Notes: generated from the letters alone by a model not told the origin. 49,734 bases of DNA from an uncultured Smithella sp. (GCA_964394185.1 CAYMWM010000008.1:1-49734), one strand, 5' to 3'. Shown: positions 1-49,734, counted from the stretch's first letter. Program-made: numbers and translations.

Positions 1-35
1 CAAATAAACAAACTACCCTAAGGAGGTAACAGATC

Positions 36-311
36 ATGAAAAAGACATTAGGAACAATGATTGTAGCGGCGGCGGTAGTTCTTTTAACGGCAACTTTCAG
101 CTTTGCTGAATTTGCGGCAGCAGGAGCAACCAATTTCCCCTTTTTCCAGCTTGGGTGTTTGATCGTTGGCGGGTTGATCATGGTTTCCCTGAAACGTAAG
201 TATGAAAAGATGTATGTTGGTGAAGTAGTCGGTGCCTTCGCTCTGTATGTGATTATGATGGCGATGTTCACCAATCCGGTTATCGAAGCAGTTAAAACTC
301 TTGTTTCTTAA
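36..311 (+). CDS. small membrane protein, family not recognised
   Basis: ORF preceded by an extended SD (ACCCTAAGGAGG about 8 nt before the ATG). Signal-like hydrophobic N-terminus plus two further hydrophobic helices. Followed by a strong terminator. Confidence 0.6.
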   Translation: MKKTLGTMIVAAAVVLLTATFSFAEFAAAGATNFPFFQLGCLIVGGLIMVSLKRKYEKMYVGEVVGAFALYVIMMAMFTNPVIEAVKTLVS

Positions 312-391
312 GAAATGTAGTAAAAGATAGGCAACAGTAACAGGTAAACAAAAAAGCCGCTACAACAGTACATGATCTGTTGTGTTATAAA

Positions 392-432
392 CCCCCTCAA
401 TGCTGGTACAGGTTGAGGGGGTTTTTTATTTT
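392..432 (+). terminator. rho-independent terminator
   Basis: CCCCCTCAA (392-400), 12-nt loop, TTGAGGGGG (413-421), then TTTTTTATTTT. Confidence 0.7.
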
Positions 433-726
433 GAGGGATTAAGCTTTGGTGAAACTTAATAATTACAAAAGCAATGCCTCAATATCTGTAAGTAAAATTA
501 TTACATATGATATTTCTTTAGATTACTGAACTGGAGAATACAGTAATTGTTATTTTTTTTCAAGAGAGCATAACATCTTAAATTACTTAAATTTTATTCT
601 TGCAATGTCTTTTGAAAGTTGTAAGATACTACCCAATTAAATCTTTTTTAATCAAAGCAGAAAAATAGAAATATTAGCAGTTCACTAGCTGACGCTGTAA
701 TTTCTGGAAACGGATCGAAATCGATA

Positions 727-3027
727 ATGGACCAAGCTACTCATAATAGAATCGTATCATTTATCTGGGGAATCGCTGATGATGTTTTACGTGATCTTTT
801 TAAACGCGGGAAATATCCGGATGTAATTCTGCCAATGTGCGTCATCCGTCGGATGGATGCAGTTCTCGAACCAACCAAACAGGCGGTGCTCGACACCAAG
901 AAGATGCTTGACGAAGCGCGTATTACCGAGCAACGCTCCGCACTTGCTGATGCCGCCGGTCAGGCATTTTACAACACTTCACGTTTCACTCTGCGCGATT
1001 TGAAATCCCGTGGAAGCCAGCAACAACTTCGGGCTGACTTTGAAGATTATCTCAATGGTTTTTCTCAAAATGTTCAGGATATTCTTGAAAATTTCAAGTT
1101 TCGCAATCAACTATCCACCCTTTCAAAGGCCGACGCTCTAGGTACGCTGATTAACAAGTTTCTCGATCCCGAAATTGATCTGACGCCAAATGGTATCGAC
1201 AACCATGCAATGGGAACAGTCTTTGAGGAGTTAGTTCGTAAATTTAATGAAGACAATAATGAAGAAGCAGGCGAGCACTGGACGCCGCGCGATGCGGTGC
1301 GGCTTATGGCCAACCTTATATTCCTGCCGATTGAGGACAAGCTAAAATCCGGCACATACCTGCTTTATGACTGTGCGTGCGGCACAGGTGGCATGCTTAC
1401 AGTGGCGGAGGAAACGCTCAAAGAGATTGCAAAGAAACGCAGTCTTCAGATTGACAGCCGCCTATTTGGGCAGGAAATAAATCCGGAAACTTACGCTATC
1501 TGCAAGGCGGATATGTTGCTTAAGGGTGAAGGTGAAAACGCTGACCGAATTATTGGCGGTGCGGAATGGTCAACTCTATCTAACGATGCCTTCCCCGCTT
1601 ATGAGTTCGACTTTATGCTTTCCAATCCGCCTTATGGAAAAAGCTGGAAGAAAGATCTTGAAACCATGGGCGGTAAGGACGGCATACGCGATCCGCGCTT
1701 CAAAGTTATGCACGACGGCGACGAACTTTCGCTTATCACCCGGTCAAGTGACGGCCAGATGCTCTTTCTTGCCAACATGGTTTCCAAGATGAACGATAAA
1801 TCAAAGCTGGGCAGTCGCATCGCAGAGGTAAATAACGGCTCATCACTATTCACGGGTGACGCGGGACAGGGAGAGAGCAACATCCGCCGCTGGCTTATAG
1901 AAAACGATTGGCTTGAAGCCATTGTCGCGTTGCCTTTAAACTTATTTTATAATACCGGCATTGCCACCTACATTTGGGTGTTATCAAATAGGAAGCCAGA
2001 ACATAGAAAGGGCAAAGTTCAACTTATTGATGCAACTCAATGGTTCAAACCATTGCGCAAGAACCTCGGTAAGAAAAACTGCGAGCTTTCGCCGGAAGAT
2101 ATCGAACGTATCAGCAACACATTTCTTAATTTCAAAGAAACACCGGAGTCGAAAATATTCCCCAATGACGCATTCGGTTACTGGAAAGTAACCGTAGAAC
2201 GTCCACTGCGTCTGCATAGTCAACTTACACTTAAGGCTATTGAAACACTGCGTTTTGCTTCGGGTGATGAATCTATCAGGGCTGATTTGTATGATGAGTT
2301 TGGAGAAGATCTTTTCACCGATTTCGCAAAAGTATATGAGAAACTGGAGAAGCGTCTTGCGGAATGGGGCAAAGATGAAGAAGATAGTGAAGAAAACGGT
2401 GACAAACCGAAAGGTTTGCCCGATAAAAAGAAGAAGAAATTGCTGGATCAGAAGACTTGGGAACGCGATGGACGTCTTTTAGAAATTGCTATAAAACTTC
2501 GCGAGATGCTTGGCGACAAGCTGTATGAAGATCATAATGAGTTTCGTAAACGTGTTGACAATACTCTTAAAGGTGAAAATATCAAAGTATCAGCAACCGA
2601 TCTGAATCTGATTTTTAAAGCGATACGCTGGCGTGTAGAAACAGCGCCGCAAGTAATCGATAAAGTGCATAAACCGGGCAAGGTTAAGGCTAATCCGTTG
2701 TATGGTTTATACGAAGCGAGTGTTGAAAATAAGACGGTAATCGTTGAATACGAATCCGACACAGAATTACGTGATACCGAACAGGTGCCGCTTCTTGAAG
2801 ATGGCGGCATAGAAGCTTTTATCAGGCGCGAAGTTCTGCCATACACACCCGATGCATGGATAAAAAAAGATGCTACAAAGATCGGTTACGAAATCAGCTT
2901 TACCCGCCACTTTTATAAGCCGCAGCCATTGCGTACACTTGAAGAAATACGCAAAGACATTCTTGCAATTGAAAAAGAGGCCGAAGGCCTCTTAGATGAA
3001 ATTATTGGTGTTGCCGGAGGTAAGTGA
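727..3027 (+). CDS. hsdM: Type I restriction-modification N6-adenine DNA methyltransferase subunit M (long form, 766 aa)
   Basis: AdoMet motif I (YDCACGTGGML) and motif IV (LSNPPYGKSW). Heads an operon with S and R subunits. Lys/Glu-rich low-complexity stretch near residue 550. Confidence 0.93.
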   Translation: MDQATHNRIVSFIWGIADDVLRDLFKRGKYPDVILPMCVIRRMDAVLEPTKQAVLDTKKMLDEARITEQRSALADAAGQAFYNTSRFTLRDLKSRGSQQQLRADFEDYLNGFSQNVQDILENFKFRNQLSTLSKADALGTLINKFLDPEIDLTPNGIDNHAMGTVFEELVRKFNEDNNEEAGEHWTPRDAVRLMANLIFLPIEDKLKSGTYLLYDCACGTGGMLTVAEETLKEIAKKRSLQIDSRLFGQEINPETYAICKADMLLKGEGENADRIIGGAEWSTLSNDAFPAYEFDFMLSNPPYGKSWKKDLETMGGKDGIRDPRFKVMHDGDELSLITRSSDGQMLFLANMVSKMNDKSKLGSRIAEVNNGSSLFTGDAGQGESNIRRWLIENDWLEAIVALPLNLFYNTGIATYIWVLSNRKPEHRKGKVQLIDATQWFKPLRKNLGKKNCELSPEDIERISNTFLNFKETPESKIFPNDAFGYWKVTVERPLRLHSQLTLKAIETLRFASGDESIRADLYDEFGEDLFTDFAKVYEKLEKRLAEWGKDEEDSEENGDKPKGLPDKKKKKLLDQKTWERDGRLLEIAIKLREMLGDKLYEDHNEFRKRVDNTLKGENIKVSATDLNLIFKAIRWRVETAPQVIDKVHKPGKVKANPLYGLYEASVENKTVIVEYESDTELRDTEQVPLLEDGGIEAFIRREVLPYTPDAWIKKDATKIGYEISFTRHFYKPQPLRTLEEIRKDILAIEKEAEGLLDEIIGVAGGK

Positions 3028-4079
3028 TGAAAGAACAAACTAAAGTTTATCTGGTCAGGGGTGGTAGCGACGGTCAGGACGAAGACTATGTGCTTGATAA
3101 CAATATCGCTATCATAGGTTTTAAAGAATTTCCTTCATTAGAAAAAGCAAAGACCTATGAAGACATATTCAAGATCATTACTACCGCGAAGCCTGATCTT
3201 AAAACGAGAGCAGCGGGCAACTATGCCGGTCAATTATGGGCATTCGCTATTGCAATGAAAGAAGATGATATAGTTGTCCTGCCACGCAAACTTACGTCAC
3301 AGGTAGCGCTTGGCAAAGTAGTCGGTTCATATAAGTATCTTAAGGTGGGCAATGAGCTTCGTCATACAAGAAAAGTGCAATGGATTCGTCCAGACGTTGC
3401 CAGATCTGTTTTTAATCAAGACCTTCTTTCTTCATTCGGGGCTTTCATGACGGTTTGCAGCATTTCGCGAAATGATGCTGCGAATAGAATTGCGGCAGTC
3501 ATCGAAGGCAAACCTGATCCTGGGCTTGTCGGCGATGTTGTGCAGACGAACAAGACGGCTGAGGTAATGACCACTGATGAAGCCGCTATAACCGATCTGG
3601 CGCAAGCAGCACATGACCAAATTGTGGAACAAATTCAAAGCCGATTTAAAGGACACGAGCTTGCACGATTGGTGGATGCAATCTTGAAAGCTGAAGGTTG
3701 GGTAACAAAACTTTCACCGCCCGGACCTGATGGGGGCGTGGACATTCTTGCCGGGCGCGGATTTCTTGGTCTTGATCAGCCACGTCTTTGCGTGCAGGTT
3801 AAGTCCCAAACCAGTGCGGCCGATGTCAGCGTGTATCGCACGCTGCAAGGTTCAATGCAAAGCTTCAAAGCCGAACAGGGGCTTATTGTTTGTTGGGGTG
3901 GTTTTAATAAACCGGTTCTTTCAGAAGCAAAACAAGGATACTTTACAGTACGTCTTTGGGAAAGTCGTGATCTTGTTGAGGCTATCTACCGCAATTATGA
4001 AAATCTGCCTGCTGAAATTAAGGCTGACTTGCCACTAAAGAAGGTATGGATGCTTGTGCCAGAGGATACTGAAGAATGA
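3027..4079 (+). CDS. Mrr-like (Mrr_cat) restriction endonuclease with an unrecognised N-terminal domain
   Basis: C-terminal PD-(D/E)xK-like signature GPDGGVDILAG...LCVQVKSQ, typical of the Mrr catalytic domain. The ATG at 3027 overlaps the hsdM TGA (TGATG), with GGAGG 6 nt upstream. Its stop overlaps the hsdS start (ATGA). Confidence 0.8.
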   Translation: MKEQTKVYLVRGGSDGQDEDYVLDNNIAIIGFKEFPSLEKAKTYEDIFKIITTAKPDLKTRAAGNYAGQLWAFAIAMKEDDIVVLPRKLTSQVALGKVVGSYKYLKVGNELRHTRKVQWIRPDVARSVFNQDLLSSFGAFMTVCSISRNDAANRIAAVIEGKPDPGLVGDVVQTNKTAEVMTTDEAAITDLAQAAHDQIVEQIQSRFKGHELARLVDAILKAEGWVTKLSPPGPDGGVDILAGRGFLGLDQPRLCVQVKSQTSAADVSVYRTLQGSMQSFKAEQGLIVCWGGFNKPVLSEAKQGYFTVRLWESRDLVEAIYRNYENLPAEIKADLPLKKVWMLVPEDTEE

Positions 4080-5464
4080 TCGCTGATCTCAAGCCATATA
4101 AAGAATATCAGGAATCGGGGCTACCGTGGCTTGGGAAGATACCTGGGCATTGGTCTATCCGCCGTGTAAAGTTTCTACTGAATGAAGTCGATTCACGCTC
4201 GACAACGGGGAAAGAACAGCTACTGCGCGTGTCGCAATTTACGGGAGTTACCCAGCGCAAATCTATAAATGGGTCTGATGAACCTGACAGCAGGGCTGCC
4301 ACACTTGTCGGTTACAAAAGAGTCGGCATCAACGATATGGTCATAAACATTATGCTGGCATGGAATGGTAGCCTTGGAGTTTCTCGATTCGAGGGCATTT
4401 CTAGTCCAGCCTATTGCGTTTACCGTTTCAATAAAGATGCACTACCGTGGTACTATCACGAACTCCTGCGCTTACCAGCATACAAGGTACGCATAAAAAT
4501 CGCTTCGACAGGTGTCGTTGAAAGTCGCTTGCGTCTTTATTCAGACGACCTTGGTCGCATTGAAGCTATTCTACCGCCACCCGGAGAGCAGACGGCAATT
4601 GTACGGTTTTTGAATTGGACTAATGGACGGTTGGGGCGAGCAATTCGGGCTAAGCGAAGCGTAATTGAGTTGCTCAATGAACAAAAGCAGGCCATTATTC
4701 ATCGTGCCGTTACGCGTGGCCTTGATCCTTCCGTATCGCTTAAAGCATCCGGCATTCCTTGGCTTGGTGATATTCCGCAGCACTGGGAAGTCCGACGTGT
4801 TAAACAGATAGCACGAATTCTTCGTGGGAAATTCTCCCATCGACCGCGCAATGACCAGTCGCTTTACGATGGTAAGTATCCATTTATCCAAACTGGTGTA
4901 GTTGCTAAGTCTGGCAAGTTTATTAAGAGTTACAGTCAGACTCTTAACGAAAAAGGGTACGCCGTCAGTAAACTGTTCCCAAAGGAAACTCTAGTGATGA
5001 CGATTGCGGCGAATATCGGAGAAGTATCTATCCTTAAATTTGATGCTTGTTTTCCCGATTCCATAGTTGGGTTTGTTCCATCAGCAAATGCTGATCGTGA
5101 TTTCCTTTATTATCTCTTTTTTTGCATGAAGCCTGTATTTTTAATTGAAGCACCAGTGAATACACAGGGTAACTTGAATGTTGAACGAATAGGTGCAATG
5201 GGAATACCTTTACCGCCCAAAGAAGAACAAAAAATAATTTCAGAGTATGTTGAGACGAAGACTGTATCATTTGATTTCGCAATTACTAAACTCGAAAAAG
5301 AAATCAAGTTATTGCACGAATACCGGATGCGCCTTATTGCAGATGTGGTTACGGGCAAGCTGGATGTGCGCGAAGTGGCCGCTACGTTACCTGAAGAAGA
5401 AACTCTGGAAGAAATTGCAGCAAGTGATGAAGCCGAAATTTCCGATGAGGAGATTGCCGTATGA
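4076..5464 (+). CDS. hsdS: Type I R-M specificity subunit S with two target-recognition domains
   Basis: Internal duplication: IPWLGKIPGHWSIRRVK near the N-terminus and IPWLGDIPQHWEVRRVK mid-protein. Two conserved coiled-coil spacer regions (LPPPGEQTAIVRFL..., LPPKEEQKIISEYV...). ATGA overlaps at both ends. Confidence 0.9.
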   Translation: MIADLKPYKEYQESGLPWLGKIPGHWSIRRVKFLLNEVDSRSTTGKEQLLRVSQFTGVTQRKSINGSDEPDSRAATLVGYKRVGINDMVINIMLAWNGSLGVSRFEGISSPAYCVYRFNKDALPWYYHELLRLPAYKVRIKIASTGVVESRLRLYSDDLGRIEAILPPPGEQTAIVRFLNWTNGRLGRAIRAKRSVIELLNEQKQAIIHRAVTRGLDPSVSLKASGIPWLGDIPQHWEVRRVKQIARILRGKFSHRPRNDQSLYDGKYPFIQTGVVAKSGKFIKSYSQTLNEKGYAVSKLFPKETLVMTIAANIGEVSILKFDACFPDSIVGFVPSANADRDFLYYLFFCMKPVFLIEAPVNTQGNLNVERIGAMGIPLPPKEEQKIISEYVETKTVSFDFAITKLEKEIKLLHEYRMRLIADVVTGKLDVREVAATLPEEETLEEIAASDEAEISDEEIAV

Positions 5465-8400
5465 CAACTGATGTAAGTGAAAAGGGACTTGAAACCATTA
5501 TCATGCGTTTCATGACCGGCACTGATGGGTTGGATATTGCAGCCGGTGGTGTGGCCGAGACATCTGTTGAAATAGCTTACCGAAGAGCAAGTGGTTCAGG
5601 TTACATTGCCGGATTTGCCCAGGATTATGACCGAGCTCACGCCATTGACGTGACGCAGCTTTTTGCTTTCCTGCATAGCACGCAGCCCGAAGTATTTGAA
5701 AAACTTGGCCCTATAAGTTATCTTGACTCGAAAAACATGAATCGCCTTAAGTTGCTTACCCGAATCTCTTCGGAGATCGGCAAACGTGGCGTCATTGATG
5801 TTTTGCGTAAAGGAATCGAACATCATCCCATCGGACACATTGATCTTTTCTATGGCACACCATCGGAAGGCAACGCTAAAGCGGCAGAACTCAATGCCCA
5901 GAATCGTTTTTCCATAACACGTCAGCTTGCCTACAGTATAGACGAAACGCGCCGTGCGCTGGACCTGAGTTTGTTTATTAATGGCCTGCCGATTGCCACT
6001 TTCGAGTTAAAGAATAGCCTTACCAAACAGACAGTGGAAGACGCGATAGAACAGTATCGCCGCGACCGCAATCCGCGCGAAAAGCTTTTTGAATTTGGCC
6101 GTTGCATCGTTCACTTTGCCATTGACGATAGCGAAGTACGTATGTGCACCGAGCTCAAGGGGAAGGCATCGTGGTTTCTGCCCTTCAATAAAGGATTTAA
6201 TGATGGCGCCGGTAATCCGCCAAATCCTGATGGCCTAAAGACTGACTATCTTTGGAAAGAGCTACTTACACCGGCGGGATTAACCAATATCCTGGAAAAT
6301 TACGCCCAGATTGTCGAAGTCAAAAACAAGAAGACTGGCAAGAAAAAACGCAGCCAGGTATTTCCCCGTTATCATCAACTTGATGTGGTGCGTAAAGCAT
6401 TGGCCGACGTGAAGGATCATGGAGTAGGAAAACGATACCTTATTCAACATTCGGCGGGTAGTGGAAAGTCGAATTCCATCGCGTGGCTTGCACATCAACT
6501 CATCGGAGTAAAACACGAGGGTAAGGAAATTTTCGATTCGGTCATTGTAATCACTGACCGGCGGATTCTGGATGATCAGATTCAGAATACCATAAAACAA
6601 TTCATGCAGGTTAAAGCGACAGTGGGCCACGCCGAAAATGCAGGCGATTTGCGCAAGTTCATCGAGCAAGGAAAGAAGATCATAATCTCGACTATACAGA
6701 AGTTCCCCTTCATTCTTGATGAGCTTTCAATCGAAAGTGGCAAAACGTTTGCTATAGTCATTGACGAGGCGCACTCGAGCCAGGGTGGAAAAACTTCAGC
6801 CGCCATGAGCAAGGCGCTGGGTGCGGGGAAAGGCGGCACGGAGGTGGAAACAGACCCTGAAGATACGATAAACGAGGCTTTGGAAAAACGCATGAAGGCA
6901 CGCAAAATGCTTAAAAACGCCAGCTATTTTGCTTTCACTGCCACTCCCAAGAACAAAACGCTGGAAATGTTCGGTGATGAATTGCCACCCGATGACGAAG
7001 GCAAGGTTAAACACCGGCCTTTCCATATTTATACGATGAAGCAGGCAATAGAGGAGCGCTTCATTCTTGACGTGCTCAAGAGTTATACACCCGTCAACAG
7101 CTACTACAAGCTGGTAAAGAAAATCGAAGGCGACCCGGAATACGATACAAAAAAGGCGCGGAAAAAATTGCGGCACTACGTGGAAAGCCACGATCATGCA
7201 ATCCGCCTCAAGGCTGAAATAATGGTGGATCATTTCCACGAGCAGGTGCTTGCGGCAGGAAAGATCGGCGGGCAAGCAAGGGCGATGGTAGTGACTAGCG
7301 GCATTGAACGGGCAATTCAATACTACCATGCTATAAAAACTTATCTCCTGGAGCGCAAAAGTCCCTATCAGGCAATTGTTGCTTTTTCAGGCGAGCATGA
7401 ATACGGTGGTGTAAAGGTCACTGAAGCCTCACTCAATGAATTTTCAAGTAGCGACATTGCCGAGAAGATTCAGACTGATCCTTATCGTTTTCTTATCTGT
7501 GCCGACAAGTTTCAGACAGGCTATGATGAGCCGCTTCTGCATACGATGTATGTGGATAAGCCTCTGGAAGGCATTAAGGCAGTGCAGACACTTTCCAGAC
7601 TTAATCGCGCGCATCCGCAAAAACATGATTGCTTCGTTCTTGATTTTCAGAACAACAGCGAAACAATCTCATACGCTTTTCAGGATTATTATCGCACAAC
7701 GTTACTTGCCGAAGAAACCGATCCTAATAAGTTAAACGATCTGAGGACAACACTTGGCGGTGCACAGGTTTATTCGCCGCAACAGATTGATGAAATAGTC
7801 GAATTGTTTCTTGGTGGTGCTGAGCGTGATAAGCTTGATCCAATCCTCGATGTTTGTGTGGCCGTTTACAAGGAATCACTGGATGAAGATCAGCAGGTGG
7901 ATTTCAAAGGTAAAGCCAAAGCTTTCTGCCGAACCTATGATTTCCTGGCTTCAGTGATACCATACACTAACCGCGATTGGGAAAAACTTTCGATCATGCT
8001 CAATCTGCTGACACCCAAACTGCCCGCACCGAAAGAGGATGACCTCGCCAAGGGTATCCTTGAAGCAATTGACATGGACAGCTATCGTGTGGAGAAGAAG
8101 GCGGTAATGAAGATTGCGCTGGCTGATAAGGATGCGGAAATTGGACCAGTGCCTACGGAGGCAGAAGGCCGCAAAAAAGAGTCTGAGCTTGATTATTTGA
8201 GCAATATAATCAAGACATTTAATGATCAATTTGGCACGCTTTTTACTGATGCGGATCGTGTCGTAAAACGGATTCGGGAAGATATTGCTCCCAAAGTCGC
8301 CGCTGATACGGCATATCAAAATGCTAAAGAAAATACACCACATACCGCGCGCATGGCCCATGACCAAGCGCTCGGCAAAGTGATGCAGCTCTTACTCAAG

Positions 8401-8490
8401 GATGATACACACGTATACAAACAGTTCGTCGAAAATGAATCTTTCCGGCGCTTCGTCGGCGATATGGTTTACACGCTGACGAATCCTTGA
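5461..8490 (+). CDS. hsdR: Type I restriction enzyme R subunit (nuclease plus SF2 helicase/translocase)
   Basis: N-terminal nuclease motif (DLSLFINGLPIATFELK). Helicase motif I (HSAGSGKS), motif II (VIDEAHSSQ), motif III (FTATP), motif VI (QTLSRLNR). 1009 aa. Confidence 0.95.
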   Translation: MTTDVSEKGLETIIMRFMTGTDGLDIAAGGVAETSVEIAYRRASGSGYIAGFAQDYDRAHAIDVTQLFAFLHSTQPEVFEKLGPISYLDSKNMNRLKLLTRISSEIGKRGVIDVLRKGIEHHPIGHIDLFYGTPSEGNAKAAELNAQNRFSITRQLAYSIDETRRALDLSLFINGLPIATFELKNSLTKQTVEDAIEQYRRDRNPREKLFEFGRCIVHFAIDDSEVRMCTELKGKASWFLPFNKGFNDGAGNPPNPDGLKTDYLWKELLTPAGLTNILENYAQIVEVKNKKTGKKKRSQVFPRYHQLDVVRKALADVKDHGVGKRYLIQHSAGSGKSNSIAWLAHQLIGVKHEGKEIFDSVIVITDRRILDDQIQNTIKQFMQVKATVGHAENAGDLRKFIEQGKKIIISTIQKFPFILDELSIESGKTFAIVIDEAHSSQGGKTSAAMSKALGAGKGGTEVETDPEDTINEALEKRMKARKMLKNASYFAFTATPKNKTLEMFGDELPPDDEGKVKHRPFHIYTMKQAIEERFILDVLKSYTPVNSYYKLVKKIEGDPEYDTKKARKKLRHYVESHDHAIRLKAEIMVDHFHEQVLAAGKIGGQARAMVVTSGIERAIQYYHAIKTYLLERKSPYQAIVAFSGEHEYGGVKVTEASLNEFSSSDIAEKIQTDPYRFLICADKFQTGYDEPLLHTMYVDKPLEGIKAVQTLSRLNRAHPQKHDCFVLDFQNNSETISYAFQDYYRTTLLAEETDPNKLNDLRTTLGGAQVYSPQQIDEIVELFLGGAERDKLDPILDVCVAVYKESLDEDQQVDFKGKAKAFCRTYDFLASVIPYTNRDWEKLSIMLNLLTPKLPAPKEDDLAKGILEAIDMDSYRVEKKAVMKIALADKDAEIGPVPTEAEGRKKESELDYLSNIIKTFNDQFGTLFTDADRVVKRIREDIAPKVAADTAYQNAKENTPHTARMAHDQALGKVMQLLLKDDTHVYKQFVENESFRRFVGDMVYTLTNP

Positions 8491-8516
8491 TAATCTTGAA
8501 AAGCCTAATAAATTAA

Positions 8517-8690
8517 CTACTTTTCTTTCCTAATGCCCTTGAACGGATCGTGGTCGGCTTTTTGATCAATGAATCTGCCGGTATCCGTATCACGCTTAAC
8601 CCAGCGATCATTATGTGGATTATACGTTTGCGACCGATCTGTTACCTGTCCGTGCCGATGGTTGTCGCCATAAGGTGGATTTTTAGCCAT
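8517..8690 (-). CDS. unannotated 57-aa basic protein (MAKNPPYGDNHRHGQVTDRSQTYNPHNDRWVKRDTDTGRFIDQKADHDPFKGIRKEK)
   Basis: Below the 60-aa cutoff of the ORF track. ATG at 8690-8688 with GGAGG about 8 nt upstream (complement of 8701-8705). TAG stop at 8519-8517. Hand-translated, hydrophilic, non-repetitive sequence. Confidence 0.5.
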   Translation of the reverse strand: MAKNPPYGDNHRHGQVTDRSQTYNPHNDRWVKRDTDTGRFIDQKADHDPFKGIRKEK

Positions 8691-8720
8691 AATGGTTCAC
8701 CTCCTTTCTAAATTTCTTAG

Positions 8721-8754
8721 TTGACAATTTAATAACTTTATGTTATTTTGTCAA
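8721..8754 (+). promoter_or_regulatory. candidate sigma-70 promoter embedded in an inverted repeat (possible XRE operator)
   Basis: TTGACA (8721-8726), 17-nt spacer, TATTTT (8744-8749). TTGACAA (8721-8727) and TTGTCAA (8748-8754) are exact inverted repeats. Lies between the divergent 57-aa ORF and the XRE gene. Confidence 0.4.
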
Positions 8755-8772
8755 CCAATGGAGGAGAAGAAT

Positions 8773-9834
8773 ATGCTGGGGGATAGAATTAAACAGGCGC
8801 GAATTGCCGCCGGTTTATCTTTGCGGGGGCTTGCCGAGGCTTCGGATAATTATATCAGTGCGCAGGTAATTCAAAAGTACGAGCAGGGAATAACGAATCC
8901 CGGCTCTGACGTATTGATTAAACTGGCAAAAGCTTTGGGAGTGAAGGTTGAATTTTTTTTCAGGCCGGATGCCGTGCAGGTATCGTTGAGTTGTCCGGTT
9001 TACAGAAAAAGGGCTTCTTTATCAAAAAAATATCTGTTGTCGATTCATGCTCAGGTAAAAGATAAAGTTGAAAAATATTTGGAAATAGAAGCTCTTTTCC
9101 CGGAGGACCGCTTTGATAAAATCAGCATCAGTAAATTGAGACATCGAAATATACATAAGAGTAGTGATATTGAAAAGTTGGCGGATGATTTAAGAAAAGA
9201 ATGGTCTTTAGGAAATGATCCGATCGAAAACATGACGGATATTGTCGAAGATCGAGGGGCAATGGTTATCCCGCTTGAAGCATCAGATAAATTTGACGGA
9301 TTGTCCTGCTGGGCAAATGATTCTATACCGGTAATTGTGGTTAAAAAAGGGCTTACCGGCGATCGTCAAAGATCAGACCTTGCTCACGAACTAGGACATT
9401 TAATTATGAATGTTTCTTCTGATGAAAATGAGGAAAAAGCAGCAAAACACTTTTCCGCAGCTTTTTTAGCACCGGCGGATGCGGTCTATCGCGAGCTTGG
9501 CAAAAAGCGGAATAATATTGATCTGTCGGAATTAGTTTTGCTGAAGAAAAAATATGGGATGAGTATGCAGCAGTGGATCTATCGCGCTAAGGATTTGGAT
9601 ATTATTTCGGAAAGTAAAGCAATCGAATGGTTTAAAAAATTTCGCATAAAGCAATGGTATAAGAATGAACCTGTTGACGTTAAAGAGGAAGAACCGCAAA
9701 GATTTAAGTTGTTAGTTATCCAGGCTGTGGCTGAAGGGATAATTTCACCTATACGAGCAGCTGAATTTTTAGATATTCCATATGACAAATTTCGTAAGGA
9801 CGTGATAGCTGGACTTGAAGAAGATAATTCTTGA
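8773..9834 (+). CDS. XRE-family HTH fused to an ImmA/IrrE-family (COG2856) zinc metallopeptidase
   Basis: N-terminal HTH (IKQARIAAGLSLRGLAEASDNYISAQVIQKYEQG). HExxH motif (AHELGHLIM). Start moved to the ATG at 8773, which has GGAGGAG upstream; the track start at 8740 lies inside the predicted promoter. Confidence 0.85.
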   Translation: MLGDRIKQARIAAGLSLRGLAEASDNYISAQVIQKYEQGITNPGSDVLIKLAKALGVKVEFFFRPDAVQVSLSCPVYRKRASLSKKYLLSIHAQVKDKVEKYLEIEALFPEDRFDKISISKLRHRNIHKSSDIEKLADDLRKEWSLGNDPIENMTDIVEDRGAMVIPLEASDKFDGLSCWANDSIPVIVVKKGLTGDRQRSDLAHELGHLIMNVSSDENEEKAAKHFSAAFLAPADAVYRELGKKRNNIDLSELVLLKKKYGMSMQQWIYRAKDLDIISESKAIEWFKKFRIKQWYKNEPVDVKEEEPQRFKLLVIQAVAEGIISPIRAAEFLDIPYDKFRKDVIAGLEEDNS

Positions 9835-10300
9835 TACTTCTATATGCATTGATCTTAATAATGGTAAACTCCTTGAAGCTGTATTAGAGTTGTCTTATGA
9901 ACTTGCACTTCCGGATGTTATTATTGCGGAGTTGGAGAAGCCGGCTGGTAAGCTTTTGCTGGAGCTTGGTTTTACTGAAGAGGGAATATCTGGTGAAGAA
10001 ACAAAAGATGTTTTTGCGCTTAGAAATGAATATGCAAGTCCGTCAACAAATGATCTTGTTGCCCTTCATTTAGCAAAACGTAATGCTTGCTATCTAATTA
10101 CAGGTGACAACGCTTTACGCAATGCCGCAAAGCAGGAAGGTCTGACAGTGCACGGTTTGTTATGGTTGATGGATAATCTAGTCGAACGGAAAATTATAAC
10201 AAAACATAACGCTATTGTAGCACTTGAAAATATTTTAGAAGCAGGTAGTTGGCTTCCCCAGAGAGAATGTGAAGAGCGTTTTAAAAAATGGCGCAAATGA
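9815..10300 (+). CDS. PIN-domain nuclease (DUF3368/DUF4411-like)
   Basis: Acidic PIN residues in typical context (IILDTS, IIAELE, STNDLV, LITGDNA). Apparent TTG start overlapping the upstream gene by 20 nt; there is no in-frame ATG before the first catalytic Asp. Confidence 0.75.
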   Translation: MKKIILDTSICIDLNNGKLLEAVLELSYELALPDVIIAELEKPAGKLLLELGFTEEGISGEETKDVFALRNEYASPSTNDLVALHLAKRNACYLITGDNALRNAAKQEGLTVHGLLWLMDNLVERKIITKHNAIVALENILEAGSWLPQRECEERFKKWRK

Positions 10301-10322
10301 AGTTGCGCCGCAAACTTTTTTA
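10301..10322 (+). terminator. weak candidate terminator
   Basis: Short GC stem (AGTTGCG / GCAAACT with a bulge) followed by TTTTTTT, directly after the PIN stop codon. Confidence 0.3.
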
Positions 10323-10390
10323 GAAATTGAAAAAAGTAAATCTATTTATTTTTGACAAATGAAAAATCAAACCAATTTTGCTCTTGATTA

Positions 10391-10657
10391 ATGCTAAATG
10401 ACGAAATCCTTTTACTTCAACTGGAAGAACTGGCTGAACGACTCGGAATACTGGTCCGCGATGAGAATATAAACATTGACGATGTATCCAGCAGCGGTGG
10501 CCTGTGTCTTGTTGAAGGTCAATATATTCTGATTCTTAATTCTAAAACTACTGTACAGGAAAAGATTCAGATCGCAATAACGGCACTAAGACAATTCGAC
10601 CTGAGTAACGTTTATGTAAAACCGGCAATCCGGGAGTTGTTGGAAGGACAAGAATAA
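10391..10657 (+). CDS. hypothetical 88-aa protein
   Basis: Protein-like sequence (amphipathic helix LLLQLEELAERLGILV, then strand-like GGLCLVEGQYILIL). No SD is visible before the ATG. Confidence 0.45.
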   Translation: MLNDEILLLQLEELAERLGILVRDENINIDDVSSSGGLCLVEGQYILILNSKTTVQEKIQIAITALRQFDLSNVYVKPAIRELLEGQE

Positions 10658-10704
10658 TTTTTTCGTTAAAAAGAATGAATAAATGGTCCATATTCTGATA
10701 CACG

Positions 10705-10980
10705 TTATTCATCATATGATTTTCTAGTCATTTTTCTGTAAATCATCTGGGCTTTTTCCCATGATCTGGGAAATTTCACAAAACAATTACCTTTGTCATC
10801 AATTTTAATCGAACTAATCTGTCGAGATGCATGTTCTGGAAGTAATTTTATGTTTGAAATTTTAAACCAAGCACCTTGTTGCTTAATTATTCCCGTTTTC
10901 TCTAATTTGTTAAAATCAATAGGAGTTGCTAGTTGCTTCGCTAGTGTAATGATTTCTCGTCTATTTGGGATTTTATCCAT
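10705..10980 (-). CDS. hypothetical 91-aa protein, fifth gene of the Qat-like operon
   Basis: AGGAG SD 9 nt before the ATG. Starts 41 nt downstream of the TatD-like gene on the same strand. No family recognised. Confidence 0.6.
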   Translation of the reverse strand: MDKIPNRREIITLAKQLATPIDFNKLEKTGIIKQQGAWFKISNIKLLPEHASRQISSIKIDDKGNCFVKFPRSWEKAQMIYRKMTRKSYDE

Positions 10981-11021
10981 AGTTATTATTCTCCTTTTAG
11001 AAATTAAGTCAGATTATTACT

Positions 11022-11738
11022 TTACTCTTTAGAAACTGTACGACATTTTTCAAAATTCGCAGAGATAATATGTTCCGTTACATATTTGTCAGTTTGCCAT
11101 ATTTTACTTAATTCATCATATACATACTGAATCATCTTTAATGGTTGATTCGTTAGAAAAGGTCCATCAGATTCAACAAGTATATGATCCCTATGAACAG
11201 CTTCTATCAAATTTCTGTGCTTACTTCGTAAGATATTGACATTGACTGAAAAGTAATGCCCTTTCACTGCTAATGCACCCGCAGTTTGCGGCCCTCCAAT
11301 GAAATAATGAAAACACACCGGCCCAATATGATAATCATCGAGCAATTGAGCTAATTCCTCATGCGCATTTCTACTATGAACAGTTACGAATTTATTATTT
11401 TTAAGAAATGGTAATATAGTTTTTAAAGTATCTAGTTGTTTCAATTTTGTTTTCTTGCCCTCAAAGGAGAAGTCTAGGCCAATCTCACCTATATAAGCTG
11501 TATCATTTACATAATTAATAAATTTTTTTATTTCTTCTTTATCTTCATGAACTCTTAGAGGATGCAGTCCTATGGCAGGCATTACACATTTGTATGGCTT
11601 CAAGTATGGTAAAGCCATCTGATAATGGCTAGGCATCATCGTTGTCATAACACAGCTCGTTTTTGCATTATGGTAAATCGATGCTGTCGCAATTGGGTTA
11701 TTAAACAGATCAATATGACAGTGAGTATCTATAAGCAT
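11022..11738 (-). CDS. qatD: TatD-family metal-dependent hydrolase/DNase (QatD-like)
   Basis: TatD motifs: IDTHCHIDL at the N-terminus, GEIGLDF, VHSR, FHYF, VESDGP. Immediately downstream of the QueC-like gene. Confidence 0.85.
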   Translation of the reverse strand: MLIDTHCHIDLFNNPIATASIYHNAKTSCVMTTMMPSHYQMALPYLKPYKCVMPAIGLHPLRVHEDKEEIKKFINYVNDTAYIGEIGLDFSFEGKKTKLKQLDTLKTILPFLKNNKFVTVHSRNAHEELAQLLDDYHIGPVCFHYFIGGPQTAGALAVKGHYFSVNVNILRSKHRNLIEAVHRDHILVESDGPFLTNQPLKMIQYVYDELSKIWQTDKYVTEHIISANFEKCRTVSKE

Positions 11739-11745
11739 GTAAGAC

Positions 11746-13086
11746 CTATAAAATTCCCATGCTCTGTGCCCAATTCTTCACTTCATCACGCAGCCTAACA
11801 ATCAAAGATACATATTGTCTTTTTTGCAATACATTTAAAGGTGCATTTGATCGAAGTGTTCGCCAGATTGTATTGTCATCATCATTTCTTTCTATAAAAT
11901 CTACAACAGATGAAAGATCGTGATTAGGTTGCGATAAAATCTTCCTTAGAACAGTCTCAGAAGTTACATCGTAACCATACCGCTCCGCTGGGAAACCACA
12001 ATTTTGAATAGCTGCTTGTCGGAAGATACAAGGGACGCATACCCCACACTGGCAAGCATGTCGATCCGCCCAGTGCTTTCTTCCAAACCCACGCTTTCCA
12101 CAAGATATAGAATGGGGATAGGAAGCTTGGAGAAGATTGGCATTTCTACATTCTTGCATCATCTCCCCTTTTGTTTTCATTACGTATGGATTATTAAGTG
12201 GATAATGTAGTCCGAGGTTATTTAAGAGGGTGTCTAACATTGTGATGAAGTAGGGATGCACTGTTCTTGTGCTTAAGGAGCCTCTACGCGCTGGAGTTAA
12301 AGGATAGTTTAGTGCGATAGCACCATTTTCAGGAATAATAATGTGTGTACCCTCACCGAGAAAACTTGCTGCCAAGACAGCATTTCCTATAAAGGCCAAA
12401 GATCTGCTTCTAAAATTAATGTCTTTTTCCTTATCTTGACTATCTGCACATAAACCTGTACGTGCCAAATAACGTTGAATACGGTTATTATAACTCCTCA
12501 ACAGGAATGGCATCAGATTTTGCTGATCAGTTTTGGAATTCTCCGCTTGCGGGTCGTAACTTGATGCTAAAACTATGCTGGAAGAAGGATTGTCCTCGAG
12601 CCAATCGATAATACCCACCAAGGAGTCTAAACCACCTGAAAAAAGTGATACAGCATCGCCGCGAATACGTTTTACATCGATAAATCCATTCCTTTCTGTT
12701 CTGAATGCCTGACCAAATAGAGGTATCGCCGACGTTACGAAATTAAAATGCCAAATATCGCCGGTTAGAAATTCAAGCATTGACTCGATTAAATCTGAAA
12801 CATGAGACCATTTATTAGGATCGACAACAGGAATCTGTACAGCAAATTCTCTGGTCCAGCGGTCGCCAACGTAATTTTCCCGATTAACTGCTCTATCGCA
12901 ACCATATACAACGGATGCGAAATATGCAAATTCTGCTGCCGCGTAATCGAACGATCCGCGAATACGTGCGTATTCTTCGATGCTAAATATTGATTGCAGT
13001 CGCCTAATTCCATTTATGTCGAGATAAATAGCGGAACCAGACTTGTAAGGATTACCCTTTTGTAGTTGAACTGTAATTGTATTCAT
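11746..13086 (-). CDS. qatC: QueC-like PP-loop ATPase (QatC-like)
   Basis: PP-loop SGGLDS (LFSGGLDSLVGI). C-terminal Cys cluster (CGKRG...CQCGVCVPCIFR) as in QueC zinc sites. Long N-terminal extension relative to housekeeping QueC. ATGA overlap with the upstream gene. Confidence 0.85.
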   Translation of the reverse strand: MNTITVQLQKGNPYKSGSAIYLDINGIRRLQSIFSIEEYARIRGSFDYAAAEFAYFASVVYGCDRAVNRENYVGDRWTREFAVQIPVVDPNKWSHVSDLIESMLEFLTGDIWHFNFVTSAIPLFGQAFRTERNGFIDVKRIRGDAVSLFSGGLDSLVGIIDWLEDNPSSSIVLASSYDPQAENSKTDQQNLMPFLLRSYNNRIQRYLARTGLCADSQDKEKDINFRSRSLAFIGNAVLAASFLGEGTHIIIPENGAIALNYPLTPARRGSLSTRTVHPYFITMLDTLLNNLGLHYPLNNPYVMKTKGEMMQECRNANLLQASYPHSISCGKRGFGRKHWADRHACQCGVCVPCIFRQAAIQNCGFPAERYGYDVTSETVLRKILSQPNHDLSSVVDFIERNDDDNTIWRTLRSNAPLNVLQKRQYVSLIVRLRDEVKNWAQSMGIL

Positions 13087-13865
13087 GGAATCAAAATATC
13101 CAAAACTTCTCGGTTAATTTCATCTGCCATGCGTAAACCATCTTTACTGTTCCAGTTAATTTTTGTTAAATCTTTCTCTCTGGAAAGTTCTTCTCTGACA
13201 ATCGCTCGTATGATTTCGCGTGCTCGTTGAAAGAAAGCATATGTTTGTTCAGGTGGGATTTTTTCCTGTATTACGCTAAATTGCTTCTGCTCAAAATTAG
13301 CCGCTAATATATTCGCATAGTAGATTTGAAGCACTTCCTCAATGTTTATATTACCACTCGTTAGAAGTGTGTCAAATTCATCAACTGTTTGAACTTCTTC
13401 TGCAAGTTCATCGATAGTTTCAGCCATTGCTCGATTAATCGCCTCATCATCAAGCAATCCGCCCGCTTCAGAGAGGCGTTCTACAACACCATCGAGAAAT
13501 TCTTCAAGCGATTTCTCTCGCAGATCAGACAGATCGAATACCCGAAGTGCATCATCTAGCCCTGATTTACCAACCGTGCTAATAAAATACGCTAAATTTG
13601 CACCACTATTTGCAGCACGCAACCTAGCAGCACCGCCACTGCCACCACCTCTAGGTAATTTTTGTCTTCCTGCAGTACCACCACCGACACCTTGACGGGT
13701 GCCTTGAAGGTTTGTATCTGACGAAAGGTATTTTTTATAAGCATCAGTAAAGACATTAACAGCGTTTTTGACTTTATTTGTAGATAAGTACCCGGAAGCT
13801 GCGTTTCCCACAGCATTATTTACACCTGGCCATTTTGGACTACCATATACTTTAGAAGTTCCCAT
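13083..13865 (-). CDS. qatB: QatB-position protein, function unknown
   Basis: Assigned by position only, between the KAP NTPase and the QueC-like gene. Gly/Arg-rich segment (GVGGGTAGRQKLPRGGGSGGAARLRA) followed by an acidic helical C-terminal half. The start overlaps the qatA stop (TAATG). Confidence 0.55.
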   Translation of the reverse strand: MGTSKVYGSPKWPGVNNAVGNAASGYLSTNKVKNAVNVFTDAYKKYLSSDTNLQGTRQGVGGGTAGRQKLPRGGGSGGAARLRAANSGANLAYFISTVGKSGLDDALRVFDLSDLREKSLEEFLDGVVERLSEAGGLLDDEAINRAMAETIDELAEEVQTVDEFDTLLTSGNINIEEVLQIYYANILAANFEQKQFSVIQEKIPPEQTYAFFQRAREIIRAIVREELSREKDLTKINWNSKDGLRMADEINREVLDILIP

Positions 13866-15727
13866 TATTTTTTACTCTTTGTTTTGCTCGATATCGCACG
13901 ACCAACTTTAGAATCTGTTTTGCTTAATTTATTTCTAACCTCTCCAACTAATACTGATGCTTGATTTGATGTATCGACGTTAAATGCGCGTAATGTAATG
14001 CCGAAACCGGGACTGAGATTGGAAGCACCTATACGTTCCACACATCGAGAAAATGATTCTGCACTATTCATATGTCCATTCGCTGCCAGATCAATTAGAG
14101 AACGTAATGCCGTGTCATCTTTTACATCTTGCATTGCGTGTCTTGCAACAATACCAAGGACACCTTCTTGCTCATCTTCTAGGAGTGATGCGAACATTTT
14201 AATGCCGTTACGCCTTTGAGTGTCTATTTTTAAAAGCAGTTCTTCTGCACATGTTCTCATCGCTTGCGTCATGAGTCGCAGACCCGCAAGAGTGTCTGTA
14301 ACAGAGCTTCTCGCAACCCAGAAATAGTCGCGAAGATCTTCTTTCGCTATTTGGGGTTGTGCCTTCAACCATCGCCAGAATCGTGGTGTCTTCCAATTTT
14401 TATATTTCTCTGGTATTTCCTCAATGTTCTTAACATTTTCTAGTTCGATTAATGGTTGAGCAGTACCATCCCCCGATGCACGATGCCATTGATACAATTC
14501 ATCAAAGCGGTCACTACTCATATATTCAAGTACCATTAATTTGATCAAAATATGATCCTTTAATGTAGTGATCTTTGCAACATCCGCCAAAGTTTTTCTT
14601 AACCAAAGAGCATTCAAAAATCTTTTAATTTGTCGCGGATTACCTTTTAAGCCATCAGTTATTGCATCTGAACAAGTTTCTACTAATCGAAGGCTATTAG
14701 AGACGACTGTTTTTAGACGATCATCTTTGATAGAATTTATTTCTTCGCCAAGTTGGAAAGACTTATAGCGTTCTCTCTCGAGAAACTGACTATATTTCTG
14801 AAGTACTTCCAGAAATTTTGGTTCCGGCAAATACTTCTTGAGAAATAGCATACACAGATATGAACGCACTTCATGAGGAGCTAATTTGGGTAATGTATAT
14901 GGTACTTGGATTAGTTTTTCTAAATAATCAGTAACTAGGGAATCACCAATTGTTGCACCTTTCTCTCCCGTAAATAATTCAGCATATTTGATACGGATAG
15001 CATTTTCAACAATTCGACGATCAGTCGCAATGATAAATGCGGTATGATCAACACTTAAAAATAGTTTGATTGCTTCAAGATTCTCTATCAATCTTTCTGG
15101 TGAGCACCTATCTAAATCATCAATTAATATTATGAGAGCCTTTAATTTTGTTTTGTTTATTAACTCTTGAAAATCAGAACGAAAAGATCGAATGTTTTCA
15201 ACAGATTCTTGCGATTTTTTTAATAAATCATCAAACTTTAAAGAAGGCGTCTCTTGTGTTTCTGCTGTTTCTTTACCCTGTTTTATAATCTGATCTGTTG
15301 GCAGCGTACCGTCTGCAAGTAGTAGAGGCAATGGATTTGATGTCAGATAGGATATGCCTGCGCCAATACCATACTTGACAAGTTTCATCCAATTCACTCT
15401 TCTTAATAATTCCTTTGCTTTGTCACCTACGATGCTCTTAAGTTTTTGATGTTCGCTGAGTTCATTAAGAAGAGTTGTAAGTATTGCACTTTTTGCATCA
15501 TCATAGCCTTCAAAAACCCAACTATTGAAGTAAACAACAGCAATATCTTCATCCCGAACTAATTGTTGTTGAAGTATCTTGAGAATACTTGATTTGCCGC
15601 CACCCCAATCACCAAAAAGACCAATTGTAACAGGCAGCATGTTAGGGTCTTTAACAATGGATAGTAACAAATGTGCGTGAATGGTAAACCCTAGAAGATC
15701 TTGATCAGTTTCATTATCTGCCCACAT
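13865..15727 (-). CDS. qatA: KAP-family P-loop NTPase (QatA-like)
   Basis: Walker A in KAP context (GLFGDWGGGKSS). Walker B (LIILIDDLDRC). 620 aa. First gene of the operon. Confidence 0.85.
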   Translation of the reverse strand: MWADNETDQDLLGFTIHAHLLLSIVKDPNMLPVTIGLFGDWGGGKSSILKILQQQLVRDEDIAVVYFNSWVFEGYDDAKSAILTTLLNELSEHQKLKSIVGDKAKELLRRVNWMKLVKYGIGAGISYLTSNPLPLLLADGTLPTDQIIKQGKETAETQETPSLKFDDLLKKSQESVENIRSFRSDFQELINKTKLKALIILIDDLDRCSPERLIENLEAIKLFLSVDHTAFIIATDRRIVENAIRIKYAELFTGEKGATIGDSLVTDYLEKLIQVPYTLPKLAPHEVRSYLCMLFLKKYLPEPKFLEVLQKYSQFLERERYKSFQLGEEINSIKDDRLKTVVSNSLRLVETCSDAITDGLKGNPRQIKRFLNALWLRKTLADVAKITTLKDHILIKLMVLEYMSSDRFDELYQWHRASGDGTAQPLIELENVKNIEEIPEKYKNWKTPRFWRWLKAQPQIAKEDLRDYFWVARSSVTDTLAGLRLMTQAMRTCAEELLLKIDTQRRNGIKMFASLLEDEQEGVLGIVARHAMQDVKDDTALRSLIDLAANGHMNSAESFSRCVERIGASNLSPGFGITLRAFNVDTSNQASVLVGEVRNKLSKTDSKVGRAISSKTKSKK

Positions 15728-15785
15728 ATAGAAATACCTATTAATAGATGATAATTAAACTAGAAAAGCAAACGTCAGCCTTTTG

Positions 15786-15805
15786 TCTAAACAATTTTGT
15801 TTAGA
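15786..15805. promoter_or_regulatory. perfect palindrome upstream of qatA (candidate operator)
   Basis: TCTAAACA-ATTT-TGTTTAGA, about 60 nt upstream of the qatA start. A second palindrome, ATCTATATAGAT, lies at 15826-15837. Confidence 0.3.
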
Positions 15806-16071
15806 TCATATAAAAATCTATATAGATGACTTTTTTCTTATTTAAACCTTTTTTGCAATTTGATCAAGTATCAAATTCTCAATATAAGGGGACTGTTTAT
15901 CTGACATGATATTAATGACCTCTGTTAAGAAATGATTACCGGTGTGATCTGCCGACGGGTAATTATCTTACGCCTGTTTTTTGCCGAAGTAAATATCAAT
16001 AAATCATCTAATTAAAAAAGGAATATAGAAATTATTCTAATACCAAAAAATAACCCTAAGGAGGATTTAAC

Positions 16072-16314
16072 ATGGGAACAAAAGGTATTGCTGCAATTGC
16101 AGGAGCCGTAGTACTTGTAGCGGCGTTTCCGACGACGAGCTTACTGATGAAAATTGGTTGCGGAATTGTCGGCGCAGCATCGGGTGCCGTCATCGGAGAA
16201 ACGTTCGAAACTGAAATTGTAAATGTAAAAAAACAAATTGAGGAACTTCGAACTTTCCGTGAATGGATGGCTACTCAAAGAGCAACAATGCAAGCAGCGG
16301 CAGCCAAAGCCTGA
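16072..16314 (+). CDS. small Gly/Ala-rich membrane protein with a helical C-terminal tail
   Basis: Extended SD ACCCTAAGGAGG before the ATG. Hydrophobic N-terminal 45 aa followed by a charged helix. Strong terminator follows. Confidence 0.6.
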   Translation: MGTKGIAAIAGAVVLVAAFPTTSLLMKIGCGIVGAASGAVIGETFETEIVNVKKQIEELRTFREWMATQRATMQAAAAKA

Positions 16315-16322
16315 TGAAAGAT

Positions 16323-16362
16323 CCCTGGTGGCAGAATAAAGCTGCCAGGGAATTTTTATTTT
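16323..16362 (+). terminator. rho-independent terminator
   Basis: CCCTGGTGGC (16323-16332) pairs with GCTGCCAGGG (16341-16350) with two G-U pairs, followed by AATTTTTATTTT. Confidence 0.7.
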
Positions 16363-16701
16363 AAAAGTTTTGATATAGAAATAGTAACGTATCAAATAAA
16401 AGGTGATGGTTGTTATGCATGTAAAAGTGTGTACTGGCTGTCGCCGGCATGATCATGTCCGTTATCATTCTTTCTGTCACACTTCTGGCAAATTTGTGAT
16501 GGGATCAAAGATCAGGGCATGGTTGCGGTTTGATGAGCAGAAACTTCCCGAAAGAGATGTTTCTGTTTTTGAGTGACGATTTTTTAAAAAAATTACATCT
16601 ATTTGTTCTGTTTTCAAGATACATATGTAAACATACGTCTTAGATAACTCTAAATCTATACGTATCAACACATTCATAAGTTGTTGTAATTATTTATAAT
16701 A

Positions 16702-16730
16702 TTGACATTTAGACGTATCGTGTTTAAAAT
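16702..16730 (+). promoter_or_regulatory. candidate sigma-70 promoter with no nearby ORF
   Basis: TTGACA (16702-16707), 17-nt spacer, TAAAAT (16725-16730). The next credible plus-strand start codon is about 360 nt downstream. Confidence 0.4.
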
Positions 16731-17088
16731 ACTGACGATAGTAATGACGATAACAATTTTTTAAATTCGATCTTTGACAATTTGAAGCGTCGGTCATCTG
16801 GTGGGAGACTGCTGGGCGGATGGGCAGAGTGAGTGGCCGTAAAAACACTACCACGAGATGATTAAAAAGGGCTCTTTTTAAAGGAGCATGAAATAGCAAA
16901 AACCAGAGGTAAGGAGTGTAGTGGTACAGGAAACTTTCCTACTATTAACAACTCCAACAATCTGCTGGTAATGTAAACTTTTAACCATGGAACTGGCATA
17001 ATATAAAAAAGGCTTCTTTCATGTGAAAATTCTTATACAAAATTAATGCAAGTTTTTGATGCAGTTCCTGTTTCATAAGGAAAACAGG

Positions 17089-17304
17089 ATGTCAAAAGAA
17101 AAAAAAGAAATTGCACCAAGATTATTAGGTATTGACCAAACGGCGGTTTATCTGGGAATTGCTGCTAAGACGATTCGGAATCGCATTGGATTGAAAGCGA
17201 AAAATCCTTTCCCTGTAAAACCAAAACGTATTGGTGGAAGAGTTCTATTCGATAAAAAAGAGCTAGACCTGTTTATCGATTCTCTGACTGCCGACAATAA
17301 TTAA
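17089..17304 (+). CDS. AlpA/excisionase-type HTH DNA-binding protein
   Basis: LLGIDQTAVYLGIAAKTIRNRI ... RIGGRVLFDKKELDLFI resembles MerR/AlpA-type excisionases. Directly precedes the integrase. Start set at the ATG with AAGGA 8 nt upstream. Confidence 0.7.
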   Translation: MSKEKKEIAPRLLGIDQTAVYLGIAAKTIRNRIGLKAKNPFPVKPKRIGGRVLFDKKELDLFIDSLTADNN

Positions 17305-17327
17305 AATAAGAAAGGAGGATAAAATGT

Positions 17328-18488
17328 ATGTCGATTTTGGCGGAATGCCCTGTTTGTCATTTTAAGCAGAACGCAAGTAATCGCTTATGCACCTGTGGCG
17401 AAGATCTTGTCAAAGCTAAAAGATCAAACAGGGTCAGATTTTGGATTAGTTATCGGCTTCCTGGCGGGAAACAAAAACGAGAGTCTGTGGGTTTTTCCAT
17501 TAAGGAAGCCCAGGATGCGGAAGGTAAGCGCCGGAGCCAGAAACGTGAAAACAGAATATTTGACGTTAAACCTGAAGCAAATATGACATTTAATGAATTG
17601 ACAAAATGGTATCTGAGTCTGGAGGGTGTGAAAGCGCTGGCAAGATACTATATTCTTAAAATTAATTTAAAGTCATTTAATGAAGAGTTTGGGAATCGAA
17701 TCGTCAATACTTTGAAAAAAGTTGACCTTGAAAATTATAAGGCAAAGCGAAAAAAAGAGGGACAATCTGATTCATACATTTATCAACAGGTGTCCATGGC
17801 GAGGACAATGATCAATAAAGCATTTGATAATGACATGGTCGGCGGAGATACAATAAAAGTTTTTAGGAAGTTAAAAAAATTACTTAAAATTAAAGAAAAC
17901 GCACGTGACAGGGTTCTTTCTTCTGACGAGTTTCATGGTCTGATGGCGGCACTTCCCCCTCATACGAAGGCAATCGTTGCAACTGGATATTATACAGGTA
18001 TGAGAAAAAGCGAGGTATTAAAATTGACTTGGGATAAAGTTAACCTGAAAGATAGGGTTATTAAACTTGATGCCGCCGATACAAAAGACAGAGAGAAGCG
18101 AACTATTCCAATTTGTAATGCATTGTTCGAAATAATTTCGAGAATTCCCAGGAATCTTCATGATAACCATGTTTTTCTCTATAATGGGAAACCAGTTAAA
18201 GATATAAGGAAAGCTCTATCTAGAGCTTGTCGAGATGCTGGTATTCCTTATGGTAGAGAAACAAAAGATGGATTTGTCTTCCACGATTCGCGACACTGTT
18301 TTAACACTAATATGCGAAAAGCCGGAGTATCCGAGTCGGTAATAATGAAAATTACCGGTCACTCAACGCGGGAAATGTTTATACGATATGATACCGTTGA
18401 TACTTCAGACAAACGTAATGCTGTTGAACAAATGGAAGGTTTTTTGAAAAGTGTTGACCAAAACGTTGACCAAGTGTCCAAAAAATGA
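17328..18488 (+). CDS. tyrosine recombinase / phage-type integrase
   Basis: Catalytic residues in context: TGMRKSE (Arg), HDSRHCF (His-x-x-Arg), GHSTREMFIRYD (His...Tyr). N-terminal Cys4 ribbon (CPVCHF...CTCGEDL). AGGAGG SD. Confidence 0.92.
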   Translation: MSILAECPVCHFKQNASNRLCTCGEDLVKAKRSNRVRFWISYRLPGGKQKRESVGFSIKEAQDAEGKRRSQKRENRIFDVKPEANMTFNELTKWYLSLEGVKALARYYILKINLKSFNEEFGNRIVNTLKKVDLENYKAKRKKEGQSDSYIYQQVSMARTMINKAFDNDMVGGDTIKVFRKLKKLLKIKENARDRVLSSDEFHGLMAALPPHTKAIVATGYYTGMRKSEVLKLTWDKVNLKDRVIKLDAADTKDREKRTIPICNALFEIISRIPRNLHDNHVFLYNGKPVKDIRKALSRACRDAGIPYGRETKDGFVFHDSRHCFNTNMRKAGVSESVIMKITGHSTREMFIRYDTVDTSDKRNAVEQMEGFLKSVDQNVDQVSKK

Positions 18489-18532
18489 AAAAGGAGCTAA
18501 CTGATGAATCAGCTAACCCCTTGTATTCGTTA

Positions 18533-18618
18533 TGGTGCCGAAGCCGAGACTTGAACTCGGACGGCTTGTGGCCACTACCCCCTCAAGATAGCGTGTCTAC
18601 CAGTTCCACCACTTCGGC
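18533..18618 (-). tRNA. tRNA-Leu (anticodon GAG), CCA encoded
   Basis: Hand-folded cloverleaf. Acceptor GCCGAAG/CTTCGGC, D stem GTG/CAC, anticodon stem CTATC/GGTAG with loop TTGAGGG, long variable arm, T stem CCGAG/CTCGG with TTCAAGT loop, 3' ACCA. Confidence 0.93.
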
Positions 18619-18704
18619 ATCAAAAAATATTTGTATTCACTCGGCCTTTTAATCAGTATTTATCTTTCCATGCATAGCCGATTGTCAACATTAAAGAACC
18701 CTGA

Positions 18705-19079
18705 TTACTTGCTGGCCGGTGCGGGCGGTGCGACTGGTTTTGCAGGTGCGGCAGGTGTTATGGGATTTTGTCCAACATCAACGGCATTCACCGGAATTTT
18801 TTGTTCAGCGGCAACAGGCGCTTTATGATCAATTAAAGAGCCGCCCGAACTCTGGTGATTTGCCATATAGGTAAGTATCAGAGATGTAAGCATAAAAACT
18901 ATTGCTACACCGGCGGTTAACTTTCCTAAAAATGTGCCGGCTCCGGAAGAGCCAAAGACGGTTTGACTGGAACCGCCGAATGCCGCACCCATGTTGGCGC
19001 CTTTGCCTGCCTGCAGGAGCACAATCGTTATTAAAACCAGGCAAACTAAAACATGCAAAATAATCAATAATGTATACAT
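18705..19079 (-). CDS. secG: preprotein translocase subunit SecG
   Basis: MYTLLIILHVLVCLVLITIVLLQAGKGANMGAAFGGSSQTVFGSSGAGTFL is a typical SecG sequence. A tRNA-Leu(GAG) lies downstream, as in the E. coli secG-leuU arrangement. Confidence 0.9.
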   Translation of the reverse strand: MYTLLIILHVLVCLVLITIVLLQAGKGANMGAAFGGSSQTVFGSSGAGTFLGKLTAGVAIVFMLTSLILTYMANHQSSGGSLIDHKAPVAAEQKIPVNAVDVGQNPITPAAPAKPVAPPAPASK

Positions 19080-19193
19080 AAATATTGTCTCTTAATAACA
19101 AATTTATTTTTTAACCAGCGGACAATACCAAAACACTATACGCTAGTCAACTTTTTTCTTTCAGCCATTATTTTGTTAATAAATCTTTTAAAT

Positions 19194-20087
19194 CTATACT
19201 TTTACGTATTTGGCTTTATCCCTAATAATCTTCCTCTGTCCCTCCAAATGTTCGATATGCTTGCTAATCAAAGCGCGTTCATTAAATTCGAAAAATTCTT
19301 TTGGCTCCCTCGGTTTTCCATAAATCAGCCAGGCAGAGACTATTTCGTCGAGCGTTTTAGGCTTGTCCAGAAAGTTAAGAATCCTGTTTTCGCGCTGATA
19401 AATAACATTTTCGTAATTATTCCAAAGCGTTTCCGGATTTTCCTGAAAAAGTCCGGTATTGTGGGATGCAATCCATGTGCGGGCGGGAATAATCTTAAGT
19501 TTATGGATGGATGCAATGGTTTGTTCGATGCTGGAATAAACATCCCCGTACCACGGGCCAAAAGATGTTAAATCGTAATCCCCCAGAAAAAGAATTCCTT
19601 CACTGGGGAAAAAGAAGGAGAGGTGCCCCGGCGTGTGCCCCGGCGTGGCAATGACCTGAACATCGAGATTTCCCAGATTAATGGTTTCTTCATCTTTAAT
19701 AAAGAGAACCTTATTTTGGGGTTGATAATTAAAATTCTCCAGCATTTCTTTTTCCCAAAGCTCCCGGAAAATCCCCTCCTTAAGACCATACCAGTCCAGA
19801 AAAATATTTATATCAGTCAGCGGCGGGAAATCCCGTTCGGAGATTCTCAGCGTGCAATCGGCAAAAAGATTGATATAGCGCATATGATCTTCATGCCAGT
19901 GAGATAACCATACCTCTTTAACACCATCCTTCTGTTTTAGTTCGACGAGTTTTGCCTGGCTGCATGATGGATCAATGATGACGCGTGAATTATCTCCCTC
20001 GAGATACAAGGAATGATTGAAGGGATATTTACCGCCGTTATCCCCGCAAATGAATCGTATCCGTCCGAACTGAACATTCATAATCAA
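19194..20087 (-). CDS. MBL-fold metallo-hydrolase
   Basis: HxHxDH motif (SHWHEDH) and downstream His (TPGHTPGH). Confidence 0.85.
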   Translation of the reverse strand: MIMNVQFGRIRFICGDNGGKYPFNHSLYLEGDNSRVIIDPSCSQAKLVELKQKDGVKEVWLSHWHEDHMRYINLFADCTLRISERDFPPLTDINIFLDWYGLKEGIFRELWEKEMLENFNYQPQNKVLFIKDEETINLGNLDVQVIATPGHTPGHLSFFFPSEGILFLGDYDLTSFGPWYGDVYSSIEQTIASIHKLKIIPARTWIASHNTGLFQENPETLWNNYENVIYQRENRILNFLDKPKTLDEIVSAWLIYGKPREPKEFFEFNERALISKHIEHLEGQRKIIRDKAKYVKV

Positions 20088-20102
20088 TCAACTTCCATAT
20101 TG

Positions 20103-20759
20103 TTAACGGCTCAAAGTAACGCCAATCCGGTCACAATATTTATTTACCGGGCACTGACTGCAAAGCGGGGAAACCGGTTTGCATGTCTTGCGACCGAAGG
20201 CAACCATTATCGTGTTGTAAATAATCCAATGCCGTATCGGCAGTTTTTTGCGCAGGGCAAATTCCGTCTCGTCGGGCGTCTTGGTTTTGACGTACCCCAG
20301 CCGGTTAGAGATTCTGTGAACATGCGTGTCAACGCAAATAGCGTCCTTCCCGTAGGCAAGCGAAACAACCAGATTGGCGGTTTTGCGTCCCACGCCCTTA
20401 ATACTCAGTAAATCATCGATGTTAACCGGCACTTTGGATGAAAAGCGTCCGATTAACTCGCGGCTGGCATGATGAATGTTTTTTGCCTTCACGCGGTAAA
20501 AGCCGACCGGATAAATGGCCTTCGCGATTTTATCCAAAGGAATCTTTAGCATTTCTTCCGGAGTGGATGCCAGTTCAAAAAGTCTGTCCGTTGCCACCGC
20601 CGTTACCTCATCCTTTGTCCGCAAACTCAAAAGCGTGGAGATTAAAATGACGAAAGGATCACGTTGATTTTCCGCCAGATGAGAAACAATCGGCAGGGTT
20701 CCCACTTCCAGATTCTTTTTCAATATTTTGATGACATTGTTAATATGGCTGTCTTTCAT
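20103..20759 (-). CDS. nth: endonuclease III (DNA glycosylase/AP lyase)
   Basis: HhH-GPD (LLSIKGVGRKTANLV), VDTHVHRISNRLG, and a C-terminal C-x6-C-x2-C-x5-C [4Fe-4S] cluster loop. Confidence 0.92.
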   Translation of the reverse strand: MKDSHINNVIKILKKNLEVGTLPIVSHLAENQRDPFVILISTLLSLRTKDEVTAVATDRLFELASTPEEMLKIPLDKIAKAIYPVGFYRVKAKNIHHASRELIGRFSSKVPVNIDDLLSIKGVGRKTANLVVSLAYGKDAICVDTHVHRISNRLGYVKTKTPDETEFALRKKLPIRHWIIYNTIMVAFGRKTCKPVSPLCSQCPVNKYCDRIGVTLSR

Positions 20760-20889
20760 AAAATATCACTTTTCTTATATGATACGGGATTTTAGCAAAA
20801 AGCAGGTTGTTCCCGCAAAATAGGATTCTTTATTAATATTTTTAGTATTTCTGGTCAAGCTGGGAATGATAGTATGCGCCAAATTTCCT

Positions 20890-20919
20890 TTGACATGCAA
20901 TGTTTCCATGTCCTATACT
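20890..20919 (+). promoter_or_regulatory. candidate sigma-70 promoter for the sigma-54 activator gene
   Basis: TTGACA (20890-20895), 18-nt spacer, TATACT (20914-20919). Confidence 0.4.
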
Positions 20920-20975
20920 ACCAGCCACCCAAATAAGATGTGACTTTCTGCATTGGTATAATACATGAGGTTCGC

Positions 20976-23063
20976 ATGGTGGTAAAAAATGAACAGCCGC
21001 CCATTGATGATCTGTTAGAGATCGAACGCAGAAACGGTGAAATTCTCATCAGCCGCCTCAGACTGGTCATCCTTATAGGCTTTGTCCCCGTATTATATCT
21101 CCTGCGTTTTTTTACCGGTTATATCAGCCTGGTCTTTATTCCTCTGGTAGTCAGTAAATGGGTGCTCATGAGCGCCGCAGCCTATCTGGTTTATTATTTT
21201 CTGCAACGCGGTTATTATCGCCCTTTCATCGGATATTTTACGATGATGCTGGATTTTACCTTTATTACGGTCAGTGTTATCATGTTATCCTTCTATAAGA
21301 GCATGCCCACCGGCGCCATGAATGACCCTGTGTTTATTTTATACTACCTCGTTGGGATTTCGAGCGTTTTGCGCTACCATTATGAATATGTGATTTTCAG
21401 CATCGCTACCGGTATTGCCATCATTGCATCACTTGCCGCCTTTGATATGCATTATTTTCACATTCCACTTGATTCTGCCGTTTTGATTGACCGTGTCGCT
21501 GCCTTTGTCTTTTTTACTTTAATGAGTATTTCCTTCTCCAAACTTATCAAGGAATCCATCGCGCGCGGATACAGCATCATGGAACGTCACTTGCGCGTGA
21601 TTGACGCTATTTTGGACATTGGCCGCAAAATTGCCTCGCATGGTGAACTTAAACGTTCATTGAAGAACATCACCATCAAGGCAAAGGACCTCATGCAATG
21701 TGATATCAGCTGGATTTTGCTTTTTGATGAATCATCGCAGAAAGTGACTTGCGTATCGGATGTTGAGCTTCCCCAACCATTCGAAAATCAGGAACTGATC
21801 TACGCCGCCGTATCAAAAACACTGCCGGCGCTTGCAGCAAAATCCGGACTGTCTCTGCAGGGTAAACCGGTGATTAATCTGACAGGAACCCCTATCAAAA
21901 CAGATCAAGGAATCGCCGGGGCTCTCCTTATGGCGCGCATTAATGATCGTCCCGGCTTTGCCCATGACGATACCCTGCTGGAAATGCTTGCTGAACAGGC
22001 TTCGATCTGCATAGGAAACTCACGTTTGTTGCAGCAGTTAAAAAAGGAAACAGTGTATCTTTATCAGCAGCTAGACGATCTTTCCTGTTTTGAAGACATT
22101 ATCGGTTCGAGCGCGCGCATGCAGGAGATTTTTGCCCTCATCAGCAAAGTTGCCGCAACGGACATGCCCGTCTTTATTTCAGGTGAAAGCGGAACCGGCA
22201 AAGAACTTGTCGCGCAGGCGCTTCATAATCTCAGCCGCCGAAAAAACGGTCCCTTCATCAAGATAAATTGTGCGGCAATTCCTTCGGAACTGCTGGAGAG
22301 CGAGCTTTTCGGCTATGAAAAGGGAGCTTTTACCGGCGCCGTAAGATCAAAGAAGGGCCGTTTTGAACTGGCGGATGGCGGCACCATTTTTCTTGATGAA
22401 ATCGGCGACATGGATATCGGTTTGCAGGGTAAGTTACTGCGCATTTTGCAGGGACAGGAGTTCGAGCGTGTCGGCAGTGAGATGTCGCGAAAGGTGGATG
22501 TTCGAATCATCACCGCCACCAACCAAAATCTGGAAGTAATGATTGCCAGAGGGACGTTCCGCGAAGATCTTTTCTACCGGATTAACACGCTACCGATTCA
22601 TATGCCTCCATTAAGAGAACGTCGTGAAGATATTCCGTTATTGGTGCGGCATTTCCTGAAACAACACGCCGAGGGCAAAAACATTGAGTTGACCGGTTCA
22701 GCCATGGAATACTTAAGTCAGAAGGAATGGAAAGGCAATGTTCGGGAACTTGAAAATCTGCTCAAAAGAATCATCATCATCATCGATAAAGAAATTGTTA
22801 CTGAAAATGATATCCGTTCAATCGATACGCAGGAAAAAGCACCGGTTACCAAAGACAATGTCGCTGTACTGAAGGAACATATCAGCATGATGGTCAAAAA
22901 TTCCTGCACGGTTTCGGCGGAACTGGAACGAATCGAGCGGGAATTCATTACCGAAGCTTTGCGATTATCGAGCGGCAATATGCGCAAGGCTGCTTCTCAT
23001 CTGGGCATACCAAAATCTACACTTTTCAATAAGATTAATAAATACGATATTAAGATAGAATAA
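20976..23063 (+). CDS. sigma-54-dependent transcriptional activator with polytopic membrane N-terminus and GAF-like sensor region
   Basis: AAA+ Walker A (GESGTGKE), GAFTGA loop (EKGAFTGAV), Walker B (FLDEIGDM), C-terminal Fis-type HTH (RKAASHLGIPKSTLFNKINKY). About six hydrophobic helices in the first 200 aa. Start set at the ATG at 20976, which has GAGG upstream. Confidence 0.9.
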   Translation: MVVKNEQPPIDDLLEIERRNGEILISRLRLVILIGFVPVLYLLRFFTGYISLVFIPLVVSKWVLMSAAAYLVYYFLQRGYYRPFIGYFTMMLDFTFITVSVIMLSFYKSMPTGAMNDPVFILYYLVGISSVLRYHYEYVIFSIATGIAIIASLAAFDMHYFHIPLDSAVLIDRVAAFVFFTLMSISFSKLIKESIARGYSIMERHLRVIDAILDIGRKIASHGELKRSLKNITIKAKDLMQCDISWILLFDESSQKVTCVSDVELPQPFENQELIYAAVSKTLPALAAKSGLSLQGKPVINLTGTPIKTDQGIAGALLMARINDRPGFAHDDTLLEMLAEQASICIGNSRLLQQLKKETVYLYQQLDDLSCFEDIIGSSARMQEIFALISKVAATDMPVFISGESGTGKELVAQALHNLSRRKNGPFIKINCAAIPSELLESELFGYEKGAFTGAVRSKKGRFELADGGTIFLDEIGDMDIGLQGKLLRILQGQEFERVGSEMSRKVDVRIITATNQNLEVMIARGTFREDLFYRINTLPIHMPPLRERREDIPLLVRHFLKQHAEGKNIELTGSAMEYLSQKEWKGNVRELENLLKRIIIIIDKEIVTENDIRSIDTQEKAPVTKDNVAVLKEHISMMVKNSCTVSAELERIEREFITEALRLSSGNMRKAASHLGIPKSTLFNKINKYDIKIE

Positions 23064-23098
23064 GCGTCCTCTTTCCCCGGATTTTTTCTTAAAAAATC

Positions 23099-23114
23099 GT
23101 CCCATATTTGGGAC
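23099..23114. promoter_or_regulatory. perfect palindrome, candidate enhancer (UAS) for the adjacent activator
   Basis: GTCCCA-TATT-TGGGAC, about 165 nt upstream of the -24/-12 element. Confidence 0.4.
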
Positions 23115-23276
23115 AAATATTTCACATTCGGGATATATCAGGCTTAATTTCTTTCCTGTTGATAGATATCATAAGTTACTTATAAAAATATTATATTTTT
23201 CTTCTCGTCGTATAATATTGTATTTATTAGTCTTTTGTATATTGATTGCTGTGATTTTACCTGTCTGCAATGATAT

Positions 23277-23293
23277 AGGCATGTATCGTGCAG
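23277..23293 (+). promoter_or_regulatory. candidate sigma-54 (-24/-12) promoter
   Basis: aGGCAtG-N4-gTGCA with the correct GG-to-GC spacing. Lies about 115 nt upstream of the ATG at 23406. Confidence 0.5.
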
Positions 23294-23405
23294 AAAAATA
23301 CGACAAATATACACAACAGATTGCCCATACGAGTACTTAAAAGCGTATTTTTCGCTTATTAATTTCCAGATATTTATTAAAATATAAATAAAGGAGGGTG
23401 TTTTA

Positions 23406-24251
23406 ATGGTTCAGGTCGATATTATTTGGGGATATGCGTTTGGAGCAGGTTTTGCAGCATGTGCTGCGCGTCAGCTGGACAAAGCAGAAAAACCTTTTGT
23501 TAACAAATGGTATACGTTTACTTTGCTTTTCCTTTCCACTTTTTTTGCACCATCAGGATTATACCTTCTCTGGCAGTTTGTGCAGTGGGAGACCATGCAG
23601 GTGGCTACAACTTTTACGGATATACCCGCGTGGCTTGTCTGCGGCTTTGCGGTGACCAATGTCACCCAAGGAATTCTTGGATATTGGGTAACCTATAAAT
23701 TTATTAAGAAAAAGAATTACTATGCCGCCCATGCCAACTGGATGTGGGCATGGATATTATTCTGGTTCGTCCTGGTCTGCGGTTGGGACTGCACCGGATA
23801 CCAGCGTTTTCTCTATGACGCATCCGTACATGGCGGCGTTCTCTGGTCGCCCGGCAATCATATGGGTATCAATTTCTTCTGGAAAAGCAATGTATGGTGG
23901 ACACTGGTTGTTATGGCAATGTTCTTCGCTCCCATGCTGATTTACTCCGTCCTTAATTTCATCATTAAAGGCGCCAAAGAGGACCCCGCGATCAAAGCCG
24001 ATGAAATTCCCGGTCCCATTACTTTATTGTTAACATCTTTTGGCGCGCAGTGGGTTGCCTGCCTTGGTCTGGCCATCGCGGCGGCGCTTATGGTCATGGG
24101 CCTGCGTGATTTAACCGGCAGCATCCTTTTAGGTTATCTCATCGGCGTTCCGCTCTTTATCGTACTGGCGCAGCTTCTTCTCTTCAGACGCGGCATGCCC
24201 ATGCACATGCTAGCCAAGCAATTGTATATTAAAGAACCCGGCGAAGCCTAA
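23406..24251 (+). CDS. Trp-rich polytopic membrane protein, family not recognised
   Basis: AGGAGG SD. About 8 hydrophobic segments. Followed by a strong terminator. Confidence 0.7.
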   Translation: MVQVDIIWGYAFGAGFAACAARQLDKAEKPFVNKWYTFTLLFLSTFFAPSGLYLLWQFVQWETMQVATTFTDIPAWLVCGFAVTNVTQGILGYWVTYKFIKKKNYYAAHANWMWAWILFWFVLVCGWDCTGYQRFLYDASVHGGVLWSPGNHMGINFFWKSNVWWTLVVMAMFFAPMLIYSVLNFIIKGAKEDPAIKADEIPGPITLLLTSFGAQWVACLGLAIAAALMVMGLRDLTGSILLGYLIGVPLFIVLAQLLLFRRGMPMHMLAKQLYIKEPGEA

Positions 24252-24266
24252 GATATTGAGTTTTAT

Positions 24267-24309
24267 GAGAGCGCCTTTGCCGTTAAAGTAAAGGCGCTCT
24301 CATTTTTTT
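24267..24309 (+). terminator. rho-independent terminator
   Basis: GAGAGCGCCTTT (24267-24278) pairs with AAAGGCGCTCTC (24290-24301), followed by a T run. Confidence 0.8.
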
Positions 24310-24368
24310 GAAGTCGATATTGGACTGATATTGTAGATAAATAGAGTATTTTAAAAAGCGTGAACTTT

Positions 24369-25136
24369 TTAAAAACTAAACATTGGTTCGTTGGCAACTG
24401 ATTTTATCAATATTTCGGCTGATTTTTCTTGCGCGGATTTGCCGCTGACAGCGAGCCATACGCTTCCTTCCGCTCCGCAGACTCCGCCTGCCGCAACCAG
24501 TGACGCCTGCGCGCCGGTAAGCAGAGCGATGGCGTCAAGTTCTGTAAAAATTTCCCCGGCTACGGGAAAAAGTCTGGGGCCCTTCATTCCCGGCTCGTTC
24601 ATCCTTGCTGCGAGCTCATCCAGATTTTCATAAATACGTTTTTCCAGCCCGACCGGTAGAATCAGCCGTACCCGCCTGCCCACCGAAACAGGCAGGGACG
24701 CGCCGATGGTGCCAGCTTTGGGCGCGCCAATCAATACAGCCGCCTTTCTCTGAATCAAATTGACTGCATTGGCTCCTTTAATGATAATGTCACCTTCCCT
24801 GAGTTCTTCAATAACATCAAATATCGTTTTTCCTTTTTGAAAAACCCCTTTCTTGATGACCACATCGCCGGGGAATTTACTTTCATCATAATATCTTCCC
24901 TTGGAAATTCCTGACTGCGCCGGGGGAAGAATAATTCCGCGGTGAAAACGGTTGCGCCTGAAATCTTTTTCCTGTTTCAATTTGGTAAGAATTTCTTCCG
25001 CGACATAGCCATTGGTCGTTCCGGCTATAATGACGACAGTGTTTTGTTTAAGCGCTTTTACAACCGACGCGTGTTTGGTCATCGCTTTTCCAATAAGGCG
25101 TTTACCAGCCGCCGGTGTCAGGACAAATTGTTTCAT
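24369..25136 (-). CDS. conserved-looking hypothetical protein (255 aa)
   Basis: Long ORF with globular alpha/beta-like composition. No motif recognised. Confidence 0.65.
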
Positions 25137-25164
25137 ATCTGTTTCTCCCTATTCATCATAAGAA

Positions 25165-26700
25165 TTACTGCTTTTGTTCGGAGTCTTTGTTATTAGTTTC
25201 TTCCTTTAATTTAGCTATTACCCTTGTGACATCCTTTCTGTCTGAATAGCTGTTCAAAATTTTGTCACACCACCCTATAGCCTCTTTATCCCTGCCTGCC
25301 AATAATAATGACCGTGGTATTTTCTCTAATGGTCTGGCCATCCAGTTTGTTGGATCTTTTTCGTAAGCAAGAATATAATATCGAGCGGCAGCATTCCAAT
25401 CCTTCTTTTTAAAGTAAAACTGACCGAGAGAAAAAAGAAAATCGCTATTGCCTGAAAGTTCAGATTCAGCTCTTTTATAATAATTTTCAGCATTATCAAA
25501 ACGATCAGTCATTGCACAGGCATCGGCTAACAACCATGTCATTGACGCCGGGGAAAGAGCAAATAGAATCGCTACGGAACATAATGTCCCGATATTAAAA
25601 AACAGTGCGGCATAAATCTTAGCAGACGGGTTTCTCGAAGCACCCGAAAATCTGCCCGCCAATAACTTTATTGTCCAGATGAAAGGAAAAAAGCTAAACG
25701 GTATAATTAAAAGTGGATATATCCATGTTGAGGGTATTGTTGGTGCGTAGAACGAAAGGATTAGTAATCCCGCTAGTGTCAAAATAATTCCGTTGCAGAT
25801 AAGAAAAACAACCATGAAATCAGCTTTAGCCGCTTTGACCGGATAATTAAGTATCTTGATCAAGCCGGGGTCAACTGCGGCGTTTTTTGCGTAGGCCAAT
25901 AAGAACCTGACACATTCTTTATATATTTCGTTTGTTGACGACTGGATTTGCAGGATCTGTTTTGACGAGCCGCTGGTATATTCAACGATGACAGGCCCGT
26001 ATCCGGCAATCACATATCCCGTAGTCTTGAGACTTACAATATTGTCCCAAGTGATTATATTTTTATTGGATAGCACCATAATCCCTTGGGTGCTCAATTC
26101 TATATTTTTGTATTTCATCGTCACGGTTGATAGGGGTTTGAACTGGCACAGTCTATTTTCCAATTCTTTCGAGCTTTTTTGAGGAATAATTTTTTTCAGG
26201 ATAGAAAATAATTCACTGCCTTTAGTAAACTGCTTTGCGCTGATAATCAGTTCTCTTATAGAGCTGTCACTAGCATTGTAGACTATTTTAATTTTTTCAT
26301 CATATTTCCCGGCACGAGTAGAGGTGCTATCCTCTACCAAACCATCGATACGTTCCCATTCTAGGAATATTTTTTTGCCCAAGGGATTGTAACTCATCCC
26401 TCTGTTGGATAGTATTACCGCCGGTTTCATTGCCTTCAAAAAGAACCATATGCAAAGTGCCATCAGACCAATAAAAAAAACAGACAGGACAATGATACCT
26501 TCTACAGGCATTTGTCTGATATTAAATGGTAAACAAAAAACTATCAACAAAAGTGATAATGGCATAACGGCTAAGGCAATTCTGACCTGAGTTGAATATG
26601 AAAACGACCTGATTTCGTCATCATTAAGAAATACGGAAGACACGTTTTTATGAGGTAAATTATTACCGGAAGAACGAGCTGAATCATCTTCTATATTCAT
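25165..26700 (-). CDS. membrane protein with C-terminal TPR-like repeats
   Basis: Hydrophobic helices near the N-terminus and in the middle. TPR-like C-terminus (AENYYKRAE...LGQFYFKKKDWNAAARYYILAYEKDP). Confidence 0.7.
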   Translation of the reverse strand: MNIEDDSARSSGNNLPHKNVSSVFLNDDEIRSFSYSTQVRIALAVMPLSLLLIVFCLPFNIRQMPVEGIIVLSVFFIGLMALCIWFFLKAMKPAVILSNRGMSYNPLGKKIFLEWERIDGLVEDSTSTRAGKYDEKIKIVYNASDSSIRELIISAKQFTKGSELFSILKKIIPQKSSKELENRLCQFKPLSTVTMKYKNIELSTQGIMVLSNKNIITWDNIVSLKTTGYVIAGYGPVIVEYTSGSSKQILQIQSSTNEIYKECVRFLLAYAKNAAVDPGLIKILNYPVKAAKADFMVVFLICNGIILTLAGLLILSFYAPTIPSTWIYPLLIIPFSFFPFIWTIKLLAGRFSGASRNPSAKIYAALFFNIGTLCSVAILFALSPASMTWLLADACAMTDRFDNAENYYKRAESELSGNSDFLFSLGQFYFKKKDWNAAARYYILAYEKDPTNWMARPLEKIPRSLLLAGRDKEAIGWCDKILNSYSDRKDVTRVIAKLKEETNNKDSEQKQ

Positions 26701-26750
26701 ATCAATAGCCCTTTCAATATTTTTTCAGTTAATTCATAAATCAAATAACA

Positions 26751-27692
26751 TTATAATTTTCGCACATTACGCGCGTACCAGCGCCTCCCCAGCCAGCGCT
26801 GATGATGCCATGCAAAAGTTGGCAGAATTCCTCTCTTGCGCAGCCAGAAACGATGGGGAATGCCTTCGGTAGAAGCCCGAGCGGAAAGTGTTATATCAGC
26901 ACAGACGATGCCCTCGCCCTGCTCGAAGCTTCGATGTGCCAGCACATGACCGCCTGCATCCACAATGGCCGCGTTACCTTCGAAATAACCCCGGTATGGA
27001 ATCGGCAGTCCAGGCATGGGGCACTCAATCTCGCCGCAATGAGCGGCATGAATAACCGGCGCGCCAATCAGACGGGCGTTATCCTGTATGCAGGCAAGAG
27101 AGGTATGCCTGTTTGCCGGTTCCCAGAGACGCTGGAGAAAGTTCGGAAAATTGGTGGGGATACTCCACCAGCAGGAGCCTCCCATGATGACATCAACCTG
27201 ATTGCGAAGCCTCCGCGCGGTCATCGTGCGCATAAACTCCCAACAGACAGCCGCACCGATGCGTGTATGGTCATGGATTCCAAGCATTCCATTGTCAGAT
27301 GCCTCGCCGCCCTCATAAAAGTAATTTTCCCACATGGTGGGAAGGTCTTTATCGTGTTTGCCTACAAGAGTACCGTTGGCAAAGCATAAATATCTGTTGC
27401 GCACACTGCCATCGGACAACCTGCACAAAAACGAGCCACCCAAAACCACCTGATGATTTGCGGAAAAATCACGCAGAAAACCTGCGGCCTCGCCGTCACT
27501 GTTTTGGATAGCATTAACAATTTGCGGATTCCAGCTAACCCCTGTTGTGAAAAATTCCGGCAGGGCGATCCATTTTGCGCCCTCCTGGACCGCACGCAGA
27601 GCTAAACGCTCGCAGCTGTCTATATTTGCTTTTGAATCCCCTATTTTCGTTTCAAGTTGAATTGCCGCGACTTTAATCGGCTTCTTCATCAT
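26751..27692 (-). CDS. carbon-nitrogen hydrolase (nitrilase superfamily)
   Basis: KVAAIQLE start of fold, ALPEFF (Glu), catalytic Cys in AAVCWEF. Start set at MMKKPIK (27692), downstream of the preceding gene's stop; the track start at 27713 would overlap that gene by 13 nt. Confidence 0.85.
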   Translation of the reverse strand: MMKKPIKVAAIQLETKIGDSKANIDSCERLALRAVQEGAKWIALPEFFTTGVSWNPQIVNAIQNSDGEAAGFLRDFSANHQVVLGGSFLCRLSDGSVRNRYLCFANGTLVGKHDKDLPTMWENYFYEGGEASDNGMLGIHDHTRIGAAVCWEFMRTMTARRLRNQVDVIMGGSCWWSIPTNFPNFLQRLWEPANRHTSLACIQDNARLIGAPVIHAAHCGEIECPMPGLPIPYRGYFEGNAAIVDAGGHVLAHRSFEQGEGIVCADITLSARASTEGIPHRFWLRKRGILPTFAWHHQRWLGRRWYARNVRKL

Positions 27693-27700
27693 TTTTAAAA

Positions 27701-28669
27701 TCATCCTTTGCACGTATTGAATTCCGGCGGTTCCATGATGGTAATCCTGTTTCTCCTCAGATATTCCGGGAAGCCATACAGGCGTACACCCCGGTATTCC
27801 ATCACAACGGCATCAGCCGGACAATTATTGAGACAGCCGAAACATGCCAGGCATTTATCCCGGTCAACAAATTGTCCAAAAGGATTGATGGCCTTCGTCG
27901 GGCATTTTCTTATGCAGGTTTCACAGCCGATACATTTTTGAGCATCGATTGTATGTTTGGTAATGGCTTTTTTATTGAGCCAAATCAGAGGCAGCGCCTT
28001 CAAGCCTTCCCTCAAGGCTATTTCATAATTAACGGGAATTGCTTCTCCGCTGCTGATTCGCTTGAGTGTTTCATCGGTGAAACGCCTGACCTGAGCATAC
28101 GTCGCCGCATTCGGCAGATGCTGCGCGGCAATCTGGTTCGCGCTGTTCCAATTGGGGGTTGGATATGAGGGGATATTTCTGAAGGCGTCCCGTCCCACAG
28201 GCACTGCGCCCTTTTCAGCTAAAAGCTTTAGCAGATGACACGACGCGTTATGCTGATTACCTTCCGGACCACCGAAGGAGACAAAAGCCGCAACCGGTGT
28301 TCCCTTGATGGCAGGAATCGTTTCCAGCCACCAGACAACGTTGGGTGGAGTGTCGTAATAAAAAACCGGCGTACCGATGATTATGAAATCATAATCCGAC
28401 AGCAGTTTTTTATCAAAGTTCCGAATTTCTACAGTATCTACGATGATATTTTTTGTCTGCAGCAGGCAGGCGATAAGTCGGGCATAGCGATGTGTTTGAC
28501 CTGTCTGGCTGTACCATAAAATAAGCACCTTCATGGGAGAGCGTGTTTTTAATTCAGGATAGGACGCAAAACACTCGCGCCCGATAGAAACCGGCAGGCA
28601 TAAGGCCGTGCCTAAGATTGCACTCTTTTTAATAAAATCCCGCCGCGATTCCAAACAAGCTCCTTTCAA
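27701..28669 (-). CDS. flavodoxin-like plus 2x[4Fe-4S] ferredoxin-domain protein with a twin-arginine signal
   Basis: Tat motif SRRDFIK followed by a hydrophobic region. Flavodoxin-like VLILWYSQTGQT. Two CxxCxxCxxxCP motifs (CIGCETCIRKCP, CLACFGCLNNCP). Confidence 0.85.
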   Translation of the reverse strand: MKGACLESRRDFIKKSAILGTALCLPVSIGRECFASYPELKTRSPMKVLILWYSQTGQTHRYARLIACLLQTKNIIVDTVEIRNFDKKLLSDYDFIIIGTPVFYYDTPPNVVWWLETIPAIKGTPVAAFVSFGGPEGNQHNASCHLLKLLAEKGAVPVGRDAFRNIPSYPTPNWNSANQIAAQHLPNAATYAQVRRFTDETLKRISSGEAIPVNYEIALREGLKALPLIWLNKKAITKHTIDAQKCIGCETCIRKCPTKAINPFGQFVDRDKCLACFGCLNNCPADAVVMEYRGVRLYGFPEYLRRNRITIMEPPEFNTCKG

Positions 28670-28674
28670 AGGAC

Positions 28675-29148
28675 TTATAAATTTTTATTATTCCATTTTT
28701 TGAAGGGATTTCTGGCGAGGCTGGAATTCGTGTAGCGCGGGTCGTGGGTGACTTCCTGCCCCAGCCATGAAGGTTTTTCAAAAAGCTGATCTTCCGATTC
28801 CAACTCAACCTCCGCGACAATCAAACCCTTATTGTCGCCGAAGAACTCGTCAACTTCCCACTTTAATCCCTTGTGCATAACATTATGCCGGACTTTTTGA
28901 ATAATCACACCGGAGCAAAGTCTTAGCAAAAGCCGGGCGTCATCCATGGGAATCTCGTATTCAAATTCCATTCGCGATATTCCGTTGCGAAATCCTTTTA
29001 CACAAAGGAAAGCCTCTGTTTCCGTCAATCGGACCCTTACCGTTTTTTCCTTGTCTTTATTCAGGTAGCCCTGCGTGTAGCGAATGCCGTTACCGGCTCG
29101 CCAGTCTGTTCCCGAAACAAGAAATTTTCTTTCGATTTCCATGGGCAC
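28675..29148 (-). CDS. CYTH-domain protein (triphosphate tunnel metalloenzyme / CyaB-like)
   Basis: N-terminal ExExK signature (MEIERKFLV). Size 157 aa. Confidence 0.85.
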   Translation of the reverse strand: MPMEIERKFLVSGTDWRAGNGIRYTQGYLNKDKEKTVRVRLTETEAFLCVKGFRNGISRMEFEYEIPMDDARLLLRLCSGVIIQKVRHNVMHKGLKWEVDEFFGDNKGLIVAEVELESEDQLFEKPSWLGQEVTHDPRYTNSSLARNPFKKWNNKNL

Positions 29149-29206
29149 GGCAATATCCTCTGAAAAACTCCGTTTTTATTTCCAGCGCTTATTATAAGCT
29201 TTATTA

Positions 29207-30745
29207 TCAGCGACGGGAACGGCCGCCAAGAATTGATCCCAGCACGCCGCGGATAATTTCACGCCCGACCGTAGAGCCAATGCTTCGCGCCACACTTTTG
29301 GCGGCTGCTTCGGCCAATCCTTCAGTATGACCGCCGCGGGGGCCGGTGCGGCCAAATATTATTTTACCTAAACCGCCTCCTATTCCTCCCAGAAGGCCTC
29401 CCTCATCTTTCGAGGGAGTACCGGGTGTTTCAACTTTGATCTCAGGCTTGTCCTCCGGCGCGGTTTCCTGTTCGCCGTTTTTCAATTTTTCGTAGGCTGA
29501 TTCGCGATCAACTGTTTTTTCGTAATGTCCATAAATGGTGGAAGCCTTGATAGCAGCCATGCGTTCGTCATCGCTCATCGCGCCGATGCGTGAACAGGGA
29601 ACAATGACAAAGGAGCGTTCTACAACCGATGGACGCCCTTTTTCATCGAGGAAAGAAATCAAAGCTTCTCCGACGCCAAGCTCGGTTATCGCCTGGATGG
29701 CATCAAAGGCCGGATTCTGTCGCATGGTTGAGGCGGCTGTCTTAACCGCCTGCTGATCACGCGGCGTAAAGGCGCGAAGGGCGTGTTGAACACGGTTTCC
29801 CAGTTGGGCAAGAACCGTTTCCGGAATATCGAGCGGATTTTGTGTAACAAAGTAAACTCCCACCCCTTTGGAACGGATGAGGCGAACAACCTGTTCGATC
29901 TTTTCCATCAGCGCCTTCGGGGCTTCATTGAAAAGGAGATGAGCTTCATCGAAGAAAAATACAAGTTTAGGCTTTTCCGGGTCGCCCACTTCCGGCAGTT
30001 GCTCGAATAATTCGGCCAGCATCCAGAGCAGGAAAGTGGAATAGAGCTTGGGATTGTTATAGAGCTGATCGGCGGCAAGCACGTTAATGACACCGCGCCC
30101 TTCGCGATCCGTCTGCATTAAATCCGCTATGTCCAGCATTGGTTCTCCGAAAAATTTGTCGCCATCCTGTTCTTCAATGGTCAAAAGTCCCCGCTGAATA
30201 GCGCCGACGGAAGCGGCGGAAATATTGCCGTAGTTCGTCTTGAATTGCTTGGCGTTATCCCCCACAAATTGAATCATTGCCCTGAGGTCCTTCAGGTCAA
30301 GAAGCAACAGGCCGTTGTCGTCGGCTATTTTAAAGACAATTTGCAGAACGCCTGATTGCGTTTCGTTAAGGTTAAGCATACGCGCCAGAAGAAGCGGCCC
30401 CATATCGGAAATGGTTGCCCGCACCGGATGGCCGGATTTGCCGTACACATCCCAGAAGACTGTTGTGTTGGAACGGGGCTTGAATTCCTTGATGCCGATA
30501 CCTTCCAAACGTTTGAGCAATTTATCCGAGGCAATACCGGCTGCTCCTATGCCGGAGAGGTCTCCTTTGACATCGGCCATGAAAACAGGAACACCTATCG
30601 AGGCGAAGGATTCCGCCATCTTTTGCAGCGTAACGGTTTTGCCGGTTCCTGTGGCTCCGGTTATCAAGCCGTGGCGGTTGGCCATTTGCGGCAATAAAGC
30701 TATTTGCTTGCCCTGGGACATTCCGATAATAAGCGGTGTATTCAT
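29207..30745 (-). CDS. DUF853 / HerA-like P-loop ATPase (YjgR family)
   Basis: [19 protein letters not shown] Walker [11 protein letters not shown] Walker B, Gly-rich basic C-terminus. Confidence 0.85.
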
Positions 30746-30863
30746 ATTGGCTCCTTATATAGAAAGGTTTATATATGTTTCGCAGGCTTTGAGTATAGAA
30801 AGAACGGCATTACATGTCAACGATGAAATCACTGTATGTTATTGCACGAGATTGAAACTCCAT

Positions 30864-33800
30864 TTATAGTTTTTCAATTTCTTCAATCAGCAAATTGAGC
30901 TTTTTGGGGGATACTGGATAAGGGGTTTTGAGTTCCTGCGCGAACAGCGATACTTTGTATTCTTCAATCAACCAGAACAATTCTTCTATCAGAATCTTTC
31001 TTTCTTCCGGATAATCTATGGAAATGTCCTCTTTAAACCGGTTGATTTCCTTGATTCCTGTGCGCAATTCGACAGGTTCAGTTGCCGCCGGTCTAGTCAA
31101 TTGCTGTAACTTCCTGGTATAAATGGCGATTTCCTGCCTTTTCCTTTGCGCCGAGGCCAGATTTAGACTTCCTCTTTCGGCGCGCAGCCCCAGTGCCCGG
31201 CAATAGCGCGGCAGATTCTTCAGTTGTTCAAATGTATAAAGTTCGGGAAAATTGACAGGCACAAGATCTTGCAGCTCCATCGGAACATCCTTGAGAAAGG
31301 TCAAAACAGGATTATTAGCAGCATTCTTCTTCAAGAGCCTTTGTACACTCGTATAGGTATCAGCAAACGCTTTCAATACCGGTTCGATGGAATGAAGCAC
31401 ATATTGGCCATGGAGAAGAATTTCCGAGTTCAAAAACCCGGCGTGCCGGATAAAATCTTCCTGCCTTCGCCATGGTTTTAAAAACAAATCCTTTTTAACT
31501 CTATTGATGATGGATTGTTCCAGGCGTTTTGGGTTGTCCATATTTGCGGCAATCGCTTTCATTTCAGCGTTCAGTGCGACATTTTTTTTAAGCTGCTTCA
31601 ACACAGTTGCAAAATGAATCTCATACAGGGCAGCGACGCCCTGCTGATGATTGATGTCGCTTTCCTTCTGATTTAAAAAAAGCCTGATGCTGATGGAATC
31701 ATCCATGACCTGCAGGGCTGGATAGGCATAACCGACAAGACCTTGAACGCCGGTGAGAGGAATTTGCCGGGGCAATTCGCCAAAGTCCCAGCGGGTTATC
31801 CCTTCTTTTTCCCATTTTGTGCGGATTTTATCCATTGCCGTTGTGTTAATAGTACCGGCAAGCTCTTTATTCAGTTCATTGATATCCCGGCTATTTCTAA
31901 TTTCTTTTCCTTTATCATCAATTACACTGTAGCGGATATTTAAGTGAACCGGCAGCTTTTCCAATGCCCAGGCATCGCGAGGGACCGTCACTTTGTATTT
32001 ATCCTGAAGCAGCTGACTGAGCGCCTGCGGCAAAGATTTGTTTAAATATGATTTCTGTTGCAGTAATGAATGTGCAACTTGGCTTGGCGACGGAAGTCTC
32101 TGGCGCAGTGATTTGGGCAGCAATTTCAATAAATGAACGGCTTTTTCCTGCATAAGCGAAGGCAGATGGCTGTCGATATTTTCCTCGGCAGCCATGGAAA
32201 TAAAGCTCAGCGGAACACTGACGGTCACGCCGTCGTCGCTTTTGCCCGGCCCAAAGCTGTAACGGCAGGTTAAAGCGGCCTCGCCGATTTTTATTTGATC
32301 CGGATATCGGGAGATTTCATCAGGATCTGGTTCATGGGCAATCAAGTCCTCCTCCCGGAATCGCAGAAATTCATCAGAGCCTTTTTCTTTGATGAGATTC
32401 ATTAAAGTCCGGATATCGGATATCAACGGCAGCCTCTTTTCATAAAGACCCGCTATGGTTTCCTCATCAGCGACAAGACCACGTCGCCTCAGTTTTTCTT
32501 CCATCGTTTTGACTTGATTGTATAATGATAAGTTGTGTTCCATAAAAGGAATCCGGCGGGAAACCTCGCCGGTGACGAGAGCTTCCCGGACAAATATTGC
32601 TTTGGCCTCTTCCGGATTAATTTTTTCATAGGCGACAGGCCGGCCCTCCACAATGGTCAAACCGAAAAGCGTGACCTTTTCCATGGCGACAACCTGTCCG
32701 CGATTTTTTTCCCAATGCGCGGCCGCATAAGAATAGCGGCAATTATCACCGCCCAGTTCCTCCAGCCACTCGCTTTTAATATTGGCAACATTGCGGGCAA
32801 ATAATTGCGAGGTCAAACTTATTTCCGCCGCCACGATCCACCCCCCCGCGCGGTTGAATAAACCGGAACCGGGGAAAATCATGACCGCCCGGCTCTTGGC
32901 CGCGTTGTAAAAGTTTTTTTCCTTCTTCTGTGCTATGTTGGAAAGATAACCGCTGAGAATGCAGCGGTGAATTTTATCGGAGATATCCTGATTTATTTCA
33001 ATTTTGATATATTTTTTACCTTTGAACGATTTGTTTTTCCCGTCCATAATATCCAGAATTTGATGATAAATATCGCGCCATTCAATCATCCGTTTGTAGG
33101 AAAGAAAATGATCGCTACAGAATTTTCTCTGTTTTCTCTGCGTAGGCATACCCTCCAGCGATCCGTGATAGCGGTTCCAGATGGTCAGATAGGTCAAAAA
33201 GTCCGATTCGGGATGATGGAAGAGAGCGTGAGCTTTTGATGCCTGCTCGGCTTTTTCATACGGACGTTCCCGTGGATTCTGAATACTTAATGCGGCGGCA
33301 ATGACGGCAATTTCGTTTACGCAATTCTCTTTTTTTGCTTCGATCAGCATTCGGGAAACTCTGGGATCAAGCGGAAACTCGGCCATCGTACGGCCCGTTT
33401 CAGTCAGTTTGTAATGAACGGTTTCTTCGGAAGCGTCATCTCTGGTCAGGGCTCCCAGATCGCGTAAAATATCAATGCCGTCGCGAATGCTTTTGGGCTG
33501 GGGCCGGTCAACAAAAGGGAAGGAATTGACCGCGCCCAGATTAAGGGAGAGCATCCGCAGAATGACACCCGCCAGATTGGAGCGCATGATTTCCGGCGGT
33601 GTATAAAGAGGTTTTTGTGAAAAATCCTCCTGGGAATAGAGCCGGATACAAATGCCGTTTTGCACACGGCCGCACCGGCCTTTTCTTTGTTCGGCGCTGC
33701 TCATGGATATGGGTTTTATCGGCAGGCCGGTAGTCTGGCTGCGGGGATTGTATTCCAGGATCCGCGCCAGTCCAGCGTCAATCACATATTTGATGCCGGG

Positions 33801-34874
33801 GATAGTCAGCGATGTTTCCGCGATATTGGTAGACACAATGATTTTCTGCTGCCCGGCGTGGGCAAAAATAAGTTTCTGCTGAGAACCTGAGAGCCTCGCG
33901 TAGAGGGGCAGAATCAGGCCTGAACATTTTTTTTCTAAAAGGGCGCAGGTTTCCCGGATATCCTGTTCGGTGGGCATAAAAATCAGAATATCTTCAAAGC
34001 GCTTTTCCTTCTGCAATTTCTCCACGCAGGCAACGGCTTCATCGATGTAGGTCGTTTCGCCTTTCTCTTCCTTGACCGGGTCAATTGGACAATAGCGGAC
34101 TTCCACAGGATACATTCGCCCGGATACCTTAATGACCGGCACTATATCAAACGCCTCGGAAAATTTTTCCGTATCAATCGTTGCCGAAGTAATGATGACC
34201 TTCAGATCTTTTCTTTCTGCCAAAAGAGTTCGTAAATAGCCCAGGATAAAATCGATGTTCAGGCTGCGTTCATGCGCCTCATCCACAATGATGGTATCAT
34301 AAGCCAGCAGATGGCGGTCCTTCACCGTTTCGGCGAGCAGAATCCCGTCGGTCATGACTTTAATCAGCGGTTCACCGGAACTCTTTTCTTCGAAGCGGAT
34401 TTTATAGGCGACGGATTTTCCGCATTCTTCGCCAAGTTCCGCCGCAATGCGCTGGGCAATGCTGACCGCGGCAATGCGCCGGGGCTGGGTGAGTCCGATA
34501 ATTCCCCGCAGGCCGCGGCCCGCCGCCAGACACATTTTGGGAATTTGTGTTGTCTTGCCCGAGCCGGTTTCACCGGTAATGATTGTCACCTGATGGTTTT
34601 TGATACTATAGATAATGTCTCTTTTTTTCGCCAGTATGGGTAGATTATGCGGAAATTGAAGTGGGGGTATGCTTTGCAAGCGCTGCTCATAACGCTTGTT
34701 GGAGAGAGCCAAGATTTTTTTCAGTCCATTGATTCTTTTGAAAAAAACGGCTTTATCCTTAAAACCCGTTTTTTCAATATCCTGAAACTTACGGATGATA
34801 TAGTAGTAATCCGCGATCATTGAATGATCGAGATGGTCTTTGATTTGCCGTATATGTTGCATGGCAACCTGCAA
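30864..34874 (-). CDS. hrpA: ATP-dependent RNA helicase HrpA (DEAH box)
   Basis: GETGSGKTTQIPK, VDEAHERS, SATID, TNIAETSLTIPG, QRKGRCGR. 1336 aa with the long HrpA C-terminal region. Confidence 0.93.
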   Translation of the reverse strand: MQVAMQHIRQIKDHLDHSMIADYYYIIRKFQDIEKTGFKDKAVFFKRINGLKKILALSNKRYEQRLQSIPPLQFPHNLPILAKKRDIIYSIKNHQVTIITGETGSGKTTQIPKMCLAAGRGLRGIIGLTQPRRIAAVSIAQRIAAELGEECGKSVAYKIRFEEKSSGEPLIKVMTDGILLAETVKDRHLLAYDTIIVDEAHERSLNIDFILGYLRTLLAERKDLKVIITSATIDTEKFSEAFDIVPVIKVSGRMYPVEVRYCPIDPVKEEKGETTYIDEAVACVEKLQKEKRFEDILIFMPTEQDIRETCALLEKKCSGLILPLYARLSGSQQKLIFAHAGQQKIIVSTNIAETSLTIPGIKYVIDAGLARILEYNPRSQTTGLPIKPISMSSAEQRKGRCGRVQNGICIRLYSQEDFSQKPLYTPPEIMRSNLAGVILRMLSLNLGAVNSFPFVDRPQPKSIRDGIDILRDLGALTRDDASEETVHYKLTETGRTMAEFPLDPRVSRMLIEAKKENCVNEIAVIAAALSIQNPRERPYEKAEQASKAHALFHHPESDFLTYLTIWNRYHGSLEGMPTQRKQRKFCSDHFLSYKRMIEWRDIYHQILDIMDGKNKSFKGKKYIKIEINQDISDKIHRCILSGYLSNIAQKKEKNFYNAAKSRAVMIFPGSGLFNRAGGWIVAAEISLTSQLFARNVANIKSEWLEELGGDNCRYSYAAAHWEKNRGQVVAMEKVTLFGLTIVEGRPVAYEKINPEEAKAIFVREALVTGEVSRRIPFMEHNLSLYNQVKTMEEKLRRRGLVADEETIAGLYEKRLPLISDIRTLMNLIKEKGSDEFLRFREEDLIAHEPDPDEISRYPDQIKIGEAALTCRYSFGPGKSDDGVTVSVPLSFISMAAEENIDSHLPSLMQEKAVHLLKLLPKSLRQRLPSPSQVAHSLLQQKSYLNKSLPQALSQLLQDKYKVTVPRDAWALEKLPVHLNIRYSVIDDKGKEIRNSRDINELNKELAGTINTTAMDKIRTKWEKEGITRWDFGELPRQIPLTGVQGLVGYAYPALQVMDDSISIRLFLNQKESDINHQQGVAALYEIHFATVLKQLKKNVALNAEMKAIAANMDNPKRLEQSIINRVKKDLFLKPWRRQEDFIRHAGFLNSEILLHGQYVLHSIEPVLKAFADTYTSVQRLLKKNAANNPVLTFLKDVPMELQDLVPVNFPELYTFEQLKNLPRYCRALGLRAERGSLNLASAQRKRQEIAIYTRKLQQLTRPAATEPVELRTGIKEINRFKEDISIDYPEERKILIEELFWLIEEYKVSLFAQELKTPYPVSPKKLNLLIEEIEKL

Positions 34875-35015
34875 TGCTCTGCTCCATAAAAATGATTAGT
34901 TGTTTATTTCATAGAGAGAGCACTAATGTCAATGCCGGATATGCCTGTCAAAAGCAATTCTGACACAACAGCTAAGCAAAGGAGGACGATATTTGACAAG
35001 TTTAAGCAACGAACT

Positions 35016-35573
35016 TTAAAACATCGCCTTATTAAAATTATTCAGATAAACCATTTCTGATAATGGTTTGCGTGATGGTCCCTCTTTGGATGGCACGGCC
35101 GGTTTGCCGATGGGAATAATGGCGAAGACTTTATGACCGTCCGGAATTGCCAGAATTTTTTCACAGGCATCATGGTTCATCAAGCCTACGACTACCGTAC
35201 CCAGACCCAGTTCATGGGCTTTCAGGCAGAGTGTCTGAACCGCGATACCCAGATCAAAAATTTCCCAGTTTTTAATGGAAGTGACTTCCTTTCCGGCGTA
35301 GCAACCGGAAATCCCCGTCTTTGCGCAGGCAACAATCAGCGCGGATGCAGCAAGCGAGCCTTTTGTTGCCGGATTCTTTTCGGAATAAGTGCTCACAACT
35401 TTTTCGATTAACGCCTTATCGCGAATGACTACAAATTCCCAGGTCTGGGTATTGGCCCAGGAGGGTGACCAGCGAACCGCCTCAAATATCTGTTTAAGCT
35501 CTTCATCCGTTACAACGTCATCCGTAAATTTTCTTACGCTTCGGCGTTTTAAAATAGCTTCCTGTAATTCCAT
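35016..35573 (-). CDS. nitroreductase-family protein
   Basis: ILKRRSVRKF motif. Start set at MELQEAI, which has GGGAGA upstream. Confidence 0.85.
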   Translation of the reverse strand: MELQEAILKRRSVRKFTDDVVTDEELKQIFEAVRWSPSWANTQTWEFVVIRDKALIEKVVSTYSEKNPATKGSLAASALIVACAKTGISGCYAGKEVTSIKNWEIFDLGIAVQTLCLKAHELGLGTVVVGLMNHDACEKILAIPDGHKVFAIIPIGKPAVPSKEGPSRKPLSEMVYLNNFNKAMF

Positions 35574-35631
35574 AGGTTGATTCTCCCTGTTCTTTAGTTT
35601 ATGCCCGCCGGACAACTCTTTTATTTAGAGT

Positions 35632-36441
35632 TTAACTACGGGACTGACTTGATGATCTCGTTTCTGTCAATTGAACTCCGGTAGTTTTTTCTTCAAATAT
35701 TTTTCTGGTTTCGTCGGCCACAGCGGAAATGGAGAAATTTACCCCTTTATAATCCGGTTCCAGAGAACCGATCAATTCCAGTTGAATTTCTTTTTTCTCA
35801 CTGGCGTTAAAAAGGAAATGACCGGGCTGCAATAATTTATGGGTTCCTTTAATCAGTACAAGTTTCAGCGGCGCATTACAATAACGCGCGATAGTAAACA
35901 CGCCTTTATTGAAGGGTGCAAGTTTCCCGTCGCGGCTTCTTGTTCCCTCCGGAAACACAAACAAAATGCCTCCATCCGCCAGATGTTCTTTGATATCCTC
36001 CAGATTGTTGATCATGGCCGGTCCCATCATTTCATTTGCGCCGGACGAGATATAACCGGCGTTTCTTAAAAACCAGCCGAAAATAGGAACTTGAAAAAAG
36101 GTATATTTTACGATGGTTCTCTGCCGCTGGAAGAGCGATATGAGCAGAATGGGATCAAGATAGGAAAGGTGATTGCAGACGATGACGGATGAATGAATAT
36201 TGCGCACTTCCTTGGGAATATTGAATTTTGTACGCGGAGAAAAGAGTCGCGTCAATGCGAAGAAAAATTTCAAATGCACATGATTCAGATTCTGGAGCGC
36301 GGTCGTGCGGTTTTCCGCAAATACATAAGCCGGTATGTACAGAAATAATAAAATAAAAAGATACCCGAACATAAAATAAAACCACATAATCAATGTGACG
36401 GCTAAATCGATTATAAAATGAATAAATCGGACAAGAAACAT
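35632..36441 (-). CDS. lysophospholipid (1-acylglycerol-3-phosphate-type) acyltransferase, PlsC family
   Basis: HX4D motif (CNHLSYLDP) and FPEGTRS. N-terminal membrane anchor. Confidence 0.85.
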   Translation of the reverse strand: MFLVRFIHFIIDLAVTLIMWFYFMFGYLFILLFLYIPAYVFAENRTTALQNLNHVHLKFFFALTRLFSPRTKFNIPKEVRNIHSSVIVCNHLSYLDPILLISLFQRQRTIVKYTFFQVPIFGWFLRNAGYISSGANEMMGPAMINNLEDIKEHLADGGILFVFPEGTRSRDGKLAPFNKGVFTIARYCNAPLKLVLIKGTHKLLQPGHFLFNASEKKEIQLELIGSLEPDYKGVNFSISAVADETRKIFEEKTTGVQLTETRSSSQSRS

Positions 36442-36448
36442 CGTAATC

Positions 36449-37687
36449 TCAGGAGAACTTTTTTATCAGCAAGATGGTATTCACACCGCCGAAAGCGAAA
36501 TTCTGTATTGCGGCAGTATGCACCCGTTGCTCTAAGGTGTTTTGTGCATGCTTGATCATTGCGCAACGCTCGTCAACTTCTTCCAGATTCAGTGTCGGTG
36601 CGATAAATCCTCCCTCCATCTGGTAGAGAGTCATGATGGTTTCTATAGCGCCGCAGGCGGCCATGGTATGTCCCGTATAGCTTTTCAGGCCAACCACATA
36701 AGGATGATTGCCAAAGACGTCATGAATGGCCTGCGCTTCAACGATGTCTCCCATTTTAGTGGCCGTGGCGTGCGCGCTGATGAGACCGACTTCCTGTGGA
36801 GCAATCCGGGCGTTTTCCACGCCGAGTTTGAGCGTATTGGTAATTCCCGTCAGATTGGGGAGAATCATATCGCCGCCGTTATTGTTGCAGGCAAAACCGA
36901 CAACTTCGCCGATGATATTAGCGCCACGCTTTTTCGCATGTTCATATTCTTCGAGCATAACCGCGCCCGCTCCTTCTCCCACAACAAGGCCGTCGCGCAA
37001 TTTGTCAAACGGCCGGGGCGTCCGGTGCGGCTCTTCATTGAACGCCGTGGAACAGGCCAGTAGGTTATCGAAAACGGCCACGGTGATGGTATCGTATTCA
37101 TCGGCGCCGCCGCAGAGCATGGCGTCCTGCATGCCGAACTTTACGGATTCATATCCATAGCCTATGGATTGAGAACTGGTCGTGCACGCTGTTCCCGAGG
37201 AAATGACGCGGCCTGTAATGCCGAACATTTTGGTGATATTGACAGCCGTTGTATGTACCATCGATTTCAGATAATCAACTGCTCCGACTTCCTTGATTGC
37301 CGATTTATCTTCAGCTCCGAAAAAGATGCGGTAAATATTTCTTTGCACTGTCGGAGAGCCGTGAATAGAACCGAAAGCCACTCCCAGCCTTCCGGATGTG
37401 ATAAAATCTTCTGTAAGTCCCGATTGCTCCAGAACTTCCTTGGCTACCTGGCAGGCGTAATAGGCCACCGGACCCATGGTTTTTCTGTGATTTCTTTTAA
37501 AGTCATACTCGACAGGATAATCAACGGTCCCGTAAACACGGGAGTGAATGAAGTTGCCGAGAAATTCTTCCTCGCGCAATGGTTTTATGCCGGAGACGCC
37601 GCTAAGCAGGCTTTTCACGATTTGATCCCTGCCATGACCGATGGGGGTAATAGCTGCCATGCCTGTAATAACAACTCTGCGTTCCAT
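36449..37687 (-). CDS. beta-ketoacyl-ACP synthase (KAS I/II type)
   Basis: Active-site Cys (SSGTACTTSS) and the two His motifs (SAHATATKMGD, YTGHTMAACG). Confidence 0.9.
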   Translation of the reverse strand: MERRVVITGMAAITPIGHGRDQIVKSLLSGVSGIKPLREEEFLGNFIHSRVYGTVDYPVEYDFKRNHRKTMGPVAYYACQVAKEVLEQSGLTEDFITSGRLGVAFGSIHGSPTVQRNIYRIFFGAEDKSAIKEVGAVDYLKSMVHTTAVNITKMFGITGRVISSGTACTTSSQSIGYGYESVKFGMQDAMLCGGADEYDTITVAVFDNLLACSTAFNEEPHRTPRPFDKLRDGLVVGEGAGAVMLEEYEHAKKRGANIIGEVVGFACNNNGGDMILPNLTGITNTLKLGVENARIAPQEVGLISAHATATKMGDIVEAQAIHDVFGNHPYVVGLKSYTGHTMAACGAIETIMTLYQMEGGFIAPTLNLEEVDERCAMIKHAQNTLEQRVHTAAIQNFAFGGVNTILLIKKFS

Positions 37688-37754
37688 AATAATTTATGCC
37701 GGTGAAAAAAGGTTTCGTTTTCTCGCGATTATTTCAATATAATCGCAAATCTGA

Positions 37755-37958
37755 TTAATCGTGCGGATATTGATGGCCTGTTTCTTCCTGACTTATTTCC
37801 GTGCCCAGAAAAGTTTCAATGGCCAGCAGCAGTTCGATGGCGTCAATGCTGTCGAATTCGTATGTTTCGCGCAAATCGGCATCCATATCCGGATCTTCGA
37901 TTTCAAACTCCCGCCGAAATACATTTTTAACTTCGATTTCAATTTCCTGACGTGTCAT
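37755..37958 (-). CDS. acyl carrier protein; the ORF as given is truncated by an apparent 1-nt frame disruption
   Basis: Phosphopantetheine site FDSIDAIEL. The ACP-like C-terminus (QAINIRTINQICDYIEII...) continues in the +1 frame to a TAA at 37696-37694, 6 nt before the KAS ATG. Confidence 0.8.
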   Translation of the reverse strand: MTRQEIEIEVKNVFRREFEIEDPDMDADLRETYEFDSIDAIELLLAIETFLGTEISQEETGHQYPHD

Positions 37959-38046
37959 AGATTTGAATCAAACTTTCTGAAATTTATTCTTTCGACCTTT
38001 AGCAAATATCGTATTGCTTTTCAATGATTTATATTTATCATCTATG

Positions 38047-39513
38047 TCACTTGATTTCCTTGGAAAATCGCTCATCCCCGATTATTTGCCTTACAACGTT
38101 AAAAGATCCCATAATGCTGCCCATCACTCCCGGCGCCAAGGCGTTTTGTCCCGCCAGATACAAGCCGCCAAGGGGAACATTATTTAACGAAATGGCCTTG
38201 AATAACTGCCTTGATGATCTCGATATTCCATAACAGGCTCCTTCCGGAGCGCTGATATAATCCCTGATGGTCAGAGGAGTATAAACATCAATAATTTTGG
38301 CGTCCTTCAAATCGCCGAAAATTTCTTCAGCCTTTTTTAACAAGTTCTCGGCGATATTCAATTTCTTTTCTTCGTAATCGTTGTCCCGCCGGCCGGAAAC
38401 CGTATTTTCCCATTGATTCCATTCGCTGTATGGAGACTTGGTGATAATGGAAAGTAAATTGGAGTCTTTAGAAGCACCTCCGCGCAATTGATAAAATATT
38501 CCGTCATGGATGATGCCGTTTTCATCGCTATGCAGCCTGTAAATGTTATAGTTTGTTTCGGGATGTATCGCTGCATTTACGCTTACCTGAACCCCGATAA
38601 CACCTTGAGTTTCCTCCAGTGTTCTTACGCGGCGGCAATAAGAGATTCTTAAAGCATTTTCATCCAGCAATTTCAGCAATGTTTTTGGATGGATGGCGGC
38701 AATAACCATGTCGGCAAGAAGAGTTTTGTCAGAATCCAAAACAACTCCGTTTACCTTGCCTTCAGCAAAATTTATTTTTTTAATGCCGTCATTCAGGATA
38801 AGTTTACCGCCCAGTTCCTTAAAGCGGCGAATAAAGACGTCTGTCATTTTATTGCCGCCTTCCTTGAGTCTCCAAGAGGAAAAGAGGTAGCTTGCTAAAA
38901 CCATGTGATGGAAAATAATCGGGCATTCATCAAGGGGTACGCCGATCAGATTGCAGGGCACCGATAATACCGCCCGTAATCCCGGAGATGATTCCAGAGC
39001 ATTCAGCACCTCACCCATTGGTTGGAAATAGTCCAGGTTCTGAAAGGGATCACCCTGATTGAGCAGAAGAGAAAAATCCATCATGCGCCGGGAAATTTCA
39101 CGCAGATTTTTCATGACGACATCCAGCGCCTTTATTTCCTCAGGAAAGATATGTTTTAACCTTTTTTCAAATTCATCAATTCCTAGAGGCAAGTCGAATG
39201 AAAAACCATCGAAAATGTAGCGGTCAATCAAACCATCCTGCCCCATGGGGGTAAACAATTCCTCAACCGGTATGCCCAGTATACGAAACATTTCGCCCAG
39301 GGGTTCCCTATCTCCCAGCGCGCCGACATAGTGTACGCCAACCGGGCAGTCAAATCCGGCTCGCCGGTAAGATCGCATCAAACCGCCGGGCAGAGGATTC
39401 TTTTCCACAATGGTCACGCGGAAATTTAAAAGGGACAGAAGAATACCCGCACTCAGGCCGCCGATACCGGCACCAATGATAACAATATTCTTGCCCTCAA
39501 CTGGATTTCTCAT
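38047..39513 (-). CDS. FAD/NAD(P)-binding oxidoreductase (phytoene-desaturase-like)
   Basis: N-terminal Rossmann motif IVIIGAGIGGLSAG. 488 aa. Confidence 0.8.
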   Translation of the reverse strand: MRNPVEGKNIVIIGAGIGGLSAGILLSLLNFRVTIVEKNPLPGGLMRSYRRAGFDCPVGVHYVGALGDREPLGEMFRILGIPVEELFTPMGQDGLIDRYIFDGFSFDLPLGIDEFEKRLKHIFPEEIKALDVVMKNLREISRRMMDFSLLLNQGDPFQNLDYFQPMGEVLNALESSPGLRAVLSVPCNLIGVPLDECPIIFHHMVLASYLFSSWRLKEGGNKMTDVFIRRFKELGGKLILNDGIKKINFAEGKVNGVVLDSDKTLLADMVIAAIHPKTLLKLLDENALRISYCRRVRTLEETQGVIGVQVSVNAAIHPETNYNIYRLHSDENGIIHDGIFYQLRGGASKDSNLLSIITKSPYSEWNQWENTVSGRRDNDYEEKKLNIAENLLKKAEEIFGDLKDAKIIDVYTPLTIRDYISAPEGACYGISRSSRQLFKAISLNNVPLGGLYLAGQNALAPGVMGSIMGSFNVVRQIIGDERFSKEIK

Positions 39514-39533
39514 TACGGGATTCCTTCATTTTC

Positions 39534-40202
39534 TTAATCTCTTATTTTTTTAACCTTTTTGAAAGATTTGGCTTCAATCAGATTCATCACAAGCGAATAA
39601 TCAAATGCTTCATAGGCGCGTAGCTCAATGTGCTGATAAAAGCTTTTTGCCATTTTATCAAAAAGGATATGCCTTTTCAGAGCGCTGGATGATGAGTAGC
39701 GCTTAATCTCTGCGCCCGCCGATTCATTTTTTATTACATCAATTGAATCACCGTTTTTTTGAAGATAACGACAGACGGTTGCTCCATCAGGTAAATAACC
39801 TCTGTGCTTAATTTCCCCTTCCGGTTCGAAAAAAATCAATTGGATGTCATCAATCATATTTTTCGCAAAATCACTGGTATTAAAGGGCGGCAGTGCGCGG
39901 TTGACTTTGAGTCCTCCGGATGTTGACTCGGCTTCAAACAATACCATTCCTTCCGCGGTTAAAATGGCGCAGGAAACCGAACGGGTGGCAGGATCAGCCA
40001 CCGTTATACCGATGACAGAGCTTCTTACCTCTCCTGCCACGCGGACTTCCATCGTGTGCGTCAAACGGTACTTTTCCTTTAAAAAAGGATAGGGACAGGT
40101 GGACGACTTATCGCTGCTTAAAGAAGACGGTGAATGAATGGTCGGCAGTGTCTGACAGGAGAAAAGAAAAACGGTTATGATTAAAAGAGATAATCTCTTC
40201 AT
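39534..40202 (-). CDS. lipoprotein, possibly DUF3261-like
   Basis: Signal peptide with lipobox (LFSC). The position next to a LolA-like gene matches aryl-polyene-type clusters. Confidence 0.6.
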   Translation of the reverse strand: MKRLSLLIITVFLFSCQTLPTIHSPSSLSSDKSSTCPYPFLKEKYRLTHTMEVRVAGEVRSSVIGITVADPATRSVSCAILTAEGMVLFEAESTSGGLKVNRALPPFNTSDFAKNMIDDIQLIFFEPEGEIKHRGYLPDGATVCRYLQKNGDSIDVIKNESAGAEIKRYSSSSALKRHILFDKMAKSFYQHIELRAYEAFDYSLVMNLIEAKSFKKVKKIRD

Positions 40203-40840
40203 TGAACATCCTGAAATAAGGTTGGGCTGATGGCTTTATTGATTTTTACATTGTTAAAATTTATCTGCGTAAAGTTATCGACGCCCTCAATTATTTTTAC
40301 TGTTTTGACGACTCCTTCCTTCGAAGAGAGAGTGATTTCTATTTTTTGAATAAAATCAGCCATGCTTTTTTCCACCGGAATCAGCATAATTTTAGTGCTC
40401 CCCGCTTTGCTGATGCTTGCTTTGAAGGAGGGATTCTGATCGAATCTGCCGTTCATCCAGCCCGCAACTTCATTGAGTACGATTTTCATGGCCTGAGCGC
40501 CGCCCGTTTTATCTTCGATCATTTTCCCGTCGGCATAAATATACCGTCTGGTGGCATTTTTATGGGCGATGACTATGCTTTTTAATGGTTTGAAATATTC
40601 CCAGCGGAAAGAGTCGGGCACGATAAAATAAAATCGTCCTTCCGATACAAGAGGTTTGGCCAGAATTTTCATGAATTTTTTTTGGATGAAATCAGCCTGG
40701 AGAGTTTTTATTTTGACCGATTCCTGACGCAATTTTTCGGAATCAATTTCTCCCGCGTTGGAAAACCGGCTGAAAAGTAAAAAGACACCGGCGACTGTAC
40801 AAACAACAATATATAAAACACGGTCAATTCTCATCAACAT
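40199..40840 (-). CDS. LolA-like outer-membrane lipoprotein carrier family protein
   Basis: Signal/anchor followed by LQADFIQKKFMKILAKPLVSEGRFYF, typical of the LolA fold N-terminus. Confidence 0.7.
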   Translation of the reverse strand: MLMRIDRVLYIVVCTVAGVFLLFSRFSNAGEIDSEKLRQESVKIKTLQADFIQKKFMKILAKPLVSEGRFYFIVPDSFRWEYFKPLKSIVIAHKNATRRYIYADGKMIEDKTGGAQAMKIVLNEVAGWMNGRFDQNPSFKASISKAGSTKIMLIPVEKSMADFIQKIEITLSSKEGVVKTVKIIEGVDNFTQINFNNVKINKAISPTLFQDVQ

Positions 40841-41562
40841 ATACCGCCATTAATGCCTATGACCTGGCCGGTGACATAAGAGGCCTCATTGGAGCACAGG
40901 AAACGGATGACACCTGCTACTTCCTGAGGTTTGCCCAGGCGCGCCATGGGAATCATTTTCTTGATTTCGGCAACCGGCGCATCCTTAATCATATCGGTTT
41001 CAATCAAACCCGGAGCGACGACATTCACGCGAACACCGAAGCGCGCGACTTCCGTAGCCAGCGAGCGCGAAGCGGCAATAATGCCCGCCTTGGCCGCGGA
41101 GTAATTCGCTTGGCCGCGATTGGGCATGAGGGCGGAAAGAGAGGATACGGAAACGATGGAACCGCATTTGCGTCTGACCATTTCGCGCAGGATGGGTTTC
41201 GTCATATTATAAAATCCCTTCAGGCTGGTGTTGATGACGCTATCCCATTCTTCTTCGCCAAGCAGCATAAAAAGCCCGTCGGCTGTGACACCGGCATTAT
41301 TGACCAGAACCTGGATATTTTTATGACGTTCGGTAATTGATTTCAACGCGTTTTTGGTTTGCTCGTTATCAGCAACATCAAACTGAGCAAGCTCTCCATC
41401 TGAGCCGGCTGCTTTCACAAAATTCAAAGTTTCCATTGCGGCCGCTTCATTGGATTTAAAGTTGATAACTACATAATATCCGGCCCCAGCCAGTTCCATG
41501 GCAGTTGCCCGGCCGATCCCGCGACTGGCGCCGGTGACTATTGCTGTTTTATTCTCGTCCAT
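40834..41562 (-). CDS. 3-oxoacyl-ACP reductase (SDR, FabG-like)
   Basis: TGASRGIGRA cofactor motif, NNAG, catalytic YSAAKAG. Confidence 0.9.
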   Translation of the reverse strand: MDENKTAIVTGASRGIGRATAMELAGAGYYVVINFKSNEAAAMETLNFVKAAGSDGELAQFDVADNEQTKNALKSITERHKNIQVLVNNAGVTADGLFMLLGEEEWDSVINTSLKGFYNMTKPILREMVRRKCGSIVSVSSLSALMPNRGQANYSAAKAGIIAASRSLATEVARFGVRVNVVAPGLIETDMIKDAPVAEIKKMIPMARLGKPQEVAGVIRFLCSNEASYVTGQVIGINGGIC

Positions 41563-41583
41563 GAGTTGGTGCTCCTTAATATT

Positions 41584-42012
41584 TTACAGATTATCTTCAT
41601 TGAGGCGCATGGCCTGAAGAGTGGCCGTGGCCAGGACTTTCTCTCCCGATTTAATAATTCCCTCCACCACACCGTAATTATCGAAAGTATATTTACTTTC
41701 CAGCATAATAATTAGATTTGTATTAATCGGTATCCTGTCAATATTGAACTCCGCGTTTTTGATACCGACCAGCCATCCCTTTACACCGGATAGGCCCCGC
41801 TGTTTTCTCTTGTATCCTTCAATAATCGCGGCGGTCTGAGCAATGGCTTCGATTAACACAAGCGAGCTTACCGCTCCCTGATCATACAGCGGCCAGTTGG
41901 AATTTACAACGGCAGTACTCACGGCAGTATTTTCCTGAACATCAAGAATGCCGTTGATGATTTTTATTTTTTCCCTGTGAGGAATTAAACTGTCGATATC
42001 AATATTTAGCAT
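41584..42012 (-). CDS. hot-dog fold 3-hydroxyacyl-ACP dehydratase-like protein
   Basis: LIPHREKIKIIN start and 142-aa size resemble FabZ/ApeI-type dehydratases. Cluster context supports the call. Confidence 0.65.
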   Translation of the reverse strand: MLNIDIDSLIPHREKIKIINGILDVQENTAVSTAVVNSNWPLYDQGAVSSLVLIEAIAQTAAIIEGYKRKQRGLSGVKGWLVGIKNAEFNIDRIPINTNLIIMLESKYTFDNYGVVEGIIKSGEKVLATATLQAMRLNEDNL

Positions 42013-42240
42013 AGGTATTTTTTCACCAAATTTTATCTAAACTAATGAAAAAACCGTCTAGAAGTCAATAAGAATTGTTACTCATTTTATTGTAAGTGAA
42101 ATTTTTCTGATTTTGCGGTAAGAAATCATGAAGGAGATGAAACTCTGCTGGTTCATAATGCTACGAAAAGTTTTGTTTTTGGTATCTGAGTTTAATGAAA
42201 TTTGAAATTTACAAATATTCTTGATTAAAGTATCTGAACA

Positions 42241-43617
42241 ATGACGGGTTTGAAGAAAAATTCTTTCATAAATTTATATAACAAACTTCTGGCGCCTTCC
42301 GAGGCTACCTGCCTGAAAGAATTTACTTTCTCCGGATACAGTTACGACGATGTGTTTGCATTGGCCGCCGGTCTGAAGAAAAATATGGCTCGCCGCGGCA
42401 AGGATAATATTCTTTGCCTTTGCACGACCAATAAAGCCGTTACAGCCGCCTGCGTCCTGGCCTCCCTTGCGGGCGCCTGCAAGTTAATTCTGCCCCATTC
42501 TTTTTCCGCTCATGCTCTGACGGAGATGTATGAAGTTACGGGTTTTAACTTTGCCATAGCCGATCAACCCGAAGAATTACCGCCCGGAGTGGATATCATG
42601 ACGCCGCTACCCGCCGGGCCGGTCAATACCAGTCCCGATTCCCTGCGAAATCCGGACGAACCGTTCTTGTATCTTTTTACCGGTGGTTCCACCGGCAAGC
42701 CTAAAGTCTGGTCTAAATCTCCGCGAAATTTATTGGCGGAAGCTTTTTATTTAAAGGAAAAATTTTCCCTGTCGGATAATGATCTTTTCGTTGCCACTGT
42801 TCCGCCGTATCACATCTACGGATTGCTTTTTTCCGTTTTGGTTCCCTTTGTTGCCCATGCGCGGATCATGCCGGATATATACACCTTCCCTCAGGAAATC
42901 ATATCCACGATAAACAAGCATAAAGCCTCCGTTCTGATCAGCGTACCCATCCATTACCGTGTTCTGAAAGTTGATAATTTGTCTGTGCCTTCGCTGAAAA
43001 TCGCCTTTTCTTCCGCCGGCGCGCTGGATCGAGCCGATGGAATGTATTTTTATAAAAAAACGGGATTAGGAATAACCGAGATATATGGTTCCACCGAAAC
43101 CGGTGGTATTGCATCACGCAATATTAGCGAACAAACGGACAGATGGAAGGCGTTTGACGTTGTATCCTGGAAATTAAAGGAAAGCAGGCTCACCGTTAAA
43201 TCCGATTTCACTTCCAGGGAAATGGAACTGGATAGTGAGGGCTTTTGCCTGACCGGTGATGAAGCCCGTGAAGAAAAAGATAACAGTTTTATTTTATTGG
43301 GAAGAGCCGACGGCGTGGTCAAGGTGGCAGGAAAAAGGGTTGATCTGCTGGATGTGCAGAACAAAATAAAAACATTGCCGACTGTCAGTGACGCTGTTGT
43401 TATTGCATTACCTACCGATAAAGGCCGGGAAAGCGTTATTGCGGCGGTTGTTGCCTGTGATTTAACGGAAACCCACCTGAAAAAACTTATGATGGAGATG
43501 CTGGAGCCTTATGCCATTCCCCGCCGTGTTAAAATCGTTTCTTCCATAAACAGGACCGCTGCGGGTAAAATAGACCGCCACCGTATAGAAAAGTTATTCC
43601 TCAACGAGGGGAAATAG
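42241..43617 (+). CDS. AMP-dependent synthetase/ligase (adenylate-forming enzyme)
   Basis: LFTGGSTGKPKV (A3-like), YGSTETGG (A5-like), C-terminal AAGKIDR. Confidence 0.85.
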   Translation: MTGLKKNSFINLYNKLLAPSEATCLKEFTFSGYSYDDVFALAAGLKKNMARRGKDNILCLCTTNKAVTAACVLASLAGACKLILPHSFSAHALTEMYEVTGFNFAIADQPEELPPGVDIMTPLPAGPVNTSPDSLRNPDEPFLYLFTGGSTGKPKVWSKSPRNLLAEAFYLKEKFSLSDNDLFVATVPPYHIYGLLFSVLVPFVAHARIMPDIYTFPQEIISTINKHKASVLISVPIHYRVLKVDNLSVPSLKIAFSSAGALDRADGMYFYKKTGLGITEIYGSTETGGIASRNISEQTDRWKAFDVVSWKLKESRLTVKSDFTSREMELDSEGFCLTGDEAREEKDNSFILLGRADGVVKVAGKRVDLLDVQNKIKTLPTVSDAVVIALPTDKGRESVIAAVVACDLTETHLKKLMMEMLEPYAIPRRVKIVSSINRTAAGKIDRHRIEKLFLNEGK

Positions 43618-43826
43618 TATCACTTTTATCCTGACAGCAATGTAATCAGTAAATTTTTCCAATGAACGAATAATTATAACTAACGATAAGACCTTATGTT
43701 TTTTGTACTAAGTGTATTGTTATTTGTTTTTAGATATGATACTTTTAAAAACAATAAATAATTAAGTATCTTAATTAAGATTTTGTCCATAATTCTTTGC
43801 AATAACCGACGATTATTCATAAAATT

Positions 43827-45476
43827 ATGAACATAAAACTTCATCCCATAACACTCAGATTTACAGGCGAAGTCTCTCATCTTGAAGAACCGTTTTTAAG
43901 AAATTATTACAAAATATCACTTTCTCAAATACGTTTATTTCTAATCATGGGAGCTGTTCTTTACGCCGCTTTCGGTGTGCTGGACGCCCTGCTCATGCCT
44001 CAGCAGAAGTTTGTCATCTGGTTTGTTCGTTTTATTGTCATCGGTCCAGGGCTTGCCGGAGTCTTGCTTATATCTTATTCCTATGTTTTTGAAAAATATA
44101 TGCAGGCCGTTCTGGCTTTTGCCTTTACGATAGCCGGTGCAGGCATTATCAGCATGCTTGTTATCGCTCCACCGCCGGTGAGTTACAGCTATTACGCAGG
44201 AATGATGCTCGTGTTTATGTGGGGTTACACGCTGATTCGTCTTTTTTTTATATGGGCCTGCCTGGCAGGATTTATCCAGGTAGTGTTATATGAAATAGCC
44301 GCAGTCTGGATCAATCCAACGCCTTTGGATGTTTTTATCAACAACAATTTTTTCTTTATCAGTGCGAATATTGTAGGAATGATGGCCTGTTACGCTATTG
44401 AATTTTACGCGCGCCGCGATTTTTTTATGCAAAAAGCGCTGGAAAACGAGCGGGAAAACGTCAGCCGGATAAATGAGCAACTCGAAGATAGGGTTGTGAA
44501 GAGAACCGATGATTATCGCATCCTCAATCAGGCCCTTTTGCAGGAAATAAAAAATCATGAACAGGCCGAAGAGGCTTTACGGGAAAGCGAAGAAAGATAC
44601 CGGGCCTTGGTGGAAAACGCCAGTGATATGGTTTTCCGCATTGATAAAAAAGGATATTGTACTTTCGCCAATGTTTCAACGATTCGGATCACCGGATATA
44701 ACGAAGATGAAATTATCGGGAAACATTTTCTGGATCTTGTTCGCCCGGATAAGCGCGAGGAAGCAGCCGGTTTTTTCCGTCTTCAAGTTAAAGACGGAAT
44801 AAAAAACACATATTCTGAATATCCTGTTATCAAAAAGGATGGCAGTGAGATATGGCTGGGCCAGAATACGCAATTAATTATTGAAAATGGAGAGGTTGCG
44901 GGCTTTCAGGCGGTGTCCCGCGATATTACAGAACGCCGCCGGCTGGAAAAAGATTTAAAAGAGAGTGAAGAAAGATACCGTGAACTAAGCATTATTGATG
45001 ATCTTACCCAGCTTTATAATTCCAGATATTTTTATGGTCAGCTTCAAATGGAATTGGACAGGATTGAGCGCCATAATTATCCACTAACTCTTTTACTCCT
45101 CGATATTGATGATTTCAAAATATTTAACGATACCTACGGTCATATTGAAGGAGACCAGGTTTTAGTGCGTCTGGGGCGGGTTATCAAAGAATGCCTGCGA
45201 AAGGAGGATTCCGCCTATCGCTACGGAGGGGAGGAATTTACAATCATTCTGCCTATGACGACAAAAAAAGAAGGTGTTATCACTGCAGAAAGAATCAGGG
45301 CGGAATTAAAAAAAGAGAGTTTTTCTCCGATTCCTGATAAGAAAATCAACCTTACGGTCAGCATAGGACTTGCACAATATAATGAGAAAGAAAGTATAAA
45401 GGCTTTTGTCAACCGGGTTGATCATTTTATGTACCGTGGGAAAAAGAGCGGAAAAGACAGGATTTGTTTTGAATAA
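43827..45476 (+). CDS. membrane sensor / PAS / GGDEF diguanylate cyclase
   Basis: About six N-terminal hydrophobic helices, coiled coil, PAS (YRALVENASDMVFRID), active-site RYGGEEF. Confidence 0.9.
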   Translation: MNIKLHPITLRFTGEVSHLEEPFLRNYYKISLSQIRLFLIMGAVLYAAFGVLDALLMPQQKFVIWFVRFIVIGPGLAGVLLISYSYVFEKYMQAVLAFAFTIAGAGIISMLVIAPPPVSYSYYAGMMLVFMWGYTLIRLFFIWACLAGFIQVVLYEIAAVWINPTPLDVFINNNFFFISANIVGMMACYAIEFYARRDFFMQKALENERENVSRINEQLEDRVVKRTDDYRILNQALLQEIKNHEQAEEALRESEERYRALVENASDMVFRIDKKGYCTFANVSTIRITGYNEDEIIGKHFLDLVRPDKREEAAGFFRLQVKDGIKNTYSEYPVIKKDGSEIWLGQNTQLIIENGEVAGFQAVSRDITERRRLEKDLKESEERYRELSIIDDLTQLYNSRYFYGQLQMELDRIERHNYPLTLLLLDIDDFKIFNDTYGHIEGDQVLVRLGRVIKECLRKEDSAYRYGGEEFTIILPMTTKKEGVITAERIRAELKKESFSPIPDKKINLTVSIGLAQYNEKESIKAFVNRVDHFMYRGKKSGKDRICFE

Positions 45477-45550
45477 TAATTAAAATTGTTTTACTGATGA
45501 ACATATGCTTGGTTTCAACATGGAGCTTAACAAAAATTTGAGGAGAATCG

Positions 45551-46438
45551 ATGAGTCAGGAAATTGAATACTTGAAAATACTGGCTGAAAAAGGGGGGCC
45601 CGAGGAAAGTCAGTATGAAGACCTTGGCAAACTTTATAAAACAATAAATTCAAAGCGTAAAAAAGGGATTCTGAGCGAAAGTGAAGTGATGAGTATCTGG
45701 CAGGCCCTGCCGGATGTTTATATAACCAAAGACACCATGCAGGGATACGCCCTTTTGAAACCGCATGGATATTCAGGCGATTACGTCATCATTGAAAGAA
45801 TCTATCAACGCTGGCTGTCTCCAAAGGAACATCTCGCAAACTGGGATCGTTTTTTCCACGCTCAGGAAGCTCCGCGCGCACTGATTAACAGGAAAAAGTA
45901 TTTTCAGGATATTTTGTGTTCTCTTGAGAAAAAAGACGGCAAACTCGACGTATTAAATATTGGGTGTGGTCCGTGTCAGGATGTTGCTGAATTTTTATCA
46001 GAAAGGGACTCCCATATATATTTTGAATGCGTGGATTACGACAAAAATGCCATCGAATATTCACAAAATAAATTCAAGGAAAAAGGTTTTTTACACAGAA
46101 TAGAATTTCATCGTGATAACGCATTAAAATTCAGGCCGCCCAGACAATATGATTTAATATGGTCGGCTGGGCTTTTCGATTATCTGGATAAAAAGATTTT
46201 TAAAATGTTGTTATCCAGACAGCTTAATTTTATCAAGCCCGGAGGAGAAATTGTTATCGGCAATTTCTCCCTGGATAATCCAACTCGCGATTATATGGAG
46301 TGCGGGAATTGGTTTCTTTATCATCGTTCGCCCGACGATTTGTTCAAAATCGCAAGCGAATGCGGCGTTCCGGACGATCAAATATCCGTAAGATCGGAAT
46401 CACTGGGCGTGAATTTATTCCTGCATATCTCCAAATAA
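45551..46438 (+). CDS. class I SAM-dependent methyltransferase
   Basis: Motif I VLNIGCGPCQD. Acidic post-I residue (ECVDYD). Confidence 0.8.
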   Translation: MSQEIEYLKILAEKGGPEESQYEDLGKLYKTINSKRKKGILSESEVMSIWQALPDVYITKDTMQGYALLKPHGYSGDYVIIERIYQRWLSPKEHLANWDRFFHAQEAPRALINRKKYFQDILCSLEKKDGKLDVLNIGCGPCQDVAEFLSERDSHIYFECVDYDKNAIEYSQNKFKEKGFLHRIEFHRDNALKFRPPRQYDLIWSAGLFDYLDKKIFKMLLSRQLNFIKPGGEIVIGNFSLDNPTRDYMECGNWFLYHRSPDDLFKIASECGVPDDQISVRSESLGVNLFLHISK

Positions 46439-46499
46439 ATAGTCCTGTGCATTATTTAAAATAACAGTGCAAAGGATTGCCCTTGTCCTGTTTGCGTAA

Positions 46500-47063
46500 C
46501 TATCTCTTGTATCTTCCCATAAGTTGCGCTTCTGCCAGAATGTGTCCTTTCATGGCTGCAAGCAATTCATCTTTCGTTAATCCCGGTTTAAGATTGAGCA
46601 TCGTATCCAGAGCGTACAATTTAAAATAGTAGCGGTGGATGCCTCCCGGAGGACACGGGCCGTCATAACCCCAGTGGCGCGAAGTATTTTTGCCGTTTTT
46701 CCCCACTACCGCAATTTCCTCCTGCCGGGATATATTTTCCGGTAGAGCATTGACACTTGCCGGCATGTCAAAAAGCACCCAGTGTACCCAAAGGCCTACA
46801 GGAGCGTCAGGGTCATCACAGATAAGAGCGAAACTTTTTGTTTTTTCGGGAGCGTCGCTCCAGGAAAGCGGCGGGGAGATATTCTGACCGTCGCATGTAT
46901 ATTTTGCCGGTATCATATCTTCATGTTTAAACGATGAACTTTTTATTTCCATGGTTTTACCTCCTTTTGTTTTTGTGTTGATCTGATCTTTGGCCGGTAG
47001 TGTCTGTGCACCTCCGGCAATGAAACAAATATTCAGGAAAAAACAAAATAAATATCTCTCCAT
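46500..47063 (-). CDS. YbhB/YbcL-family PEBP (Raf kinase inhibitor-like) protein, probably secreted
   Basis: CDDPDAP and GIHRYYFKLYAL motifs. Signal-like N-terminus from MERYLFCFF (GGGAGG SD). A second strong SD (AAAGGAGGT) precedes the internal Met at 46952. Confidence 0.85.
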   Translation of the reverse strand: MERYLFCFFLNICFIAGGAQTLPAKDQINTKTKGGKTMEIKSSSFKHEDMIPAKYTCDGQNISPPLSWSDAPEKTKSFALICDDPDAPVGLWVHWVLFDMPASVNALPENISRQEEIAVVGKNGKNTSRHWGYDGPCPPGGIHRYYFKLYALDTMLNLKPGLTKDELLAAMKGHILAEAQLMGRYKR

Positions 47064-47444
47064 AAATGTGTTCCTCCCCAATTCATCTTTGTTTGATGAG
47101 ACGTAGTTTACCCCCGGATTTTCAGACCGTCAATAGAAGTTGTGAATAAGTTTTTACTAATGTTTTAATGAAAAAGTAAGGATATATTGATAATATGCCG
47201 ATATTGACATATCTTCTTTGATATGCAACCAGAAGATTTTAAATAGCAGGATTGACACATATGTTTATGATGATATCATAAAACAGTAACAGGTTCAGAA
47301 GGCTTTACAGGATATCTTCATTGCAATATTTGTATTTCCAGGACGGCATGATGGCTGACTATTGATGAAAATGATTGAGGGCATTGAAAGTGCTTAATTG
47401 TTGTGTGAAAATAAATCAATAACAACTAAAAAGGAGGTAGACTC

Positions 47445-47990
47445 ATGATGAAGAATATTTTTCAAAATTACAGGATGATGGGAACGGTAACATTGATCTC
47501 AGCCGTTTTCTTTTTAATGTTTGCCTTTCTCAACGTCGAGACCAGCATTGCGAAGACAATTGAAAATTCAGGCGTCGAGTGTAGTAAAGACATCGCGAAA
47601 AATGTCGTGCATTCAGCTGCACGGGGATTGGGTGAAATCCTGAAGGACGTCAAGGAGGAGGACAAGCGCATTACCCTTATTCGCAGTTTCATCAGTCCCA
47701 TTCGCTTCTATAAGGATAAATCGGGGTATTTTTATGTTTATAACACCAAGTGTGTGAATTTAGCTCATGCTACGCAGAAAGATTTGCAGGGTAAAAATCT
47801 TTATGACCATAAAGATGTAAAAGGGAAGTACGTTATTCGTGAACTGAATGCTGCAGCAAAGAAGGGAGGCGGCTTTGTCGAATTTTATTGGGTGAAACCG
47901 GGCACCAAAGGTGAACAAAGGAAAATGGGTTACGTTGAGCCTATTCCGGGTACGGACTATTTTATCGGAACGGGAGTATATCTTCAGTAA
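47445..47990 (+). CDS. secreted/anchored single Cache-domain (sCache_2-like) protein
   Basis: AGGAGG SD. N-terminal hydrophobic helix. GYFYVYN...HATQKDLQGKNL...GGGFVEFYWVKPG...DYFIGTGVY pattern. Confidence 0.75.
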   Translation: MMKNIFQNYRMMGTVTLISAVFFLMFAFLNVETSIAKTIENSGVECSKDIAKNVVHSAARGLGEILKDVKEEDKRITLIRSFISPIRFYKDKSGYFYVYNTKCVNLAHATQKDLQGKNLYDHKDVKGKYVIRELNAAAKKGGGFVEFYWVKPGTKGEQRKMGYVEPIPGTDYFIGTGVYLQ

Positions 47991-48006
47991 ACAGTTATAA
48001 ACGGGA

Positions 48007-48222
48007 CTGTTGAAAAACGCTCATCTGCTGTGTTGCGCTGCAAACCGAACCGCTCAACGTATGTCTATATACGCCTCGCGGTTCGCCTTTGCGCGCCTTA
48101 CATCTGAACATATTGTAAAATCCTACGGATTTTACCGGCAAGAAAAGTGCTATTTATATTTGCGCTTCCCTGGGGGAATGCGCTTCCGGTGAACAGCGCT
48201 TAAACAAAGGCGTTTTCAACAG
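48007..48222. repeat. 216-bp structured element bounded by inverted termini (MITE/REP-like element or structured RNA)
   Basis: CTGTTGAAAAACGC (48007-48020) versus GCGTTTTCAACAG (48210-48222). Internal 17-bp imperfect hairpin (48035-48053 / 48078-48096). Perfect 9-bp hairpin (48115-48135). Duplicated GCGCTTCC. Confidence 0.4.
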
Positions 48223-48241
48223 ATCCTTAGTCTGAAATTTA

Positions 48242-48868
48242 ATGTTTTGCCCGAAATGCAAAAGCGAATACTGTGAAGGTTTTTATAAATGTGCCGACTG
48301 CGTTAATGATCTGGCTGATCAATTGCCGCAGGGCGATGATGATTTGGGGGATAGTGAATATGCGGAGGTTTTCTCCACATATCATCAAGACGATATCTCT
48401 TTTTTAAAATCAGTCCTCGACGGCAAAAACATAACCTACTTTTTTCAGGGAGAGAATTCCATCATACTTGTTGCCGTAAGTGCCTATACATGGCTCATGG
48501 TGAAAGCGGACGATGTTCCCCGGGCAAAAGAAATTTTACAGGATTTGGGACTTTCGGAACAGGATACATCCTCCCGGATTCCTCATGGGCTGAGGAATCC
48601 GGGAGGATGTATTTTATTTAATTTCCGTGTGGTAGCTTTGCAGCGATTTGGCGCGGCCATGTCCCTGCTGGAAAGCAGCGATGCCCTTAACCGCGGCGAC
48701 AGCCGCAGCGATGGTCGTGATATAAGGTATCTTGTATTTAATTGCTGCCTTGCGGATATAGGAATCATCGTATTTGCTGAGGCGCCCCGCCGGCGTATTG
48801 ATCACCAGTTGAATCTCACCGTTTTTGATGGCGTCAACGATGTTGGGCCTGCCCTCATGCATTTTTAA
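48242..48868 (+). CDS. zinc-ribbon plus DUF2007-like small signalling-type protein with an anomalous C-terminal extension
   Basis: CPKC...CADC ribbon, then a DUF2007-like segment (EVFSTYHQDDISFLKSVLDGKNITYFFQ...PRAKEILQDLG). The last ~90 codons are antisense to carB and lie beyond a terminator hairpin. Confidence 0.55.
   Translation: MFCPKCKSEYCEGFYKCADCVNDLADQLPQGDDDLGDSEYAEVFSTYHQDDISFLKSVLDGKNITYFFQGENSIILVAVSAYTWLMVKADDVPRAKEILQDLGLSEQDTSSRIPHGLRNPGGCILFNFRVVALQRFGAAMSLLESSDALNRGDSRSDGRDIRYLVFNCCLADIGIIVFAEAPRRRIDHQLNLTVFDGVNDVGPALMHF
48573..48603. terminator. bidirectional terminator hairpin between convergent genes
   Basis: Perfect 13-bp stem CCCGGATTCCTCA / TGAGGAATCCGGG with a 5-nt loop. 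T-rich tract on the plus side. Lies 10 nt beyond the carB stop on the minus side. Confidence 0.6.
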
Positions 48869-49734
48869 AATTTTCTCGGATTCTATGCCGTTTTCTTTCA
48901 GGAAATTATGAGTTCCCTCGGAAGCCCTGATTTTAAATCCAATTTTCTTGAACGCGCGCGCCACTTCCAGAACGCCACCCTTGTCTTTTTCCTCTACAGT
49001 CAGCAGAACGGTTCCCCCGGAAGGAAGATTCTGCTGGGTTGCCTCCTGCGCTTTGTAGTAGGCCAAACCGAAGGAATCTGCCAAACCAAGAACTTCTCCT
49101 GTAGAACGCATTTCCGGGCCCAGAATCGGATCAACCTCAGGATACATATTGAAGGGGAACACGGCTTCTTTGACGCCAAAATGGCTGAATGATTTATTTT
49201 TCAGATTTAGATCCTTCAATTTTTTACCCAGCATGATTTGTGTCGCCAGACGCGCCATGGAGACGCTGCATACCTTGGAAACCAGCGGCACCGTCCGTGA
49301 AGCGCGGGGATTGGCCTCCAGAATGTAAACCACATCGTTGGCAATCGCGTATTGAATGTTCATCAGGCCGACAACGCCAAACTCGATTGCGATTTTTTTG
49401 GTATATTCATTGATGGTATCGATATGGCGCAGTGGGATGCTGACCGGCGGAATAACACAGGCGGAGTCGCCGGAATGTACTCCTGCCAGTTCTATATGTT
49501 CCATGACTGCGGGAACGAAAGCATCCGTTCCGTCGGAAATAGCATCAGCCTCGGCTTCGATGGCGTTTTCTAAAAACTTGTCAATAAGGATGGGACGGTC
49601 GGGCGTAACGCCGACAGCCGCATTAACATAGCGTTTCAGCATATCTTCATCATGAACGACTTCCATGCCGCGCCCGCCCAGAACGTAAGAGGGACGAACC
49701 ATCAGCGGATAGCCGATTTCGCCTGCAACCTTAA
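48614..49734 (-). CDS. carB: carbamoyl-phosphate synthase large subunit, C-terminal part (gene continues beyond the window)
   Basis: EIGYPLMVRPSYVLGGRGMEVV ATP-grasp segment and C-terminal MGS-like domain (GGTVLLTVEEKDK...). The frame stays open to the window edge. Confidence 0.93.
   Translation of the reverse strand, partial: KVAGEIGYPLMVRPSYVLGGRGMEVVHDEDMLKRYVNAAVGVTPDRPILIDKFLENAIEAEADAISDGTDAFVPAVMEHIELAGVHSGDSACVIPPVSIPLRHIDTINEYTKKIAIEFGVVGLMNIQYAIANDVVYILEANPRASRTVPLVSKVCSVSMARLATQIMLGKKLKDLNLKNKSFSHFGVKEAVFPFNMYPEVDPILGPEMRSTGEVLGLADSFGLAYYKAQEATQQNLPSGGTVLLTVEEKDKGGVLEVARAFKKIGFKIRASEGTHNFLKENGIESEKILKMHEGRPNIVDAIKNGEIQLVINTPAGRLSKYDDSYIRKAAIKYKIPYITTIAAAVAAVKGIAAFQQGHGRAKSLQSYHTEIK

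What the first reader, a model, noticed from the sequence alone, without database searches (positions are those of the whole stretch)
727..18618. Integrase-bearing defence island inserted beside secG and tRNA-Leu(GAG)
The tyrosine integrase (17328-18488) ends 44 nt from the 3' end of tRNA-Leu(GAG). This is the classic geometry of tRNA-targeted islands. secG-tRNA-Leu(GAG) is itself a conserved core pair, as in E. coli secG-leuU.

To the left lie an excisionase-like gene and three unrelated defence modules: Type I R-M with an Mrr-like nuclease, XRE-ImmA/PIN, and Qat-like. Small orphan ORFs are interspersed and the composition is mosaic. No structural phage or conjugation genes were seen, so this looks like a defence-cargo island rather than a prophage.

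The distal att repeat was not found inside the window, so the left boundary is undefined.
Basis: partly seen in the sequence, partly recalled or inferred. Interest (0 to 1): 0.65.

Follow-up and report, generated by a model that had tools for sequence, protein, structure and literature searches.

The report
Mobile defence island in tRNA-Leu gene
This is an ordinary but well-preserved mobile genomic island, inserted by its own integrase into the tRNA-Leu(GAG) gene next to secG of an uncultured Smithella-like bacterium; it carries three anti-phage modules and is missing from an otherwise identical strain in sister bioreactor samples.

Summary
tRNA-Leu(GAG) lies at 18533-18618(-), secG at 18705-19079(-). 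An intact tyrosine integrase (17328-18488) with an excisionase-like gene ends 44 nt from the tRNA 3' end. The cargo is a four-gene type I R-M operon with an embedded Mrr-like nuclease, an XRE-M78/PIN pair (RosmerTA-like) and a complete QatABCD.

New evidence:
- In a sister run of the same study, 20 kb of the right flank is 100% identical, but nothing of window 60-18531 is present. Different DNA joins the tRNA exactly at 18532.
- In the source run, the assembly graph has two entries and two exits around 18532-18588. That is a 57-bp att identity block running from the anticodon stem/loop to the tRNA 3' end.
- The distal island end is not in the window, so the island is longer than 18.5 kb. The source contig is only 949 nt longer than the window.
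- Integrase relatives (72-75% identity) sit in the same xis-int-tRNA-Leu(GAG)-secG geometry in other Syntrophales-type MAGs and metagenome contigs, with different cargo (a TrwC relaxase, an AAA_25 protein).
- The 44-nt spacer is a terminator hairpin, probably supplied by the element.

Verdict: a new member of a known kind, of modest interest.

The parts
36..311 (+). p91: small membrane protein (signal peptide plus TM helices). Its copy is absent from the island-free strain, so it lies inside the variable segment. It belongs to a multi-copy family.
   Evidence: One X1 contig covers 82-856 at depth 6, linking it to hsdM. X2 has no copy at 97% identity or better. There are 429 relatives in metagenome contigs, in many different contexts.
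392..427 (+). Terminator hairpin of p91. The repeated p91 unit ends at about 432.
   Evidence: Read directly from the sequence. Alignments to paralogous loci end at 427-436.
727..3027 (+). hsdM, type I R-M methyltransferase
   Evidence: Pfam N6_Mtase 5e-53 and HsdM_N 2e-22.
3024..4079 (+). Mrr-like nuclease embedded in the R-M operon (PADLOC candidate PDC-S02)
   Evidence: Pfam Mrr_cat 1.2e-19. PADLOC PDC-S02 2.7e-133 over the full length.
4076..5464 (+). hsdS, specificity subunit
   Evidence: Pfam Methylase_S 7e-23.
5461..8490 (+). hsdR, restriction/translocase subunit
   Evidence: Pfam HSDR_N, SWI2_SNF2, ResIII and T1R_D3. NCBIfam hsdR 4e-64.
8740..9834 (+). XRE-HTH + M78 (ImmA/IrrE) peptidase protein, an RmrA-like antitoxin/repressor
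   Evidence: Pfam HTH_3 and Peptidase_M78. PADLOC RmrA 1e-57. NCBIfam spr1629-family antitoxin 2e-39, below its cut-off.
9815..10300 (+). PIN + DUF3368 protein, presumed toxin partner. It overlaps the previous gene by 20 nt.
   Evidence: Pfam PIN 6e-6 and DUF3368 1e-5. PADLOC PDC-S70 1e-6.
10391..10657 (+). o88: orphan ORF, also a multi-copy family that often sits next to p91 copies elsewhere
   Evidence: tblastn hits of 66-84% identity beside p91 in a dozen loci, mostly 82%. No Pfam, PADLOC or PHROG hit.
10705..10980 (-). Orphan ORF, 91 aa
   Evidence: No family hit.
11022..11738 (-). qatD (TatD-like)
   Evidence: Pfam TatD_DNase 4e-40. PADLOC QatD 3e-39.
11746..13086 (-). qatC (QueC-like)
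   Evidence: PADLOC QatC 8e-89. NCBIfam QatC 321.8 bits, above the cut-off of 280.
13083..13865 (-). qatB
   Evidence: PADLOC QatB 7e-14.
13865..15727 (-). qatA (KAP-family P-loop NTPase)
   Evidence: Pfam KAP_NTPase 1e-46. PADLOC QatA 2.5e-103. NCBIfam QatA 2e-119, below its cut-off.
16072..16314 (+). Orphan small membrane-like ORF with a terminator-like hairpin at 16322-16351. Its RBS region resembles that of p91.
   Evidence: Repeat family D17. Terminator scan.
17056..17304 (+). Excisionase-like HTH_17 gene. The probable true start is the ATG at 17089.
   Evidence: Pfam HTH_17 8e-6, at 26.4 bits just under the cut-off of 27. PHROG 66 'excisionase and transcriptional regulator' 1e-7. Relatives of 59-67% identity lie beside the integrase relatives in L092-L097; only this gene and int are shared. 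L101 and L102 carry an HTH_17 gene in the same place.
17328..18488 (+). Tyrosine integrase, apparently intact
   Evidence: Pfam Phage_integrase 7e-24. PHROG 1 integrase 2e-61. The alignment to PDB 4a8e keeps the R (GMRKSE), HxxR (HDSRH), H (GHS) and Y residues. The search found 1400 relatives at E<=1e-30.
18491..18522 (-). 14-bp hairpin plus U-run: the terminator of the regenerated tRNA, probably supplied by the element
   Evidence: RNA fold -21 kcal/mol, z = -5.8. Terminator scan. The same hairpin follows every integrase relative. The island-free allele of the same strain has different sequence here.
18532..18588 (.). attL identity block, 57 bp: tRNA nt 31-86 (last two pairs of the anticodon stem, the loop, and on to the 3' end) plus 1 nt
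   Evidence: In X1 two left arms (int/hairpin at depth 7.57, other flank at 6.1) and two right arms (tRNA 5' half at 7.61, an unknown arm CTGGATGAGGGCG...) meet this segment. X2 has only one of each.
18533..18618 (-). tRNA-Leu(GAG), the integration target, regenerated
   Evidence: ARAGORN.
18705..19079 (-). secG, a core flank (not part of the island)
   Evidence: Pfam SecG 1.6e-22. It is 100% identical in the island-free run.

Best explanation
Window positions from before 1 up to 18531 are the right-hand part (at least 18.5 kb) of an integrative element. The element inserted by site-specific recombination into the tRNA-Leu(GAG) gene downstream of secG in a Smithella-like (Syntrophales) bacterium.

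**How it works**
- The element encodes a lambda-style module, xis then int then att, transcribed towards the att site.
- The integrase recombines an element site (attP) with the tRNA gene (attB) within a 57-bp identity block. The block runs from the anticodon stem/loop to the 3' end of the tRNA.
- After insertion the tRNA gene is regenerated at the int-proximal junction (attL, 18532-18588). Its 3' part and a new terminator hairpin (18491-18522) probably come from the element.
- The displaced original 3' fragment, with the native downstream DNA, lies at the far junction (attR), outside the window.

**Cargo in the visible part**
- A translationally coupled hsdM-mrr-hsdS-hsdR type I R-M operon.
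- An RmrA-like XRE/M78 antitoxin with a PIN/DUF3368 toxin.
- QatABCD.
- A few orphan genes.

**Status of each step**
- Shown: gene content; the right boundary at 18532; absence of the segment from a near-clonal strain; the two-in/two-out graph around the 57-bp block; a conserved target site for the integrase family.
- Inferred: that Int/Xis (and not RecA) made the polymorphism; that the crossover lies in the anticodon loop; that the modules defend against phage in this host.
For: **Geometry and intact catalytic residues**.

**Presence/absence in one strain**
- X1 holds the island at depth about 5-8 and the core at about 6-8.
- X2 holds the core 18600-38599 with 0 differences, including one 25.7-kb contig at depth 17.6. 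It has no contig of 97% identity or better on 60-390 or 451-900, and only short, diverged pieces on the rest of the island.
- In X2 an 1809-nt contig (depth 16.7) carries ...TGATAAACCAGTTATCCCCTGTTTCTCTGA joined to 18532-18599.

**att duplication in X1**
- A 121-nt int-side contig ends at 18561 (depth 7.57).
- A 1471-nt contig with the same 30-nt flank as X2 ends at 18561 (depth 6.1).
- A 196-nt contig covers 18532-18588 and then leaves into CTGGATGAGGGCGATACAGG... (depth 9.6).
- The core contig starts at 18589 (depth 7.61).
- That exit arm is absent from X2 and from the window.

**Family behaviour**
- P0003, P0013, P0016 and P0049 (72-75% identity) all lie int-tRNA-Leu(GAG)-secG, with an HTH_17 gene just upstream where one was called. 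Their cargo is unrelated.
- In L096 the tRNA 3' acceptor strand carries an A-to-G change. It mismatches the 5' strand and is absent from L093-95, which share the same host flank. This is as expected if the 3' part is element-derived.
- An integrase pseudogene lies in the same geometry beside a tRNA-Leu(CAG) that shares the 3' 30 nt.

**General mechanism** as described for tRNA-gene islands: PMC4383910.
Against: - attR and the distal island end were not seen as sequence. Only 30 nt of each arm is visible, from contig loose ends.
- A k=31 graph cannot by itself tell attL + attR from attP + attB. The integrated state rests on the window's own assembly and on the equal depth of island and core.
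- No attR was found within 10 kb upstream of the integrase in four relatives, so no complete family member has been delimited.
- The hairpin downstream of the tRNA also resembles that of integrase-free relatives L003 and L009. Its element origin is therefore likely but not proven.
- No defence function has been tested.
Confidence: 0.85

Rival explanations
1. The island is a fixed, no longer mobile remnant. The island-free strain arose by RecA-dependent deletion between the two 57-bp direct repeats, or by homologous replacement of the whole locus, not by Int/Xis excision or a fresh integration.
For: Deletion between 57-bp direct repeats gives exactly the same product as excision, so cannot tell the two apart. 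The island interior was found in only one indexed run, so there is no sign of spread.
Against: int and xis are intact and conserved. The integrase family sits at the same site in several taxa with different cargo, which implies repeated site-specific integration. There are 0 SNPs in 20 kb between carrier and non-carrier, so the event is very recent.
Confidence: 0.15
2. In the source sample the element is an excised circle or plasmid-like episome (attP) beside an empty attB. On this reading the window's int-tRNA-secG join is an assembly artefact across the 57-bp repeat.
For: The k=31 contig graph (two arms in, two arms out) is equally compatible with attP + attB.
Against: The depth of the island equals the depth of the chromosome. 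Assemblers that work from reads longer than 57 nt resolve such a repeat, and the window joins int to tRNA to secG. Every relative from independent assemblies shows the same integrated join.
Confidence: 0.05
3. The visible 18.5 kb is only the defence-cargo end of a larger prophage, phage satellite, ICE or mobilisable element. Its structural, replication or transfer genes lie in the unassembled left part. Alternatively it is a composite of two or more elements accreted at the same tRNA.
For: The distal end is outside the window. Relatives carry a TrwC relaxase (L096/L097) or an AAA_25 protein (L098) near xis-int. Composition is mosaic: GC 0.459 for the R-M block against 0.37-0.40 for the rest. 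Host-typical multi-copy genes (p91, o88) sit inside the island.
Against: No phage, relaxase or T4SS domain occurs in 18.5 kb. No internal att-like repeat marks a tandem junction.
Confidence: 0.35

Closest known systems
tRNA-gene genomic islands as defined in Islander (Hudson, Lau & Williams; PMC4383910)
   Same: A tyrosine integrase lies next to a regenerated tRNA gene. The element restores the 3' part of the gene. A displaced 3' fragment marks the other end. The island is absent from close relatives.
   Different: Only the int-proximal junction is in the window. The displaced fragment is inferred from the contig graph of the source run. The host is an uncultured Smithella-like syntroph.
Lambda-type xis-int-attP modules, and phage HP1 integrase (PDB 1aih), which also uses a tRNA-Leu gene (the HP1 target is from my own knowledge, not tested here)
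   Same: The order xis, int, att is transcribed towards att. The catalytic domain is a tyrosine recombinase, and HP1 integrase is a weak sequence match (E = 4e-5). The identity block starts at the anticodon stem/loop.
   Different: No phage genes are visible. The N-terminal part of the integrase has a CxxC...CxC motif and no Pfam arm-binding domain hit. The best PDB match is an archaeal XerA-like protein.
Defence islands carried on integrative elements at tRNA hotspots, such as P4-like satellites at leuX in E. coli (from my own knowledge)
   Same: Several unrelated defence systems are clustered as cargo next to an integrase at a tRNA-Leu gene.
   Different: None of the P4-type genes was found, and the integrase lineage and host phylum differ. 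The relatives of this integrase carry relaxase or AAA_25 modules instead.
QatABCD (PADLOC and NCBIfam models)
   Same: All four genes are present in the canonical order, with strong model hits.
   Different: QatA scores below NCBIfam's equivalog cut-off (400 against 600 bits). The QatB match is weak (7e-14).
RosmerTA (RmrT/RmrA) toxin-antitoxin defence systems (PMC10440598)
   Same: An HTH + ImmA/M78-peptidase antitoxin is paired with a variable toxin. There is a strong RmrA model hit.
   Different: The partner is a PIN/DUF3368 protein that matches no RmrT model (only PDC-S70, 1e-6). Toxicity and defence are untested.

Membership tests
tRNA-integrated genomic island (Islander definition) | Tyrosine integrase gene inside the island | tested here: met
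   Pfam and PHROG hits; catalytic R, HxxR, H and Y residues present.
tRNA-integrated genomic island (Islander definition) | An intact tRNA gene at one end, with the island on its 3' side | tested here: met
   tRNA-Leu(GAG) at 18533-18618(-). int ends 44 nt from its 3' end.
tRNA-integrated genomic island (Islander definition) | A displaced tRNA 3' fragment as a direct repeat at the other end | tested here: inconclusive
   It is absent from the window. In the source run, 18532-18588 has two left and two right arms at single-copy depth, as a duplication would give. The attR sequence itself was not recovered.
tRNA-integrated genomic island (Islander definition) | An uninterrupted target site in a close relative | tested here: met
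   X2 has 0 differences in the 20-kb flank, no island, and other DNA joined at 18532.
QatABCD defence system | QatA (KAP NTPase), QatB, QatC (QueC-like) and QatD (TatD-like) in one operon | tested here: met
   PADLOC 2.5e-103, 7e-14, 8e-89 and 3e-39. Gaps between genes run from -4 to 7 nt. QatC is above the NCBIfam cut-off.
Type I restriction-modification | HsdM, HsdS and HsdR subunits | tested here: met
   Pfam and NCBIfam hits. The operon has 4-nt overlaps.
RosmerTA | RmrA: HTH + M78/ImmA peptidase antitoxin | tested here: met
   PADLOC RmrA 1e-57. Pfam HTH_3 + Peptidase_M78.
RosmerTA | An adjacent RmrT toxin | tested here: inconclusive
   The neighbour is a PIN/DUF3368 protein with no RmrT model hit. 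RmrT toxins are diverse (PMC10440598).
Prophage or phage satellite | Capsid, tail, terminase, or satellite-specific genes | tested here: not met
   Nothing was found by Pfam or PHROGs in 1-18531. The unseen left part could not be tested.
ICE / integrative mobilisable element | Relaxase and/or T4SS genes, oriT | tested here: not met
   None in the visible 18.5 kb. Relatives L096/L097 have a TrwC relaxase. The unseen part could not be tested.

The most novel reading that the evidence does not exclude
The xis-int module belongs to a Syntrophales-wide family of elements that all use the secG-adjacent tRNA-Leu(GAG) as a docking site and swap cargo (relaxase, AAA_25 or defence modules). The copy in the window is currently active, having entered or left an otherwise clonal Smithella population between samples of one bioreactor study. 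That would make it a rare, directly observable case of defence-island mobility in an uncultured syntroph.
Probability: 0.4. Interest if true: 0.45.

Novelty: new member of a known kind. Interest (0 to 1): 0.3.

Why it matters
The finding gives a delimited att site (57 bp, from the anticodon stem/loop to the 3' end of tRNA-Leu(GAG)). It also gives an integrase family with a fixed target in Smithella and related syntrophs, which are key uncultured members of anaerobic digesters.

It shows that a Qat + RosmerTA-like + type I R-M package differs between near-clonal populations in the same reactor study. This is useful for studies of phage-host dynamics in digesters and for island-finding in MAGs.

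It does not reveal a new kind of system.

Tried and rejected
**Synteny for the left boundary (rejected).**
- Smithella MAG L003/L054 and contig L016 have tRNA-Leu, FAD oxidase, a 283-aa gene, then a homologue of window 36-311. This suggested a left junction at about window 447.
- I rejected this. The 91-aa gene is a multi-copy family with 429 relatives in many contexts. The window's copy is absent from the island-free strain. The distal arm sequence is not in the window.

**Extending the window leftwards (failed).**
- Exact look-ups of window proteins found only two short Logan contigs.
- The integrase's own contig is 50,683 nt, against a window of 49,734 nt.

**Recovering the native flank of the island-free strain (failed).**
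- I searched for FAD-oxidase homologues and their clusters. No protein could be tied to the 1809-nt contig.
- An FAD-oxidase-like contig in X1, X2 and X4 has a roughly matching depth, but it could not be linked to the tRNA.

**attR in relatives (not found).**
- None lies within 10 kb of int in L092, L096, L098 or L099.

**Scans of IMG/VR (no hits).**
- The tRNA 3' 28-mer and the distal-arm 30-mer both gave 0 hits.

**Spread of the island (no evidence).**
- The island interior is found only in the source run.
Full report
**1. Observation**

ARAGORN finds a single tRNA in the window, tRNA-Leu(GAG), at 18533-18618 on the minus strand. Pfam confirms these genes:
- SecG at 18705-19079(-).
- A Phage_integrase catalytic domain at 17328-18488(+).
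- An HTH_17 (excisionase-type) protein at 17056-17304(+).

The integrase stop codon is 44 nt from the tRNA 3' end. The order xis, int, att, read towards the att site, is that of lambda-type modules.

The alignment to the XerA-like structure 4a8e keeps the catalytic R (GMRKSE), HxxR (HDSRH), H (GHS) and Y. HP1 integrase is a weak match. PHROG 1 (integrase, 2e-61) and PHROG 66 (excisionase, 1e-7) agree.

The excisionase-like ORF probably starts at the ATG at 17089. That gives 71 aa, like its 67-72-aa relatives.

**2. Cargo**

- **Type I R-M operon.** hsdM (727-3027), an Mrr_cat protein (3024-4079), hsdS (4076-5464) and hsdR (5461-8490) form one operon with 4-nt overlaps. The Mrr_cat protein matches PADLOC candidate PDC-S02 over its full length at 2.7e-133.
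- **Toxin-antitoxin-like pair.** 8740-9834 encodes an XRE-HTH + Peptidase_M78 protein that matches PADLOC RmrA models (1e-57). It overlaps by 20 nt a PIN/DUF3368 protein at 9815-10300. In RosmerTA systems an ImmA-type protease antitoxin is paired with diverse toxins (PMC10440598). This is therefore a RosmerTA-like pair whose toxin matches no RmrT model.
- **QatABCD.** It is complete on the minus strand, 15727 to 11022 (PADLOC 2.5e-103, 7e-14, 8e-89, 3e-39). NCBIfam puts QatC above its cut-off.
- **Small ORFs.** Those at 36-311, 10391-10657, 10705-10980, 16072-16314, 16477-16677 and 16690-16899 have no family hit.
- **What is missing.** No phage structural, relaxase or T4SS domain is present in the 18.5 kb.
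- **Composition.** GC is 0.459 in the R-M block, 0.37-0.40 in the rest of the island and 0.447 in the core flank.

**3. No att repeat in the window**

The tRNA 3' end has no second copy on either strand. I tested the 28-mer with up to 3 mismatches, 11-mers, and 20-, 30- and 45-nt windows at 72-80% identity.

**4. Relatives with an unoccupied site**

A scan of one genome per species with the 3' 23-mer of the tRNA found nine loci, all from MAGs labelled Syntrophales, Syntrophaceae, Syntrophobacterales, Smithella or Deltaproteobacteria.
- L003 (Smithella sp.) and L009 have MBL-hydrolase, secG, tRNA-Leu(GAG), followed directly by an FAD-linked oxidase and no integrase.
- L016 and L054, from metagenomes, show the same arrangement.

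secG-tRNA-Leu(GAG) is therefore a core pair in this clade, and the integrase-bearing segment is an insertion relative to these genomes.

**5. A near-clonal strain without the island**

Run X1 (bioreactor metagenome) holds 91-95% of the sampled words of the window stretches I queried.
- In X1, island contigs have depth 4.7-7.7 and core contigs 6.1-7.6.
- Run X2, from the same study, holds window 18600-38599 with 0 base differences apart from one T-run length. This includes one contig of 25.7 kb at depth 17.6.
- X2 has nothing at 97% identity or better on 60-390 or 451-900. On the rest of the island it has only short, diverged pieces.
- In X2 an 1809-nt contig (depth 16.7) ends with window 18532-18599. 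It is preceded by ...TGATAAACCAGTTATCCCCTGTTTCTCTGA, which is not in the window.
- X4 behaves like X2 at both island ends.

The island is therefore a presence/absence polymorphism in one strain, and its right boundary lies exactly at the tRNA 3' end.

The window's copy of the leftmost gene (36-311) is also missing from X2. In X1 it is physically linked to hsdM by a 775-nt contig. So the variable segment runs off the left end of the window.

**6. The att duplication**

Laid at 100% identity on 18525-18600, X1 shows four arms:
- a 121-nt contig from the integrase side that ends at 18561 (depth 7.57);
- a 1471-nt contig carrying the same 30-nt flank as X2, also ending at 18561 (depth 6.1);
- a 196-nt contig that covers 18532-18588 and then continues for 139 nt as CTGGATGAGGGCGATACAGGGACAAGATGG... 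(depth 9.6);
- the core contig, which starts at 18589 (depth 7.61).

X2 has one left arm and one right arm only. The segment 18532-18588 (57 bp) is thus shared by two junctions in the island-bearing sample. All arms are at about the depth of the chromosome.

In tRNA numbering the block is nt 31-86 plus one nucleotide. It starts with the last two pairs of the 5' strand of the anticodon stem and runs to the 3' end. This is the expected signature of integration into a tRNA gene, in which the island restores the gene and the displaced fragment marks the far end (PMC4383910).

The exit arm is not in the window or in any fetched locus. The distal end is therefore outside the window. The integrase's contig is 50,683 nt against a window of 49,734 nt, so the distal end is almost certainly outside the contig too. 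The assembly probably broke in the multi-copy 5' region of the 91-aa gene.

Caveat: a k=31 graph cannot separate attL + attR from attP + attB. The integrated state rests on the window's own join, on equal depth, and on the identical join in all relatives.

**7. The 44-nt spacer**

On the tRNA strand, 18491-18522 folds into a 14-bp hairpin followed by UUUUUCAUUUUUU (-21 kcal/mol, z = -5.8). It is a terminator for the tRNA.
- The same hairpin, with the same loop GATGAATC, follows the integrase in relatives L092, L096 and L098-L101; L093-L095 carry a close variant.
- The island-free allele of the same strain has different sequence at this place.

So the hairpin is most likely brought in by the element. 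A similar hairpin in the integrase-free L003 and L009 leaves some doubt.

**8. The integrase family**

The homology search gave 1400 proteins at E<=1e-30.
- P0003, P0013, P0016 and P0049 (72-75% identity) are all found as int-tRNA-Leu(GAG)-secG in different Smithella, Deltaproteobacteria and metagenome contigs. An HTH_17 gene lies just upstream where one was called.
- Only xis and int are shared with the window.
- Their cargo includes a TrwC relaxase (L096/L097) or an AAA_25 protein (L098-L101).
- In L096 the 3' acceptor strand of the tRNA has an A-to-G change that mismatches the 5' strand. The change is absent from L093-95, which have the same host flank. This fits an element-derived 3' end.
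- L004 has an integrase pseudogene in the same geometry beside a tRNA-Leu(CAG) that shares the 3' 30 nt.
- No attR lies within 10 kb in four relatives.

**9. Verdict**

This is a tRNA-Leu(GAG)-targeted integrative element carrying defence cargo. It is at least 18.5 kb long, and its distal end is not assembled.

It is a new member of a well-known kind. The noteworthy points are the exact att block and the strain-level gain or loss within one reactor study.

Three things remain open:
- whether the unseen part holds transfer or phage genes;
- whether Int/Xis or RecA produced the polymorphism;
- whether the modules protect this host.

Noticed in passing
window 1-432; loci L010-L089 (p91 match positions as listed): The 91-aa membrane protein gene is a large multi-copy family in Smithella-like contigs (429 relatives, many contexts, often near tRNA genes). 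Its RBS and first codons (window 1-55) reach depth 600-2500x in runs where single-copy DNA is 6-20x. Upstream of the copies in other loci there is a conserved sigma-54-like promoter (TGGCACGGTATTTTCA) and a palindrome (TTCGTTCAAC-CGTTTGAACA). The function is unknown.
   Followed up: partly
window 10391-10657; loci L043, L044, L046-L048, L050, L070: The orphan 88-aa ORF inside the island also has many homologues (66-84% identity, mostly 82%). In other contigs they lie about 270 nt upstream of p91 copies, on the opposite strand. So two host-typical multi-copy small genes sit in the island.
   Followed up: no
L004:1315-1820: An integrase pseudogene lies beside tRNA-Leu(CAG) in another Deltaproteobacteria MAG, in the same geometry. 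Its fragments match residues 257-374 in two frames at 49-57% identity. This looks like a decayed relative of the element at a second tRNA-Leu gene with the same 3' 30 nt.
   Followed up: partly
L096:11205-11290 versus L093:1533-1618: The same host tRNA-Leu(GAG) carries an A-to-G change in the 3' acceptor strand only in the locus with the P0013-type element. The change creates an A:C mismatch in the acceptor stem.
   Followed up: partly
window 37780: The contigs of both X1 and X2 have five extra T here (GTTTTTTTTC against GTTTC in the window), apparently in an intergenic stretch. This may be a homopolymer-length error in the window's assembly.
   Followed up: no
L009:2500-7457: In this relative about 5 kb is inserted between the MBL-hydrolase gene and nth. 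It includes a 346-aa protein whose C-terminus looks like the intramolecular-chaperone domain of phage tail-spike proteins (by eye, not tested).
   Followed up: no
window 17328-17420: The integrase N-terminus has a CxxC...CxC motif (CPVCHFKQNASNRLCTC), which suggests a small zinc ribbon. No Pfam domain covers the N-terminal 190 residues.
   Followed up: no
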